The position numbers were made by a program, and so were the translations under genes. Shown piece after piece: positions 1 through 64,000 of a stretch of 64,000 bases of DNA (the stretch's first letter is position 1; every line of letters begins with the position of its first letter). The notes under the pieces were generated by a model. That model was not told where the DNA came from and searched no databases. It saw only the letters and a list, made by a program, of their open reading frames with translations. The DNA is from a virus (Duplodnaviria; Caudoviricetes): IMG/VR virus record IMGVR_UViG_3300021431_000084, one strand, 5' to 3'.

Positions 1-276
1 GAATACTTGTCAATAGCAAACATTTGTTCGTTGTTTGTACTATTGTCTTTGAGTAGTGCGTGCGGCAAGGCTAACCCTCTTCAGTATCGCATCTGTCTGT
101 GATCCTGTATCGAGTCGACCTTGCCGCTCATTGTATTTACTTTCGATTTATTATTATTTTATTTTATTTATCAATCCTTCATTGTTATCACCTTTCTTTC
201 TACCTTTTGGTTGTTTCCTGTTCCTTTTGGTTCTTACAAACTTAACACTTACATTGTGTTCTTAGCTGTTTATTGA

Positions 277-486
277 TTAAGTACAAATCTTGTAGAACTT
301 TTCTTTTGTGCCATTTACATAGTCAACATTGACTCTTACTACATACACATTAAGACCTTTGTCTGTTGCATCATTTACTCTTGTCTTTGCGTAAGTCTTT
401 GCGTCGTTGAAGTCCTTGAAGTTGTGCATGACTCTTGCGTATCCTACCTGTACCTTCCACATTGTATTAACTACTGTATTTGTCAT
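277..486 (-). CDS. small early hypothetical protein (69 aa)
   Basis: SD GAGGTG upstream; own sigmaA-type promoter at 519-547. Confidence 0.75.
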   Translation of the reverse strand: MTNTVVNTMWKVQVGYARVMHNFKDFNDAKTYAKTRVNDATDKGLNVYVVRVNVDYVNGTKEKFYKICT

Positions 487-518
487 TGTCCTGCACCTCT
501 TTCTCTTTTCTTAATTAG

Positions 519-547
519 AGTATAACAAAATAAATCCATACTTGCAA
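519..547 (-). promoter_or_regulatory. sigmaA-type promoter
   Basis: TTGCAA-N17-TATACT with extended -10 TG. Confidence 0.7.
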
Positions 548-617
548 CCTTTGCCCCATCTACAAATTGCACAAATTTCCGGAAACATTTTTGTGCAACC
601 TGACAAGAAAAAAGTGC

Positions 618-646
618 TTGATTTTTTGCTTCATGTATGGTAAAAT
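618..646 (+). promoter_or_regulatory. sigmaA-type promoter facing a short non-coding stretch
   Basis: TTGATT-N17-TAAAAT with TG extension. Confidence 0.5.
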
Positions 647-690
647 TTTCGGTCGGAGCCGACCTTTGTCGACTCTTCTCACACACACAA

Positions 691-726
691 GAAAAAAGAA
701 AAGAAGGGCTTAGCCCTTTCCTCTTT
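691..726. terminator. probable bidirectional intrinsic terminator
   Basis: AAGGGC-tta-GCCCTT stem flanked by A-rich and T-rich tracts, at the end of the 725-958 gene. Confidence 0.65.
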
Positions 727-958
727 AGTAGACATAGATTATTTCATAGTCTGAATCGAGTACCACAAGCACCTGACCGCACTTGTAATTCTCTCCATAA
801 AATTCCCAACTTTCACCATTTTCATCAATACAATAACAAACACCATTCGATGTACTTACCAAAGACATAGACCAAATTTCTACTCTGTCCTTTGGTGTTG
901 AAGTATTAGCACTTACCATTGTTGCAATTGTGATGATGAGAGAAATTAAGTTAGTCAT
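725..958 (-). CDS. small exported/membrane early protein (77 aa)
   Basis: hydrophobic N-terminus; SD GAGGA; consensus promoter at 993-1021. Confidence 0.75.
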   Translation of the reverse strand: MTNLISLIITIATMVSANTSTPKDRVEIWSMSLVSTSNGVCYCIDENGESWEFYGENYKCGQVLVVLDSDYEIIYVY

Positions 959-992
959 TATTCAGATCCTCTTTTCTTATTTATTCTATTTC

Positions 993-1021
993 ATTATACA
1001 TTATTAGTTAATTATTGTCAA
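993..1021 (-). promoter_or_regulatory. consensus sigmaA promoter
   Basis: TTGACA-N17-TATAAT. Confidence 0.85.
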
Positions 1022-1628
1022 TACATTTCCATTCCTCTTTTGGATTTTGTAACATAATTGTAACATTACTGTAATTTATTATTTGTCAATAGAATTTACA
1101 ATTTGTTTACAAATTTGTAACATTTGTTCTTGTCAATCTGCACAAAATTTTGGGATCTGGCAGGGTAAAAATTTGTGCAACCTGCACAATTGACAAAAGT
1201 GCTTTGGCGTGTATGACACGCCAAACGGCTCGCACCCAGCCGCCAGCGAGCCGAGGAACACAGTATTATTGTTGTGTATTGCTTTAGTATTCTTTTCTTT
1301 ATGTTATGTTTATTCTTATTTATTGCCATTGGTTTATCTATGTATTTATTATGTTTCTTTATTGTTTGTTTAGTACAAGGCTGCGTTGCGTGGGTCCTAT
1401 AATTTAGCCTCCCGAGGGTGCGGCTAACCACCCCTGTGGCTTCTGAGCAAATTACCACCTAGTATGGGGGGTATTATTTCGGGAGATTATGTGGTGAATT
1501 TTGAAAATCGATTTTTCCTGGCCCCAACTCCCAGCAAGAATTAATTTCATCTCCAATTACGACAACTTCTCATAAACGATAAAATATCTTCCTTTTTGCC
1601 CAAAAAATTTCTGTTTCTAAAAATTTTT

Positions 1629-1677
1629 TGCTATAATGTAAGTAGAAAACTACTTACGGAGTAAGTAGAAAACTACT
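1629..1677 (+). promoter_or_regulatory. extended -10 promoter followed by two palindromic direct repeats
   Basis: TGcTATAAT at 1629-1637; GTAAGTAGAAAACTACT at 1638-1654 and 1661-1677. Confidence 0.65.
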
Positions 1678-1681
1678 GGAG

Positions 1682-2737
1682 GTGATTAAAATTATTAAAT
1701 TAGATTATACTATCACTGATCCACAGGAAAGAGTTAAATTAGTAGAAAAAATCTTAGAAGAAAACCCCAATCCCAACGAAGCTTACTTAGAAATTCTTTC
1801 TAATTATTTAATCTTTGCTATGGATAAGCAAGAGAAAAAGCAAAAGAAAATACTTACAGACAATCGTATGTGCACCGTGGACGAGCGCGAAACGTCGTAC
1901 GAGGGGCTGGCCGCACAGTTCGAGAATGGAGAGGATGGAATCTATAACCTCGTAAATGAACACAATAATATCTACAATTTCCACCCTAAGAAGTCTATCA
2001 CTCGTAAAGACATTGAAACTATTCCCTTTATGAAGGAAACAACCGAAGACATTAAGGCTTGGAAAGATCGCTTAGCCAAGGCCTCCGGCAAATCTAAGTA
2101 CATTATCAAAAGAGCTATTATCGAAACCCAACAGTTCAGATATTATCTCAAAGACAGCTATCTTAACATAATTCAATCACACAATGTAACAAGGACTGAA
2201 TGTCCACATCTTCTCCCCGACGATTATGAAGTAGATGAGAATGGCATAGTCCATGTAACTGGATACAGTTTAGCAGACCCGAGAGTGTGCTCGGCTATAT
2301 TATGTAATTATAGCAAACTTAAACAAAATGGCGCCGACCCGCAACATGGCGATCTTTACTATATGATGATAGATTTTGATAGAATTTGCGGCCGAGCCGT
2401 CAGTGAGTATCCCATGTACGAGGACATTATCATCATGAAGATTGATGGTTTCTCTAATGCGGAAATCCAAAAGGCATTAGACTTAAAATATGGAGTAACT
2501 CATAGTCCAGAATACATTTCAAGCCTCTGGCGCAAAAAGATTCCTAAGTTGATTGCCTCTGTTGCGGAAGATGATATACTTTCAGATTACTATTTAAATC
2601 AGGAAAAAGGTAAATACAAGCGTTGTAGTAAATGCGGAAAGATTAAATTAGCACATAATAAATATTTTAGTTATAATAAAACAAGTAAAGATTCATTTTA
2701 TAGTATATGTAAGGATTGTCGTAATAAGAGGAGCTAA
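1682..2737 (+). CDS. putative sigma-like transcription regulator with C-terminal Zn finger
   Basis: SD GGAGG; sigma region-4-like HTH (IIMKIDGFSNAEIQKAL...YISSLW); CSKC...CKDC; first gene of the morphogenesis arm. Confidence 0.5.
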   Translation: MIKIIKLDYTITDPQERVKLVEKILEENPNPNEAYLEILSNYLIFAMDKQEKKQKKILTDNRMCTVDERETSYEGLAAQFENGEDGIYNLVNEHNNIYNFHPKKSITRKDIETIPFMKETTEDIKAWKDRLAKASGKSKYIIKRAIIETQQFRYYLKDSYLNIIQSHNVTRTECPHLLPDDYEVDENGIVHVTGYSLADPRVCSAILCNYSKLKQNGADPQHGDLYYMMIDFDRICGRAVSEYPMYEDIIIMKIDGFSNAEIQKALDLKYGVTHSPEYISSLWRKKIPKLIASVAEDDILSDYYLNQEKGKYKRCSKCGKIKLAHNKYFSYNKTSKDSFYSICKDCRNKRS

Positions 2738-2836
2738 TCACTCCTCTTTTCTTTTGCTTTTGGGCATTTTCCCTTAAAAGTATAAAAGAAATTTTCATAA
2801 TTATTAAACTATAATGTGGAAAAGGAGGAAGAGAAT

Positions 2837-4048
2837 ATGGCAGCAGAAGAAAAAATAAAAAAGTTTTGTCCTAAATGTAAAAAAACTATGTCTATTAAAG
2901 ATTTTTATATGTCTAACAACAAAGAAAAATATCCAGATGGCTATTTGAATCAATGCAAGAAATGCCTTACTTCTCAAGTTGACAACTGGGACGCATCAAC
3001 TTTTACTTGGATATTACAAGAAGCTGATGTACCTTATATAACTGAAGAATGGAACAGTCTTCTTAAGTCTTATGGTAAAGACAGATCTAAGGTAACAGGA
3101 ATGACCATTATTGGTCGATATCTTGGTAAAATGAAGTTGAAGCAATATAGAGACTTCCATTGGAAAGATTCTGAGTTTTTACAAGACTTAAATGATAAGA
3201 AGACAAAAGAACAAATGATTCGTCAAGGCTTTGACGCAGCAGAGATTGCGCAAACAATCTCTGACACTCATCAATTAGACGAGGCACCGCCAATGCCTGA
3301 ATTACAAGTTGCCGTACCGCAAAGCTATTCTAATCCAGGTGCGGCCGGTAGCTCATACGATACTTTTCAACAGGATCAGGACGATCTTTTCGACGACGAC
3401 CTCACAGACGAAGAGAAAAGAATGCTTCGATTAAAATGGGGAAAGTATACACCAGAAGAATGGGTAAGACTTGAGCAGTTATACCAAAAGATGTGTGATG
3501 ATTATGCTATTGAAGGTGCTGGTCATGAAGATACCTTACTTTTGGTATGTAAGACGTCTTTGAAAGCTAATCAACTTCTTGATATGGGAGATATTGATGG
3601 AGCAACAAAAGCTACAAAGATGTATAATGACCTCATGAAATCTGGTCACTTCACCGCAGATCAGAATAAGAAAAAAGAAGATGAAATTCTTAATTCTATT
3701 AGTGAATTAACTGTTATGTGTGAAAAAGAGGGTTTTATTCCAAGATTTTATATTGATAAACCAAATGATAAAGTAGATGCAGTAATACAGGACTTGAAGG
3801 ATTATACTTATTCTGTTATGACAGAAGAACTTAATCTTGGTAACTTAATTGAAAGTGCGGTTCGTCAAATGTCTCTTGAAGAAGCCAAAGAAGAAGATGA
3901 AGATATTGATGATGAAGAACTCACAATGGAAGATGTTCAGAACATTACTGACCAAGACCATGAACAATTCTTTGATATGGTTGAAGATGAAGCAGCTTCT
4001 GATGAAGACCTTATTTCCAAATTCCTTGAAGAGGAAGGTGGAGAATAA
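2837..4048 (+). CDS. putative terminase small subunit (Zn finger)
   Basis: CPKC/CKKC N-terminus, acidic C-terminus, coupled to TerL; start moved to the ATG after AAGGAGG. Confidence 0.6.
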   Translation: MAAEEKIKKFCPKCKKTMSIKDFYMSNNKEKYPDGYLNQCKKCLTSQVDNWDASTFTWILQEADVPYITEEWNSLLKSYGKDRSKVTGMTIIGRYLGKMKLKQYRDFHWKDSEFLQDLNDKKTKEQMIRQGFDAAEIAQTISDTHQLDEAPPMPELQVAVPQSYSNPGAAGSSYDTFQQDQDDLFDDDLTDEEKRMLRLKWGKYTPEEWVRLEQLYQKMCDDYAIEGAGHEDTLLLVCKTSLKANQLLDMGDIDGATKATKMYNDLMKSGHFTADQNKKKEDEILNSISELTVMCEKEGFIPRFYIDKPNDKVDAVIQDLKDYTYSVMTEELNLGNLIESAVRQMSLEEAKEEDEDIDDEELTMEDVQNITDQDHEQFFDMVEDEAASDEDLISKFLEEEGGE

Positions 4049-5787
4049 TGGCTTTACAAGATTTAATTGATTTATCTAAACAGGCAGACCAAAAACATTC
4101 TGCTGAAGTTACGGAAGATAGAATAAAGGGAATTATTCCAGTAGCAAGACAATATATAAGTTTTTGGCGTGAATATCCAGATCTTTTTGTAGACTTCTTA
4201 CTTAAGATGGGTAATCCGCAGAATTTTGAGTTTTACTTTTTTCAAAGAGTGTTTTTAAGAGTGGCCATGCGGCACCAGTATGTGTATGCGGTCTTCCCTC
4301 GTGCTTATTCCAAGTCTTTCTTATCAATGATGACCCTTATGTTAAGATGTATTCTGTATCCTGGCTGTAAACTCTTCGTTACTTCTGGTGGTAAGGAACA
4401 GGCTGCAGGTATTATGAAGGAAAAAGTTCAAGAAATTTGTAATCTTATTCCTGCAATAGAAAGAGAGATAAATTGGGATAGAGGTATTACTCTTGAAGGT
4501 AAAGACTATGCTAAATATACCTTTAAGAATGGTTCTTATTTCGATAATATTGCAGCGAGGGAAAGTTCAAGAGGTAAGCGTAGACATGCGGGCGTTATCG
4601 AGGAGTGCGTCGGTGTCGATGGAGATATTTTGAGCACAGTCATTATCCCCACCATGAACATATCCCGTAGGTGTGCGGACGGTAGTACCCATCCTGAAGA
4701 GCAGCTGAATAAGGCTCAGTTATATATCACAACTGCAGGTTTTAAAAATACCTACGCATATGAGAAACTTATTCAAATTCTTGTATGGCAAATTGTTAAA
4801 CCTGAGAAAGCTATGATGATTGGTGGTACTTATAAAATTCCTGTTCTTGTTAAGTTGTTGGATAAACACTTTGTTCAAGACTTGAAAATGGACGGAACTT
4901 TCAATGAAGTATCCTTTCAGAGAGAATATGAGTCTAAATGGGCTGGTACTATTGAAGATGCTTTCTTTAATGCTGATGTCTATGATAGAAATAGAATATT
5001 AAAAGCACCAGAATATCAAGCATCTGGTCGTTCAAGTAAAAATACTTTCTATGTAATATCGGTCGACGTTGGTCGTAAAGGATGCGACTCTGTTGCGATT
5101 GTGTGGAAGGTAACTCCAGGAGCGCAAGGCACTTCATTAAAACAGTTAGTTAATATTTATACTAAAACTGCTGAACACTTTGAGGAACAGGCAATTTGGT
5201 TAAAACGATTATTTTATAAGTTCCAAGCAAAAAGACTTGTAATTGATGGTAATGGTCTTGGTATTGGCTTACTTGATTATATGGTTAAGCCGCAAACAGA
5301 TACAGAGACCAATGAAGTATTCCCAGATTTTGGTATTTACAATGATGAGGATGGTGAATACAAGAAGTTTAGAAGTGTAGAATGTCAGGATGATGCTATA
5401 TACGTCATCAAGGCCAACGCACCTATCAATACTGAGGCGCACGCAAATGCCCAATCTCAGCTTTCTTCTGGTAGAGTAAAACTTTTAATTGATGAAAGAG
5501 TTGCAAAGGGAAAATTATTAGGAACTGTTAAAGGAAATAATATGAAACCTGAAGAAAGGGCAGAATATTTAAAACCGTTTACATTAACTTCCATATTAAG
5601 AGAAGAGATGATGAATCTGCGAGAAGAGAATGATGGAACTAACATTATTCTTAAACGTGCAAATAAAGGTATCGCAAAGGATAAATTTTCTGCTTTTGAA
5701 TACGGACTTTATTATATCAAAAAAGAAGAAGACGAAAAGAAGAGAAGAAAAAAGAAATTTAATGCTAAAGAATTTAGATTTAAGTAA
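4048..5787 (+). CDS. terminase large subunit
   Basis: FFQR Q motif, Walker A-like PRAYSKS, RGKR, Walker B VIEE, ITTAG, FQREY, nuclease SVDVGR and KDKFSA. Confidence 0.92.
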   Translation: MALQDLIDLSKQADQKHSAEVTEDRIKGIIPVARQYISFWREYPDLFVDFLLKMGNPQNFEFYFFQRVFLRVAMRHQYVYAVFPRAYSKSFLSMMTLMLRCILYPGCKLFVTSGGKEQAAGIMKEKVQEICNLIPAIEREINWDRGITLEGKDYAKYTFKNGSYFDNIAARESSRGKRRHAGVIEECVGVDGDILSTVIIPTMNISRRCADGSTHPEEQLNKAQLYITTAGFKNTYAYEKLIQILVWQIVKPEKAMMIGGTYKIPVLVKLLDKHFVQDLKMDGTFNEVSFQREYESKWAGTIEDAFFNADVYDRNRILKAPEYQASGRSSKNTFYVISVDVGRKGCDSVAIVWKVTPGAQGTSLKQLVNIYTKTAEHFEEQAIWLKRLFYKFQAKRLVIDGNGLGIGLLDYMVKPQTDTETNEVFPDFGIYNDEDGEYKKFRSVECQDDAIYVIKANAPINTEAHANAQSQLSSGRVKLLIDERVAKGKLLGTVKGNNMKPEERAEYLKPFTLTSILREEMMNLREENDGTNIILKRANKGIAKDKFSAFEYGLYYIKKEEDEKKRRKKKFNAKEFRFK

Positions 5788-5802
5788 TGAGGAGAAAATA
5801 AA

Positions 5803-6159
5803 ATGGATGCTAGTAGAGGAGAAATAAAAATCCATGAGATTTTGGAGAACTTCGGTCTAAACTATAAAATGGAATTTATGTTTTCAGATTTGAAGACCTC
5901 CTCTGGCACTCCTCTTCGTTTTGACTTTGCTGTGTTTGATGATGATGGAAACCTTGATTTCTTAATAGAGTATCAGGGCAGACAGCATTACGAGGCCTCG
6001 TCACGATTCGGTGGCAAAGCGGGCCTCCGCAAACAGCAGTACAATGACCAACAAAAACGAAGATATTGTGCATTTCATGGTTATAAGTTAGTGGAAATTC
6101 CGTATACAGAAGAAAATCTTATTTCTTATGATTATATTATGAAAAAGGCTGGTTATTAA
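5803..6159 (+). CDS. Vsr/DUF559-like PD-(D/E)xK endonuclease
   Basis: SRGE...LRFDFAV...IEYQGRQHY...D..K..YC...LVEIPY. Confidence 0.75.
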   Translation: MDASRGEIKIHEILENFGLNYKMEFMFSDLKTSSGTPLRFDFAVFDDDGNLDFLIEYQGRQHYEASSRFGGKAGLRKQQYNDQQKRRYCAFHGYKLVEIPYTEENLISYDYIMKKAGY

Positions 6160-6195
6160 GCCAGCTTCCTACACTTTAGAGAAGGGGGTGAAAAA

Positions 6196-7794
6196 TTGAG
6201 AAATAGACAAGAATATATATACGATGACAAAGGCTCATATCTTGTCAAACCAAAAGTAGAGTTTGGTAAAATCAAAATAGATAGAAAAACTATTAATGAT
6301 GCTACTTTAAAAATGACTCAGCGTACTTATAAATGCGGTTCGAGAACATTTAAAATTGCTGATATTTATAGAGCGATAGATGAAAAGAATTTATTTTATT
6401 TGAGAGATATATCAAACTTCTTTTATGATACTAATGGTATTTATTCAAGGATATGTGATTACTTTGCTAACATGTATAGATTCGACTGGTACATCGTCCC
6501 TGAGATCTATGACCAAGAAAAGGTTGACAATGATAAAGTATTAAAGAAACTTTATTTCCTTTTAGGTTTTTTAGATAGTTCTTATATAAAAAAGAATTGT
6601 GGAGATATAGCATTAAAAGTTATTAAGAATGGAGCTTACTATGGCTATTTAGTGCCATCAAAAAATGGAATAGTCTTACAAGAATTACCTATTGCCTATT
6701 GTAGAAGTCTTTATAATTCTGGAAGTACACCAGTTATTGAATTTAATATGAGATACTTTGATGAAAACTTCATCGACCCAGAGTATAGAACTAAAATTCT
6801 TAATATGTTTCCCGATGAATTCAAAAAGGGTTATGTCCTTTATAAACAAGGTAAATTACCCGGAGATAATATACAGCAATCAACCTATTGGACAGGTACT
6901 CCAAGATGGTCACCCGCTTATATAAAAGATGGTTGGTACGCTCTTGAAGTTGGTTCTGCAATAAAATTTGCTTTTGCCAATGGAGATCAACCTCTTTTTG
7001 TAAAAGCTATTCCCGCAATTTTAGACTTAATGAATTCACAGGGAATAGATAAGCAGAAGCAGCTGCAGAATTTGCAGAAACTTCTCATTCAAAAATATCC
7101 ACTTGATAAGAACTTTGATTTAGTATTTGATTTGGATGAAATTAAAGACCTCCATGAAAATACTGTAGAAATGGTTGAAGATAATATTGGAGTTGGAGTT
7201 GTTTCTACTGTTGCAGATGTTGATGCAGTAGATATTGCAGATAATTCCACTTCTCAAAGTACAGATGTATTGGAGAGAATGGAACGTGGAGTTTACAATG
7301 CTTTTGGTGTTTCAAGAAACTTATTTAATTCTGACACAAGTTTGGCTCTTGAAAAATCTATTCTTGATGATGAATCTTCATTAAGAACTTTATTATTACA
7401 ATTTACTGCTTTTTTTGATAATATTGTGCAACATTTAGCTTCCAATAGCAAGTTTAAGTATAGATTCTATATGCTTGAAACTACACAATATAATTATAAA
7501 GAATTATCAAAAATGTATAAAGAGCAAGTACAGATTGGTTATTCTAAAATGTTACCTCAGATTGCTCTTGGTCATTCACAAAGTTCTATTTTACATAATG
7601 CTTACTTTGAAAATGAGGTATTGAATTTGAGTTCAATTATGATACCTCCTCTTATGTCTTCTACTATGAATGCAGAAAGTTTAGGAAGTATTACTGGTAA
7701 AGATAGCGGAGAATCACAAGAGGGTGCGGGCCGCCCCGAGAAGAGCGACAGCGAAAAGTCTGAGAAGACAGCAGCTAACCTAGAATCTATGTAA
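6196..7794 (+). CDS. portal protein
   Basis: 532 aa, between terminase and protease; C-terminal AGRP motif. Confidence 0.8.
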   Translation: MRNRQEYIYDDKGSYLVKPKVEFGKIKIDRKTINDATLKMTQRTYKCGSRTFKIADIYRAIDEKNLFYLRDISNFFYDTNGIYSRICDYFANMYRFDWYIVPEIYDQEKVDNDKVLKKLYFLLGFLDSSYIKKNCGDIALKVIKNGAYYGYLVPSKNGIVLQELPIAYCRSLYNSGSTPVIEFNMRYFDENFIDPEYRTKILNMFPDEFKKGYVLYKQGKLPGDNIQQSTYWTGTPRWSPAYIKDGWYALEVGSAIKFAFANGDQPLFVKAIPAILDLMNSQGIDKQKQLQNLQKLLIQKYPLDKNFDLVFDLDEIKDLHENTVEMVEDNIGVGVVSTVADVDAVDIADNSTSQSTDVLERMERGVYNAFGVSRNLFNSDTSLALEKSILDDESSLRTLLLQFTAFFDNIVQHLASNSKFKYRFYMLETTQYNYKELSKMYKEQVQIGYSKMLPQIALGHSQSSILHNAYFENEVLNLSSIMIPPLMSSTMNAESLGSITGKDSGESQEGAGRPEKSDSEKSEKTAANLESM

Positions 7795-7805
7795 GGAGGA
7801 GAAGG

Positions 7806-9185
7806 ATGAAACATACAAGTGTTATTGCAGGTGCGCCCTGCGAATTTATTGATGTAAAGCCTTTGAACCCACTTATTTCCAAATGTCATATTAAGGTTTG
7901 TTATGTAAGTGACAAGCCTAATCGTAATGGTAGTGTAATTACTAAAGAAGTAGCTACAAAAATGGCTAATTCACTCCCTGGTAGTCCTATTGTTGGCCTC
8001 TATAATGAGGCCACAGAGGACTTTGAGGAGCATAGTCGTTCCATTGAGATTTCTGGTGACAAATGGGAAGTCAAAGAACTTACTAAGCCTTATGGTTTTG
8101 TTCCTACGGACGCTAAGTGTTGGTTTCAAGATTTTATTGATGATGGAGATACTATTCATAAGTATCTTATGACAGAAGGTTATTTATGGACTGGTCAGTA
8201 TCCAGAGTGTCAAAGAGTTATAGATAAGGGAAACAATCAATCTATGGAATTGGATCCAAATTCTATTGATGCTGAATGGTCAGAAAGTAATAATGACGAA
8301 CCTTCATTTTTCATTATAAATGAAGCAATAATATCAAAACTTTGCATTTTGGGAGAAGAAATGGAACCTTGCTTTGAAGGTGCCACTATTAAAGGTGCTG
8401 ATTATTCTTTAATTAAAGATAATGAAGAGTTTAAGAAACAGTTATTCTCTATGATGCAAGAAATAAAGGATTTATTGGAAAATACTGAAGAAGGAGGAAC
8501 AGAAGATTTGGACGGAGATATCGAAATGATTGATGTTACTAATCCAGAGGCTCAGGTTGAAGAAACTGATGTTCAGGTTACTGATACAGAATTTGCTGAT
8601 AACTCTGGTGAACAGGCAGAAGTTACTCCATCTTCTGAGGATAGCGAAGGCGCTGGTTCCGAAGAAGATAGCACAGAAGGACAGGCTGCCGGAGAAGAAG
8701 GTTCAGAGGAAAACGATGAATCTGATGAAAATTCTGGGGGCGAAAATGATGAATCAGAAACCTCGGAAATTCAATATAATTTAGAAGAGATTCCTGAATA
8801 TGTTGCTCTTGCTAAAGAGTACGCAGAGTTGGAATCACGCTGTGCCGCACTCGAAGCGGAGCTTACTCCACTTAAGGAGTTCAAGCTTAACGCAGAAAAG
8901 AAACAGAAGCAGGCAATGATTGATTCATTCTATATGCTTTCTGATTCTGATAAGGAAGATGTTATCAAGAACATTGATACTTATTCTTTAGACCAGATTG
9001 AGGCAAAGCTTTCAGTTATTTGTGTTCGCAACAAGGTAAGTTTTAACCTTGATTCAGAGGAAAAGAAGGAAGAAGTGCCCGCTGCTAATTTTAATTTAGA
9101 CAGTTTAGCTTCTCCTGATGCTGCTCTTGAATCTGCTCCAGCATGGGTTAAGGCTGTCCTTGAAACCGAAAAAGAAATGGTATAA
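7806..9185 (+). CDS. prohead protease with acidic C-terminal scaffold region
   Basis: NRNGS, QSMEL and LCILG...PCFEGA motifs; acidic linker and coiled coil. Confidence 0.75.
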   Translation: MKHTSVIAGAPCEFIDVKPLNPLISKCHIKVCYVSDKPNRNGSVITKEVATKMANSLPGSPIVGLYNEATEDFEEHSRSIEISGDKWEVKELTKPYGFVPTDAKCWFQDFIDDGDTIHKYLMTEGYLWTGQYPECQRVIDKGNNQSMELDPNSIDAEWSESNNDEPSFFIINEAIISKLCILGEEMEPCFEGATIKGADYSLIKDNEEFKKQLFSMMQEIKDLLENTEEGGTEDLDGDIEMIDVTNPEAQVEETDVQVTDTEFADNSGEQAEVTPSSEDSEGAGSEEDSTEGQAAGEEGSEENDESDENSGGENDESETSEIQYNLEEIPEYVALAKEYAELESRCAALEAELTPLKEFKLNAEKKQKQAMIDSFYMLSDSDKEDVIKNIDTYSLDQIEAKLSVICVRNKVSFNLDSEEKKEEVPAANFNLDSLASPDAALESAPAWVKAVLETEKEMV

Positions 9186-9211
9186 AATTTTAAAAGGAGG
9201 AAAATACAAAA

Positions 9212-9997
9212 ATGTATAAGGATTTTGTAAAGAAAATCATTACTTATAAGAACCCTGCTACATTTGTAGAGTATGGCTACGGTCAGGTTGAGCCTAATCA
9301 TCTTTCAGCTCAGCGCACTGGTCAGATCTACGCTCAGCTCCCTGCTGCAGCTTCCATTGATGTACTCCAGAATGGTCAGTTTGCTAAGTACGACTATGCT
9401 AATGGTCTCGTAAACTTCACTGGCGCTGGTGAGTGGATGCTTGTTTATAATGAAATCAAGCTTTATAGAGGTGATGAGCAGGCTGATTGCGAGTTCGCTA
9501 TGAAGAAGGATGACTATCAGGCTAGACTTTATAGCCCAGCTTCTCATCCACAGGGTACTGCACAGACTAGATACTATAACGGTGTAGATTCTACTGGTGC
9601 TACTTCAAAGCAGATTAACACTGATGTTACTATTGTTTATGATGATGTAACTGCTGGTGACGATCCTAGAGAGAGCCACTACAACGAGGATCCTTTCCAT
9701 ATCCTCACAAAGAACCAGCCTAAGAAGATGCCTGAAGGCACTACAATGGTTCCTCGTCTTTTTAAGACAAACATCGGTGATATTTTCACAACTAATACTG
9801 TTAAGGCTAAGGTTGACGAGACTGGCGACGAGCCTGAGATCGTTCCATTCCAGCTTGGTGATACACTTACTCCTGGTACTGATGGTATCCTCGAGGACGC
9901 AACTGGTGCTGCTGCTGGTTCAATGATTTGGCAGGTAGTTAAGATCTACACAATGCCAGATGGTCAGGCTGGACTTAAGTTAATGAGAATCGCATAA
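9212..9997 (+). CDS. capsid-associated (decoration-like) structural protein
   Basis: between protease and capsid gene; high-expression codon bias. Confidence 0.55.
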   Translation: MYKDFVKKIITYKNPATFVEYGYGQVEPNHLSAQRTGQIYAQLPAAASIDVLQNGQFAKYDYANGLVNFTGAGEWMLVYNEIKLYRGDEQADCEFAMKKDDYQARLYSPASHPQGTAQTRYYNGVDSTGATSKQINTDVTIVYDDVTAGDDPRESHYNEDPFHILTKNQPKKMPEGTTMVPRLFKTNIGDIFTTNTVKAKVDETGDEPEIVPFQLGDTLTPGTDGILEDATGAAAGSMIWQVVKIYTMPDGQAGLKLMRIA

Positions 9998-10013
9998 GAA
10001 AGGAGAAATTAAG

Positions 10014-11135
10014 ATGGCTTTAGATAAACAGAATTTAGTCGCTTTGGGTAAGATCGTTGCTAAGGCAGATTCTTCAACTCCTTCAACTTATAGTTTTGGT
10101 GGACAGAATCTTTCTTATGACGCACTCAATGAGACATTTAGAAAAGAAATGAATGAATTAGCTGGTACATATGCTCTTTATAGAGAGAACAAGAACCTTA
10201 TCTTCTCTATTATTGAAGAAGTTCTTGATGATGTACTTCCTAAGGTAGTTACAGAACAGTACGACAAGTTCGCTGAAGTACGTACATTCGCACAGGGTGA
10301 CAAGATCGTATTCCGTAGAAAGCTTGCTCGTAGCTCAAGAGCAAAGCAGTTTATTACAAGAGTTGGTCTTGCTGGTATCTATGAGGTATTCAAGCTTGAC
10401 AAGTCTTGGGAGACTTTTGAAGTAAGAACATCTGCTATTGGTGGTGCTGCTCAGATTGGATTTGAGGAGTTCCTCGATGGACGTGTTGACTTCGCAGAAG
10501 TTACACAAATTGTTCTTGATGGTATGAACGAACTCATTTATAGAGAGATTGGTGAGGCTCTTAAGGCTTCTATCAACCAGCTCCCTCCTGCAAATATTCA
10601 CGTTTGCAACGGTTTCGATGAGGACGCTCTCGACAGACTTATCACTATTGCTTCTGCTTATGGTACACCTACTATTTACTGCACTTACGAGTTTGCAGTT
10701 AAGATGGTACCTCAGGAAGCTTGGAGATACACTGAGGCTATGAAGGACCAGCTTTGGAAGACTGGTAAGCTTGCTGACTACAAGGGAACAAAGGTTGTTA
10801 TCCTTGAGCAGGGCTTCGAAGATGGTACAAACTCAACTAAGGTTATTGACCCTGGTTATGCTTACATCATCCCTACTGGTGCTGACACTAAGCCTGTTAA
10901 GGTTGCATTCGAAGGTAATACAATTATCGACGAGTACAACAACAAGGATCGTTCAAGAGAACTTCAGGTTTACAAGAAGGTTGGCGTAACTTGCATGCTC
11001 GCTAACAACATCTGCGCATTCATCGACAGCTCACTTGCTGGTAAGATGTCTACTGCTGATATGGTATCTCGTAGCCTTGACATTCTTGACTACACCGGTA
11101 CTAACCATACTGTTCACAAGACAGTACATAGCTGA
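10014..11135 (+). CDS. major capsid protein
   Basis: 373 aa, strong SD, high-expression codon bias, position, terminator downstream. Confidence 0.85.
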   Translation: MALDKQNLVALGKIVAKADSSTPSTYSFGGQNLSYDALNETFRKEMNELAGTYALYRENKNLIFSIIEEVLDDVLPKVVTEQYDKFAEVRTFAQGDKIVFRRKLARSSRAKQFITRVGLAGIYEVFKLDKSWETFEVRTSAIGGAAQIGFEEFLDGRVDFAEVTQIVLDGMNELIYREIGEALKASINQLPPANIHVCNGFDEDALDRLITIASAYGTPTIYCTYEFAVKMVPQEAWRYTEAMKDQLWKTGKLADYKGTKVVILEQGFEDGTNSTKVIDPGYAYIIPTGADTKPVKVAFEGNTIIDEYNNKDRSRELQVYKKVGVTCMLANNICAFIDSSLAGKMSTADMVSRSLDILDYTGTNHTVHKTVHS

Positions 11136-11147
11136 TAATAAAAATCT

Positions 11148-11183
11148 TGGGGGATGGGGTTTAATCCCCTCCCCCATTTTTTG
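11148..11183 (+). terminator. intrinsic terminator
   Basis: G-rich/C-rich stem followed by T tract. Confidence 0.8.
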
Positions 11184-11215
11184 TTATATTTTTTAAGAGA
11201 TAAAGGAGATAAAAT

Positions 11216-11791
11216 ATGGAGACAAATACAAACAAAAAGTGTTCAGTAAAGAACAGAAGTATTGGAATGGTAAGTTATAAGATTCCAGAAGCAAATATCA
11301 AGAGAAATATTCAGCCTGGTGAAACCATCGTAGTTGATTACGACGAATTGGTTAAGTTGGCATATCAGCCAGGAGGCAGAGAATTGATGGAGCAGTACCT
11401 CCAGATTGCTGAAGTTGAGGCAAGAAAAGACCTTGGACTTAAGACAGAACTTGAGTACGACATGTCTGAACAGGATGTTGTAGACTTACTTACAGTTGGT
11501 TCACTTGATCAGTTCCTTGATGCTTTGGATTTTGCTCCAGAAGGAGTAATTACACTTATTAAAGCACTTTCTGTTAAGTTACCTCTTGAGAGTACATCTA
11601 AGAGAAAGGCACTTAAGGAGAAGACTGGTTTTGACGTTGATGCGGCCCTTGCTAATTCGGAGCCCGACAACGAGGACGAGGAAAAGGCAAAGTCTGAAAC
11701 ACATACACGTCGTGTTCAGCCTGCTGCTACAAGCAGCACCCCTGTCCGCAGAACTACTCCAAAGTATAATGTTGTAGATAAAAAAGAGTAA
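11216..11791 (+). CDS. head-module hypothetical protein
   Basis: SD AAGGAG; follows the capsid gene. Confidence 0.7.
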   Translation: METNTNKKCSVKNRSIGMVSYKIPEANIKRNIQPGETIVVDYDELVKLAYQPGGRELMEQYLQIAEVEARKDLGLKTELEYDMSEQDVVDLLTVGSLDQFLDALDFAPEGVITLIKALSVKLPLESTSKRKALKEKTGFDVDAALANSEPDNEDEEKAKSETHTRRVQPAATSSTPVRRTTPKYNVVDKKE

Positions 11792-11813
11792 TATGTAATT
11801 AAGGAGGAATAGT

Positions 11814-12389
11814 ATGGAAGAAGGAACACGTTTTTCTACCATCTATAACCGCTTTCTTGAAAAAATTACTGATGATATGTATTCGGAGTTTATGACACCG
11901 CAAGATACAATTAGAGATTTGCAAAGCCTTCTCAAAGATGCATTACCTGGATTTGAATTTCCGAGAGTTAATTTATTTGATTATACAATTAGTGAAAGAA
12001 TTATTCCAGCAGAGGAAGTTACTGATGAAGACTTTGTAATTAGAGATGTTGATGAAGATCCAGTCCCACAAGTTGTTATTGACGATTCTTACTTCGCGGC
12101 GGTACTTACCCCGGAAGAGGTAAACATTTTGGCGATTATTATGAAACAAGGTTGGGTTCAGCGCCAATTGACCTCTATTGAAAATACTCGTATGAAATAT
12201 TCTGGTGCAGATTTTAAAATGACTTCTCAGGCAAATCATATGGCTAAACTTAAGGAATTGCTTGACGAGTCGAGAAGAGACTCCTTGCACAATCAGAGAT
12301 TGTACAAGAGAAGAAAATTAAAGGACGATGGAAGTTATAGATCAAACTGGTCTATACTCCGTAAAAGTAATGCTAACGAAGAAATATAA
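11814..12389 (+). CDS. putative head-tail adaptor
   Basis: position; EVNILA...W...DFKMTSQANH pattern of SPbeta-like neck proteins. Confidence 0.55.
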   Translation: MEEGTRFSTIYNRFLEKITDDMYSEFMTPQDTIRDLQSLLKDALPGFEFPRVNLFDYTISERIIPAEEVTDEDFVIRDVDEDPVPQVVIDDSYFAAVLTPEEVNILAIIMKQGWVQRQLTSIENTRMKYSGADFKMTSQANHMAKLKELLDESRRDSLHNQRLYKRRKLKDDGSYRSNWSILRKSNANEEI

Positions 12390-12669
12390 TCTGGACATTT
12401 CAGAAGAGAGTATTGGAACAAATGTTTCACGTTTAACCAACCAAATTTGGAAATTAATTCCTATGCGTGAACATGAAGAAGATTGGATAAAACAACTTGA
12501 TACTGTTCTTGTTGAGTTAGTGGGATTAAATGAACTTTTCTTTAGTCCTAATTTCTTACAGATTTTAGCTAAGTTAGAAGGCTTGCGTTCTGAGGAAGTT
12601 GAATTTGGTATTTATAGAAAAACTGTTTTTGAATGTATTAGTTTATTGAGAGATTTTTATAATGCCTAA
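12370..12669 (+). CDS. neck-region hypothetical protein
   Basis: overlaps both neighbours; start MLTKK inferred. Confidence 0.6.
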   Translation: MLTKKYNLDISEESIGTNVSRLTNQIWKLIPMREHEEDWIKQLDTVLVELVGLNELFFSPNFLQILAKLEGLRSEEVEFGIYRKTVFECISLLRDFYNA

Positions 12670-13786
12670 CAAAAATAGTTCTATCAAACGCATGACTAAC
12701 AGACTTGGATGGGATCTTGGAGCAAATCATCCACAAGGTAATCCGAATGTAGGTTTAGAAGGAATGGATAACATGTCTGACGTTCTTGTAAAGAATGGCG
12801 GATATGGTCAACAAGAAAGAATGATATTTGACAAACGCAGAACTTTTGATCGCGTTCTGCGTAGCTCTTACCAAGCCGCAACTATTCGCAGGGTACAGAG
12901 CTTAGATCCTATTGAAAGTTCATCTAGTTCAAGAGTTTATGACCCCAACCCACATGAATATTGTAAGGCGTTAATTAACCCAGACAAGAACAAGATGGAC
13001 TATGACGATAAAATTGTGTCTATACACAATGAAGAAGATTATCATTCCGGTGATATATTTGAATGGGTTGGAACTAATACTTTTTGGCTTATTCATTTGC
13101 AAGAATTAACTGAATTGGCTTATTTTAGAGCAGAGATAAGAAGATGTAATTATGAAATAAAATGGGAAGATGAAATGGGTATAAGACATTCTACTTATGC
13201 CGCAGTGCGTGGCCCAGTAGAAACAAAAATTGATTATATCCAAAAGCATGGTATCAGTATTGATAATCCTAATCATTCTTTACATATTTTAATGCCAAGA
13301 ACCAAAGAAGCACTTGAATATTTTAGACGTTACAGTAAGTTTTATTTGCAAGGAGAGAATGAGGGTTCGCCGCAAGTATGCTGGAGAGTTGAGGCGACAG
13401 ACTGGATTTCTACTTCTGGTATACTTGAAATTACTGCGGTTGAATATTATGCAAATGAATTTGAAGATGATTTGGATCAAGGAATCGTTGGTAGTCTTAT
13501 TATGAACCCACCAATTGATCCTAATCCACTTCCAGAGCCAACTGAGCCTATTATTGAGGGAGATACTTTCATTAAACCTAAAATTAAGTACAGTTTTGTA
13601 TTCACAGGAGAGGTTATTTCTGGTGCCTCTTGGTCTATTGTTGAAACTAACTGTCCCGCTAGACTTTATTTAGATCTCAGCAATCCTCTACAAATTCAAA
13701 TTTGTTGGGAAGCTATTTATAGTGGGCAATTTACTATTAAATATGGAAAGTATGAGAAGATAATAGTTGCACAGTCATTATATTGA
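12662..13786 (+). CDS. putative head-closure protein with Pro-rich linker and C-terminal beta domain
   Basis: position; GDIFEW...WLI...IRRCNY pattern. Confidence 0.5.
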   Translation: MPNKNSSIKRMTNRLGWDLGANHPQGNPNVGLEGMDNMSDVLVKNGGYGQQERMIFDKRRTFDRVLRSSYQAATIRRVQSLDPIESSSSSRVYDPNPHEYCKALINPDKNKMDYDDKIVSIHNEEDYHSGDIFEWVGTNTFWLIHLQELTELAYFRAEIRRCNYEIKWEDEMGIRHSTYAAVRGPVETKIDYIQKHGISIDNPNHSLHILMPRTKEALEYFRRYSKFYLQGENEGSPQVCWRVEATDWISTSGILEITAVEYYANEFEDDLDQGIVGSLIMNPPIDPNPLPEPTEPIIEGDTFIKPKIKYSFVFTGEVISGASWSIVETNCPARLYLDLSNPLQIQICWEAIYSGQFTIKYGKYEKIIVAQSLY

Positions 13787-13803
13787 GATAAAGGAGATAT
13801 TAA

Positions 13804-14394
13804 ATGAAAATTGAAGGCTTTTTAGAGCCAAAGTCCTCTTTTTTATCTGTTGAAAAAGATTTGGCTACTATAACAGACAAGATTATGAAGTGTGATAGAA
13901 TAAAGCGTTTGCTTTACTACACAACTCCAGATGCTTTGGATCAACCTAATCTTACTCCAGAGCAGGAAAAAACTTTATTTCCAAAAAATATAAAGACAAT
14001 TCCGAAATTATATGTTGATGGAAGTGTATTAAACTACATTATTATTAATTTTGATAATTTTATTCCAAATGCTACTAATCCAGAATTTAGAGATAATGTA
14101 ATTGAATTTGATATTGTTTGTCACTTCGATCAGTGGCAGCTTAAGGATGCGAAGTTACGACCTTATAGAATTGCTGCTGAACTTGATACGATGTTTGATG
14201 AAGCGCATTTAAGTGGAATAGGTAAGACAGAATTTGCGGGAGCCACTCAAATTATCCTCACGGACGAGTACGCGGGACTCTGCTTGATGTACCGCACGGT
14301 TCATGATGGTGATGATGAAAAGAATATGATTAACCCTAAAGAATGGGAATCTTATATTGAGGAGTTTAATAAGCAGTATAATGAGCGCGATTAA
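13804..14394 (+). CDS. putative tail terminator/completion protein
   Basis: position; FDIVCH...RPYRIAAELD. Confidence 0.5.
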   Translation: MKIEGFLEPKSSFLSVEKDLATITDKIMKCDRIKRLLYYTTPDALDQPNLTPEQEKTLFPKNIKTIPKLYVDGSVLNYIIINFDNFIPNATNPEFRDNVIEFDIVCHFDQWQLKDAKLRPYRIAAELDTMFDEAHLSGIGKTEFAGATQIILTDEYAGLCLMYRTVHDGDDEKNMINPKEWESYIEEFNKQYNERD

Positions 14395-15130
14395 CACTAC
14401 TGCTCTTGCTACTGGAATTGATATAGTTATTCCTGAATGTCAGCTTATTTTACATCAACCGACTTTACTTGAAATTTCCTATTTGGGAAGAGAAAAGTTT
14501 ATGTCCGGTATTTATGCACTTAACATTTCTAAAGAGTCAATTAAGTTTGAGGACGAAATTGATTTAAGTGAAGTTTCAAATTTTCAATTATTTATGATGG
14601 TGATGGAAGACGAAAGAACTTTGGATAAAAAGCAAGCCGTTCAAGAGGTTCTAAGTTTAATATTTCCTAAATATAAAATAAGCTTTACACCACGTTCCCT
14701 AATGTTTTATCAACAAGAAATAGGAATGATTACAGTAGATGATAGTAATTTTGATGCACTACAAGAAATAATACAAATAGTATTTTGCTTAAATCATGGT
14801 AAAGATGAAGAAATTCAATACAATGTTAATGAAAATGATACAAGAGCAAAAGAAATTCGAGATAAAATAATGCGTGGTAGAGAAAAAGTCGCCGCTATAA
14901 AAAGTAGAGATGCTGGCGATTTTATATTAAATTATATTTCAATTTTATCTGTTGGTTTAGGAATATCAATGTTAGCTTTTAAAGAATATACATTGTTTAT
15001 GCTTTGTGACCAAGTAGAAAGATTTGGAATGTATAAAAGTTGGGATATTGATATTAAATCTCGACTTGCGGGTGGTAAGATCGATCATGATCCACCTGAT
15101 TGGATGGCAAACATCCATAAAAATATTTGA
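14381..15130 (+). CDS. putative tail assembly chaperone-like protein
   Basis: SD GAGGAG before MSAIN; immediately upstream of the tail tube gene. Confidence 0.4.
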   Translation: MSAINTTALATGIDIVIPECQLILHQPTLLEISYLGREKFMSGIYALNISKESIKFEDEIDLSEVSNFQLFMMVMEDERTLDKKQAVQEVLSLIFPKYKISFTPRSLMFYQQEIGMITVDDSNFDALQEIIQIVFCLNHGKDEEIQYNVNENDTRAKEIRDKIMRGREKVAAIKSRDAGDFILNYISILSVGLGISMLAFKEYTLFMLCDQVERFGMYKSWDIDIKSRLAGGKIDHDPPDWMANIHKNI

Positions 15131-15178
15131 TAACACATTCGTGTTTATATAAAAATTTATTAAGGAGGAAAAGACGTA

Positions 15179-16153
15179 ATGAAGTATGGTATTCGTGAAA
15201 TATGCGAAGTAGTTCTTCGTGCTAAAAACACTATGGCCATCGGTAATAAGATCTTTTACAAGGGTGAGCCTGTTCTTTACTTCGACACACTTAAGACTTC
15301 TTCACTTGAAGGTAGTTCTTCAACAGTATATGCTACTGGTGGTCGTGGTAATGCTAGATTGTTAGCATGGGATGGTGATAAGACCACAACTTTCACAATG
15401 GAGGATGCTCTTATTTCACCTGAAGGTCTCATGATTCTTGCTGGTGCTGGTCTTCTTGATGCTTCAGATTCTAAGCCAGTTGTTCAGCATATTACTGAAA
15501 CAATTGCTAAGGCTGACGTAACTCTTGGAGCTACAGGTGGCGGAATTCAGAAGATTACCCTTTCTAACATTCCTAAGACTGATTCAACTCAGGATACAAT
15601 TTATGTCATGCTCATGAAGGATGGAGAGATTGTTTCTGAGCCTTATATTGGTACTGCAGCTGGTGCTACTTCTAAGGATATCTCTGTTGCAGCTATTGGT
15701 TCTGGTAGAACCCGTGATGGTCAAGCAGTTAATTATGCTATTGCTACTTCTATTACTGCTGATATGTTTGATGCAGTTCTTGTAGATTATTACACAGAGA
15801 AGAAGGCTGCTTCTGGTGCTCAGCAGATTGAAATTTCTGCCGATTCTTTCGGTTCTAACTTCTATCTTGAGGCTTCAACTCTCTTCAGAAATGAAGATGG
15901 TCTTGATATCCCTGCTGAATTCATCATCCCTAACTGTAAGGTTCAGTCTAACTTTACATTCACTATGGCAGCTACTGGTGATCCTTCAACATTCACATTT
16001 ACTCTTGACTGCTTCCCTGATTATACTAGATGGGATCCAACTCACAAGGTACTTGCTGCTATTCAGGTTATTCCTGATGCTGGACTTGATGCTCAGTATA
16101 GAACACAGACAGATGCTGGTGACTCTCTTGACGATCTTACACCTGCTGGTTAA
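15179..16153 (+). CDS. major tail tube protein
   Basis: YATGGRGN, FIIPNCKV...FTFTM...GDPSTFTFTLD; high-expression codons; terminator after. Confidence 0.8.
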   Translation: MKYGIREICEVVLRAKNTMAIGNKIFYKGEPVLYFDTLKTSSLEGSSSTVYATGGRGNARLLAWDGDKTTTFTMEDALISPEGLMILAGAGLLDASDSKPVVQHITETIAKADVTLGATGGGIQKITLSNIPKTDSTQDTIYVMLMKDGEIVSEPYIGTAAGATSKDISVAAIGSGRTRDGQAVNYAIATSITADMFDAVLVDYYTEKKAASGAQQIEISADSFGSNFYLEASTLFRNEDGLDIPAEFIIPNCKVQSNFTFTMAATGDPSTFTFTLDCFPDYTRWDPTHKVLAAIQVIPDAGLDAQYRTQTDAGDSLDDLTPAG

Positions 16154-16190
16154 TTAACTCACGTTAATTTTTAGCGAAAGCTAATTAAAT

Positions 16191-16224
16191 TGGGGAGTTC
16201 GCTATATGCGGACTCCCCTTTTTT
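16191..16224 (+). terminator. intrinsic terminator
   Basis: GGGGAGT...ACTCCCC stem followed by T tract. Confidence 0.8.
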
Positions 16225-16253
16225 TATTATATGCGGAAAGGAGGAAAAGGAGA

Positions 16254-17513
16254 ATGTCAATTGGAAATAGACGTAATGATATAAGTTCACTTACAAACAG
16301 AACTGATATTTTATATAATCAGGCTGCTTTATATTACACTCGAAAAAAATCAGATTTTTTAGTGAAGATAAATAAAAATAGACAAGAACAAGATTTTAAT
16401 ACTGAACAAAAAGAACAAGCTTTAATAGAAGGAGCATATAATTTAATAGCTAGATTGTGGCAAAACATAGATACTTATATTATAAACAATTATGAAAGAC
16501 AACAAGGACAAACAACTGGAGAAAAAGTAAGTAATTTAATAAAAGAAATGCAATTAGAAGCAAAAGATGGTAAATTAATAATACCTTCTTATAATGGAGA
16601 AGAACAAGCAAAAGGTATGAAAATAATCGTTAATATGTTTAAAGATGATAAGGTTAAAAACGATTTGATAAATGCTACTCAAAGGAAAAATACGGAAGAC
16701 AATGTAAACAATACTATTGAGAGTTTGTTGGGTTTTTTATACGAAGGATTTTTACCAAATGCTTTTAATTTTTTAGGAAAAAAGGGGGCAAAAATTTTAG
16801 ATAATACCGTAAAAGGTTTAATTGATTCTCTTTCATTTGCCACAACAGGAGATAAAACAATATCGCAAAGTACTGCAACCAAAGCTGGAGGTAAATCAAT
16901 TTCTCCAGATATTGCTACTGGACTTACCAATGCTGAACAAGCAGATTTAACTTTTAACTTAAATACAAAAATAATTAAAAAATTAATGAAAGTGAACTCA
17001 ATACAAAATGATTTTGACTCTGCTTTATATGATAAAATCAATGATGGAAGAGAAAATATTTTTGGCTTTAGTTTAAAACGTTGGGATATGTCAAAAGCAA
17101 GTTCTACTCCTTACACTCATTCAAGTGTTTTACAAAAAACTATAAATGATTTATATAAACAAAGTGGCAGAAAAAGTTGGAACGTACAATATGCTTATGC
17201 AACAATGCAGTTAGAAATGGCTAAAAATATTATTGCCTTAATGGGTCCAACTAATATAGGTATATTTTCTGGTGCAAGGTTTCATTGGATGGATGATATT
17301 ATACATCAAAAAATGTTAATTATGCACGTATATTCTGAAAAACAAAGAGATGGAAAATATGGCCCTGAAGCAATAAAACCTTATATAGAATCTACTAATG
17401 TTTATCTTTTGAATAGGCAAAAAACAGGTTTTAAAGAACAATTAAAAAAATTAAAAATGAAACAATATAAAAATAAAGAAGGCGAAATTTATTTTGGTAT
17501 AAGTTTTGGTTAA
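16254..17513 (+). CDS. AT-rich protein, possible PD-(D/E)xK-fold nuclease
   Basis: SD AGGAGG; LGFLYE...SPDI...GFSLKRW motif order. Confidence 0.45.
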   Translation: MSIGNRRNDISSLTNRTDILYNQAALYYTRKKSDFLVKINKNRQEQDFNTEQKEQALIEGAYNLIARLWQNIDTYIINNYERQQGQTTGEKVSNLIKEMQLEAKDGKLIIPSYNGEEQAKGMKIIVNMFKDDKVKNDLINATQRKNTEDNVNNTIESLLGFLYEGFLPNAFNFLGKKGAKILDNTVKGLIDSLSFATTGDKTISQSTATKAGGKSISPDIATGLTNAEQADLTFNLNTKIIKKLMKVNSIQNDFDSALYDKINDGRENIFGFSLKRWDMSKASSTPYTHSSVLQKTINDLYKQSGRKSWNVQYAYATMQLEMAKNIIALMGPTNIGIFSGARFHWMDDIIHQKMLIMHVYSEKQRDGKYGPEAIKPYIESTNVYLLNRQKTGFKEQLKKLKMKQYKNKEGEIYFGISFG

Positions 17514-17534
17514 TAAAAAAATTTTTGATATAAT
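17506..17534 (+). promoter_or_regulatory. sigmaA-type promoter inside the tail module
   Basis: TTGGTT-N17-TATAAT with TG extension. Confidence 0.6.
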
Positions 17535-17567
17535 ATACTCATAGAGAAAAAGGAGGATATATAAAAC

Positions 17568-18089
17568 ATGGCTAAAGTTAGTTTTATCAAGTTAGGTCTT
17601 AAGAAGAACGAAGAAATTAAGACAATTAAGTTTAATGATATAGAGATTGAGGTTAAGCAATATTTACCCGCTAATGATAAGTTAGCTCTTATTGGAAATG
17701 TAATTAACAATTCACATTCTACCAATTTTGCTAACCCAGTTTTGATTGAGGTAATGGGTAGTCTTGAGATTATCTATGCTTACACTAATATCAATTTTAC
17801 AGATAAGCAGAAGGAAGACCCAATGAAGTTATATGACCTTCTCAATAGTTCAGGTCTTATTGATGCGATCGTATCAGCTATTCCGCAAGTTGAGTATGAA
17901 ACTGTAATTGATGGTATTTCTGATACTATTGAAGCAGTTTATGCTTACGAGAATTCTGCTATGGGAATTTTGAATACAATTAGTAAAGATTATTCTAATT
18001 TGGAACTTGATGCAACAAAGATTAGTGAAAAGTTATCTGACGAGAAGAACCTTGGACTTCTTAAGGAAGTTGTAACCAAATTAGGATAA
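17568..18089 (+). CDS. hypothetical protein before the tape measure gene
   Basis: SD AAGGAGG; own promoter and terminator. Confidence 0.7.
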   Translation: MAKVSFIKLGLKKNEEIKTIKFNDIEIEVKQYLPANDKLALIGNVINNSHSTNFANPVLIEVMGSLEIIYAYTNINFTDKQKEDPMKLYDLLNSSGLIDAIVSAIPQVEYETVIDGISDTIEAVYAYENSAMGILNTISKDYSNLELDATKISEKLSDEKNLGLLKEVVTKLG

Positions 18090-18125
18090 TGTATATCTTT
18101 TAATTTTCAATATAATTGAGAGTTA

Positions 18126-18162
18126 GGGGAGGAGAGTTTCACGACTCTTCTCCCCTTTTTTT
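18126..18162 (+). terminator. intrinsic terminator
   Basis: GGGGAGGAGAGT...ACTCTTCTCCCC followed by T tract. Confidence 0.75.
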
Positions 18163-18209
18163 ATTTGCAAATAAAAGAAGAAAATATGAGAGAAAGGAGA
18201 GCAAATAAT

Positions 18210-21200
18210 ATGCCAAAACAATTAAATGTTGATTTGCGTTTTAATGCTGATACAAGTCAAGCTAAAAAGCAAATTCAAGACTTGCAGACAAGTTTGTCAC
18301 AACTTGGTCAAAATGTTAATATTAGCAAATCGTTTGGTGGTATTAATTCTGAATTAACTAGTGCATTAAGTACGGTTAATACTTTAAAAACACAACTTGA
18401 TAGAGCTTTTAATACACAAACTGGTAAATTAGATTTAACTAAGTTTACTCAAGAGATGGAAAGAAGTGGAATGTCTCTTGAGAAATATCAGCAATCTTTG
18501 ATGAAACTTGGTCCAGAAGGTTCTAAAGCATTTGCTCAATTAGCCAATTCTATTGCATCTGCCGATATCCCATTAATGAGAACAAATAAACTTCTCAATG
18601 AAATGGGAACTGTATTAAAAAATACAATTAAATGGCAATTATCATCAAGTATGATTCATGGCTTTATGGGCGCTATTCAGCAAGCTTATGGATATGCACA
18701 AGATTTAAATGAATCATTAACAAATATACAAATTGTAACTAGTCAATCTTCTGATCAGATGGCAGCTTTTGCCGCACAAGCCAACCAGGCCGCTCGTGCA
18801 CTTAGTACAACTACTACTGCTTATACCGATGCTGCACTTATTTTCTATCAGCAAGGTTTGGACGACCAAGCGGTTAAAGAAAGAACTGATGCAACTATTA
18901 AAATGGCTCAAGTAACTGGTGATTCTGCTCAAGAAGTTTCATCTTACATGACTGCAATTTGGAACAACTTTGATGATGGTTCTGAATCACTTGAACATTA
19001 TGCTGATATTATTACTGCTCTTGGTGCTGCAACCGCTTCAAGTTCTGCAGAAATTTCACAAGGTCTTGAAAAGTTTGCTTCTATTGCTGATACTGTTGGT
19101 TTGTCTTATGAGTATGCTACAACCGCTTTAGCTACTGTAGTTGCACAAACTCGTCAATCTGCTGACGTAGTAGGTACTGCTTTTAAGACAATGTTTGCTC
19201 GTATCCAAGACTTGGAACTTGGTAAAACACTTGAAGATGGAGTTGATTTAGGTCAATATTCAAAGGCTCTTGCTAAGGTAGGAGTCGATGTTATGGATGC
19301 TAATGGTCAGCTTCGTGCTATGGACGATATTCTTGATGATATTGGACAGAGATGGAGTGAACTTGGTGAAGCAGAAAGAGTTGCATTGGCTCAGAATGTA
19401 GCTGGTCAGCGTCAGTATGCTCAATTTATGGCTATTTTTGAGAACTGGGATACATTCCAAGAGAATCTTTCTGTTGCTAATACTGCAAATGGTACATTAC
19501 AAGAACAAGCAGATATTTATGCAGAATCATGGGAAGCGTCTCAAAAAAGAGTAAAAGCAGCTATGGAAGGAATTTATCAATCTATTATTGATGATAAATT
19601 TTTTATAAAAGCAAATGACTTTTTAGCTGACAACTTAAATGGAGTAAATAATTTAATTAAGGCTCTTGGTGGTTTACCAGGAGTACTGAGTGCAATAGGT
19701 ACATTGTTAACTAGATATTTTAATATTCAAATTGCTAATAGTATGAGAGATATGGCTGCTTCTGTTATGATGTTTACTAAAGCAGGAAGAGAAAAAGTAC
19801 AAAGTCAACAAACTCAAGCAATTAATTTAGCTAGAAATCAATTTGAAGAAGGTTCGATTGAAGATCAATCTTATGGTGCAGAGTTAGAGGTCAGAAAACA
19901 ATATCTTGAAAATGCTGAAAAATTAAATGAATTAGAAAATGAAATTACATTAACCAATTTAAAACAAGTAGAAATTTTACGTCAAAAAGTTATAGCTTCT
20001 GCAGAATTACAAAAAGCTAAAGAACAGGAATTACAAGATGAATTAACTAGACAAAAAATAACAATTCAAAGTGTGCCTGGTATTGAAAAAGAACAAATAG
20101 AACATTTAAGTCGTTTGCGTATAGAATATCAAGATTGGGTAGATAGATTACATGCGACTATGGGAAAGGCTACTACCCAAGATTTAACCAAATTCCAAGA
20201 TATGGAAGCTGCTTTAAAAACTGGAGCTATTAGTTTAACAAAAATTGAACAAGAAGCATCTAGTTTAGGTGAAAAATTGAATTTGACTGGAGAAAAAGCA
20301 AGACAATTTACTGCAGCCTTGAATTCGGGAACAAAGGCAGAATTTATAAAAAATATAGATTTGGCATTAAGCAAAATTAATGTTGAATTGCAATCTGGAG
20401 AAGAAGTTTTACAACAATATAGATCTGCATTAATTGAAGCATTTGATGCTGGTGGAGTTGAGGATGCTAGTAAAAAAGCTACTCAAATGACAAACAATTT
20501 AAGAAATGGTGTAATGGACATTCAAACTGTTTCAAAACAAACTACCGACACAATGGGTCAATTAAATACAGCTGTTCGTATTACTTCTGAAGGTATCAAA
20601 CAAGCTCGTGGTAATACTTTGGATTGGGCCTCTACTATTGTTATGTTAAGTAATGGTTTAATGCAATTTTCCATGATTTTAAATAACATAAAAGGAATCA
20701 TAAGTACCATAAAAGATGAAAATATGGATGTGGGTGATAAGGCTTTATCCATTTTAACCTCTTTGGGTATGACTATTATGATGGTAGTACGTGGATATCA
20801 ATCTTTATCTGCCGCATTAGCAGCTTCAACACTTGGGTTACAAGTAAAAACCGCAGTTCAATTAGAAGAATTAGGTTTGACTAAAGCCGAAGCAAAAGAA
20901 TATGCAAAATTAATAGTTTTAGAAGGATTATTAAATGCTGAAAGAAAAGATGGAATAACGACTGCCCAATTTAATACTTTAGCATTAAAAGTATTAGGAA
21001 AAGAAGCAAAAGGATTAACAGATGATGAAATAAGATTGGCACTTTCGGAAAAATTAGCAGGTGAAGAAGGAGAAAAAGCTGGAATTAAGATGGCTGCCGG
21101 TTATGCTACAGCTTTAGCCCCATTATTAATTTTAGTTGCGGCAATAGCAGCACTTGTTGTATCTTATAAAATATTAGAAGAGGCTTATAATGCTGATGCA

Positions 21201-24200
21201 ATTGCCGCCGAAAAAGCAAAGAAAAATGCTCAAGAGTTATCAGAAGCTTATAAAAATGCGAGCCAATCTTATGAAGAATTAAAAAATACTATTTCTGATT
21301 ACCAATCTGCTCGTGATGGTCTTGATGAACTTACCAAAGGTACTCAAGAATTTAGAGATGCTTTAAAAGAAGCTAATGATTATGCTTCTCAACTTATAGA
21401 AACTGCTCATTTAACTTCAGATCAGTATAGTTGGGAAAATGGTTTGTTAACCATAGATGATGAAGTATTAGAACAAACACAACAAAGATATTTACAACAA
21501 ATGAATACTGCTCAAGGAGCAATGCTGATAGCACAAAATCAAGCTTCAATAGCATCTAATCAATCAATAAATACTTCTTTAGCACGACAAATAATTGATG
21601 AGCAATTACACGGTTATAATGATATCATAACTAATGCTCTTGGCCCACAAGCAGCCTCTTTTAGTGATGCAACTAATTGGGATGCTTACCCCCTTATAAC
21701 TGAATGGGGGGATGAAATTGTTGAGGGAATTGGAAACTTTTTCGGTGAAACTGCAGCTGATGTATTTGCATTTTTTGATAAAAATGAACTTGCTGATAGA
21801 GCTCGTGGTAGTGGTACTAGATTTGTTTATGGTGAACAACAAGAAGCTTTAGAAGAACTGGCTGAACAATATCAAGAAACTGGCCGTGCTGCATTATTGG
21901 AATCAGATTTATTTAATTCAGCAACAGAAGAAATGCAGACAAGCATTGAGCAGTATTGTGAATCTATGCAGCAAGCAACCGAAGCTACAAGATTACATAA
22001 TCAAGAAATTGCTCATAGTATTTTAAGTACAGAAGATTATACTGATGAAATTATCAATTTTGCAGCAGAAGATTATGATGAAGTTTATCAAGATATTTAT
22101 GATGAAGTAATTAGCAATTCACATAACTTCCAACAGTGGGATACTGAAGATGAAGAAGGTGCTGCAGAATTTTTTGCTAGATATGCAGAAGCAGCAGGAT
22201 TGGCTCCTGGTATTCAATTAGAAGGAATAGTTGGTGATGTTGATCATAGACAATATACTTATTACGATGAATCTGGAGAATTAGTAACTCGTAGTGAAGA
22301 ATATATAGCTTCAGTTATTGCTTCTGCAGAATCTATGGATTCACTTTCCGAGAGTGCGGAACAAGCCAGTCAATTTTTAAGCGGACTTTCTAATCAAGAT
22401 AATGCTGAATTCTATAATAATTTATTTGGAAATGTTAGAGATGGAGAGGTTCAATACGAAGAATTTTTAGGACAATATGTAGCTGCAAATAGGAATTCTC
22501 TTTCTGGAGAAGAAATATTGCAAAGTCTTGGATTAGATAGTGAGGAATTAATAAATGCTTATAACACTGCTGGAATAAATGTAAAAACTATTGATCCAAT
22601 TATTAGGCAACTTGAAGAAGCTTATGGAAATATACAGAATAATTTTACGCAATATTTAAATGAGCAATCAATTGAAACAAGTAAGTATTATCATGACAAC
22701 TCAAATCTTCAAGAATTGAATTTCTCTGATGCTCAAAATATATTAGATGTATATCAAGAAGCTGTAAATAACAATGCTGAAGATTTGTTTGAAAATATAA
22801 CTGACAATATGTCTTCAGACACTTTAAAACAGTTTGGAGATACATTGTCCGAAATTGATTGGGAATCAATTACCCCAAGACAGTTTATTCAAGATTTAAA
22901 AGCAAGTGGTTTCGAAATTGAAGGTTATGAAGAAGTTTTAGTTAGATTTTGTGATTCAATGAGAACTGTTACTGCAGATACATTAGCTGCTACTGCAGAA
23001 TTCTATAATGGATTGCAAAAAATTGCTGACGGTCTTTCTGATCAAAGCGATGAAATTTCTGCTGAAGATTTTGCTAGTCTTCCTGAAGATATGCGACAAT
23101 TCTTTGCATTAACAATTGATGGAACATATAAACTTCTTAAATCTGCAAGAGATTTTCAGGACTATGTAGAACAATCAAGAATAGCAGAAGCAATAGATAA
23201 TAGAAACGCTTTGTACAGTCAATATGATGAAGCAAGACGCGGAATGAGTGATACCGATGTAGGTAAAATGCAAGAATCAGGCTATGCGCGAGGTGCTGCT
23301 TCAGATGAATACGCTCAATATCTTGCAGCTGATATGGCTATTGCTTTACATTATGATGATTTAAGTGAATTACAACAAGCTTATGCTGAAGGTACAGTTG
23401 AAACTGTTGAAGCTTTTAATACTGCTGCATATCAAATTGACCAAGCACAAGATACTGCAATGCTTGATCAAGAAGCATGGCAGAACTACTCTGATTATAT
23501 TAGAGAGGCCGGAAGTGCTCTTGAAGGCTTTAATGATGAAATGGATGATTTTGAAGCCGATATAGTCGCTAAGAGTATTATGAAGATGAATCAAGGAGTT
23601 GAAACACTTAGTTCCAACTTCGAGGAATGGAGAGATATACTTGAAAATAGTACAGAAGCAAGTGCTGAATATGCAGATGCTTTAATTGGCACTCGTAAAG
23701 CAATTGCTATGTTGCTTGATATTAGCGAAGATTATGTCAGTAGCGATTTTGTTACTAAACATCTTGATTTAATTGCTCAAGCCGCTGAAGGTGATACAGA
23801 AGCAATTGATGAATTAAGAGTAGAACTTTCACAAAATGTTAATTCTATGTTGGCTTCTGCTGTTTCAAGCACGGAAAAAGATGCTCAAAAAATTGAAGGT
23901 TGGTTAAATGATTTAACTGCTCAAGCACTTGCTTTTGATGATTTAGAGGTTGGCGCTTCACTTTATCTCAATGGTAAAGATGGTTTTGTTGAAGCATTAA
24001 ATGAAATGATTGCTGCCACTGGTATGACAGTAGATCAGGTAAATGCTCTTTGTGATTCAATGGGATTTGAAGCCAATTTTGCTTCTGAAAGTCAAGAAAT
24101 TAAAACTCAAATTCCAGTTTATAGAATACATCATGAAGTTCAAGATGAAGGCGGTAAGCCTTTAGGAGAAGGTCAACCAGTACCACATAATTGGTCTGAA

Positions 24201-27200
24201 ATTACTTGGACTGAACAATTACCTGATGAAGAAGCATCAACTTATGCACCTGCTTTCGCAATGACAACAGATGGTACTACACCTAAGATTAATAGTGTTA
24301 CTAAAAAACCAAGTGGTTCTGCTAATAATTTATCCTCTTCTAACAGAGGTGGAGGTAAATCTAGTGGTGGAGGAGGCGGAGGTAAGTCCGGCTCTACAAA
24401 GAAGCCAAAAGATCCAACAGGTGAGATTGAGCGTTATCACGTAATCAACAATCAAATTGAAGATAACGAAAAGGCTCTTACAAGACTTTCTAAGGCAAAA
24501 GATAGAGCCTACGGTAAAGCAAGACTCAATGCTATGGATGCTGAAATCGCTAAGCAACGCGAATCAGTTGAATTAGCAGAAAGAAAACTCCAAGAAGTAG
24601 AAGAATATCTTAAACTTGATAGTGGAGCAATAGCGGCCTTCGGTGCAGAGTTCGACGCGAACGGAACCATAGTTAATTATGACCAGCTCATGCAGGAACA
24701 GATTGACAAGTACAATGCCGCAGTTGAAGCTTACAATAATAGTTCAATGGACGAGAATGCTGATGCTATATTCCAGCAAGCCGAAGATGATTACAATGCT
24801 TTCACTGAAGCACTTAAGCAATATGAAGAAACTCAAGACTTGTGGTATGAGCAGGCTCAAGCCGTAGCTGATGCCAAGGCAGAGGTATTACAACTCGAAC
24901 TTGAAAAGACTAATTATAAAGTTGAAATTGGAATTGAATGGGAAGAAGAAGATATTGCAAGATTAGACTTTATGCTCAAGAGAATTGAGGATGATGCTCA
25001 TAAAGCAGCTGAAGCAATTGGACTTCTTGGTGAGAGAACTGTTGACGCTATGGACAAATACAATGTTTATCAGCAAGGTTTTGCTGACACTTTGAGAAAT
25101 CTTGGTGTTGGTAATGCCGAAGATGTAATCGCAAGAGCGTCTGCTGGCGAAGACTTGTATGGCATGATTGGTAATATAGTTGATCCTAATGAGATGGCTC
25201 AAGCCGTTGATCAGATGGATGATTACATTTCCAACATGATGAGTTCTCTTGAGGACGCACAAGAAAGTGTTGACCAAGCATTTGAAAAGGTTAAAGATTT
25301 GTTTAATGAAAATGTTAAGCAAATGGATACTTACATTGAGAAGATTGAGTTCTGTCAGAAGATTACCAAGTCTTATATGAATATCGTAGATATTTTAGGT
25401 AAGAAATCACTTGGCATTACCAATGAAATGTTAAGAACTTTCAATGCTGAATCTGTAACACAGGCGATTAATAATGAGGCTGCGGCCAAGGCGAAGATGG
25501 ACTCGATTCAGGCTCAGTTGATGGAATCTCAGGCACGACTCGCGCAAGCCTCTGGCGAACTTGAGCAAAAGTATTGGAACGAAATCATTGAGGAACAAGA
25601 AAAAGAACTCATTTCCGCAACAGAGAACTTCCATCAGGCTTGGGAAGACGCTTTACAAGCTAATCTTGAAGCCTTTGAGAATAACATCGAGTTAGTTATA
25701 GAGGACTTCTCTAATGCTGTTGGTGACCTCAACGCAATGAAGGCCGAATGGGATCTCCAGAAGAGTCTTACAGACATGTGGGAGCCAGAGTATGAGAGAT
25801 GGCATCAGTTGTCAGATTTAATCAACGACATTAATAAGTCTGTTGATGAAAATGAGAACTTAAAATATAAACAAGACTTGCTCGACCTTGAAACTGAAAT
25901 CGAACAGTTACAAGAAGAGGAAGCACAGCTTAGTGAATATGATTTGAATTATCTTAGACTTAGATATGAAGCAAAACTTGCTGAAATCGCACTTGAAGAA
26001 GCACAAAATGCTAAATCTCAGGTTAAAATGTCAAGAGATAATGAAGGTAATTATAGCTATGTTTATACTGCTGATGAGGATGCAGTAAACAATGCAGCTG
26101 ATGATTATAGAAATAAAATCTACGAGATGGAAAAAGCAAATGAAGAGTATATTGACACCCTTCAGGAACAGCTTTTGGATATGCATGATAAAATGCTTGA
26201 GGATATCAAGGAGGCTGGTGACCTTTATGGCATTGGTACTGAAGCTTACTTCGAAGCGGTTGATAGAATTGAGCAAACTTATCTTGGACAGTCTCAGTTT
26301 ATTCAAGCACAGATGCAAAATGTATTTGATAATAACCAAAGACTTCGTGATGAAGACATTATTCAGTATGTTGCTTACACAGGTGATATTGCCGCACAAA
26401 ATGTTGATTTACAGTTGAGTTTTGCAGATACATATATGGGTATTCAAACACAAAGTGATGATTTAAATACTTATTTTAACGATACTTGGATACCTGCTCT
26501 TGAAACAACTTTTGATAATGCAAGAGAAGTAACTGACCATTATGTAGAGACAAATGAAGCTGCTATGGAAACTGCTGGAACTACAATGGATGAGTTCTCA
26601 GCACGTGCAACCCAAGACATGGCAATGGCTACTGCACAGACAGAAGAGTTGGCTAGACAGACAAAGAACTATGGTGATACTGCTGTTAGAGCATTTGCAC
26701 AGGCCGCACAAGCTTGGCAGACAGGACCTGGTTCAATGCTTAATGCAATTGAATCTCAGGCTACTGCGATTGCGAACTTGGCACAACAGTACACAAGTTT
26801 AAAATCTCAATTAGATGCGGCTACTGCTTCTGCTATCGCACTTGCACATGCTATGAATCAGCCAGTAAGTAGTTCTCCAAGCTCCGTTGGTGGAGCTGCC
26901 GCAGGTGGTGGTTCTGGAGGTCCCGGAGGAAATAATCCTTCTTCTAACCCTAATGGTGGATTGGGCACTAAAGACACTTTAACAAATAACACTGTAAAAG
27001 ACACTTTAACAAATAACACTGTAAAAGACACTATGACAAAAGATACTTATGGTAAAGGTGCTTTAGTACAAGCTGGTAAATCTGCCACTTCTTCAAATTT
27101 TGGTAATGGTAATCTTCTTAAAAAAATATTACAGTTTGCGTCAGGTGGTTATACTGGTGAGTGGAATGATGAACCACGTTGGGCATTGCTCGACCAAAAA

Positions 27201-27467
27201 GAACTTGTACTTAATACGAAAGATACTATGAATATTTTGAGCGCAGTAGATGTTGTAAGACAATTGGCTAACTCAATAGATCTCAACACCATGTCCGCAA
27301 ACATTGCCGGAGCATCTATTAAGTCTGCTTCTGGTACACCTGGAACAATTGAACAAAGAGTTGAAATCACTGCAAGTTTTCCTAATGCAACTGATAGAAA
27401 TGAAATTGAACAAGCGTTCCAAAACCTTGTGAACCATGCTTCACAATATGCTAATCGTAAAGATTAA
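18210..27467 (+). CDS. tail tape measure protein (~3085 aa)
   Basis: TP901-like core (GTAFKTMFARI, AGQRQ), hydrophobic segments, long coiled coils, C-terminal FASGGYTG...ELVLN. Confidence 0.92.
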   Translation: MPKQLNVDLRFNADTSQAKKQIQDLQTSLSQLGQNVNISKSFGGINSELTSALSTVNTLKTQLDRAFNTQTGKLDLTKFTQEMERSGMSLEKYQQSLMKLGPEGSKAFAQLANSIASADIPLMRTNKLLNEMGTVLKNTIKWQLSSSMIHGFMGAIQQAYGYAQDLNESLTNIQIVTSQSSDQMAAFAAQANQAARALSTTTTAYTDAALIFYQQGLDDQAVKERTDATIKMAQVTGDSAQEVSSYMTAIWNNFDDGSESLEHYADIITALGAATASSSAEISQGLEKFASIADTVGLSYEYATTALATVVAQTRQSADVVGTAFKTMFARIQDLELGKTLEDGVDLGQYSKALAKVGVDVMDANGQLRAMDDILDDIGQRWSELGEAERVALAQNVAGQRQYAQFMAIFENWDTFQENLSVANTANGTLQEQADIYAESWEASQKRVKAAMEGIYQSIIDDKFFIKANDFLADNLNGVNNLIKALGGLPGVLSAIGTLLTRYFNIQIANSMRDMAASVMMFTKAGREKVQSQQTQAINLARNQFEEGSIEDQSYGAELEVRKQYLENAEKLNELENEITLTNLKQVEILRQKVIASAELQKAKEQELQDELTRQKITIQSVPGIEKEQIEHLSRLRIEYQDWVDRLHATMGKATTQDLTKFQDMEAALKTGAISLTKIEQEASSLGEKLNLTGEKARQFTAALNSGTKAEFIKNIDLALSKINVELQSGEEVLQQYRSALIEAFDAGGVEDASKKATQMTNNLRNGVMDIQTVSKQTTDTMGQLNTAVRITSEGIKQARGNTLDWASTIVMLSNGLMQFSMILNNIKGIISTIKDENMDVGDKALSILTSLGMTIMMVVRGYQSLSAALAASTLGLQVKTAVQLEELGLTKAEAKEYAKLIVLEGLLNAERKDGITTAQFNTLALKVLGKEAKGLTDDEIRLALSEKLAGEEGEKAGIKMAAGYATALAPLLILVAAIAALVVSYKILEEAYNADAIAAEKAKKNAQELSEAYKNASQSYEELKNTISDYQSARDGLDELTKGTQEFRDALKEANDYASQLIETAHLTSDQYSWENGLLTIDDEVLEQTQQRYLQQMNTAQGAMLIAQNQASIASNQSINTSLARQIIDEQLHGYNDIITNALGPQAASFSDATNWDAYPLITEWGDEIVEGIGNFFGETAADVFAFFDKNELADRARGSGTRFVYGEQQEALEELAEQYQETGRAALLESDLFNSATEEMQTSIEQYCESMQQATEATRLHNQEIAHSILSTEDYTDEIINFAAEDYDEVYQDIYDEVISNSHNFQQWDTEDEEGAAEFFARYAEAAGLAPGIQLEGIVGDVDHRQYTYYDESGELVTRSEEYIASVIASAESMDSLSESAEQASQFLSGLSNQDNAEFYNNLFGNVRDGEVQYEEFLGQYVAANRNSLSGEEILQSLGLDSEELINAYNTAGINVKTIDPIIRQLEEAYGNIQNNFTQYLNEQSIETSKYYHDNSNLQELNFSDAQNILDVYQEAVNNNAEDLFENITDNMSSDTLKQFGDTLSEIDWESITPRQFIQDLKASGFEIEGYEEVLVRFCDSMRTVTADTLAATAEFYNGLQKIADGLSDQSDEISAEDFASLPEDMRQFFALTIDGTYKLLKSARDFQDYVEQSRIAEAIDNRNALYSQYDEARRGMSDTDVGKMQESGYARGAASDEYAQYLAADMAIALHYDDLSELQQAYAEGTVETVEAFNTAAYQIDQAQDTAMLDQEAWQNYSDYIREAGSALEGFNDEMDDFEADIVAKSIMKMNQGVETLSSNFEEWRDILENSTEASAEYADALIGTRKAIAMLLDISEDYVSSDFVTKHLDLIAQAAEGDTEAIDELRVELSQNVNSMLASAVSSTEKDAQKIEGWLNDLTAQALAFDDLEVGASLYLNGKDGFVEALNEMIAATGMTVDQVNALCDSMGFEANFASESQEIKTQIPVYRIHHEVQDEGGKPLGEGQPVPHNWSEITWTEQLPDEEASTYAPAFAMTTDGTTPKINSVTKKPSGSANNLSSSNRGGGKSSGGGGGGKSGSTKKPKDPTGEIERYHVINNQIEDNEKALTRLSKAKDRAYGKARLNAMDAEIAKQRESVELAERKLQEVEEYLKLDSGAIAAFGAEFDANGTIVNYDQLMQEQIDKYNAAVEAYNNSSMDENADAIFQQAEDDYNAFTEALKQYEETQDLWYEQAQAVADAKAEVLQLELEKTNYKVEIGIEWEEEDIARLDFMLKRIEDDAHKAAEAIGLLGERTVDAMDKYNVYQQGFADTLRNLGVGNAEDVIARASAGEDLYGMIGNIVDPNEMAQAVDQMDDYISNMMSSLEDAQESVDQAFEKVKDLFNENVKQMDTYIEKIEFCQKITKSYMNIVDILGKKSLGITNEMLRTFNAESVTQAINNEAAAKAKMDSIQAQLMESQARLAQASGELEQKYWNEIIEEQEKELISATENFHQAWEDALQANLEAFENNIELVIEDFSNAVGDLNAMKAEWDLQKSLTDMWEPEYERWHQLSDLINDINKSVDENENLKYKQDLLDLETEIEQLQEEEAQLSEYDLNYLRLRYEAKLAEIALEEAQNAKSQVKMSRDNEGNYSYVYTADEDAVNNAADDYRNKIYEMEKANEEYIDTLQEQLLDMHDKMLEDIKEAGDLYGIGTEAYFEAVDRIEQTYLGQSQFIQAQMQNVFDNNQRLRDEDIIQYVAYTGDIAAQNVDLQLSFADTYMGIQTQSDDLNTYFNDTWIPALETTFDNAREVTDHYVETNEAAMETAGTTMDEFSARATQDMAMATAQTEELARQTKNYGDTAVRAFAQAAQAWQTGPGSMLNAIESQATAIANLAQQYTSLKSQLDAATASAIALAHAMNQPVSSSPSSVGGAAAGGGSGGPGGNNPSSNPNGGLGTKDTLTNNTVKDTLTNNTVKDTMTKDTYGKGALVQAGKSATSSNFGNGNLLKKILQFASGGYTGEWNDEPRWALLDQKELVLNTKDTMNILSAVDVVRQLANSIDLNTMSANIAGASIKSASGTPGTIEQRVEITASFPNATDRNEIEQAFQNLVNHASQYANRKD
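26970..27047 (+). repeat. in-frame 27-bp tandem repeat (KDTLTNNTV) in the tape measure gene
   Basis: two exact copies of aaagacactttaacaaataacactgta plus degenerate partial copies. Confidence 0.9.
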
Positions 27468-27473
27468 ATCCTT

Positions 27474-27508
27474 ATGGGGATAGGTTAATAGCCTATCCCC
27501 ATTTTTTA
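27474..27508 (+). terminator. intrinsic terminator
   Basis: ATGGGGATAGG...CCTATCCCCAT followed by T tract. Confidence 0.85.
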
Positions 27509-27582
27509 TTTGGTCGATATTATGAAATATTCAGCATATTTTTTTGAAGTAATAATAGAATATGGAGAGAAAGGAGAAAGCT

Positions 27583-30500
27583 ATGCAGAAAAATTTACAA
27601 GAAGAATTGTTACAAGCAATGCGTATTGTAGCAAAAGCCGAAGTTGACAAAGTAAATTTTGATAAAACCATTATCTGTACTATTAAAGATAATTCTAATG
27701 CAGAAAATGGTGAATACTATGTAACTGATGGCTCTTCAAGTTTCTATGCCTATACTGAAGTAACTACTTATACTGTTGGTACTCAAGTATATGTTATGAT
27801 ACCAGAAGGAAACTATGATAACAGAAAGCTTATCATGGGTAAATATTTAAGTTCAGATGATGAACCATATAACTATGTTTCTCCTTCTTCTTTGTTTATT
27901 GAAAAAACAATAAACCTTATTACAGATGGAGAAGCGGAAAGAGCATTGTTGACTAACTATCAGGGCACTGAATTTCCACCCGTATCGCAGGAGGAAATCA
28001 ACGATGACCCAGCTTCAAGTTCTATTTCAATTAGTAACCAAACAATTGATGTGGGCTCTTTAAAAGGTTATGATTATGATTGTGCTTTACTTAGAGCAGA
28101 CTTCAAATCTTTAATTAGACTTAAGAATCCCGACATGCAACCTGGTTCTATTACTGGTAGATACGGTTTGAGACTACATATTGATTTATTAGATAATGAT
28201 GGTAATTTGGGTACAATAGTCGCTTATTTGGATACAGAACATAATATGAATGGTAATCCATATGACTTTGAAACTTTTTATACTCAAGAAATGTTGGTTC
28301 CAATTGAAGAAAAATATTTCTCTAATGGTGGCTTAGATATTCAAGCAATGTCAGTTGAATTCTTCCAAGCGGGAGCAGATTCAACTTTTACTTATCAAAC
28401 TTTAGAAGGTAGTAAATTAGTACCTTGGTATTTGCAAATAAATCCAAATGAAGATAGAGAATTATTACCTCCAAATCTTTTTGTTAAAAACATTGTTCTC
28501 AAACTTGGTTATCAACAAGAGAAAGAAAATAAAGACAAAGTAACTATTAGACCACAACCTGTTAATGGTGGTTATGGTACTGAAGGTCAAAACCCAAAAG
28601 CTTTGAATTATTATTCATATTTAACTGATGCTGAAATTCAAAGATTAAAAAATAAAGGAGTTATTGATAGTTTTATTGAACTCTATCAAAACAAATTTAT
28701 TAAAGAATATAATGAAAAGATTATTGAAATTGATAACAGTAGAACTTATATAGATTTAGTTGTAAGGGGTATAATATCAAAAAATGATGTAACTTATAAG
28801 TTATATCAATATGTTGACCCAAATACAGTTGAATATCCTGTCTCAGATGAATACGCAGGAGACAATTGGAAAGAAGTTGACTGGAACAATGATGGTACTT
28901 ATAGATTTGATCCAGATATCGGAGCAAAAGAGCAAAAGTTTAAAACTATTGCTTTTTATGATGATCCGCTTGGAACAGAAGAAGTATTAGGACCAAATGG
29001 CGAAATTATAACTCCAAATACTAAACATATGAGAGTATCAAGTGCAGAATTGGTATTTACCCTTATAGGCGTGCCGCAAACACCTGATACAGAATATTTA
29101 ACCATTGATTGTTCTAATAATGGTATATTTAAGATTTACAATTTAAAGGGACACTTGATTAACAGTTTTAGTCAAAACGTTAAAAGATTCCTTTATGCAC
29201 ATAAAGAAAATTCTGATGCTACTTTAACCTCTATTACTTGGAGAATTCCTTATGTTGACACTATGATAGATCCTATTAGTAGTGATGAATTCCTTGGTAC
29301 AAATGGAGAAGATGGTACTAAACACTTTGAAAGAAAATCCGATGAAGGAGTTTATGAATATACTATCTTTAATCCTAAAAGCACAGAATTTTATTTTAGA
29401 ATAAAAGATTATTTAAATCCAAAAGCAGTCAATAATACTATTGTCTGTTGGGCTAAGTTCAATAATTCTTCTCAGATAGAAGTTGCAGAAAAAACTATTG
29501 AATTCTGTACTATCGAACAACATGGTACAGAATATAAGATAGCTGCAAACTTTTTTGATGGACTTAATGCACTCACATTTGGTCGAGAGCAAAGAGTTAG
29601 AGTTAGAGTATTAAATGCTGATAATATTGATATTACACCTAATTTAATTGAACAAGGTTTTAAATTTAATCTTGAATGGTATAGTAAACCTCCACAGAGT
29701 GCTATTGAATATAGTGATCTTAATTATGGTAATGGAACTGAATACCAAGGTATTTATAGTTTCTTACTTGGTGCTGCTGAGGACGTACCAGGAGGTAGAA
29801 TTACTGAAGATGGTCAAGCTTATCGTATAATTGAACACGATCAAATGATTCGTATTATTGAGAATTTGAACTCTTCAACCAGTGAATCAAGTAATGTGAG
29901 AGGAATTCGATCTGCTCCAGTTTTACGTGCGGGCAGTGGTAGTGGTCCTGCCATGGACTATGTATCATACCGTATCACAAACGATGGTAATATGCGTGCA
30001 ACCGATGAGGGAGACATACGTGTAACTAACACATCTATTGCGGATGTTCCAGATCTTGATCAGTATTACGGCTCACATATTATTAAGATTTCTATTTTCA
30101 ACTATAATGGTCAGACAATAACTGGTTTGTTTGCTGTACCTTTTGCTATTTCAGATGTTTATAGCACATATGTTGGACCAACTGAGATTTTGTACGACTC
30201 TGCAGGTGCTAATCCTGCCTACTATAAATCTCACCCACAGTTATATTACATAGACCAAACAACAGGAGAAGAAAAAGAGAATACAGGAATTCGTTGGCGT
30301 TTGTATTCAATGAGCAACAATATTAATTCTCAATTCCCAGAATATGAATTAACTTCACCTGACTATTTATTACAAGTTCCACCAATGTTTGTGAGTGGTA
30401 GAAAATGTATAAATATGGTTGCTGAGGCTCCAGATGGAACTCAGTTGTGGGTACAACCAATTCCTATTTCAAGAGATGATTGGGATAACCCCGTTCTGAA

Positions 30501-31677
30501 TAACTGGTATGACTGGACCATTCAGTCCATCTCAGCGGGCGCCGCACAGAGAATGGCAAATGGAAGTATATCTGGTGTATTCTTAGGACGTATTCCAGAT
30601 GAAGCAAGATATAGTGAATATACTGCACAACAAAGAGCATTAGTTGAAGAGATTAACGAAGTACAGAATCAGTATGAAGATGCTCGTATTTTATATAATT
30701 ATTTGATTGAGAATGGTGCTTCTCAAGAAGAGAAGGCCGCACAGAAAGCAATTGTTGATGCTCTTGAAGTAGAGTTAGCAGATTTAAACGAAGACCTTGC
30801 TGAAATCAATACTTTAATTGATAGATGTAGATTTATAATTGGATTATATGGAATGTATAATGGAGAGACATTTTTCAAACTTACTGAAGAAGGTCGTCTT
30901 ACTCTTGGTATGGAAGATGAAATTCAATTTAGTTACAATTCTGGTTTGATTCAAAGTAAGAATCATAGTTCAATTGTATTAAATTTGTTTGAGAACTCGT
31001 TTTCACTATCTTCTAATGGTTTGAGTATTAACCCTTCTGCTTCGGATGGCGTTGTTATTCGTACTAATGGTATAGAATTATATAATAACGGTTTGATAAA
31101 TGCAAATCAACTTACAGTACATCAAATGAGTGTTAATACAAGTGGTGAAATTACCGCTCCTAAATTAACCATTGATGGAACTGGTGAGAATGTTAAGATT
31201 GTAACTCCAAAGATAGAAATTACAACTGCAGCTAATGCTTATGCAATAAATGCAGAAAGAATTGACGTAACAAGTGCGGCTGGCCACACCGGTTCAGGAA
31301 TACTTCGAGCTGTAGAGTTACAAGCAACTAAACTTTCTTTTGATACTACTTTACAAGCAACAGATAAAGTGATTGAATTAGGAGCAAATCATGATTTCTA
31401 TATTCAACATGACGGTACTGCAAAGTTAGGTCAAGTTACTGCTACTAGTCTTAGTGCTGACACCATTTCAGGTACGCAAATAACTTTAGCTGATATACAA
31501 AATGGGCTTCCTGCTCAGATAACAATAAATGGTGTTACAATGAATGTAATTCAAATTGACGCAGCAGATCCTACAACACATACAACTAAAACATATTATG
31601 TAATTGGAGCGGTTGTTCCAACATCCGATCCAGAAGAAACAGAAGTAGAAGAAGACCCAATAGTCTTCAATCCTTAA
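27583..31677 (+). CDS. large tail-tip/spike protein (~1364 aa)
   Basis: follows the tape measure gene; OB-like N-terminus (VGTQVYVMIPEG); beta-repeat C-terminus. Confidence 0.6.
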   Translation: MQKNLQEELLQAMRIVAKAEVDKVNFDKTIICTIKDNSNAENGEYYVTDGSSSFYAYTEVTTYTVGTQVYVMIPEGNYDNRKLIMGKYLSSDDEPYNYVSPSSLFIEKTINLITDGEAERALLTNYQGTEFPPVSQEEINDDPASSSISISNQTIDVGSLKGYDYDCALLRADFKSLIRLKNPDMQPGSITGRYGLRLHIDLLDNDGNLGTIVAYLDTEHNMNGNPYDFETFYTQEMLVPIEEKYFSNGGLDIQAMSVEFFQAGADSTFTYQTLEGSKLVPWYLQINPNEDRELLPPNLFVKNIVLKLGYQQEKENKDKVTIRPQPVNGGYGTEGQNPKALNYYSYLTDAEIQRLKNKGVIDSFIELYQNKFIKEYNEKIIEIDNSRTYIDLVVRGIISKNDVTYKLYQYVDPNTVEYPVSDEYAGDNWKEVDWNNDGTYRFDPDIGAKEQKFKTIAFYDDPLGTEEVLGPNGEIITPNTKHMRVSSAELVFTLIGVPQTPDTEYLTIDCSNNGIFKIYNLKGHLINSFSQNVKRFLYAHKENSDATLTSITWRIPYVDTMIDPISSDEFLGTNGEDGTKHFERKSDEGVYEYTIFNPKSTEFYFRIKDYLNPKAVNNTIVCWAKFNNSSQIEVAEKTIEFCTIEQHGTEYKIAANFFDGLNALTFGREQRVRVRVLNADNIDITPNLIEQGFKFNLEWYSKPPQSAIEYSDLNYGNGTEYQGIYSFLLGAAEDVPGGRITEDGQAYRIIEHDQMIRIIENLNSSTSESSNVRGIRSAPVLRAGSGSGPAMDYVSYRITNDGNMRATDEGDIRVTNTSIADVPDLDQYYGSHIIKISIFNYNGQTITGLFAVPFAISDVYSTYVGPTEILYDSAGANPAYYKSHPQLYYIDQTTGEEKENTGIRWRLYSMSNNINSQFPEYELTSPDYLLQVPPMFVSGRKCINMVAEAPDGTQLWVQPIPISRDDWDNPVLNNWYDWTIQSISAGAAQRMANGSISGVFLGRIPDEARYSEYTAQQRALVEEINEVQNQYEDARILYNYLIENGASQEEKAAQKAIVDALEVELADLNEDLAEINTLIDRCRFIIGLYGMYNGETFFKLTEEGRLTLGMEDEIQFSYNSGLIQSKNHSSIVLNLFENSFSLSSNGLSINPSASDGVVIRTNGIELYNNGLINANQLTVHQMSVNTSGEITAPKLTIDGTGENVKIVTPKIEITTAANAYAINAERIDVTSAAGHTGSGILRAVELQATKLSFDTTLQATDKVIELGANHDFYIQHDGTAKLGQVTATSLSADTISGTQITLADIQNGLPAQITINGVTMNVIQIDAADPTTHTTKTYYVIGAVVPTSDPEETEVEEDPIVFNP

Positions 31678-31691
31678 GGAGATAATGGAGT

Positions 31692-32051
31692 ATGATTAAA
31701 AAGACAGTTAAAATGAAGAATAGCGAAGTTTATGCTATCGCTTTGGGCTTTTCCAACTTTTTTAACGGGGAGATAAACCTCCCCGTTAAGGTTGGTTTTT
31801 ATTTTACTAAGAATAAAAAGTATTTTATTGAATTGGGTAGACAGATAGATGAAATGAAAGAAGAAATTTGTTCTAAACATGTTGACTCAAATGGTTACAT
31901 TATTGAAAGTGAAGCTAATGCCGAATTAGCTGAATTGTCAAAATTAGAACAAGAAGTTACTTTCTATCAAGTTTCTTTGGAAGATTTTGGAGACATAAGT
32001 TTATCTGTTGAGCAATTGGATATAATTGAATTTATGATAAAGGAGGAATAA
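31692..32051 (+). CDS. small tail-associated/chaperone-like protein
   Basis: SD present; helical 119 aa after the spike gene. Confidence 0.5.
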   Translation: MIKKTVKMKNSEVYAIALGFSNFFNGEINLPVKVGFYFTKNKKYFIELGRQIDEMKEEICSKHVDSNGYIIESEANAELAELSKLEQEVTFYQVSLEDFGDISLSVEQLDIIEFMIKEE

Positions 32052-32054
32052 TAA

Positions 32055-33605
32055 ATGGCAAAATTAAATCCGCCAATTTTGGAAGGAATAATCCCTTGCT
32101 TTTTTGAGATTACTATACCTAATACTAATCCAGTACAAACACAAGTGCCATTGGATATTCCTTTCGTTATGAATCGTTCTGTTGCATTGGCTGATATTAG
32201 TGCAATGAGATTAAAGTTTAAGACCATTGGTGGTGTTGAACTGGGAGATGTTAGAATTGATAAAGGTTTAATAACTGTTGAGGGTACAAGTGCTATAATA
32301 AATATTTCAGAATTAAGAACTCTTGATGAGGGAGCGGGTAATTCAATATATCAGAAATTAAACATAGGTCAGTATTATAAAATACAGTTAGCTTATGTTT
32401 CTAATAATGATTCAACAATTGGATATTATTCAAGTGTTGGCATAATTAAATTTACCGCTGAACCTTTTTATGGAGTTGCTCAACCTGAGGTTGAGTATGC
32501 AGTTGCCTACCCAGAGTATGATGGCACTTATATGCCCAATCCATTAGATCCAACTGAAAAATGGTATTCATATCAGTTTGATCTTATTGAAGAAGATGTT
32601 GGTATTATAGATACAACCGAAGAACAGTTACATACAAATATAAATGTAGATTATGAGCGTTATATAATCACTAAAGATTTAGATTCTTCTAAAAACTATA
32701 CTGTGAGATTTACTGTTACAACAGTTAATAAAAAAGTTTTAACAGCAGAAGAAACAATAGTATTTGATACTCTTCCTGCGTTCCCAGAAACTTGCACAAT
32801 AAATGTTGCAAGAAATTATGATAATGGATATTTTACAGTTAGCGTTTCTGGTGAAGATTTATCTGATGATATTTATATTTTATGGAGATATTCTTCCAAA
32901 ACTCAAGAGTGGGATTTACTTAGTAAACAGTTCCACTTGTCTGATACTTATTATGATTTCACTATTGAAGATGGTATTGAATATACTTATGCATTACAGG
33001 CAGAGGCTCAGGACATCTTGGTCCCAACCAGCGAGAGAAAATTAGCAACGCCGCAAGTTGCTCATTTTGAAGATATGTTTATAGGTGATAAAAATAGACA
33101 GCTTAAAATCAGATTTAACCCAAAGATTAATACATTTAAGATTATTACATTTGAAGCCAAAACTGATACTCTTGGTAGTGAGTTTCCTATATTTAGTAAG
33201 AATGGTAATGCAAAATATAAACAGATTGATTTTGGAGGTCTTGTTTCTTATCTTATGGATGAACAAGATTTGTTCCACGTATTCCCATCAGAAGTAGAAA
33301 GTTTTAGAAAAGAAACAAATAATATTCATAATGACCCTCAGATTTCTTCTACTGCCACAACTAATGAAAATATCTATAAAGAGAGAATATTTAGAAACGC
33401 AGTAATGAATTGGCTTACAAATGGCGAGCCAAAGTATTTTAGATCAATAACTGAGGGTAATTATATAATTAAACTTTTGAATCCTTCGTTCACTCCTAAT
33501 GATACTACTGGTCGCATGATTTATTCATTTACAACCACTTCATATGAGATGGATAAAGATACAAGAGAAAACTTAATAAAATATAACTTAGTAGAGGAGG
33601 GATAA
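32055..33605 (+). CDS. distal tail/baseplate protein with beta-sandwich domains
   Basis: FN3-like YYDFTIEDGIEYTYAL; C-terminal WLTNGEPKYFRS...FTTTSYE. Confidence 0.55.
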   Translation: MAKLNPPILEGIIPCFFEITIPNTNPVQTQVPLDIPFVMNRSVALADISAMRLKFKTIGGVELGDVRIDKGLITVEGTSAIINISELRTLDEGAGNSIYQKLNIGQYYKIQLAYVSNNDSTIGYYSSVGIIKFTAEPFYGVAQPEVEYAVAYPEYDGTYMPNPLDPTEKWYSYQFDLIEEDVGIIDTTEEQLHTNINVDYERYIITKDLDSSKNYTVRFTVTTVNKKVLTAEETIVFDTLPAFPETCTINVARNYDNGYFTVSVSGEDLSDDIYILWRYSSKTQEWDLLSKQFHLSDTYYDFTIEDGIEYTYALQAEAQDILVPTSERKLATPQVAHFEDMFIGDKNRQLKIRFNPKINTFKIITFEAKTDTLGSEFPIFSKNGNAKYKQIDFGGLVSYLMDEQDLFHVFPSEVESFRKETNNIHNDPQISSTATTNENIYKERIFRNAVMNWLTNGEPKYFRSITEGNYIIKLLNPSFTPNDTTGRMIYSFTTTSYEMDKDTRENLIKYNLVEEG

Positions 33606-33608
33606 GTT

Positions 33609-36155
33609 ATGGCTATTAATCCATTACTTGATAATGACTTCCTTACTCAATTATATGAAGCTCGTGAGAGAGAAGTTTATGCAAAGGTTACTTTGCTAAC
33701 CCTCGATGAATTACCGGTTGAAGATTTTAGTGGAAAGGTTACGCAAGGTACTGTCAATCTTGATGGTACCTCTGCGGTCCGCCGCACGTGCTCATTATCC
33801 GTTGTAACCGAATTGGATGAAGCTAACTCGTACATGTGGGCATTAAACTCTAAATTTAAGTTGGAAGTTGGTTTAAAAAATGTTCTCAAAGATATTACTT
33901 CTGAAAGAGGATTTAAACCTTATGCAAACTATGGAGATATAATTTGGTTCCCAATGGGAATTTATTTTATTACTTCATTTAATACAAATCATTCAACTAC
34001 TTCATCAAGTATTTCCATTAGCGGCAAAGATAAGATGGCTATGTTAAATGGTGATTTGGGTGGTTCTGTATATTCTCTTACTTGGGACTTTGGCTCTATT
34101 GAGATTACAGATGCAAATGGCGAAACTACCATTAAGAAATATTTGTTAGAGAATATTATTCGAGAGGCAGTTCATGAGTTTGCAAAAGAACCATTTCAGA
34201 ATATTATAATTAACGATCTTTCTGATAGTGGTCTTGAGTTATTACAATATAATTATTCTAAACCAATGTATCTTATTAAAGATATTAAGGCTGATGTTAT
34301 TACTCAATTTACTTTAAATGCAGAACAAGGTACTTTTTATCAGGTAGTCAAAAATAATGAAGATGGAAAGTATTATGTCCCTCAAGGTGGTTTGGTACCT
34401 GTACAATTCAATGACGAAAGCTTTAAATTTGATTTAACGAGTTCTATTTCAGATGCGGTTTATGAACCAACTTACTTTACCACTTGGGAATGTCTTCCTC
34501 CCGAGGGTAGTGCAGAAATAAAGGAAGTGGTACCTGGAACAGAAGTTAATAGAGTTTATAGTTGTATAAAGGCCGAAGAAGGTGAGACTATTGGTTACAG
34601 AACAACTGATTTGGTTTATGCTGGTGACTTGATTGCAAATGTAGGAGAGTCAATTACTTCTGTTCTTGATAAGATTAAGAATATGCTTGGTGATTATGAA
34701 TATTTCTACAATCTTGATGGACAATTTGTATTTCAAAGAAAAGAAATTAGTTTACAACATCCTTGGAATCAATTGAGTTCACTTAATGCTGATAATACAG
34801 AACGATATGTAGATTTATATAAAGACAATTATGCTTATAGTTTTGATGAAAATCAAATTGTAACTTCAATGTCAAACACACCTGCTATTTCAAATGTAAA
34901 GAATGATTTTACAGTTTGGGGTGAAAAGAAAAGTAGTTCTGGTAATACAAAGATACCAGTACATTGTAGATATGCAATTGATATAAAGCCAAAAAGATAT
35001 AAAACTGTCGGTGAAAGAAATCCTGACACTACAAGCGATCAAAAGTGGATAAATCAAGTTGTTTATATTACTGAAGACTACGAAGGTCCTGATAAACAAA
35101 TTGGTAAGGTTAGAGACTGGCGTGAACTGATTTATCAAATGGCTTTGGATTATAGAAAGCATATGCACGATGCTGCTACTCCAGACGCTGAGTTCAACTA
35201 TATAGATGAGCTTCTTCCAGAGATCGCAAAGAATAACCCAGAATTTGAAGGTGGTATTACTGGTTATGAACAATATTATGTTGATTTGGAAGGTTTTTGG
35301 AGATTACTTTATGACCCAGATTATCGCGGCTCGTACACTCCAGCTTATACAATAAATTCTTCAGATGCTTTTAATAAAGAAAGAGGAAAATTATATTATT
35401 TTGAAAATCAAGCCATGGAATTATACGACTATACGGCAAGTTATTACTACGCAAATGATAATAAAACTTCGTATGTATATGCCAATATTACAAATGAGTT
35501 AGATTTTAATGCTAATAAAAGAAATCTCTATAAACCTATATTAGCTTGGAATTATGACCCAGCCATATCCTATTTTTATTACACAGAAGAATATTATACA
35601 GGAGTGCTAGATGAATTTAGATATTGGAATAAAACCGTAATCAATAAACCCGAAGAATTAGTTTTTTGGTTTGACTTTATTGATGCAGAAAAGAATAGTG
35701 ATTTGTCAAAATATGCAGTTAGAAATATTGGTTTAAGACAAGCACCGAAAAAAGATACTGCTGTTAAAGCGGTTTATTATAGAGATGTACCTAATGTTAT
35801 TTTTGTATCTAATACCGATAAAGAAGAAATAGCAAAGTTAAGAGAACAAAACGAAGGTGGTTATACCATCTTACCACTTAATGAGGATATTATGGCCGCG
35901 TTCACATTGAGCGTACAGGGCAAGTCCGCAAAAGAAGAAATTGACTCTATGATTTATAACAAGGCTTGTTGTAATGAATCTATAACACTTAACTGTTTAC
36001 CAATTTATACTTTAGAACCTAATTCAAAGGTTTATGTAAAAGATACCAAGAGTGGCATAAATGGCTCCTACTTGGCTACAAGAATGTCAATCAATTTAGC
36101 TTATAACGGTATGATGAATGTTACCGCTACTAAGATTATTGATAGAATTTATTAA
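33609..36155 (+). CDS. baseplate hub/Tal-like tail protein
   Basis: SAVRRTCSL, ISGKDKM, YFYNLDGQFVFQ and ESITLNCLPIYTLEPN hub-type motifs. Confidence 0.6.
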   Translation: MAINPLLDNDFLTQLYEAREREVYAKVTLLTLDELPVEDFSGKVTQGTVNLDGTSAVRRTCSLSVVTELDEANSYMWALNSKFKLEVGLKNVLKDITSERGFKPYANYGDIIWFPMGIYFITSFNTNHSTTSSSISISGKDKMAMLNGDLGGSVYSLTWDFGSIEITDANGETTIKKYLLENIIREAVHEFAKEPFQNIIINDLSDSGLELLQYNYSKPMYLIKDIKADVITQFTLNAEQGTFYQVVKNNEDGKYYVPQGGLVPVQFNDESFKFDLTSSISDAVYEPTYFTTWECLPPEGSAEIKEVVPGTEVNRVYSCIKAEEGETIGYRTTDLVYAGDLIANVGESITSVLDKIKNMLGDYEYFYNLDGQFVFQRKEISLQHPWNQLSSLNADNTERYVDLYKDNYAYSFDENQIVTSMSNTPAISNVKNDFTVWGEKKSSSGNTKIPVHCRYAIDIKPKRYKTVGERNPDTTSDQKWINQVVYITEDYEGPDKQIGKVRDWRELIYQMALDYRKHMHDAATPDAEFNYIDELLPEIAKNNPEFEGGITGYEQYYVDLEGFWRLLYDPDYRGSYTPAYTINSSDAFNKERGKLYYFENQAMELYDYTASYYYANDNKTSYVYANITNELDFNANKRNLYKPILAWNYDPAISYFYYTEEYYTGVLDEFRYWNKTVINKPEELVFWFDFIDAEKNSDLSKYAVRNIGLRQAPKKDTAVKAVYYRDVPNVIFVSNTDKEEIAKLREQNEGGYTILPLNEDIMAAFTLSVQGKSAKEEIDSMIYNKACCNESITLNCLPIYTLEPNSKVYVKDTKSGINGSYLATRMSINLAYNGMMNVTATKIIDRIY

Positions 36156-36170
36156 GGAGGAAAAGGATTT

Positions 36171-36545
36171 ATGGACAAAATGGAACTTATTCAGCAGATT
36201 TTTGAATTGTGTATTGTACCTCTTCTTGCGGTGCTCACAGGCTACATTGTTACGTGGATCAAAGCCAAGACCGCGGAGATTGAGCAGAACAAGTATACAG
36301 ACTTGATTTCTGATACAATCATTCAGTGTGTTATTGCAACAAATCAGACTTATGTTGAAGCCTTGAAGAAGGAAGGTAAGTTTGATGCTGAAGCACAGGA
36401 GAAGGCTTTTGAAATTACAAAACAGGCTGTTCTCGCAGTTCTCACTAACCAGGCAAGAGATTTTATTGAGATGTCTTATGGTGATGTTGAGGCTTGGCTT
36501 AATCAGCAGATTGAAGCTACTATTAATACTTATAAAAAGGTATAA
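36171..36545 (+). CDS. holin (LL-H-like)
   Basis: one N-terminal TM helix, IEATI C-terminal motif, last gene of the tail arm. Confidence 0.65.
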   Translation: MDKMELIQQIFELCIVPLLAVLTGYIVTWIKAKTAEIEQNKYTDLISDTIIQCVIATNQTYVEALKKEGKFDAEAQEKAFEITKQAVLAVLTNQARDFIEMSYGDVEAWLNQQIEATINTYKKV

Positions 36546-36630
36546 AAAAATGGGGTTATCCTTAATTGGATAACCCCTTATTTTTTTGCACAAAAAAAGA
36601 GGGAGACTAAATTAATAGTCTCCCTTAATT
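36545..36630. terminator. two back-to-back terminators between the convergent arms
   Basis: GGGGTTATCC/GGATAACCCC and AGGGAGACTA/TAGTCTCCCT stems with A/T tracts. Confidence 0.85.
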
Positions 36631-37098
36631 TTATGCTTTACCAAATGTTTGTTTAGCCCTCTCTTGAAGTAGTTTAAACAATTCATCTCCTTCATGATTT
36701 CCGCCTAAAGCTTTATAAGCATCATGGTCTTTTACTATTTGATCATATTCTTCTAAAGTTAAATCATGTTCTTGATTTAAAGCATTTCTACAATTCTGTT
36801 TAAATTCTCTACCTTGGATAGCCAACAAACCCAGTTTCAACTCAGAAAGGTTGGTTTTAAAACCTTCCATTTCTTTTTCTACTCTTTCGTCTTTCTTCTC
36901 AACATGTTCGGTTAAAGCACTAATCTGTTCACTAACCTTTTGGATAATTTCAGTTTTTAATGCTTCTTGTTCAGTTGCCTTTTTTTCTACTTCCAATTTA
37001 ATGTAACGCTTACCGAAATAAGAAGCAAGACCAATAAAGGCTGTAAATAAAATCTCCAGCCAATATTTTAATAAAAACAACCCAATTTCTTGCCACAT
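36631..37098 (-). CDS. holin-like membrane protein (TM + coiled coil)
   Basis: SD AAGGAGG before MWQE; TM helix; YKALGGN motif. Confidence 0.55.
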   Translation of the reverse strand: MWQEIGLFLLKYWLEILFTAFIGLASYFGKRYIKLEVEKKATEQEALKTEIIQKVSEQISALTEHVEKKDERVEKEMEGFKTNLSELKLGLLAIQGREFKQNCRNALNQEHDLTLEEYDQIVKDHDAYKALGGNHEGDELFKLLQERAKQTFGKA

Positions 37099-37168
37099 GG
37101 GTAAAGCCTCCTTGATTTCCAAATTCCTCTACATAGAATTTGGGTTTTACAAGAAGGCTCTTATTTTT

Positions 37169-37657
37169 TTATGTCCAATCGAATGTTTCGGGATTGGTCT
37201 TGATGTAGTGAATACCAATACATATTGCATCACATTCATCTTGTGTTGCCTTGACAGCATACGTATTAGCTACATACTCAGCTGCATTTTTCTTTTGAGT
37301 GGCTCTATCTGCACCTCTGATACCAAGAGTCGATTTCCAACTTGCAGCAAGGACTGCTTCATTGGGTATTTCAAGTTCTGTAAATGTTTCATACAAAACT
37401 CCAAAAACTTCTGCTAAAACTTTAAATGTTCTAACATTCTGTACTACATTAGTTTGAAGCTGAATATCTTCAAAAACAACTTCTGTAATTTCATATTTAT
37501 CAATTAACTCAATAACCTGAGTTTTGATTTTATATAATCTCTCACCAATATCTGGATCGTCTACGCTTATTTTACCATGTGCTATGAGTTTATCCCCATT
37601 AAAAACTGCCCAACCGGTAATACGTGAACTTTGATCAAGAGCTAATAACTTACGCAC
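37169..37657 (-). CDS. ruvC: Holliday junction resolvase
   Basis: LALDQS..TGW, VVFED, WK, DECDAICI; GTG start overlapping the dut stop. Confidence 0.85.
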   Translation of the reverse strand: MRKLLALDQSSRITGWAVFNGDKLIAHGKISVDDPDIGERLYKIKTQVIELIDKYEITEVVFEDIQLQTNVVQNVRTFKVLAEVFGVLYETFTELEIPNEAVLAASWKSTLGIRGADRATQKKNAAEYVANTYAVKATQDECDAICIGIHYIKTNPETFDWT

Positions 37658-38192
37658 CTGTTGATCCAAATCCGCCAATTCTCTCGCCCTCTGTCTTGTC
37701 ATCATCTACAAGGAGATAAGGTTTTATGATGCCCTGGCCGATGCAACTACCTTTCTTTAAGAGAATAGGATATGGGGATAAGTTAGCAATTTGGAAAAAG
37801 ATATGTCCTTCATTGTCAGGATTATTATAATAATCGGCATCAATAATTCCTACACCGTTAGCAAGAATAAGCCAATACTTCATAGGACAAGAACTTCTAA
37901 CTGAAAGTTCAAGATATGTTCCTTCGTCTAATTGAGCTTTAATACCAGTAGGTACTAAAGTTGTACGAGCATTTGCGGCCTTGGTCAAATTTGCCATATC
38001 GTCTAGTGTAATTGGCCAAGCCACCCCGTTAGTGATCACCTCATTAACAAGGTCCGCAGTTATCTCATTAAGACCGGGAACTACCGTATCTTCTGCTACA
38101 TAGAAATCATATCCGGCAGAGCCCTTTGTCTTACGAACTGGAATAATTATATTTTCATCATCAGCATACTTGCTGATTTTCTCAAAACGCAT
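37650..38192 (-). CDS. dut: trimeric dUTPase
   Basis: SAGYD, RSS, GIIDADY, IGQG, RIGGFGSTG. Confidence 0.95.
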   Translation of the reverse strand: MRFEKISKYADDENIIIPVRKTKGSAGYDFYVAEDTVVPGLNEITADLVNEVITNGVAWPITLDDMANLTKAANARTTLVPTGIKAQLDEGTYLELSVRSSCPMKYWLILANGVGIIDADYYNNPDNEGHIFFQIANLSPYPILLKKGSCIGQGIIKPYLLVDDDKTEGERIGGFGSTGA

Positions 38193-38445
38193 TAACGGAA
38201 TCTCCTCTTGAATAAGTAACCTCTGTATCGTAGATAGGATCTTTTACGTCCTCAAATGCAATCTTCGCCTTAACCAATTGATACTCTTCCACGATCTCAC
38301 CTTTTTGCTTAATGTACTTGGTGGTGTAACTGAAACTAACCAGCTCGCCGCAAGGGAGATCTTCGAGAGACTTTCTCAATTTTAAAGCTGCTTCTACTGT
38401 TGGTACTCTATATGTGTTTACAACTTCAATCAAATACTTTTCCAT
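38182..38445 (-). CDS. hypothetical protein
   Basis: tightly packed in the operon. Confidence 0.7.
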   Translation of the reverse strand: MEKYLIEVVNTYRVPTVEAALKLRKSLEDLPCGELVSFSYTTKYIKQKGEIVEEYQLVKAKIAFEDVKDPIYDTEVTYSRGDSVNAF

Positions 38446-38446
38446 T

Positions 38447-38698
38447 TTAATTTACCTCTACTATAATATTGTTATTCTTAAAACCAAATGTTAATTCAGG
38501 CTTTCTTTCTAATAAACCACTAATATAAGCGTCATCACCAAAGAAATGAATTTTACCAATCTTATTTTGCAAGCAGAAATCTAAAGCCATATTGCCAAGA
38601 TTTTCAATACCCTCAACCATAATTTTTTCTCCATTTGGAGCAACCATAACTTGAGTTCTTGCAAACATGTCAACACAACAAATTAATTGATTATCCAT
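38447..38698 (-). CDS. hypothetical protein
   Basis: tightly packed in the operon. Confidence 0.7.
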   Translation of the reverse strand: MDNQLICCVDMFARTQVMVAPNGEKIMVEGIENLGNMALDFCLQNKIGKIHFFGDDAYISGLLERKPELTFGFKNNNIIVEVN

Positions 38699-39182
38699 TG
38701 AACTCTACAACCCCCTCATCATAATTAAATAAATACATACAAATTGCACTATTAGAATCCTTTGGCTTTACCCAAATTTCAAGACCATTTCCTTCTTCTG
38801 TAATGTCACAAGCCTTAAGGTCTCCAACATTAATAAGGCAATCTTTGAAAACTTCATGGAACTTCTCAGGTGCTCCTTCAGTTCTCTTGAATAAAGTAAA
38901 GTATCCAATATCTTTACAATACATTAAGAAGTATGTTCCTTGTGGATTCCACTTCTTAATCACTCCCTCAACCTTACGCCAATCCATATTTCTTTGACTT
39001 GCCACAAGGTTTTTATTCATATCATAAAGTGAGAGTTTGAGGTCTGGGTTATAATCTACCCAGGCCTCGTTCTCATACATTTGATATTTCTTTTCATTTT
39101 CTATAAATACAATAGTTCCTTCACCAATTTGCTCAGGATTAAGAGAAGCTATTTCAGCACTTTCCTTTACATTGATTATCAT
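38691..39182 (-). CDS. hypothetical protein
   Basis: SD AAGGAG; promoter at 39215-39242. Confidence 0.75.
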   Translation of the reverse strand: MIINVKESAEIASLNPEQIGEGTIVFIENEKKYQMYENEAWVDYNPDLKLSLYDMNKNLVASQRNMDWRKVEGVIKKWNPQGTYFLMYCKDIGYFTLFKRTEGAPEKFHEVFKDCLINVGDLKACDITEEGNGLEIWVKPKDSNSAICMYLFNYDEGVVEFNG

Positions 39183-39214
39183 TATAAATACTCCTTAAAA
39201 TTTCTCATATTTAT

Positions 39215-39242
39215 ATTATAACATAAAATATTTATTTTTCAA
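39215..39242 (-). promoter_or_regulatory. sigmaA-type promoter overlapping the nrdD stop
   Basis: TTGAAA...TGTTATAAT. Confidence 0.7.
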
Positions 39243-41478
39243 AATTAAGGGGATGTTTCTTTCGCATTAAAACTTCTTGTATTTTGCCTTTATTAAAGGC
39301 AGTTGTATAATCACCTGTAAGATAGCCTGTTACTCTTCTTAATCTCTGGATGTTGGTACTACCACACTTTGGACAAGCTTCGTCTATCTCGCCGCAATGA
39401 CCGCACTTCATACATGTATCACAAGGAACATTGATTGCAAAATAAGGAATATCATGATCCATAGCAAACTGTACTACTGCTTCAACCGCTGCCAAGTTAT
39501 TACGATCCTGATCACTAAACTCTACATAAGTGATACAACCAGCAGAGCTATAACCTGTTAATTGACTCTCAATCTCAATCTTGTCGAATGGACTCATTCT
39601 CTTCCAAACCGGAACATGCATTGAGTTGGTGAAGAAGTCCTTATCACTTACTTCTGGTATTACACCATACTGTTTCTTAAACTTCTGCATAGCAGTATAG
39701 CAAAGGTTTTCAGCAGGAGTATAATAAACACCAAAATTGAGTTTGTACTTTTCTTTATATTCTGCACAAAGTGTTTTGAAAGTATTTTCAATTCTCTTTG
39801 CTACTTCCATACCTTTTTCAGTTGTATGGTCAGTGTTTAAAAGAATTTGAAGAGTTTCAGCAAGTCCTAACTGACCAATAGCAAGAGTACCATGCTTGAG
39901 TGCGGAACGTATACCCTCTTCTGGATTGTAACCAAACATTGTACCATTCTCATACATAAATTTTGCTGAACTTGGGGACTGAGAACATATCCACTCAAAT
40001 CTTTCTATTAACATATCTCTTGCATCAGCTATTGCCAATTTAAGAATATCAATGAAAGTATCAATAATATCATCTTCTGTAAAATTATCTATCTTCTGTA
40101 CTTCTTCCATAGCTTCCATAGCAAGAGTAGGCATTATGATAGTTACTGGGCAGATATTACCACGACCATCTTTCATCTGTTTGTTCTGGCCGGGAAGTGC
40201 GTTGATATCTGCACCATTTGCGGTTCTACATCCCATTGTTGAGAAGTATGTAGTTGGATCGTTTGGATCGTAACCAGCGTTACCGCTCCAATCTACATTA
40301 GCATAGTTAGGATAAAGTCTCTTTGCAGTTGACTTAAGTGCTAACTGGAATAAATCGTAGTTGGGGTCACCTTCTTTTCTATTTACACCCTTCATACATT
40401 GGAAAATACCGCAAGGGAAGATAGAAGTTTTATGTAACTTTCCCAAACCTTCAAGAGATACTTCAAGTAAAGCTTTGATTACCATTCTACCTTCTGGGAG
40501 AGTACAAGTACCATAATTAATAGAGGTGAATGGGAGCTGATTGCCTGAACGAGATTGAAGTGTATTCAAGTTGTGATACATACCTTCAACGGCTTGGCGC
40601 ACTTCTCTTTCTGTCATATCTATTGCATATTGATATGCCTGTGGATAATTTTCTTTAAGACCGGGATAATCAAATCCAATTTCTTCATCAGATTTAAGTA
40701 AGTCCTCTAACGTTGCATCTGGACGAGCAACATATTTACAACCATCTTTTAAGTGCTTTTTAAAACTCTTTCTTACATAAGGAACCATAGTCCAGTCTAA
40801 GTGAGTTGCGGAAACACCTCCGAATTGCTGCAAGGATTGAATTTGGAATATTACAGCAACTAACTGGAAAGCTGTATTAACACTATTTGCTGGGCGCACA
40901 TCTGTCTGTCGGGTATTAAAACCTTCAGCCAATAACTTATCAAATGGAATTGAGAGACAATTGTGCATACCAACTGCGTAACTGTCCAAATCGTGAATAT
41001 AAATTCTATTGTTTAAATGGTTTTCTTTAGCCATTTTAGATACGATATAATCAAGGGCATATTTTTTAGTCATAACACTTGAAGCTTCACCAATTCTTCC
41101 GCCGAATGAATGCTCGTCAACATTCGCATTTTGATTCTGAACATTACGTGCTTCAAGTTTTTCACCAATAGCATCAAAGAAGGTAGATTGTGTTTCTCTT
41201 GCAACTTCTTTCTTATAACGGTATCTAATGTAAGCTCTTGCTACATCTGGTCTTTCTGAAACCATTAATTCAAGTTCAACCCAGTCTTGAATAGCTTCAA
41301 CTCCAACCGGAGTTTTACTCATTCGTATTCTTTTTTCAATATCGGAAGCAATTTCTTTTGCAGTATCTTCTTCATAAAGTTGTCCATCAACTTCTATCAT
41401 AGCACTATTTACTGCGTCAATTATCTTTTGTCTATCAAAGGAAACTTCTTCACCATTTCTTTTTATAATTTTCAACAT
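39232..41478 (-). CDS. nrdD: anaerobic (class III) ribonucleoside-triphosphate reductase with ATP cone
   Basis: IIKRNG ATP cone, YIHDLD, MGCRT, TPAENL, CxxC pairs, RRVTGYL glycyl-radical loop. Confidence 0.97.
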   Translation of the reverse strand: MLKIIKRNGEEVSFDRQKIIDAVNSAMIEVDGQLYEEDTAKEIASDIEKRIRMSKTPVGVEAIQDWVELELMVSERPDVARAYIRYRYKKEVARETQSTFFDAIGEKLEARNVQNQNANVDEHSFGGRIGEASSVMTKKYALDYIVSKMAKENHLNNRIYIHDLDSYAVGMHNCLSIPFDKLLAEGFNTRQTDVRPANSVNTAFQLVAVIFQIQSLQQFGGVSATHLDWTMVPYVRKSFKKHLKDGCKYVARPDATLEDLLKSDEEIGFDYPGLKENYPQAYQYAIDMTEREVRQAVEGMYHNLNTLQSRSGNQLPFTSINYGTCTLPEGRMVIKALLEVSLEGLGKLHKTSIFPCGIFQCMKGVNRKEGDPNYDLFQLALKSTAKRLYPNYANVDWSGNAGYDPNDPTTYFSTMGCRTANGADINALPGQNKQMKDGRGNICPVTIIMPTLAMEAMEEVQKIDNFTEDDIIDTFIDILKLAIADARDMLIERFEWICSQSPSSAKFMYENGTMFGYNPEEGIRSALKHGTLAIGQLGLAETLQILLNTDHTTEKGMEVAKRIENTFKTLCAEYKEKYKLNFGVYYTPAENLCYTAMQKFKKQYGVIPEVSDKDFFTNSMHVPVWKRMSPFDKIEIESQLTGYSSAGCITYVEFSDQDRNNLAAVEAVVQFAMDHDIPYFAINVPCDTCMKCGHCGEIDEACPKCGSTNIQRLRRVTGYLTGDYTTAFNKGKIQEVLMRKKHPLNFEK

Positions 41479-41528
41479 ATTATCTCTCCTCCTTTTTTGG
41501 TATCATAAATAATATGAAAATTATTTAA

Positions 41529-42119
41529 TTAAATTTGTCCAATTTTGGCCTGTAATTTTTGTGCGGCGTGGCTGATGACGTCAACAGCATGATCTAATTC
41601 ATCATAATCCTCATTGTTTAGTACATTGTGATGAAAAGGTAAGTCCGCAAAATCAGCTTTATCTGTTTTATATCTTCTAAACACTTCTTCAATATCGGGA
41701 TTGTTTTCTCTTTTAAGTTGTCTAATAAGTCTAATCTTATCTGACGCTTCTATTAAGAAAACATACAATTCAATATCTTTATGTAACATTAAAGATTCTA
41801 TGCCCTCTGGATTATAAACCCCAATATTTACCTTATCCTTAACCAAACTCTTCAATGGCGTTCCATAAAACCAGTTATTGAAGCAACTTGCTTCGAGCAT
41901 CTTATCATTTAAAACTTCTTCTGTAAACTGGTCAACAGTATAGAAGTGATAATCTACTCCATCTTCCTCGTTATCTCTCATAGGGCGAGTAGTACATGAG
42001 ATGATTTTGTTCAGCTCATGATTCTCCTCACAGACGGCCCGCAAGATAGTATCCTTACCACTACCGGCCTGTCCTATAATTGCTATCATTTTGAAAGGTT
42101 TCTCAGATTTTTCAGCCAT
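41529..42119 (-). CDS. gmk: guanylate kinase
   Basis: GQAGSGKDT, TTRPMRDNEEDGVDYHF, YGT; start moved to MAEK. Confidence 0.9.
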   Translation of the reverse strand: MAEKSEKPFKMIAIIGQAGSGKDTILRAVCEENHELNKIISCTTRPMRDNEEDGVDYHFYTVDQFTEEVLNDKMLEASCFNNWFYGTPLKSLVKDKVNIGVYNPEGIESLMLHKDIELYVFLIEASDKIRLIRQLKRENNPDIEEVFRRYKTDKADFADLPFHHNVLNNEDYDELDHAVDVISHAAQKLQAKIGQI

Positions 42120-42334
42120 TCTTTTATCTCCTCTGTTGGTATATCTTTTTCCATTTCTAAAACTGGAAGTAATAAGCAATCTAATAATTCATGTGCTTCT
42201 TTTATGTATTTTTTGTCAATTTTGTTGATGATGATGATCCCGTTGCCGGGAACATCAATCATACTGAGACAGGCGAATAGGAGGGCTTCATAGAGAAGAT
42301 AACAATTTCTTTCCATATCATCATACTCATTCAT
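42086..42334 (-). CDS. hypothetical protein
   Basis: overlaps the dnaE stop and the gmk start. Confidence 0.5.
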   Translation of the reverse strand: MNEYDDMERNCYLLYEALLFACLSMIDVPGNGIIIINKIDKKYIKEAHELLDCLLLPVLEMEKDIPTEEIKEWLKNLRNLSK

Positions 42335-45300
42335 CTTCAGCTTCTCCTTGATAACGCTCGTGTCTTAAAATCAAATCACCATCTTTTTCAATTTCATCAA
42401 TCTTATACAAATGATGTCCACCAGATGATGCATACTTCTTAGCAAAGAACTCTTCTCCAGTTCTTATACCTTGTACTACTATTTTACTTCCTCTATTGAA
42501 CCAAGACTTTTCTTTAATTGTCTTAGTTCCATCGGGGTTCCTTACTGAGATTTGCTTGTCATATAAACTAAACAAACCCTTTGACATTTTTACTGTTACT
42601 ACTCCTGTCGGGGTCAAAAGTGACACAGTGGACTTGTTCTTGTCCTTCGCGATGCAAGTGCCGCAAATCTTCTTAAGAACAAACATCTTAATCTCTTTAT
42701 CACCCTTTACAAAAGTCCTATCTACTACTGGGTCTTCTGGCATACTAAAGAAGTCTGCAAAACTATACTTTGCTGCATTTACTCTTGACAATGGATGCTC
42801 ATGATAATAGAAACACAATGCATCCATTTCCCAATCCGATATAGTTCCTTTTGCATATTTATTCCAATCATCCAAGAAGATTAACTCATTTAACTTAATC
42901 AAAGTTTCTTCTTTATTTTTACTTAACCAATCTCTTAATGTGTTCATATACTTCTGGTATACATTATCCCAAGAAGTTTTACTTATTATAAAATCTTGGT
43001 CAACTAAATTATCTGCTCCAATTTCAATTAAGAAATTAATCGCTCTTTCGTCAAGTTTATACTTATCAGTTCCAAACTTACACATAGCTTTTAAATATCT
43101 ATTAAATTCAAAAACTCTAACCGCAAGTTTCATATCTGCTTCTTCTGTTGGCACAAGATTATACTTAATCAATCCCGCCATATTCTGCAAAGTCAATCTC
43201 TTTTTCTTATCGCATGTATTCCATATAAACCAAGCCATGCATATCTTTCTTTGCATGAACGCATCAAACGCTCCACCTTTAATCAAAGATACCATAACCT
43301 GTTTAGTTGGCTTAACTCTGTCATAAAAATCTTGAACAGAACTATATGGTCTATTCTCAATAATCTTCATAACAATTTCATCGCCAACATTTGCCAAACT
43401 TTTTAATCCGCAGAAGATTGAACCATCTTCCTTGTTTGGTTTAAACTCATAAGCCGACTTATTTATATCAGGGAGTTTTACCTTTATCCCTGAATTTTTC
43501 ATCTTGTTAATTGTGATTGCGACCTTGTTATAATCTGTACCAGTTCCAATACCACCAGAATCTGTGATCGCGCAAGCACAATTCCAATAGATAATGGGAT
43601 AGTTGAAACATAAGTTCATTTCTTGGAGTCCTATCAACGAATAGGCCAAAGTGTGAGACTGGTTAAATCCATAACCCTTACTCATTGAGATAAGAACTTC
43701 CCAAACATATTTTGCAAAGTTTTCTTTAACTCCCTTTTCCTTTGTTACTTGATAAAATTCTTTTGTTAATTCTTCAAATTCTTTAGGGTTTTTCTTTGCA
43801 ATAGACTTTCTTAACTTATCTGCCCAAGTAAGCGAGAAACCTCCAAGTGCAGGCAGTTGTACCAAACTCATGAACTGCTCCTGTGCTATACATAAACCGT
43901 AGGATATACCTACTATCGGTTCAAGAATAATTTTTTCATTTATTCCCAAACCATAAGAAGCCAATTCTCTATCCCAGGCACTCGGATCTCTCTTAAATCT
44001 TGCTAACTTATCAGTTGGCATTTCTGTTGAACCAGGCTGGGCCATAAGTCTAATTGTTGAGTTCAAAATCGCCAAATCGTCTACTGAAGTTGGCTTAAGA
44101 GTTGCAATACCCTTAATTCCACTCTGCTTCTCCATCTGAAACAATGACTGAATCTGATGATTCCAAATCATTTTCCACATATCTTGATTATCTCTATTAA
44201 GCTTGTAAATTCCGATAGTGTTTTCATATCTATCTCTTAAACTTAAATTCTTATCAATATATCCATCTTCTGTTAACAAATCAAGACAAGTGTGTATCTT
44301 ATCCAAAGCTTCAACTGAAAGAAGGTCATACTTAATCAAACTTACTGCTTCATCATCGTGAAGGTCAAACTGAGTTATAATATCTCCATTCGGCGCTCTC
44401 ATTAATGCTGTTGAGTTAGTGAAGTCTTCATCAACGAAAATAACTCCTCCAGCGTGTTCTCCAATTCTACAAATAAGTCCTTCTACTTTTTGAGCAACTT
44501 CCCACAATTCTGGATTGTTATTCATTTCCTTAACAAATAATGGAACTGGATCAAAACCATTTTCTTCATCACCATAATAACATTGATGTAAAGTTCTAAT
44601 CTGTCCTCTGTCTGCCGGAACAAGTGAAGATATATATGCAGCTTCATCTACATCTATACCCAAACCACGAGCTGCAGTCTGGATTGCTGACTTTGACTTC
44701 TCTGTACCAAAAGTAGCTACATTACACACTCTATCTAAACCATAAACTTCACGAAGTTTATTAAGTACATCACTTCTGCGGCCGCCCTCGATGTCGACAT
44801 CAACATCCAAAACAGATACACGATCAGGGTTCAAGAAACGCCATGGGAAAGTCTTTGTTGTTTCAGCGAGAGGATTGATCTGGGTTATACCTAACACATA
44901 CAACAGGATAAATCCTACACCGGAGCCACGGCCGCACCCTACTAATGAACCTGCCTCCCAACATACATCAATAATTCTTTGAAGATTTAAGAAATATGCT
45001 GACCACTCTGCATTATTCACTCTTGAAGAAGTCCAAGTCATTTCGAGGTTATTATTTATTTCATTATAGGCCTCTTGGTTCTGTAAGTCTGCATGACTTT
45101 CTATACCATTTATAATTGCATCTACCAATTTCTTATCAGAGTTAAATTCAGAGTTATTAAAATCAGCTAACTTCGGAATAAGTTCAATATATCTCTTCTT
45201 CTTATCTTCTGGTACATACTTCTGTTCAACCCAAGGCAAATTAGGTATTTTCAATTCTTTTGCTAATTCATAATCTTCACATTTATCTTTAATTTCTTTT

Positions 45301-46178
45301 ATTGCTTCATAAGCCTTGTCAATTTCTTCTCTTGTAAAATAATCAAAGAAACTTTCAAGTTCTTCTGTACCCATCATATAAGTTGTTGCATAAAATTCAT
45401 CAACTTCTCTATCACCCTCCTGAGAATTGAGATAAGCCTTGTGAATCGGTGCATCTTCCTTTTTTAAATAATGGCTATCAGTTGTTATTATATATTTAAT
45501 ATTAAGTTCTTCACTTAATTTCTTTAAAGCTTTGTTTACAATAATCTGTTCTTTATTCTTGGAAGGCTGCATCTCTAAATAAAAATTACCCTTACCAAAA
45601 ATATTCTGAACATTTAAACACCAACCTTTAATATTTGTATACATTTGTTCTGTTGGGTTGGCTACATATCTTAAAATTGCTTTAGGTAAAAATCCTCCAA
45701 GACACGCAGTACTTGCTATTACATGACCGGGGTTTGCTCCAACTACATCTATCAAATCCTGATAATATGTTGGTACTCTTCTCATTCGTCCATTCATCCA
45801 TGAACGAGCCCAAGCTCTTGAAGATAATTCTCTAATCTGTCTATGGCCTTCTGCGTCCTTTGCTAAGAGAATGAAGTGATAATAACTATCTTTCTCTCTA
45901 TCAAAATTTTCCGCAGTTAAACCATCCCGACAAAGATATATCTCATTTCCTAAGATTACCTTAAATTCGGGGTGGTCTTTCTTAATTTTCTTATATTTCT
46001 TTTGTACTTTAATTGCATTAGCTACTGTTTCATGTTCTGTAAATGCTACGCACTCATGACCCAACTCAATTGCATAATCGATGACATCATCTACTCTATT
46101 GATTGAGTCCCTGAGACGCAAGTTACTAAAATCTGTGTGATTATGTACTGAACCCGGATATCCCTTCATCGAGTACAC
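42327..46178 (-). CDS. dnaE: DNA polymerase III alpha subunit (family C)
   Basis: PHP HNHT...TDSHY, GRGSG, RFLNPDR...DVDVD, HAGGV, KYDLL, YGFNQSH. Confidence 0.97.
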   Translation of the reverse strand: MYSMKGYPGSVHNHTDFSNLRLRDSINRVDDVIDYAIELGHECVAFTEHETVANAIKVQKKYKKIKKDHPEFKVILGNEIYLCRDGLTAENFDREKDSYYHFILLAKDAEGHRQIRELSSRAWARSWMNGRMRRVPTYYQDLIDVVGANPGHVIASTACLGGFLPKAILRYVANPTEQMYTNIKGWCLNVQNIFGKGNFYLEMQPSKNKEQIIVNKALKKLSEELNIKYIITTDSHYLKKEDAPIHKAYLNSQEGDREVDEFYATTYMMGTEELESFFDYFTREEIDKAYEAIKEIKDKCEDYELAKELKIPNLPWVEQKYVPEDKKKRYIELIPKLADFNNSEFNSDKKLVDAIINGIESHADLQNQEAYNEINNNLEMTWTSSRVNNAEWSAYFLNLQRIIDVCWEAGSLVGCGRGSGVGFILLYVLGITQINPLAETTKTFPWRFLNPDRVSVLDVDVDIEGGRRSDVLNKLREVYGLDRVCNVATFGTEKSKSAIQTAARGLGIDVDEAAYISSLVPADRGQIRTLHQCYYGDEENGFDPVPLFVKEMNNNPELWEVAQKVEGLICRIGEHAGGVIFVDEDFTNSTALMRAPNGDIITQFDLHDDEAVSLIKYDLLSVEALDKIHTCLDLLTEDGYIDKNLSLRDRYENTIGIYKLNRDNQDMWKMIWNHQIQSLFQMEKQSGIKGIATLKPTSVDDLAILNSTIRLMAQPGSTEMPTDKLARFKRDPSAWDRELASYGLGINEKIILEPIVGISYGLCIAQEQFMSLVQLPALGGFSLTWADKLRKSIAKKNPKEFEELTKEFYQVTKEKGVKENFAKYVWEVLISMSKGYGFNQSHTLAYSLIGLQEMNLCFNYPIIYWNCACAITDSGGIGTGTDYNKVAITINKMKNSGIKVKLPDINKSAYEFKPNKEDGSIFCGLKSLANVGDEIVMKIIENRPYSSVQDFYDRVKPTKQVMVSLIKGGAFDAFMQRKICMAWFIWNTCDKKKRLTLQNMAGLIKYNLVPTEEADMKLAVRVFEFNRYLKAMCKFGTDKYKLDERAINFLIEIGADNLVDQDFIISKTSWDNVYQKYMNTLRDWLSKNKEETLIKLNELIFLDDWNKYAKGTISDWEMDALCFYYHEHPLSRVNAAKYSFADFFSMPEDPVVDRTFVKGDKEIKMFVLKKICGTCIAKDKNKSTVSLLTPTGVVTVKMSKGLFSLYDKQISVRNPDGTKTIKEKSWFNRGSKIVVQGIRTGEEFFAKKYASSGGHHLYKIDEIEKDGDLILRHERYQGEAEDE

Positions 46179-46206
46179 CTCTTTCTCTTAATTTTCTTAC
46201 CTATAT

Positions 46207-46235
46207 ATTATAACATATTTTATTACTTTTGTCAA
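46207..46235 (-). promoter_or_regulatory. consensus sigmaA promoter for dnaE
   Basis: TTGACA-N17-TATAAT with TG extension. Confidence 0.85.
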
Positions 46236-46250
46236 ATCAGATTATTTTTA

Positions 46251-46775
46251 CTAAGCATATTCAAGTATGTCGCCTATATCACAATCTAACAAAAAACATA
46301 ATCTTCCTATATTTTCTAATGAAACTTCTTGTCCATTTCGAAATTTAGTCAACGTACTTTGACTAAATAAATTTAATTCTCTTATTGCAGAAGAATTATA
46401 TCCTTTCCTTTTTAATTCTTCCATAATGTTTATTTTATATTTTATTTGTTTTTGATTTTGCTCATAATGTTTTTTTGTTTTCAAAAAAGAAACATAATTA
46501 ACACTTGGAGCATTTTTAATATTATATCCATTATTTATAGAATCATATTTTAGAATATATTCATTTTCTTTTTTATTCAAATCTTCTTCTTTACACAACT
46601 CTAATATTTCAAAAGTAAAATTTTCTATTCCCTCTTTTTGTAATATTTGATCGAAATTTTTTGAAGCTTTATTGTTTAAATGTTCTTTATATCGTTTATT
46701 AATATCTTTAGATTGACCTATATAAGATTTATTATTTATTTTATTTGTATATTTATAAATTCCACAAAGTGCCAT
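46251..46775 (-). CDS. GIY-YIG endonuclease fused to a Cro/C1-type HTH
   Basis: GIYKYTN...YIGQS...R...GYN; C-terminal SQSTLTKFRNG...LCFLLDCDIGDI. Confidence 0.8.
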   Translation of the reverse strand: MALCGIYKYTNKINNKSYIGQSKDINKRYKEHLNNKASKNFDQILQKEGIENFTFEILELCKEEDLNKKENEYILKYDSINNGYNIKNAPSVNYVSFLKTKKHYEQNQKQIKYKINIMEELKRKGYNSSAIRELNLFSQSTLTKFRNGQEVSLENIGRLCFLLDCDIGDILEYA

Positions 46776-46787
46776 AATTTTGCCTTT

Positions 46788-46946
46788 CTAATCAATAAAA
46801 CTATACTCTCGCAGAATCTGACCTATCTTCTCATAAACCTCTTCACTATATTTATGGTAATCATCATATACTTCTGCAATTCGAGATACACAATCTAAGG
46901 CTTCATCTTTTCTTTCTCCTAACCAATCTTTATATTCATTACTCAT
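46788..46946 (-). CDS. small hypothetical protein (52 aa, not in the ORF track)
   Basis: MSNEYKDW...SFID*; ATGA overlap with the upstream stop. Confidence 0.6.
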   Translation of the reverse strand: MSNEYKDWLGERKDEALDCVSRIAEVYDDYHKYSEEVYEKIGQILREYSFID

Positions 46947-47335
46947 AGAATACTTAATATCCTTTCTACCTTGTCGTAATGATCTATATCATCACGATAG
47001 ATTATATCTATTATTTTTCGTACTGTTTGTCTATCTTTTTGTAAGGCTTCATATTCTTCTCTTGAAACAGTAAAATATTTAGGCAATGATGAATCAGCGG
47101 TTGTTCTACCCAAATATTTTATTCCTGAAGTATCATGTACACATGTATCTGGAATTATTGTATCTTCTTCTAATGGAGTTACAACCCTTGTTTCTGGGTT
47201 ATCCATCCACTTGTTTAATTCCTTATCACATTTTTCACAAAGATCAACTACTTCATCTAGATCAGTATGTAATTCAAAACCGGTTGAAGGTTGTAATACT
47301 TCTGCACCACATCTATCGCATATTCTTTTTAACAT
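46943..47335 (-). CDS. Zn-finger hypothetical protein
   Basis: CDRC...DLCEKC. Confidence 0.65.
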   Translation of the reverse strand: MLKRICDRCGAEVLQPSTGFELHTDLDEVVDLCEKCDKELNKWMDNPETRVVTPLEEDTIIPDTCVHDTSGIKYLGRTTADSSLPKYFTVSREEYEALQKDRQTVRKIIDIIYRDDIDHYDKVERILSIL

Positions 47336-47486
47336 TATCTTCCCCTCTTTTCTCTTTCGGCTTTTTCACAATATTCATAACATTCTCCATTAGATTTTGC
47401 TACCCCACTCGTGTAATAGAATGGACATTCCTCTTTAAAACATTCTTTGAAATCGTTATAAGGACAAACCATTTTAATTACCTCAC
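47335..47486 (-). CDS. small Cys-rich protein (start approximate)
   Basis: GAGGT SD before MVCP...C....CPFY...C..C; the track ORF is probably over-extended. Confidence 0.4.
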
Positions 47487-47737
47487 CAGTAAATGTCTTC
47501 TGTTTCTTGCCAAATTCCACCAATATACCCAGTCGGCTTAATTTTATATCCTCGCTCTTCAAACATTCCTCTTACATCTCGATAATATGTATTATCTTTG
47601 TTGATAGGGAAGCATGCCTCATGTCGTCCATGTTCTACTGAATAACGAATTCTATCATTTACTATTTCAATTAAATCATCTATTTTTTTCTGTTTCAAAT
47701 TTCTCATTTCATCTGTTATCTTCATAGGTTCTGCCAT
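47483..47737 (-). CDS. hypothetical protein
   Basis: SD GGAGGT. Confidence 0.7.
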   Translation of the reverse strand: MAEPMKITDEMRNLKQKKIDDLIEIVNDRIRYSVEHGRHEACFPINKDNTYYRDVRGMFEERGYKIKPTGYIGGIWQETEDIYW

Positions 47738-47739
47738 AT

Positions 47740-47988
47740 TTAATTACCTCCGTAATAATTACTTATTTCAATAATTCTTCCACATTTATCACATTTGTAA
47801 ATATAGTCTGTATATTCACCATATCTACCACGACTTATTGCTTGTTGATATTGCCAACGTCCTCCACAGGGGCAATGTCCATTATTGTACTGGTTAGTGC
47901 TATCACAACCTCTTATTTCACCAAATAAGAATAAAATAAATAATAACAATACACCAACTATTAACTTTGCTTGAGTATCACTATCCAT
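47740..47988 (-). CDS. membrane-anchored Zn-ribbon protein
   Basis: TM helix then CPCGG...CDKC. Confidence 0.6.
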   Translation of the reverse strand: MDSDTQAKLIVGVLLLFILFLFGEIRGCDSTNQYNNGHCPCGGRWQYQQAISRGRYGEYTDYIYKCDKCGRIIEISNYYGGN

Positions 47989-48143
47989 TAAGACTTCCCC
48001 CAATATTCTAAAGTTATACGTGGATACTGATCAACACCAGCCTCTATTTCACATCTAATTATATTTCTCAAAGGGATTATAAGACAATCCTCTCCGTTGT
48101 AAGTCTGATATTGACTGAAAATCTGAGTTAGTTGTTCGTCCAT
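47988..48143 (-). CDS. small hypothetical protein (51 aa, not in the ORF track)
   Basis: MDEQLTQ...YWGKS* fills the gap; TAATG coupling with the next gene. Confidence 0.5.
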   Translation of the reverse strand: MDEQLTQIFSQYQTYNGEDCLIIPLRNIIRCEIEAGVDQYPRITLEYWGKS

Positions 48144-48580
48144 TCTTTTATTTCAACCCCATTCTCTCTAAACCATTTTTGTAATATTGGTCTTTCGGCA
48201 CATTTACAACTTGCTGGTTCATGAACCAAAAGAACAATATCAAAATCTTGGTCTGTGCGGCCAGCCGCTGCCATGACCCGTTGACCCAAATCAATCGCTC
48301 TATTATACATGTCCTTAAAATCTAATGTGTGAAGATAATTATCATAAGCCTTCATAAAATTACATTCAAATGGGACTTTTCCACAATTCTTCCTACATTC
48401 TATCTCGACATTGTCCCAGTTGTCGGGTAACACAAGAACGGGCGCCCGCAAGCCATTCATAACTCCTCTTTTATCGAAGCCAAGTTTGAACCACTTAGGG
48501 TCCCATTTTGCTGTACTAATTGGAATTAGATTTGGGGGAAAGAAGCGCAATTGATAAAAATAAGATGTATAAAATTTCAT
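48128..48580 (-). CDS. DUF488-like protein
   Basis: YTSYF...ISTA...P.WF...VLLVHE....C.ER..L..WF. Confidence 0.55.
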   Translation of the reverse strand: MKFYTSYFYQLRFFPPNLIPISTAKWDPKWFKLGFDKRGVMNGLRAPVLVLPDNWDNVEIECRKNCGKVPFECNFMKAYDNYLHTLDFKDMYNRAIDLGQRVMAAAGRTDQDFDIVLLVHEPASCKCAERPILQKWFRENGVEIKEWTNN

Positions 48581-48808
48581 TTATTCTTCCTCTATCTTAA
48601 AACCTATAAAATCTCCAAGACCTATATGATCTACATCGTTTCCAATATGTATTTCTTGGTCACAAATGGGACAGCCATATTTCATTGAGCGATGAAGACC
48701 ACAAGTAAAACTAACTATAATATCCATAGCTATTCCTTCATTACCCGTCATTGAATGACCAAACTCTTCACCACAATAGCGACATTTATATCTTGCTATA
48801 TATTTCAT
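48581..48808 (-). CDS. Zn-finger hypothetical protein
   Basis: YKCRYCG. Confidence 0.6.
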   Translation of the reverse strand: MKYIARYKCRYCGEEFGHSMTGNEGIAMDIIVSFTCGLHRSMKYGCPICDQEIHIGNDVDHIGLGDFIGFKIEEE

Positions 48809-49380
48809 TAACTATCTCCCCATGGGCTAATTCCAAAATCATAACAATCTACTACGTCTGTTCCATATGGGCCAGCAAATGGATTGTCATAGTCACAATC
48901 AAAGGTTTTATTTTTGTGCTGTGATTCTTTAAATCTCTTTTCATTTGCACTAATAAAATCCCAATAACTTTGTTTAGTTTTAATAATAGGCAAATCAATA
49001 TTTAATTCTCTTGCTATCTTTGTAGCATAATCTATTTGTTTTTGAGTAGGTCGAGGTTCATGTTGTACCTCGCTTGAAGCAATTAATGGACAATGTGAAG
49101 GTCGTTCAACCGCAATACCTCGGATACTTTCACCCCGATCAAGAACACAATCATATTCTTTTCCATAATCTTCATCATATCCAGTACATTGATAAAATGG
49201 ACACTCATAACAATTTCTTGGAAGAGGTTCAATTTTAATATCATATTGAACTTTATATTCATATCCATCTTTAATAATATGTCTGGTTTTATTTTCTACA
49301 TTTTCTTTCTTTTCAGGAAATACAATTTCATCACTTGTAAATGGATCTTCAGGTAATTCCATAATTGGCTCCTTAACCAT
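48808..49380 (-). CDS. hypothetical protein (Cys cluster + PTQKQ helical motif)
   Basis: CYECPFY...C...RPSHCPL; PTQKQIDYA...FIS. Confidence 0.6.
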   Translation of the reverse strand: MVKEPIMELPEDPFTSDEIVFPEKKENVENKTRHIIKDGYEYKVQYDIKIEPLPRNCYECPFYQCTGYDEDYGKEYDCVLDRGESIRGIAVERPSHCPLIASSEVQHEPRPTQKQIDYATKIARELNIDLPIIKTKQSYWDFISANEKRFKESQHKNKTFDCDYDNPFAGPYGTDVVDCYDFGISPWGDS

Positions 49381-49549
49381 CTATTTCTTTTTTATTTACA
49401 TAATCTCTAATTTCATCAATAGCAAATTGAAAACTATCTGGTCTAATATCGTCCAATACAGTTACATGAGAAAAACCGGGTAAATTTATTTCAGCTATTG
49501 CATATTCTAATGTATTTAAGAGACCTAATATATATTCTTTTTCACTCAT
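49373..49549 (-). CDS. small hypothetical protein (58 aa, not in the ORF track)
   Basis: SD AGGAG; MSEKEY...EIDG*. Confidence 0.6.
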   Translation of the reverse strand: MSEKEYILGLLNTLEYAIAEINLPGFSHVTVLDDIRPDSFQFAIDEIRDYVNKKEIDG

Positions 49550-49551
49550 AG

Positions 49552-50733
49552 TTAACTCCTAACTAATACAAGTTTCTCCGATGCTCTAGTACATGCGGTG
49601 TATAACCAGCGCGCATGTTCCTTCTTATCATAGGGGAAAGGATCTTCAATAACCAGTACCTTGTCCCATTCGCTGCCCTGTGCTTTGTGGCAAGTGATCG
49701 CGTATCCAAAATCGTAATCTCTGGGTAAAAAATCTCCGATACGACTCTTAATCATTCTTAATCTATAATTCTCTCTAAAATCAAGATAAGGCTCACCAGA
49801 AGTAATAAGAGTTTTATCCATTGGTGTATCTAAAAAGATATTATTTTCATCAACTTCAAAATCGCATCTAATGACAGGAACTTCCTTCTTTTTTATTCTT
49901 GCTATTGGTGGAATTTGAATTGTAGTATCAATTGGATTGTGAATAATACCTGTCAAACCATTTACAAGTGGATCACCATTTGTTGAAAAATCGTCCCAAA
50001 AATTACGAAGACAAATCATCTTTTCGCCTTCTTGCGGCAAGCCGCTAAAACCCAACATCGCACGCATCTGATCATTGACAGCACGTCTTGTTGCATTGGT
50101 TCCCGTGATCACCTGATCCGCCCAAGTATAACAACCATCTACTAACTGACTCTTGGGCATAATCTGTATTTGTTCGCCCTTATAAAAATCAATAGGCTGC
50201 ATATTACGAATTGCTAATGTAAGTTTAATAATTTCAGAATCTGCTTCTTGTCTCATAATCTCGTCTAAGAACACATGCGGGTGGTCGAGATAATCATGGG
50301 CCTCGTCCTTATCTATCTGGGGCAACTGGAACGGATCTCCAAGAAAGATAACAAAGGCTCGATGTGTTAAGAGTAATTCTATCATACTCTTTGGAACCAT
50401 CGAAACCTCATCGACTACTACTACCTTTTTATCTATTCTCTCTTTTGGTCTACGGATATAGCCACCAGTAGGAAGAGGAAAATGGTCGTAAAGAAGTTTG
50501 TGAAGTGTTATCGCACCAGGATTACCCTTCTTTCTCAAGACTTCTGCGGCCTTGCCAGTGAAGGTCGCATAGGCTACATCTTCAGGGTTTACCTTCAAAG
50601 CCTCGATTGCCACTTTAACCAGTGTTGACTTACCTGTGCCTGCGTACCCTGAGATCGTCACGAACTTGTCATGATTCCCACAACGAGCAACGATTTCTTT
50701 AAGTCCTTCTTCTTGACGCGAAGTCAAAATCAT
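49552..50733 (-). CDS. RecD/Dda-like SF1B helicase
   Basis: GYAGTGKS, DEVSM, GDPFQL, MRQ, YAITCHKAQGSE, YTACTRA. Confidence 0.92.
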   Translation of the reverse strand: MILTSRQEEGLKEIVARCGNHDKFVTISGYAGTGKSTLVKVAIEALKVNPEDVAYATFTGKAAEVLRKKGNPGAITLHKLLYDHFPLPTGGYIRRPKERIDKKVVVVDEVSMVPKSMIELLLTHRAFVIFLGDPFQLPQIDKDEAHDYLDHPHVFLDEIMRQEADSEIIKLTLAIRNMQPIDFYKGEQIQIMPKSQLVDGCYTWADQVITGTNATRRAVNDQMRAMLGFSGLPQEGEKMICLRNFWDDFSTNGDPLVNGLTGIIHNPIDTTIQIPPIARIKKKEVPVIRCDFEVDENNIFLDTPMDKTLITSGEPYLDFRENYRLRMIKSRIGDFLPRDYDFGYAITCHKAQGSEWDKVLVIEDPFPYDKKEHARWLYTACTRASEKLVLVRS

Positions 50734-51596
50734 ATTTTACCCATAATCCTTTCCAAAGTTATTTTTTCATTATAATTTATACGAATTAATTTAATGTTTT
50801 TATTTTTACAATATTCGTCTTTTAACCTATCCCTTATTATTCCATTTTCAGAGTAATAATTATTATTTTTATCGTAATGTTGTGGTCCGTCATATTCTAA
50901 TAAATGTAATAAATTCCAATTATCATCAAATATGGCAAAATCAAAACGTAATTTATTCACAAAAATCAAATCTTCAAAAGTAAATTCTTTTTTAAAGTTT
51001 ATATGATTTTCTGTTAAGATTTTTGTTATTATTTCTTCTCCTTTAGATTTTATACATCCACAAGAATAAGTTAAATTGTTTCTTAAAGAAAAACCTCTGA
51101 TTGATTTTATGTTACCACATTCACACTTACAAATCCAATAAGAATCCTGCTCATGGCCAGTGTGTTCTGCAGTTAAGTCTCTTTTTAAAACAGTCAATTT
51201 GCCAAATTTTAAACCGGTCATATCTATTAAAGTGCTTTTTTTATTATGGCATTGTTCACAAAATTGTCTTCCACTTTTTAATACATTAGATGCTATATTT
51301 TGAACATTACCACAATTAATACATTGACATTGTAAAATAATACTTTTATCTTTAGCTCTTAATGTGGTTATATCAATAATTTTAAAATTATTGATAGTTT
51401 GTCCTATTAATTGTGCACTTCTGTTACAATTGCACTTTGGACCTTTTCTTAATTCAGTTGATCTAATTGATTTTATTTTTTTACAATTTTTACATTCACA
51501 AATCCAATAAGCAGCGGCAGTATTCTTACTTTCGTCACGTTTTATAACAGTATAATTACCAAAAACTAAATTAGGACTTATATCACTTTTTCTCAT
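50730..51596 (-). mobile_element. putative homing endonuclease: three Cys-rich repeats plus Vsr-like PD-(D/E)xK domain
   Basis: repeated WICEC/CxC.C units; SKGE...RFDFAI...EYDGPQHY; very AT-rich. Confidence 0.7.
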
Positions 51597-51670
51597 TACT
51601 TTTTACCTCCTTTATAATATATGGAGATTAAAAATAACAAGTTAACAAGAATTGTCCTTTTTCTTCTTGC

Positions 51671-51916
51671 TTAGTTGTTAGTATCATACTTCTTTGCTTC
51701 CTCTATATATAATGTACCATCTACTTTTACAACTGGCAATGTGAGTGAAGGAAAATAACCATTACCATATTCCAAATTAATAATCAACCATCTTCCCTCT
51801 TGTTGTTTATTAGTTAAAATATAAACTCCTTCTTCACCTTCTGAAAGTATAAATAAATCACCGGGTTTAAGGTTGTTTATAGTTGTTATACTATTACCAT
51901 TTCTTACTATTTTCAT
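51671..51916 (-). CDS. hypothetical protein
   Basis: packed in the operon. Confidence 0.6.
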   Translation of the reverse strand: MKIVRNGNSITTINNLKPGDLFILSEGEEGVYILTNKQQEGRWLIINLEYGNGYFPSLTLPVVKVDGTLYIEEAKKYDTNN

Positions 51917-52064
51917 TTTTACTCAACCTTTCAATATCGTTAATTGTCCACATTGTTCCTTTCAGTTGTCTAAAAATAGGAAGAACTTTATTATCATCTT
52001 CAGACCTAATTACTTGTTTAATTGTTTCATACATAAACAGGTCATCATAAAATTCTTTTCTCAT
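51894..52064 (-). CDS. hypothetical protein
   Basis: start MRKEF after AGGGA. Confidence 0.55.
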   Translation of the reverse strand: MRKEFYDDLFMYETIKQVIRSEDDNKVLPIFRQLKGTMWTINDIERLSKNENSKKW

Positions 52065-52078
52065 ATTTATCCCTACTC

Positions 52079-52246
52079 TCACATATTGTCATCATATCCG
52101 TATGCTGCTAAAATGTCTATAAAATTTTGAGGATCAATTGTACCCTCAGCATCAAAATATAATGGCTTGAAATCATTATCATAATTCTTCATAACCATAT
52201 CTGCAACTCTTAACATATCATAAAATGAAACCTTATTTTTATCCAT
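52079..52246 (-). CDS. small hypothetical protein (55 aa, not in the ORF track)
   Basis: SD AGGTG; MDKNKV...DDNM*. Confidence 0.6.
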   Translation of the reverse strand: MDKNKVSFYDMLRVADMVMKNYDNDFKPLYFDAEGTIDPQNFIDILAAYGYDDNM

Positions 52247-52340
52247 AAAAACACCTACCTATATAAACCAAACCTATACAAATTAAAGTTAATGTATCAA
52301 ATAAAATTATAAGATACAAAATCCATTCAATTAACTTCAT
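52239..52340 (-). CDS. 33-aa hydrophobic membrane peptide (not in the ORF track)
   Basis: MKLIEWILYLIIFIDTLTLICIGLVYIGRCFYG*; first ORF after a consensus promoter. Confidence 0.45.
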   Translation of the reverse strand: MKLIEWILYLIILFDTLTLICIGLVYIGRCFYG

Positions 52341-52374
52341 TTTAAACCCTTCTACTTATTTTTTCTTATACTTT

Positions 52375-52403
52375 ATTATAACATAAATTTTAATTTTTGT
52401 CAA
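52375..52403 (-). promoter_or_regulatory. consensus sigmaA promoter
   Basis: TTGACA-N17-TATAAT; the TGA of the -35 box is the upstream stop codon. Confidence 0.85.
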
Positions 52404-53245
52404 GAGGGAGAAAAATAGTTAAGAGCTGTTGTAGCATTGTTCTGGCGTCTTCCATAACTTGCAGAAGAACATCTCTCATATGAATGAGCAAATGAAAGTG
52501 CAGCTTCTCTTTCATCAGTTAAGTTACAGAAATTTTCATAACTCATATTACCATAACAATCATATTCATATTCAATAGTACGATTGAGATAATCCAATTG
52601 TTCAACTAAATTGCAATACCATACTTCTCCATATATAGAAGAATTCCATTGACATATACCATAATATCCTCCCGAATTTTGAGCAGAAGGATTAATATCT
52701 AATGAGTTACCCCCTGCCTCGTTCATGATGTTCCCGAGAACACCGGCCGCAACATAATCATTATATCCCATTTCAACTGTAAGATATAACCAAATTGTTG
52801 TTGCTTCTGGGTACTCTTCATATCTTTGTTCCCATTCAGCTTCTTCTTCTTCAATAAGTAATAATTGATAATATTCTAAAAAATATTTATAATTATCAGT
52901 CAGTTCTTGCCTCGCATTTTCTAAATCATCAAGATATTCTTCAATAGTTTCATATTGAGAAACTTCTGCAATTCTTTCCTCATACATAACCACTTGACGC
53001 TGATAATGGAGAGTATACTGTCTCGCTTCATCAGAATCAAGTGGTATTGGACGTGGAGTGGGAGTAGGAGTAGAGGTGGGTTCAACCACCTCTACTACTG
53101 TTGTTTCTATTGGTAGTTCATAAGTTTCTGAAGGTTCATCCTCTTTAAAAATAAAGTCTGAAATAAAACATACTGCAATTACTATGGTAAAGAAAATTAT
53201 TATAAATATTCCTATGAAATCTACCATTATATCTCTATTATGCAT
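52400..53245 (-). CDS. membrane-anchored phage-tail-lysozyme-family muramidase
   Basis: TM helix, PT linker, AAGVLGNIMNE...GICQW...QLDY...F...YER. Confidence 0.8.
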   Translation of the reverse strand: MHNRDIMVDFIGIFIIIFFTIVIAVCFISDFIFKEDEPSETYELPIETTVVEVVEPTSTPTPTPRPIPLDSDEARQYTLHYQRQVVMYEERIAEVSQYETIEEYLDDLENARQELTDNYKYFLEYYQLLLIEEEEAEWEQRYEEYPEATTIWLYLTVEMGYNDYVAAGVLGNIMNEAGGNSLDINPSAQNSGGYYGICQWNSSIYGEVWYCNLVEQLDYLNRTIEYEYDCYGNMSYENFCNLTDEREAALSFAHSYERCSSASYGRRQNNATTALNYFSPS

Positions 53246-53255
53246 AAATTTCTCC

Positions 53256-55037
53256 TTAAAAATAATATTCTGTTTGTCCTGTGGCTTCAATATCATCAAT
53301 AACAATTTGACCGGTTACAAAACCATTCCATTCATTTAATGAACATTTGCCAAGGATGTTGATGAAGGTACATCCATGTTCTGGTGGTGTAAGTTCTTCG
53401 ACTTTCTCGTCTGAAACTCCAAACATAACCATTGTTACACCATTAGACATTTCAATTCTTATTGTATGTTTATTTGTATCTCCATAAACAGAAAAATTAT
53501 CGGGAGTGATTGAAATGTTTTCAACTACAATTAAAGGTTCTTCTAAACTCTGTCCCCATACTAATCTTAATTCAGCAATTTCTTTTATATCTTCTTTTGT
53601 AAAATCATTTTTACCCCAAATAAAATCAACTCTGGAACAAGGTGTAAAAGAGCAATCTTTCAATTTTTCATTAGAATAATTGATGAAGTTTTCAAAATCT
53701 TTATCAGCGATAGAACAACCAAAAGCTGAAGCATGTCCTTCGCTTAAAAGAGAATATCCACTTTGCTTTACAAAATCCTTAAAATCTGTAAAATCTTTTG
53801 TATTATATCCTCTACCAGAACCATCCCAAGTTATGGTATTATCTTCATGTGTTACTTCTGTCAGTAACAAAAATGGATGTTTATATTTAGCCATTAATTT
53901 GTTTGCAATAAGTCCTGTAAGATTTCTACTTATCAACTGGCCAGGTTTTAACTTGACCGCAATAATTTTATTTTCATCAAGGTGCTTTTCCTTAATAATA
54001 CCTTCTACAATTTCAATATTTTTTGAAACACTACTATCTTGGTGTCTTTTAATATTGGTAGCGTTGCGGCAGGCTTGTTCTGCGACTGTTTCGAACTGGC
54101 CCTTGCACCCTCTCTTAGTTGAAGGAATCATTGCCCTACCCTTGAAGTCAAGCATTGATTCAAAAAGTAATAACTTCTCTTCTATTGTTCCCATTCTAAT
54201 TGTTCCATTTATTTGTGGTACAACATAGAAACTAATAGAAAATGGGCAAAGACCACCAGCCTTGTTGATAGAATAAGCTGCCTGATGAGTCATTTGAGTT
54301 ACAAATGGGTTTTTAATATTGGCCAAACCTGTTTCAATAAGATATTTTGTTTCATAATCTCTTATATCCATCATATCACCAATTAAACCAATAGCAACTA
54401 AGTCAGTTATTTCTTCAGAATAATTTTTGTTTATGATTTCATCCATTCGACTACAAAACTTATAAACTACACCGACTCCCGACAATGACTTAGTTGGATA
54501 ATCATTTGATAACTGATTATTAATTACAACAGCATCTTGCGAATATCTTTCAGCTTCGTGGTGGTCAAGAACTAAAATGTCATATCCTTTTTCTTTTAGT
54601 TCTTTGTGTTGCTCATAATCATTACTACTTGAATCTGGACAAATGATTAACTTAAATTCTGGGTGGCGTTCTATGTAAGCCATATTATCTGCTAATCCAT
54701 GTTGCTTTCCATCATGCACACGATATGAAATTTTAGTTTGTGTGTAATACGGAAAAACAAGATTAAGATAATTTATTAGTGCGGCCGCGCTCGTGTACCC
54801 ATCGGCATCGCAGTCAACTATTACCAAGATCTGGTCATTGTTCTTAATATGACCAATTAGCATTTTTATTCCTTCGTCCATATGATCCAATCTTCGTGGA
54901 TCTACAAGATCGGCCTCTGAAGTAGAGAGATAGTGCTGGATGCAGTCGGGCGCAATACCACGGGCCGCAAATATCTTTTCAATAGTTGAGTATGTATTTT
55001 CTATCGGCAATAAAGCCTCTCTTAACATATATTCCAT
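53256..55037 (-). CDS. recJ: RecJ-like DHH ssDNA exonuclease
   Basis: DCDADG, DHH, LSGVGV, GSGR, GHASAFG. Confidence 0.92.
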   Translation of the reverse strand: MEYMLREALLPIENTYSTIEKIFAARGIAPDCIQHYLSTSEADLVDPRRLDHMDEGIKMLIGHIKNNDQILVIVDCDADGYTSAAALINYLNLVFPYYTQTKISYRVHDGKQHGLADNMAYIERHPEFKLIICPDSSSNDYEQHKELKEKGYDILVLDHHEAERYSQDAVVINNQLSNDYPTKSLSGVGVVYKFCSRMDEIINKNYSEEITDLVAIGLIGDMMDIRDYETKYLIETGLANIKNPFVTQMTHQAAYSINKAGGLCPFSISFYVVPQINGTIRMGTIEEKLLLFESMLDFKGRAMIPSTKRGCKGQFETVAEQACRNATNIKRHQDSSVSKNIEIVEGIIKEKHLDENKIIAVKLKPGQLISRNLTGLIANKLMAKYKHPFLLLTEVTHEDNTITWDGSGRGYNTKDFTDFKDFVKQSGYSLLSEGHASAFGCSIADKDFENFINYSNEKLKDCSFTPCSRVDFIWGKNDFTKEDIKEIAELRLVWGQSLEEPLIVVENISITPDNFSVYGDTNKHTIRIEMSNGVTMVMFGVSDEKVEELTPPEHGCTFINILGKCSLNEWNGFVTGQIVIDDIEATGQTEYYF

Positions 55038-56140
55038 TACAATACAATTCTCTCCTTAAATAACTGTAAAAACTTTTCTTTTCCTTCATCTATTGGTGCG
55101 CTTTTATAATTTGTAATCATTTTCTTATCAAATATAAAAGAAATTATAGTAGAGTTCTTATATCTTTCTCTAATTTTTAATAAATTATCTTTTAAATGGT
55201 TAAACTCCTTATCTCCTATCTTTTGGAATTGTCTGTCAAATGCTATAATAACTTCTTCAACTCCTGCATCCATTAACAACTGCATTTGATAACTGGAGAT
55301 ATTCGAACCACAACAAGCTACCGCTATATCATTATCTTTTCCAAAAAGACTAATATACTTTAATACAGATTTTTCTGATTCAAATATAATTGCCTTCTTT
55401 GCTGCTTTTATATTTTCTTTCGCCCAATTAAAACCATACAAGTTAAAACCAAGAGGGTGATTATATAACTTACCTTGTATTAGTAAAGGTCGATATTTGC
55501 CATATAATTCTCCCTCTTCCTTACTCATGGTACGGCCTCTTAAACCTATGAAACGATTATCTTTATCAAAGTGCGGGATAGTGATCTGATCTCCGCCAAG
55601 ATAATATCCAATACATGCAAGGTCTAATACTTCTTGAGTTATTCCTTCTTCGAGCCAAGGCTTTAACACAATATCATAACTCATTCTTTCAAGAATACTA
55701 TCATCATATTCTTTTAATTGTATATCTGATACACTTTTTATTTCAATTTTCTTAATTCTATCATAAGATGCAAGAACATTCCAATCTTCTAAATCTTCTT
55801 CTCCGTTGCTCTCTACAGTTCCGTAGAGACCAAATTTTCCAGCAACCCATCTGACTGCTTCATTCAAATCAATTTCTTGGTCATACTGTATCTTAAAACA
55901 TTTGATTACTAATTCAAATATATCAAAACTTGGAGTAGAACAACCTGTATAACAATTTAATAATTTACTATTTGAATAGTAGTACAATTTATGACTTCCA
56001 CAACCAGGACAATTATGACATATAGTATCAGACACAATAGCACCATTTGACCAGGTTGGGTTTCCACCCAACTCTGTCAAAACCTCGAAGATATTTTCTT
56101 CTGTTAATGCCTGTTTAATTTTATCCTTATCATATGCCAT
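55037..56140 (-). CDS. dnaG: DNA primase (Zn finger + TOPRIM)
   Basis: CHN...CYTGC, ITIPH...GLRGR, LYG, IIFESEKS, IIAFD. Confidence 0.8.
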   Translation of the reverse strand: MAYDKDKIKQALTEENIFEVLTELGGNPTWSNGAIVSDTICHNCPGCGSHKLYYYSNSKLLNCYTGCSTPSFDIFELVIKCFKIQYDQEIDLNEAVRWVAGKFGLYGTVESNGEEDLEDWNVLASYDRIKKIEIKSVSDIQLKEYDDSILERMSYDIVLKPWLEEGITQEVLDLACIGYYLGGDQITIPHFDKDNRFIGLRGRTMSKEEGELYGKYRPLLIQGKLYNHPLGFNLYGFNWAKENIKAAKKAIIFESEKSVLKYISLFGKDNDIAVACCGSNISSYQMQLLMDAGVEEVIIAFDRQFQKIGDKEFNHLKDNLLKIRERYKNSTIISFIFDKKMITNYKSAPIDEGKEKFLQLFKERIVL

Positions 56141-57675
56141 TAACATTGTTCAAAGGCTCCTTCTTCTTCTACCATAATGCTCAAATTGTTAATCTGAACA
56201 ATTTCATAATCATAAGTTGTTGCAAACATTGGTTGAATTCTACAAGTTCCAAGATTTGCTTTACACCAAAGATATATTCCCTTATATCTTCCTCGTCTAT
56301 TCTTATAGATAGACAACTTAATTGCTGGTGTCTCAAAAGTTCCGGTACTTAAAATATCAACAAGTGCTTCTTTATCTTTCTGTGTTACTCCTAAGAGAAT
56401 AGCACCGTAGTCAATCTTATCAGCTATGGCTTTAGCACCTCTTAACAAGTTCTGGTCAGGTGTCTCTGAATCTACATAAGAACCATTCAACTGTGTAGCA
56501 CTTTCGATAAATACTCCATACTGATTACAAATATCCTTAAGTTTTGTAGAAAGGATAAACAAAATATTATCCTCTCTTAACTTAACTCCACCACTTCTTC
56601 TTGTTATCTCTTCCAAGATTTTCATTGAGGTATGAATATAATCATGGAATACATATTTAACATCGTGTTCACGAATGTTCTGCTTAATCTTATTCTCAAC
56701 ATCCTGCAACGAGAAGTCAGGAAGTTCCTCAACATAAAGAGGACTACGAGATATAACCTGTGCGGCGTGGAGGACGCGCTCCTCTTCATCGCCCACATAT
56801 GTACCATTGAGGATGTGGTCTTCATCGACATTGGACAAGAACGCAAGCATCATCGTCTGGACTTCTTTCAAATCCTGCTCTGTTGCTATGAACAAAGTTG
56901 GTTCCATTGTTCCATTCTTAATCCAACCAAATGAATCATCATATATTTCATCGCACGCGATATAGCATGCATCAGCAATCAGGCTACGTGTCTTACCAAT
57001 ACCAGTGGCCGCACTTCTAATATAGAACTTTCTTAATCTTGCGCCCCTCGTTACTGTGTTGATTAAGTTCCCATACAAAGGAACTCCTACTTCTGGGTTC
57101 TCCTTCAAATCATTAATTAAGTCAATGATACCGTCACCAGCCTGTGAAGCCTCCCCATAAGATTCATCAACATATTGTAATCTAATTGCTTCAATTTTTC
57201 TATCAACTTTATTCGCAATATCTTCAAGAGTCATATTATCCAGTTGGTCTTCTTGAAGTTGCTTTTTCTTTACATCTAATAAATCTGGATCATAAATGTC
57301 AGTTACATCTATTCCATAATTGTCATATACTCTCAAAAGTGTCATTTTCTTTAAGCGATTATAATAGTAGTCAAATGATAATGTCTGCGCACTATCTGTG
57401 ACTTTCATTAACCATTTGTCGCCATCTTGCTTTTTATAAATCGCTTCGCTCTTGGGTCTTGAAGACAAGAAGTCATTTATATTTTCAAGAGTTATTGTCT
57501 TCGCTCCCAATTCATGAATCTTATATATAGCACCGAAGACAACTCTGTGGAAATCATCAGTGAAGTCCTCGTCTGTTACTATATACTTGTCAGTGAGTTC
57601 CAAGAGGTTAGGGTTGTTATATACACAACCGATAACCTGAACTACACTTGTCATATCTACATATTTTGAACCCAT
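56140..57675 (-). CDS. dnaB: replicative DnaB-like helicase
   Basis: AATGIGKT, IATE, HDYI, ATQLN, KNRRG. Confidence 0.9.
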   Translation of the reverse strand: MGSKYVDMTSVVQVIGCVYNNPNLLELTDKYIVTDEDFTDDFHRVVFGAIYKIHELGAKTITLENINDFLSSRPKSEAIYKKQDGDKWLMKVTDSAQTLSFDYYYNRLKKMTLLRVYDNYGIDVTDIYDPDLLDVKKKQLQEDQLDNMTLEDIANKVDRKIEAIRLQYVDESYGEASQAGDGIIDLINDLKENPEVGVPLYGNLINTVTRGARLRKFYIRSAATGIGKTRSLIADACYIACDEIYDDSFGWIKNGTMEPTLFIATEQDLKEVQTMMLAFLSNVDEDHILNGTYVGDEEERVLHAAQVISRSPLYVEELPDFSLQDVENKIKQNIREHDVKYVFHDYIHTSMKILEEITRRSGGVKLREDNILFILSTKLKDICNQYGVFIESATQLNGSYVDSETPDQNLLRGAKAIADKIDYGAILLGVTQKDKEALVDILSTGTFETPAIKLSIYKNRRGRYKGIYLWCKANLGTCRIQPMFATTYDYEIVQINNLSIMVEEEGAFEQC

Positions 57676-57681
57676 TGTTCT

Positions 57682-58188
57682 TTACTCCTTGTCTAAAAAA
57701 CTAAACAATCTTCTTTTTCTTTTTTGCGGTCTTTCTGGACTTTTTATGTGAACCACTTGTTGTTGTATCTGTAAGTCAGCGGCAGTTTTATCTTTATTCT
57801 TTTGGTTTGCTTCCCAAATGGAATAATAATAATTATAAGCATCTTTGTAAATATATGGAACTATTCCAATACCACTATTTGCTTTTTCTATTGAATTACC
57901 TTTGACTTCATAAAAATACACCAATGCTTTATGAATACCAGAATAAGTATAATGATATTCTTCAACATATTGCTTAATCTGTTTTTGTATTCTTGGTGTC
58001 ACATAATCGAGTTTAAACAACTTCATTATGTAGTTATCAAGTGCAGTTTTGTCATTTGCCTCCTTTTGCTCAGCTTCTGTTCTTTTTTCGTAACACTCTT
58101 TATGAGAATATCTATTGCCTTCTTTGACACACGGAACAGTATCGCGGTCAAAAGTCTGATTACAGCACTTACATTTAACTTTGTGCAT
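57682..58188 (-). CDS. replication-module Zn-finger protein (possible loader/initiator)
   Basis: CKCC...HKEC, GIGIVPYIY; SD AAGGAG; directly upstream of the helicase. Confidence 0.55.
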   Translation of the reverse strand: MHKVKCKCCNQTFDRDTVPCVKEGNRYSHKECYEKRTEAEQKEANDKTALDNYIMKLFKLDYVTPRIQKQIKQYVEEYHYTYSGIHKALVYFYEVKGNSIEKANSGIGIVPYIYKDAYNYYYSIWEANQKNKDKTAADLQIQQQVVHIKSPERPQKRKRRLFSFLDKE

Positions 58189-58225
58189 GAACAGATTTCT
58201 CCTTTTAAAAATATTATACAATAAT

Positions 58226-58276
58226 ATTATAACATTTTTTATTAAAAAAGCCAACCCGATATTGAATCGGGTTGGC
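58226..58276 (-). terminator. intrinsic terminator overlapping the next sigmaA promoter
   Basis: GCCAACCCGAT/ATCGGGTTGGC stem + T6; TTGGCT-N17-TATAAT at 58254-58226. Confidence 0.8.
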
Positions 58277-58371
58277 CTGACATAGAAAGGATAAGATACT
58301 TTGATAGAGTTTACTGTTTAGATGATCTTCTAAAAGATTGGAAATTATTAAAATAAACTCTGGGATAAAAG

Positions 58372-59343
58372 TTAAAGTAAAGTATCCTTAATTTCTCCAT
58401 TAATGACTGCGATAACCTCTGCCTGAGCAATAGTTGCATCGCCAATCTTCTTGCCCTTACCAAGATGCTTCTCAATAATAGCGGTAATCTTAGGCTGATA
58501 ATCTTGGCTCTTATTCATAAGAGTAGTAGCCATTTCCTTGAACTCAGCCATAAGACTGTCAAAGTCGTAAGTTGCAGCAGCTGCAATCTTCTCCTTTTCT
58601 TCAGTAACAAACTTGTTACCAGTGTTATTAGCTTCTTCGTCAATTGCCTTATTCAAAGCATCAACGAGTGACTGATATGAGAAAGGAATTACCTTGTCAA
58701 TGCAAGAGAATCTTGATTTGCACTCAATAGTTCCATCGTCTGAACGAAGAACCAACTTTCTTTCTCCCTTATCAACATCAATATAACCCTCAATATCAAC
58801 CATGTTCTTAATGATTTCATTATAAACATTAGAGCAAGAAGGGCCGATAGCGTTATACTGTGTCTGGTCCTTGTTAGTGACAGTTCTCTCCTTTGAGTGT
58901 GAAATGAAAACAACTGCATATCCCTTCATAGCAATATTACGGAAAGTTGTCTCCCACTCCTTCTTTACCTTGGCCCAACCATTCTTAGTCCAGCCACCGT
59001 CACCAATATTTTCAATATCAAGCTGAGAACAAACATACTTCTCACAAAGTTGTGAAGCAATATCTACTGTATCAATAACAACACTCTTGAAATTTTCTTT
59101 AACCTCTGGGTCGTCCAGCTGACGAAGAACTTGCTTCATTTCTGCCCAAGAAGTAATATCCTGAGCAATAACTCCCGGCAATGCGTTATATCCACGCTCA
59201 AATGCAAGTAAGAGTGGATCGGGCATCTGGGAACCGAAAGTTGTCTTTCCGGCTCCACCCGGTCCGTAGATATAAGTAATATAGCCAGAAAGATCTCTAC
59301 TTACCTTGTGGGGCTTTAACCCCTTAAGATTTATAGTTGCCAT
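58372..59343 (-). CDS. AAA_24/Sak4-like P-loop ATPase (recombination)
   Basis: YGPGGAGKTT, VVIDT, FISH, KSRF. Confidence 0.8.
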   Translation of the reverse strand: MATINLKGLKPHKVSRDLSGYITYIYGPGGAGKTTFGSQMPDPLLLAFERGYNALPGVIAQDITSWAEMKQVLRQLDDPEVKENFKSVVIDTVDIASQLCEKYVCSQLDIENIGDGGWTKNGWAKVKKEWETTFRNIAMKGYAVVFISHSKERTVTNKDQTQYNAIGPSCSNVYNEIIKNMVDIEGYIDVDKGERKLVLRSDDGTIECKSRFSCIDKVIPFSYQSLVDALNKAIDEEANNTGNKFVTEEKEKIAAAATYDFDSLMAEFKEMATTLMNKSQDYQPKITAIIEKHLGKGKKIGDATIAQAEVIAVINGEIKDTLL

Positions 59344-59363
59344 ATTATCTTATACCTCCAATA

Positions 59364-60281
59364 TTAGAAATTAAATCCGCCTGCTGCAGCGGGAGCAGCA
59401 GTTGCACCCTTAGCTGCCTTTCTTTCCTCATATCCAGCCTTGATAGTTGCGAGATATGTCTCTCTGTCTGCAAGAGCCTTAGTCAACTCAGCAGCAGTGA
59501 TTGTACTCTCATCGTCCCAAGCATAGATGTCCTTCTGTGCATTGTAGATGATCCATTTCTTTGTCTCTCTTGTTGTTTCAGTTACGATGTCATCACCGAA
59601 AGCTGACTCCTCAACCTTCTGCTTTGTAACTGTCTGTGAGAGAACACGAACATATACCTTAGTGAAGACAGGGTTCTTTGAAGATGCATCAAGACCCTCG
59701 AAGTAAGAGATAGCATTAGGATTCTCTACCTCAAATTCAACAGGAAGGAAGTCCTTTCTGTAAGGTCCAAATACTGCACCCTTAACAAAAGTTCTTGCGG
59801 GATAGTTCTCAGTTGCATCAAGAGTTCTCATACCAGAGATAACCATATCTGCTTCAATATAGTTTCTCTTATTAACATCCTTATCAATATCAGTTACGGC
59901 ATGAACAAACTTACCCTCAATTCTCTTTGCACTAACAAGTTCTGTCTGACCATCACGCTCTGTATAGAAGTCATTTACTCCAACTTCACCATCAATCTTA
60001 ACCATTGTGTTTCCGCCACCCAACTGAGTAGGAAGAACACCATCAATAATCTTTTTGAGAACTGTATAAGTTGCGTTCTCCTTGCCAGCCTTAGTTGTAG
60101 CTGTCAAATATGTAAAATGAACAGGTACAATGTTATTTGTATCAGGATCAGTCAATACTCTGAGTTCACCTGTAATGTACTCTGTTCCGGGATTCTTTGA
60201 ATTCTCACCTGTTACCTTAGCCTGAAGCTTGTGCTCGTATACAATTCCTTCTACATGGGACTTATTTACAATTGCCTTCAT
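59364..60281 (-). CDS. putative ssDNA-binding protein
   Basis: beta-rich, high-expression codons, flexible tail ending in F, next to the Sak4-like gene. Confidence 0.6.
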   Translation of the reverse strand: MKAIVNKSHVEGIVYEHKLQAKVTGENSKNPGTEYITGELRVLTDPDTNNIVPVHFTYLTATTKAGKENATYTVLKKIIDGVLPTQLGGGNTMVKIDGEVGVNDFYTERDGQTELVSAKRIEGKFVHAVTDIDKDVNKRNYIEADMVISGMRTLDATENYPARTFVKGAVFGPYRKDFLPVEFEVENPNAISYFEGLDASSKNPVFTKVYVRVLSQTVTKQKVEESAFGDDIVTETTRETKKWIIYNAQKDIYAWDDESTITAAELTKALADRETYLATIKAGYEERKAAKGATAAPAAAGGFNF

Positions 60282-60311
60282 AAATTTTCTCCTTTTTTAT
60301 TATTTATTTTA

Positions 60312-60980
60312 TTATAACATATTATTTTTATATTTCCAAATATAACCGCCAGCGGTTTTGCCTTTTCCATTACATACATTACAAATAGTTGCTTTTGCAA
60401 TTCCTGTTATTTTTGAAGCTTCAGCTATTGAATTATATTCTTCAATTATTTCTTTTGTTTCTTTATCTAATTGTATAACCGTAAAATCAGTACGTTTTAT
60501 TATTGGAAGTATTTTTTTTGTATCATCAGCATATTTCCATTGATATGTACCTGATTGTTGAATTATTCCACGACAACATTTACATATCTGTGTATGGGAA
60601 ATTCCAGTGATTTGACTAGCTTGTGAAGCACTTGGATATTCTTTTATAAATTTTCCTTGTAAATCAAATTGAAGAACCTTTTTTCCCTTAGCATAACCAG
60701 CACCATTAGTACCTCCCTCTATCATGTTATATCCATTAGGTACCAAAGACTGATAAAAATTTATCCAATAAATTTCTTTTTCGTCTAATTCTTCTACTGA
60801 ACATTCTTCTAAAATTTGAAAAGTAAAATTTTGGATTCCGTATTTCTTAAATGCTTGATGTATAGCAAAATCATCTTTTGCAAACAAATGGTCGTGCCAT
60901 CTTTTTTCAATATATAAACTTTGTCCAATATAGATTTTATGATTTATTAGATTTTCTATTTTATAGATACCTGTAATCAA
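60312..60980 (-). mobile_element. GIY-YIG homing endonuclease with two NUMOD1-like repeats
   Basis: GIYKIEN...YIGQS; VLQFD...S.S.AS...I.KCC...GTYQWKY twice; AT-rich. Confidence 0.85.
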
Positions 60981-61049
60981 TTTTCATCAACTCCTTTCAA
61001 TATTATATGAATTTTGTTAATGAAAATTTAATTAACTCTGTCCATAAAA

Positions 61050-61391
61050 TTAGTCAATTTTAATATTTTTACCTTTTTCGGTGATACAATAAATAATAGG
61101 GTCTTCCCCAATCTTTTCAACAAAACCATCAGTTACCAGTTTACGCATGGCTCCAGACACGGATCTTGATGAAATAAACATTGCTTCTGCAATGTCCTTT
61201 GCCTTTCCCTTCTCCATTGTGGTTTGCATAAAGTTAAGAATAAGCTTACCATTATCAGAGAGGAGTGGCTTTTCCTTTTCCTCCTTGTTCTTTAAAGCGT
61301 ACCAATAATCAGCAACATCAGCATCTAATTCTCCACACTTTGACATTAAATTCTGTTCTACAAATTCAATAAATTTTTCCTTTTTTGACAT
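61050..61391 (-). CDS. winged-helix DNA-binding protein
   Basis: AKDIAEAMFISSRSVSGAMRKLVTDGFVEK. Confidence 0.8.
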   Translation of the reverse strand: MSKKEKFIEFVEQNLMSKCGELDADVADYWYALKNKEEKEKPLLSDNGKLILNFMQTTMEKGKAKDIAEAMFISSRSVSGAMRKLVTDGFVEKIGEDPIIYCITEKGKNIKID

Positions 61392-61459
61392 TTGTTAATT
61401 TCTCACTTTCTTAATTTGCTTATACTATAATTATAACATATTTTTTTAATTTTCACAAA

Positions 61460-62128
61460 TTAACCATTTTTGTCCGCTTTGCAGGAATGAGTTTCTGGAC
61501 AAGAGCCTAAATAAACACATTTTGGAACCATATAATTTTTAACTATATAATCCCATTCCTCTGAATACTCAGATAATGCCTTCATTATATCTCTCATTAA
61601 ATCTCTGAATTCCCAATAGGCTCTGTTACAAAGTCTTTGATGGGACATATCAATAAGATTACGCATATTAGTTCTACAAATAATTCTTGTTTTCATACCA
61701 AGAGGTAGAATATTAGCAATATCTTCCTTGGGAATACCAAGGTTAATTAGTTGCTCATAACAACCAAGAATTTCTCCCATTGTTTTTTCATATCTCCATT
61801 TTGCGTAAGCATTATCTGCAATAGAAGGAGGAGTTACAAAACCAAAGTTATCATAGTCAATATACCTAGTTGAAGCTTGAAGTCGAGTTGGTCCACCGGC
61901 AATATGAGTGTAAAACTCTCTAATTACCCTTGCGGAATAGCCATCGAGCGTCAAATATACCTGTGGGAGTTCAAATGTGCGGCCATGCCCACTTTTGATA
62001 TTCTCCAAACCTCTTTTGTAATTCTTTTCCTCGTTTGTTACATCTGAACCATAACAAACCCCACTTTCATATCCAATCAATGAAATAGGGTTCTTTGTAG
62101 TGTGATTTTGAATTGTAACTTTTCCCAT
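61460..62128 (-). CDS. thyX: flavin-dependent thymidylate synthase
   Basis: GHGRTFE, SARV..E, QASTRY, ILPLG, NMRNL, RLCNRA.WE.R. Confidence 0.85.
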   Translation of the reverse strand: MGKVTIQNHTTKNPISLIGYESGVCYGSDVTNEEKNYKRGLENIKSGHGRTFELPQVYLTLDGYSARVIREFYTHIAGGPTRLQASTRYIDYDNFGFVTPPSIADNAYAKWRYEKTMGEILGCYEQLINLGIPKEDIANILPLGMKTRIICRTNMRNLIDMSHQRLCNRAYWEFRDLMRDIMKALSEYSEEWDYIVKNYMVPKCVYLGSCPETHSCKADKNG

Positions 62129-62129
62129 C

Positions 62130-63080
62130 TTATCCTCGTTTCATATTGTAACCAAATTCCATACCTTGATAGAAAGTAATCCAATACTTTTCTTTCTCAT
62201 TGAGTTCTGCTCTTGAGCATTCTTCTATAATTTCAAAAGTAAAATTATCTACACCTTCTTTAAGCATGGCGGGGTATAATTTATTTTGTGTTGGAGTTTC
62301 AGCACCCATACCTCGCTTGATATGTTGTTTCCAACGGTCAGCGATATTAACTGCTTGTCCAACATAGGTTTTACCAGAAGTGATATTAGTAATTTTATAA
62401 ATTCCAGTTTTAATAGAACTGCCCACAACTCTACCAATTAAATCAGTATATGGTTTCTCGTAATAAGTTTTCCATATAACTTTATTAAGAGGTTCGGGAT
62501 TACGGAAATGACTTAATAACTCCTGTAATTCTTTTATCTCTTTCTTATCTTCGTCAGATAAAACTATACGATAAAAGTCTGCTTTATCTTTTTCTGCGGC
62601 GGCTCGCTTATTAACTTCAACCGCTGCATCTACTGCGGCCTTGGTGACACGGATCTTCTCCAGCAAGCCCGCAAGTTCTATATTCTTTTCTTCTATCTGC
62701 TTTTGGAAGTCTACTGTGTACTCCTCAAGAGTTGCCAAGTATTCTTCTTTTCCTTCTTCCTCGGCTTTTGAATATAGGTTTTCTAATTCCTTAACCTTAG
62801 CATCAAACTGAGCATTAGCAGTTTCTACTTTACTATCTAAATACTTTTGAGCATAATCATCAGCATTATTTTGTTTTTGTTGTAAAGTATCTGTTAAGTC
62901 AATCAACTTTTGGTTCAATTCATCAACATCTTTTTTTCGTTGATTATAGAGAGCTAATTCCGTGCGGTTTTGCTGTTCTATTTGTTTATCAAGTTGTTTT
63001 GTTTGTTTGAGTTTCGGAAGGAAGAATATGGCACACAGAATAATTCCAATAACAAGTCCTAAAATTATTCCTATCCACAT
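62130..63080 (-). CDS. TM + coiled coil + C-terminal GIY-YIG nuclease
   Basis: N-terminal TM helix; GIYKITN...YVGQA...RW..H...E..WI...GYN. Confidence 0.8.
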   Translation of the reverse strand: MWIGIILGLVIGIILCAIFFLPKLKQTKQLDKQIEQQNRTELALYNQRKKDVDELNQKLIDLTDTLQQKQNNADDYAQKYLDSKVETANAQFDAKVKELENLYSKAEEEGKEEYLATLEEYTVDFQKQIEEKNIELAGLLEKIRVTKAAVDAAVEVNKRAAAEKDKADFYRIVLSDEDKKEIKELQELLSHFRNPEPLNKVIWKTYYEKPYTDLIGRVVGSSIKTGIYKITNITSGKTYVGQAVNIADRWKQHIKRGMGAETPTQNKLYPAMLKEGVDNFTFEIIEECSRAELNEKEKYWITFYQGMEFGYNMKRG

Positions 63081-63083
63081 AAT

Positions 63084-63113
63084 AAAAGAGGGGGTGAAGT
63101 GTCCCCCACCCCC
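63084..63113 (-). terminator. intrinsic terminator
   Basis: GGGGGTG...CACCCCC followed by TCTTTT. Confidence 0.7.
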
Positions 63114-63136
63114 TATCTCCTATATCTTAGTTCTGA

Positions 63137-63412
63137 TTACTCCTCAGTCTTGTCGGGATCGAAAGCCAAGCCCTCTTCAGTAAGAGAGAGGAACTTAACC
63201 TCAGAAGTAGAGCCATCCTCATTCTGGATAGTAGCAGGTGTACGAACACCATAACCCTTTCTCTGGATAGCAGAAGTGAAAGCACCATCAACAGTCTTCT
63301 TAGGGAGACCGAGTGTCTCAGCTACATCTGCTGCAGTAACCTGTGTACCATTGATTTCCTTGAGGTAGTTAAAAATCTTCTTTGAGTTCTCTGACATTGC
63401 CATAATTTTCAT
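63137..63412 (-). CDS. small winged-helix DNA-binding protein, probably abundant
   Basis: TAADVAETLGLPKKTVDG...LTEEG; capsid-like codon bias; own promoter (63463-63491) and terminator. Confidence 0.75.
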   Translation of the reverse strand: MKIMAMSENSKKIFNYLKEINGTQVTAADVAETLGLPKKTVDGAFTSAIQRKGYGVRTPATIQNEDGSTSEVKFLSLTEEGLAFDPDKTEE

Positions 63413-63480
63413 TTCTCCTTTAAATAAATTTAATTTTCTTAAGCCTTAATGCTTATGTAAATATTATATCAAAAAATTTT

Positions 63481-63690
63481 TTATAAACCAAGTTTTTCTT
63501 TTTTATTCTGTACGAACACCACAGCCAATTCCTGTATGTCGTCCAGATCTTTAAATGAGTCAATCTTATTGGATAAGTTTATAACCGTATCCTTTGCTTG
63601 TCTCACCTCTTCGGAATTAGAACTGGTCATAATGATGATTTCGGCATCTGCGATTTGAGTAGCCATTCTAATCTTCTCTTTTTTAGTCAT
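63481..63690 (-). CDS. hypothetical protein
   Basis: promoter at 63725-63753; SD AAGGA. Confidence 0.65.
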   Translation of the reverse strand: MTKKEKIRMATQIADAEIIIMTSSNSEEVRQAKDTVINLSNKIDSFKDLDDIQELAVVFVQNKKEKLGL

Positions 63691-63744
63691 AAAAAGTTTC
63701 TTTCCTTATAATATTTATAAGATAATTATAACACTTTTTTATTT

Positions 63745-64000
63745 TTATCCCAAAAATTTGTTGATGAATTCTTCTTCTGTGAGAACAGGTATTCCCAACT
63801 TCTGAGCCGTTACATTCTTGGACGAAGTGGAAGTGTTATCGTTATTAATCAAGTAGTTAGTTTTTGCACTAACTGATGAAACCACTTTGCCCCCAGCTGC
63901 TTCGATCTCGGTCTGCAAGGCCGCACGATTCTTATAATGTACTAATTTACCAGTAATACATACACTTACTCCAGCAAGAGAATCGCTCGCACTCTCCTTT
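63745..64000 (-). CDS. ligA: C-terminal BRCT domain, probably of an NAD-dependent DNA ligase (partial)
   Basis: VCITGKL...R...IEAAGGKVVSSVSAKTNYLI...K...AQKLGIPVLTEEEF. Confidence 0.8.
   Translation of the reverse strand, partial: KESASDSLAGVSVCITGKLVHYKNRAALQTEIEAAGGKVVSSVSAKTNYLINNDNTSTSSKNVTAQKLGIPVLTEEEFINKFLG

Follow-up and report, generated by a model that had tools for sequence, protein, structure and literature searches.

A polar TGCGG(C) motif with a one-sided GC-rich tract overlaid on the genes of a large uncultured phage

Genes and motif sites in the window

The window, by which we mean the whole stretch of DNA analyzed (64,000 nt of an uncultured Caudoviricetes phage, record IMGVR_UViG_3300021431_000084; 34.7% GC), carries on its minus strand genes for a putative DnaG-like primase (Zn ribbon plus Toprim, YorJ-like; 55037-56146) and a RecJ-like 5'-3' ssDNA exonuclease (YorK-like; 53256-55037), both of them inferred candidate actors. 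On the same strand lie the genes for an AAA_24/Sak4-like annealing protein (YorG-like; 58372-59343), a further candidate actor whose gene is free of the motif described here, and for a RuvC-like resolvase (37169-37705), which provides a recombination context.

The word TGCGG/CCGCA was present in 104 copies (52 TGCGG and 52 CCGCA) and TGCGGC/GCCGCA in 47 (22 and 25), in close agreement with the approximately 100 and 47 copies that an earlier note on this DNA had estimated by eye. The excess over base composition claimed there was maintained under codon-aware null models, with z values of about 11. Synonymous-codon shuffles within genes predicted 41.7 ± 5.8 copies of TGCGG (z 10.8), 11.1 ± 3.1 of TGCGGC (z 11.7) and 2.3 of TGCGGCC (19 observed), while codon permutation predicted 36.7 copies of TGCGG (z 11.0). 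TGCGG ranked first in over-representation among all 512 5-mers and TGCGGC first among 6-mers, with the control words AGCGG (z 1.5), TGCCG (z 0.3) and CGCGG (z -1.0) at expectation in the window; one-mismatch neighbour words of TGCGG showed no measurable depletion. In line with the previously reported occurrence in differing reading frames, all six frame/strand classes were enriched (observed/expected 13/4.2, 31/10.9, 12/3.1, 10/5.8, 4/0.4 and 33/16.5), and the enrichment is therefore not a codon-pair effect. Ala-Ala pairs were the largest contributors (GCC-GCA, 19 vs 4.5 expected; GCG-GCC, 8 vs 1.0), and the two Ala-Ala frames, NNT-GCG-GNN and GCC-GCA, held 64 of the 104 copies.

The motif had a frame-independent extension, K-TGCGG-C-N4-S, with 37 copies against 2 expected (an 18-fold excess), and the S at +10 was frame-independent in three genomes (p 2.5e-8 to 4e-27). 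This position, 6 nt 3' of the core, is one helical turn away from where the motif starts. On the plus strand, full sites (TGCGGC-N4-S) with their 3' tracts were located at 61-110, 1419-1468, 2387-2436, 4268-4317, 11641-11690, 21137-21186, 25481-25530, 26816-26865, 31275-31324, 37974-38023 (conserved in the relatives L002 and L003), 41562-41611 and, in the Pol III alpha gene, 44777-44826 (both conserved in relatives), 48256-48305 (GC 0.60), 50033-50082, 50545-50594, 54780-54829 (containing GCGGCCGC; GC 0.23 upstream and 0.57 in the tract), 61978-62027, 62595-62644 and 62634-62683, the last closed by a convergent CCGCA at 62669. On the minus strand, where CCGCA forms the right end and the tract runs to the left, as at 1866-1915 (GC 0.68), they were found at 5245-5294, 8800-8849, 13155-13204, 13325-13374, 18727-18776, 26659-26708, 26854-26903, 29029-29078, 30497-30546, 33006-33055, 42616-42665 and 44887-44936 (both conserved in relatives), 52702-52751, 54920-54969 (GC 0.20 upstream and 0.60 in the tract), 56964-57013 and 63876-63925 (GC 0.60); a further full site, at 33737-33786, overlaps a convergent TGCGG at 33773.

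Copies were spread over both strands of both arms, as claimed before, with an even strand balance (52:52 in the window and 224:223 in the 161-kb related genome G010), Poisson spacing (CV 1.00), random orientation and a density of one site per 1.2 kb per strand. The reported absence from capsid, tail-tube and endonuclease genes also held: no copy was present in 3.9 kb of scaffold, capsid-like, tube-like and Sak4-like genes (P 0.002), nor in three mobile homing-endonuclease ORFs (P 0.035). By contrast, convergent pairs, which the earlier note had described as enclosing GC islands, do exist but were not significantly in excess (13 vs 8.9 within 260 nt, P 0.08).

The one-sided tract and its recurrence in relatives

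The GC-rich tract proposed on the 3' side of TGCGG was borne out, both by GC content, which was 0.50, 0.42 and 0.41 at 0-10, 10-20 and 20-40 nt downstream compared with 0.36-0.38 upstream, and by GC3, which rose from 0.26-0.28 upstream to 0.46, 0.40 and 0.39 over 45 nt on the 3' side only. The GC3 rise (Wilcoxon p 2e-6) was similar whether the motif lay on the coding strand or on its template. The up/downstream asymmetry of TGCGG was the largest of all 32 [AT][GC]4 words, and the other 31 words of the same composition, used as controls, showed neither enrichment nor polarity. Over 729 pooled sites, the excess GC per 10-nt bin downstream was +0.116, +0.058, +0.055, +0.036 and +0.018, and about 0 upstream, which corresponds to a one-sided exponential decay with a length constant of 26 nt. 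The boundary was sharp, at the T of the motif, and the tract was roughly 25-50 nt long, with a decay traceable to about 45-80 nt. Better-matching sites had stronger tracts, a dose-response partly due to GC autocorrelation. Of the 83 GC islands, 46 had the motif at their 5' edge, and the position of the motif at islands was biased 42:8 towards the 5' edge, compared with 120:126 for control words. GC-rich words in general also clustered in islands.

The signal recurred in diverged relatives, with enrichment in G010 (447 vs 242 expected, z 19.8) and in G007 (183 vs 87, z 13.5), and palindromic double sites, TGCGGCCGCA, accumulate in relatives. Its type varied by lineage: TGCGS, TGCCGC or TGGCGC took its place in some relatives, others, such as G009, were motif-free, G008 was of the TGCCG type, and G001 and L099 combined an enriched motif with a weak tract. 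These switches occurred without matching changes in the conserved replication proteins and therefore fit an exchangeable or host-supplied enzyme. The signal was absent from bacterial contigs, including DNA of equal GC content, and from SPbeta; the bacterial contigs had neither polarity nor S at +10. Loss of individual sites was informative as well. At the core-only TGCGGA site at 40807-40850 (plus strand), the motif was replaced by AGCAG in L002, and about 12 synonymous differences started exactly at the motif and spanned approximately 40 nt 3' of it; at 35886-35930 (minus strand), a core site with a GC island, L002 and L003 lacked the motif and carried AT-rich synonymous codons across the whole tract. 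Enrichment in all frames, both coding orientations, the frame-independent S at +10, the absence from equal-GC bacterial DNA and the recurrence in diverged relatives together support a DNA-level signal overlaid on the genes, the core proposal of the earlier note, rather than a coding effect.

At codon position 3, polarised S->W substitutions occurred at a lower rate within the tract than elsewhere (0.209 vs 0.294, Fisher p 6e-4), whereas W->S substitutions were more frequent there (0.150 vs 0.116, p 0.03). The resulting GC* of the tract, 0.418, was near its current value of 0.424, compared with a GC* of 0.283 elsewhere. Since the total difference rate was not raised (0.058-0.065 vs 0.057-0.075), this pattern indicates a fixation bias at equilibrium, and neither hypermutation nor a relic. 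Sites turned over in a near-neutral manner with slight retention (0.79 vs 0.70 for controls, p 0.06), and polymorphic motif variants were mostly CpG transitions. Recombination was rampant, with 24% of adjacent informative site pairs failing the four-gamete test; incompatibility within tracts was not significantly higher (0.30 vs 0.24, n=30). The GC-biased fixation in the tract favours a reading of the recombination or repair type, and the Poisson spacing, random orientation and near-neutral turnover of sites are drive-like.

Candidate processes

The earlier note had listed four mechanisms and preferred none of them: a host-Chi mimic, a recombination hotspot, a primase start site and a loading site for a phage DNA-binding protein. 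A coding or compositional artefact, caused by a preference for Ala-Ala codon pairs, by clustered rare codons or simply by uneven GC content, would fit the weight of the two Ala-Ala frames and the clustering of GC-rich words, but is hardly credible and was largely refuted: enrichment is 2- to 10-fold in each frame/strand class and persists under synonymous and codon shuffles, the control words behave differently, template-strand copies show the mirror image of the arrangement, and equal-GC bacterial DNA, SPbeta and G009 lack the signal. We regard as very unlikely that the motif, one base from the B. subtilis word AGCGG, is a Chi-like regulator of host AddAB/RecBCD that protects linear phage DNA and triggers recombination, its lineage variants reflecting different hosts. 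It is a 5-mer ending in GCGG, as are AGCGG and the end of GAAGCGG, its type changes while replication proteins do not, and in non-phage contigs of a bin with a related phage TGCGG (2.3x) and TGCCG (2.6x) were the top of six words tested. For E. coli Chi, moreover, nucleotides 4-7 on the 3' side form a functional context (PMC5041463), comparable to the S found here 6 nt 3' of the core. However, this host-Chi mimic, advanced in the earlier note, is weakened because strand skew is nil, as opposed to 50:6 for AGCGG in SPbeta, and because by analogy with AGCGG the tract falls on the side degraded by AddAB. In addition, bacterial contigs share neither polarity nor S at +10, and the density and the long-form excess surpass known Chi statistics.

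Also unlikely is a start site of the phage primase, another idea raised earlier, in which the DnaG-like enzyme (55037-56146) would read 5'-(G)CCGCA-3' on the lagging-strand template with a cryptic 3' A, primers would begin with pppGCGG, and the GC stretch would stabilise primer and first DNA or be a signature of primer replacement. Its geometry stands, with synthesis from the motif through the tract and a sharp boundary at the T; TGC is constant among the variants TGCGG, TGCGC and TGCCG, sites are needed on both strands at a density close to Okazaki length, a 10-nt primer could have its 3' end at the S (+10), and the signal is phage-specific and adjoined by a conserved primase-helicase module. 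Neither the T7 benchmark nor co-variation of the primase lent support: no primase residue co-varies with the two independent TGCGG-to-TGCCG switches (the single diagnostic column falls outside the zinc ribbon), the same primase is retained by motif-free relatives (57-58% identity), and known T7 primase sites are just 1.0-1.3x over Markov expectation. Spacing is Poisson rather than even, the tract exceeds DnaG primer length, and the TGGCGC lineage violates the TGC rule. It appears quite unlikely that the motif is kept by selection as a site where a DNA-binding protein of the phage (or of the host) loads or binds. Such a protein, for example one nucleating coating, condensation or segregation, or a helicase, would contact TGCGGC plus a G/C one helical turn away and need stable GC-rich duplex on one side, as the S at +10 in three genomes, the stronger tracts at better sites and the slight motif retention suggest; GC-favouring fixation at a normal rate is likewise expected from purifying selection. 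Against this, no protein follows the motif in its occurrence (the gene for a winged-helix protein at 61050-61391 is also present in motif-free G009 and TGCCG-type G008), single sites turn over almost neutrally with Poisson spacing, the tract fades smoothly and exponentially to about 80 nt, unlike a footprint, and GC autocorrelation accounts for part of the dose-response.

The best reading, held tentatively and at less than even probability, is a short-patch process that is anchored at the motif, runs in one direction and fixes alleles with a GC bias, the motif accumulating by drive. K-TGCGG-C-N4-S would be the start point of a short-range transaction on phage DNA, most likely one in which an enzyme of phage or host origin nicks a specific strand, or incises a mismatch, at the motif. 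Removal and resynthesis in the 5'-to-3' direction, or heteroduplex correction, would follow over a patch averaging about 26 nt. Given the constant recombination of these phages with close variants, such a patch would act as a very short gene-conversion tract, in which G/C alleles would be fixed more often than A/T, moving synonymous sites towards a higher equilibrium GC. Preferential transmission or restoration of the motif would make it accumulate by molecular drive, halted only where strong codon selection opposes it. This short-patch process is suggested by the enrichment unexplained by coding, the sharp one-sided decay, GC-biased fixation at an unraised rate, rampant recombination and the motif losses in L002 and L003, as well as by the absence of the motif from structural, Sak4-like and endonuclease genes, the palindromic double sites, motif-type switching and the 5'-edge position at GC islands. 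Against it count that five genomes of related phages revealed no nickase, Vsr or DNA methyltransferase (a Vsr family member was confirmed in a candidate host bin), that gene content of motif-rich vs motif-free genomes yielded no annotated candidate, that the four-gamete excess in tracts is not significant, that neighbour words are undepleted and that tracts are weak in G001 and L099. Plain co-conversion alone gives no GC bias; it requires in addition either a bias in mismatch correction or selection acting on the stability of the tract. An identical substitution pattern is expected if a functional site with a GC-rich flank is under selection.

Comparison with known systems

A large uncultured phage and many relatives thus carry hundreds of TGCGG(C) copies, each starting a one-sided GC-rich stretch. 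T7-like primases recognize pentanucleotides (5'-GGGTC, TGGTC, GTGTC; 5'-GCA in SP6) built from a trinucleotide core, a cryptic 3' base and two preferred bases, which occur on both strands and direct one-way synthesis. The phage motif shares the trinucleotide core, both-strand occurrence and one-way polarity, but T7 sites have neither its excess beyond Markov expectation nor its compositional tract, and the primase here is of the DnaG/YorJ type. Chi words (AGCGG in B. subtilis, GAAGCGG in S. aureus, GCTGGTGG in E. coli) are likewise polar, species-specific, GCGG-rich words of 5-8 nt with a 3' context a few nucleotides away. Unlike them, the motif has no strand skew and is phage-specific, not common to bacterial contigs, and we know of no 25-50-nt GC-biased tract for Chi.

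The Pasteurellaceae USS, with the core AAGTGCGGT and one-sided T-rich tracts, occur in hundreds of copies on both strands, mostly in genes and in several frames, are missing from recently acquired genes and have had their accumulation attributed to a molecular drive opposed by coding constraint (PMC3458573, PMC2817400). Both systems combine a short GCGG-holding core with a polar compositional flank in hundreds of mainly genic copies on both strands and in several frames, with recently acquired genes free of them. They differ in that the phage flank is GC-rich rather than T-rich, that C and not T follows GCGG with no AA before it, and that the carrier is a phage with probably Firmicutes hosts and no uptake step. 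To our knowledge, sequence-specific DNA uptake is not known in Firmicutes.

In E. coli, Dcm/Vsr very-short-patch repair incises beside a mismatch in a short word, resynthesizes a short patch in one direction and leaves the word over-represented. Recombination hotspots subject to GC-biased gene conversion (gBGC) show a local rise in equilibrium GC at an unraised rate. In contrast to Dcm/Vsr, the five related phage genomes lack Vsr and methylase and neighbour words are not visibly depleted. We are not aware, in either Vsr repair or gBGC, of a tract of about 26 nt that is anchored at a motif and extends strictly to one side, nor of either process being described as shaping phage genomes. The signal suggests a directional process on DNA that has not been described before, whether of repair, recombination or priming, overlaid on genes and of unproven mechanism. 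The short-patch process proposed here would resemble Vsr repair in its short patch and word excess and gBGC in its raised GC* at a flat rate, and its drive may be likened to that of uptake sequences, or of CCWGG under Vsr repair.

The TGCGG word and its distribution in the window

The 64-kb window has a GC content of 34.7% and derives from a tailed phage that is large and uncultured. Its structural arm is encoded on the + strand, with the portal gene at 6196-7794 and the gene for a 3100-aa tape measure protein at 18165-27467, and its replication arm lies on the - strand. The core of the latter is collinear with the yorF-yorL module of the Bacillus phage SPbeta and comprises, all on the - strand, the genes for a 305-aa protein (p305; 59364-60281), a Sak4/AAA_24 protein (58372-59343), a DnaB-like helicase (56140-57675), a DnaG-like primase (55037-56146), a RecJ-like exonuclease (53256-55037) and a Pol III alpha-like polymerase (42327-46178). 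NrdD, ThyX, dUTPase, guanylate kinase, a RuvC-like resolvase and a Dda-like helicase are also encoded in this arm, together with four homing-endonuclease-type genes (46251-46775, 50730-51596, 60312-60980 and 62130-63080), of which three are of the GIY-YIG type (with HTH, NUMOD or neither) and the fourth has matches in PHROG families of HNH or intron-encoded endonucleases. The first three of these genes are very AT-rich, motif-free and missing from many relatives. No near-identical record was found among GenBank phages; IMG/VR holds close variants at 89-98% nucleotide identity and, in addition, over 145 diverged relatives, whose genomes reach 240 kb.

The copy numbers counted by eye in the earlier note proved to be exact, with 104 TGCGG/CCGCA and 47 TGCGGC/GCCGCA. 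When synonymous codons were shuffled inside each gene, preserving the proteins and per-gene codon usage, 41.7 ± 5.8 and 11.1 ± 3.1 copies were expected, respectively, so that the excess survived (z 10.8 and 11.7); for TGCGGCC, 19 copies were observed against 2.3 expected. Under this null, TGCGG was the most over-represented of the 512 strand-symmetric 5-mers and TGCGGC topped all 6-mers, and the control words AGCGG, TGCCG and CGCGG were at expectation. With regard to reading frame, 64 copies were located in the two Ala-Ala frames (NNT-GCG-GNN and GCC-GCA), and all six frame/strand classes were enriched, 2- to 10-fold, which means that codon-pair preference cannot be the cause.

Both arms carry sites, in a strand ratio of 52:52 without regional skew. 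Sites averaged one per 1.23 kb on each strand, with random orientation and Poisson spacing (CV 1.00), and a search for regular spacing in the window found none. Convergent pairs around GC islands, to which the earlier note had drawn attention, do occur, but no excess over chance was found. Its statement that capsid, tube and endonuclease genes lack the motif held: 3.9 kb of scaffold-, capsid- and tube-like and Sak4 genes contained no copy (P 0.002), nor did three homing-endonuclease ORFs (P 0.035). The word is thus absent from strongly codon-selected and from newly arrived genes. As a separate observation, the scaffold-like, capsid-like and Sak4 genes (9212-11135 and 58372-59343) have the highest GC3 (GC at codon position 3) among the larger genes, 0.37-0.38, and their GC-rich codons are spread evenly and not as islands; a GC3 of 0.38 was also found for the gene at 1682-2737.

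Base preferences extend beyond the pentamer. G or T is favoured on its 5' side (GTGCGG, 31 copies vs. 7.2 expected; TTGCGG, 42 vs. 14) and C directly on its 3' side, and G or C occupies position +10 in 70% of sites compared to 43% of controls (p 2.5e-8). This last preference was present in each reading frame examined and is therefore a feature of the DNA and not of the codons. In dinucleotide-preserving shuffles, TGCGGC-N4-S (S, G or C) was expected 2.06 ± 1.41 times, and 37 copies were observed.

The polarity of the tract was likewise borne out. GC content on the 3' side was 0.50, 0.42 and 0.41 at 0-10, 10-20 and 20-40 nt, compared to 0.36-0.38 on the 5' side, an asymmetry that was the largest among the 32 words formed by one A or T followed by four G or C. 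It resides mainly at synonymous sites, with GC3 passing from 0.26-0.28 upstream to 0.46, 0.40, 0.39 and 0.32 downstream; plotted against oriented distance, GC3 rose downstream alone, for coding- and template-strand motifs alike (Wilcoxon p 2e-6). Among the 83 GC islands in the window (30-nt windows with a GC content of at least 60%), 46 contained the motif, while any control word was found in 13 at most. In 42 cases the motif was closer to the upstream edge of its island and in 8 cases to the downstream one (p 1e-6), in comparison with 120:126 for controls. Across 729 sites in three genomes, the excess GC decayed smoothly and exponentially with a length constant of 26 nt, was gone by ~85 nt and was nil upstream, demonstrating a strictly one-sided effect that starts from the word. 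Hairpin or ssi-type structure within the tract was rejected, as there was no excess over dinucleotide shuffles (z -0.06).

Relatives, outside controls and close variants

TGCGG also ranked first among 5-mers in relatives with a DnaB identity of just 62-75%. In synonymous shuffles of two related phage genomes, 447 copies were observed against 242 expected in the 161-kb G010 (z 19.8; strand ratio 224:223), and 183 against 87 in G007 (z 13.5). Both the one-sided tract (n 447; 0.47/0.42/0.40 downstream vs. 0.36-0.38 upstream) and the preference for G or C at +10 (n 447; 0.70, p 4e-27) recurred in relatives, the tract being weak in some motif-rich lineages of higher GC. Furthermore, the palindromic double site TGCGGCCGCA (10 bp, holding a NotI site) occurs eight times in G010 (L121-L128) and four times in the relative G001 (L152-L158), genomes of 36-40% GC in which fewer than one GCGGCCGC is expected. 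Specificity varies by lineage: some favour TGCGS, some TGCCGC, one TGGCGC and others nothing. In the complete 198-kb relative G009, no enriched word, polarity or +10 signal was detected.

A comparison of gene content between the motif-rich G010, G007 and G001 and the motif-free G009 yielded six small unannotated ORFs, at least one of them apparently spurious and antisense. All genomes compared had the winged-helix protein (61050-61391 in the window), and no accessory gene tracking the motif was found in this comparison. Similarly, no residue of primase, DnaB, Dda or p305 co-varied convincingly with the switch to TGCCG. A motif-free clade (L047-L052) has just short ORFs for the RecJ-like and Dda-like genes (238 and 191 aa), which are full-length (~590 and ~390 aa) in most motif-bearing relatives; splitting, interruption or replacement of the genes in that clade may account for this.

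Beyond the family, neither TGCGG enrichment nor polarity was seen in the contigs of a Lachnospiraceae bin (33-38% GC). Non-phage contigs of an Acutalibacteraceae bin had 2.3-fold TGCGG and 2.6-fold TGCCG, with no polarity and G or C at +10 in 0.40. These results rule out a generic trait of low-GC bacterial DNA, and SPbeta rules out a generic trait of phages with its type of replication module, as it carries the homologous module yet no TGCGG enrichment (52 vs. 79). The reading of the earlier note, a code at the DNA level overlaid on the genes, is supported by its occurrence in all frames, on both coding strands and in a phage-specific manner; the word is phage-specific, with a specificity that varies between lineages. 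In SPbeta (L118-L120, NC_001884.1), the B. subtilis Chi AGCGG is not over-represented (56 vs. 79) and is very strongly strand-skewed (50 on +, 6 on -). Two contigs deposited in bacterial MAG bins (Bacilli and Acutalibacteraceae), L100 (JAFVUY010000119.1, 158 kb) and L101 (JAZNWP010000048.1, 176 kb), carry the replication module of the family and are probably phage genomes binned with bacteria, which makes bin taxonomy a weak guide to the host.

Eleven close variants, covering 47 kb of the window, were used to follow how sites and tracts evolve. Differences were no denser in tracts (0.058-0.065) than elsewhere (0.057-0.075), ruling out hypermutation of the tract. With substitutions at third codon positions polarised by an outgroup variant, the rate per site from G or C to A or T was 0.209 in tracts vs. 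0.294 elsewhere (p 6e-4), and the reverse rate 0.150 vs. 0.116 (p 0.03). Equilibrium GC was 0.418 in tracts (current GC, 0.424) and 0.283 elsewhere (current, 0.263); since equilibrium equals current GC, relic tracts were also ruled out. Fixation at a normal rate is thus GC-biased, and an ongoing bias, by selection or biased conversion, keeps tract GC higher. Single motifs turned over near-neutrally, with a retention of 0.79 compared to 0.70 for control words (p 0.06), and their variants were mostly CpG transitions (TGCAG or TGTGG). At some sites, the motif and its tract had come or gone together as one unit. At 40807, the aligned relative L002 lacks the motif and shows ~12 synonymous differences in 40 nt starting exactly at the motif, and at 35926 two relatives have neither the motif nor the island present in the window.

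The variants recombine very frequently. Four-gamete failure affected 24% of adjacent informative pairs, so the co-occurring variants are highly mosaic; the frequency was 0.30 in tracts and 0.24 elsewhere (n 30, not significant). Mosaicism relative to close variants was located at 5412-14200, 41903-46237 and 53539-59207, where about a quarter of adjacent parsimony-informative pairs were incompatible.

Other words were biased too. In the window, GATCA (81 vs. 150, z -7.1), AGATC (z -5.4), CTAGA (a CTAG word, 22 vs. 62) and AACGT (26 vs. 70) were strongly under-represented compared to synonymous shuffles, and the depletion of GATC, CTAG and AACGT words looks like restriction-site avoidance. TGCGC, which holds GCGC, was avoided in the window (0.6-fold), in L077 (0.6-fold) and in L100 (0.1-fold), while it was 4-6-fold enriched in the sister lineages L071, L073 and L078; at the aligned positions, the avoiding phage has TGCAC or TGTGC, i.e., CpG transitions. 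This contrast points to host-dependent pressure from restriction or methylation of the HhaI type.

Candidate mechanisms and significance

A one-sided, decaying pattern is what a directional process of stochastic length begun at the word would leave. The reading that we rank first, tentatively, is that one specific strand would be incised or nicked at the motif, with short-patch resynthesis or heteroduplex correction to follow. Each patch would then amount to gene conversion over a very short tract with a GC bias, and molecular drive would raise the number of motifs. The GC bias itself is an assumption of this nick-and-patch model and is not explained by it. A broader and somewhat doubtful proposal is that the 11-bp asymmetric word would be a new type of self-propagating DNA element, carried throughout this family of large phages from gut and rumen. 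Its recognition by a nicking or repair activity would launch a one-directional, GC-biased conversion patch of ~26 nt. Together with its flank, the word would spread through the genome by drive during phage-phage recombination, switching specificity between lineages (TGCGGC, TGCGS, TGCCGC, TGGCGC or none).

No phage-encoded C5 methylase, N4/N6 methylase, nickase or Vsr was found in five related phage genomes. An enzyme supplied by the host would explain the specificity switch, given that primase, DnaB, Dda and p305 lack convincing matching changes. In the candidate host bin G002 (L184, G002:C143), the genes for a C5 DNA methyltransferase (excisionase-like at its N-terminus), a Vsr mismatch endonuclease and a MutT-like Nudix hydrolase are tightly clustered. 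The specificity of this methylase could not be inferred from solved structures, and the cluster is a lead only, as bin membership of phage contigs is unreliable.

Among the alternatives, a Chi-like site is improbable. The motif fits the Chi sequence family and also the idea of a 3' context, a functional one having been reported for Chi (PMC5041463). However, strand skew is absent (52:52 in the window and 224:223 in G010, vs. 50:6 for AGCGG in SPbeta), and the tract is on the wrong side. A primase start site has a better, though still doubtful, standing and offers the best geometric fit: there is a cryptic T/A and a constant TGC, synthesis would run into the tract, the G/C falls at the tenth primer base, and sites lie on both strands at approximately Okazaki spacing. 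Against this, the spacing is Poisson, no diagnostic zinc-ribbon residue accompanies two independent TGCCG lineages, motif-free relatives retain the same primase, and the known primase pentamers of T7 are hardly enriched (just 1.0-1.3-fold over Markov expectation). A selected loading site for a protein, which fits the contact at +10 but has no candidate protein, is unlikely. That the motif is a coding artefact of codon-pair or compositional origin is essentially excluded, being contradicted by the synonymous shuffles, the 32-word comparison, the enrichment in six classes and the mirror on the template strand.

Genome-wide polar words such as Chi, KOPS, uptake sequences and primase sites are rare windows onto DNA handling. 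To our knowledge, no polar word trails a one-sided, GC-biased synonymous tract, and none of this type has been described for phages. GC-biased conversion and drive have been debated mostly from bulk statistics in bacteria; should biased short-patch conversion be at work here, it would provide a clean, motif-anchored viral system in which to measure both. A primase or loading site would instead reveal which sequence the SPbeta-type replication module recognises and exemplify how replication shapes codon choice. Under either reading, over half of the GC islands found in these AT-rich genomes are accounted for by the motif, which also distorts Ala-Ala codon pairs and could act as a lineage or host marker for this large group of uncultured phages.

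Comparison with known systems

CCWGG accumulates by drive under Vsr repair. Unlike in Dcm/Vsr, no C5 methyltransferase or Vsr was encoded in the five related phage genomes, both being present in bin G002 only. The T-for-C neighbours of the motif were close to expectation (TGTGG, 66 vs. 68; TGCAG, 140 vs. 152), where the expected shift is small compared to the noise, and depletion of one-mismatch neighbours was not detectable in the window. As in a hotspot of GC-biased gene conversion, equilibrium GC is raised by fixation bias with the rate unchanged. In common with USS/DUS uptake sequences, which accumulate by molecular drive (PMC3458573, PMC2817400), the word is present in many-fold excess on both strands, inside genes and in several frames, and is missing from recently acquired genes, here three homing-endonuclease ORFs. 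No description of a motif-anchored, one-sided, GC-biased tract was found in the literature. The phenomenon is closest to Chi, uptake-sequence and very-short-patch systems, and differs from each of them in at least one defining feature.
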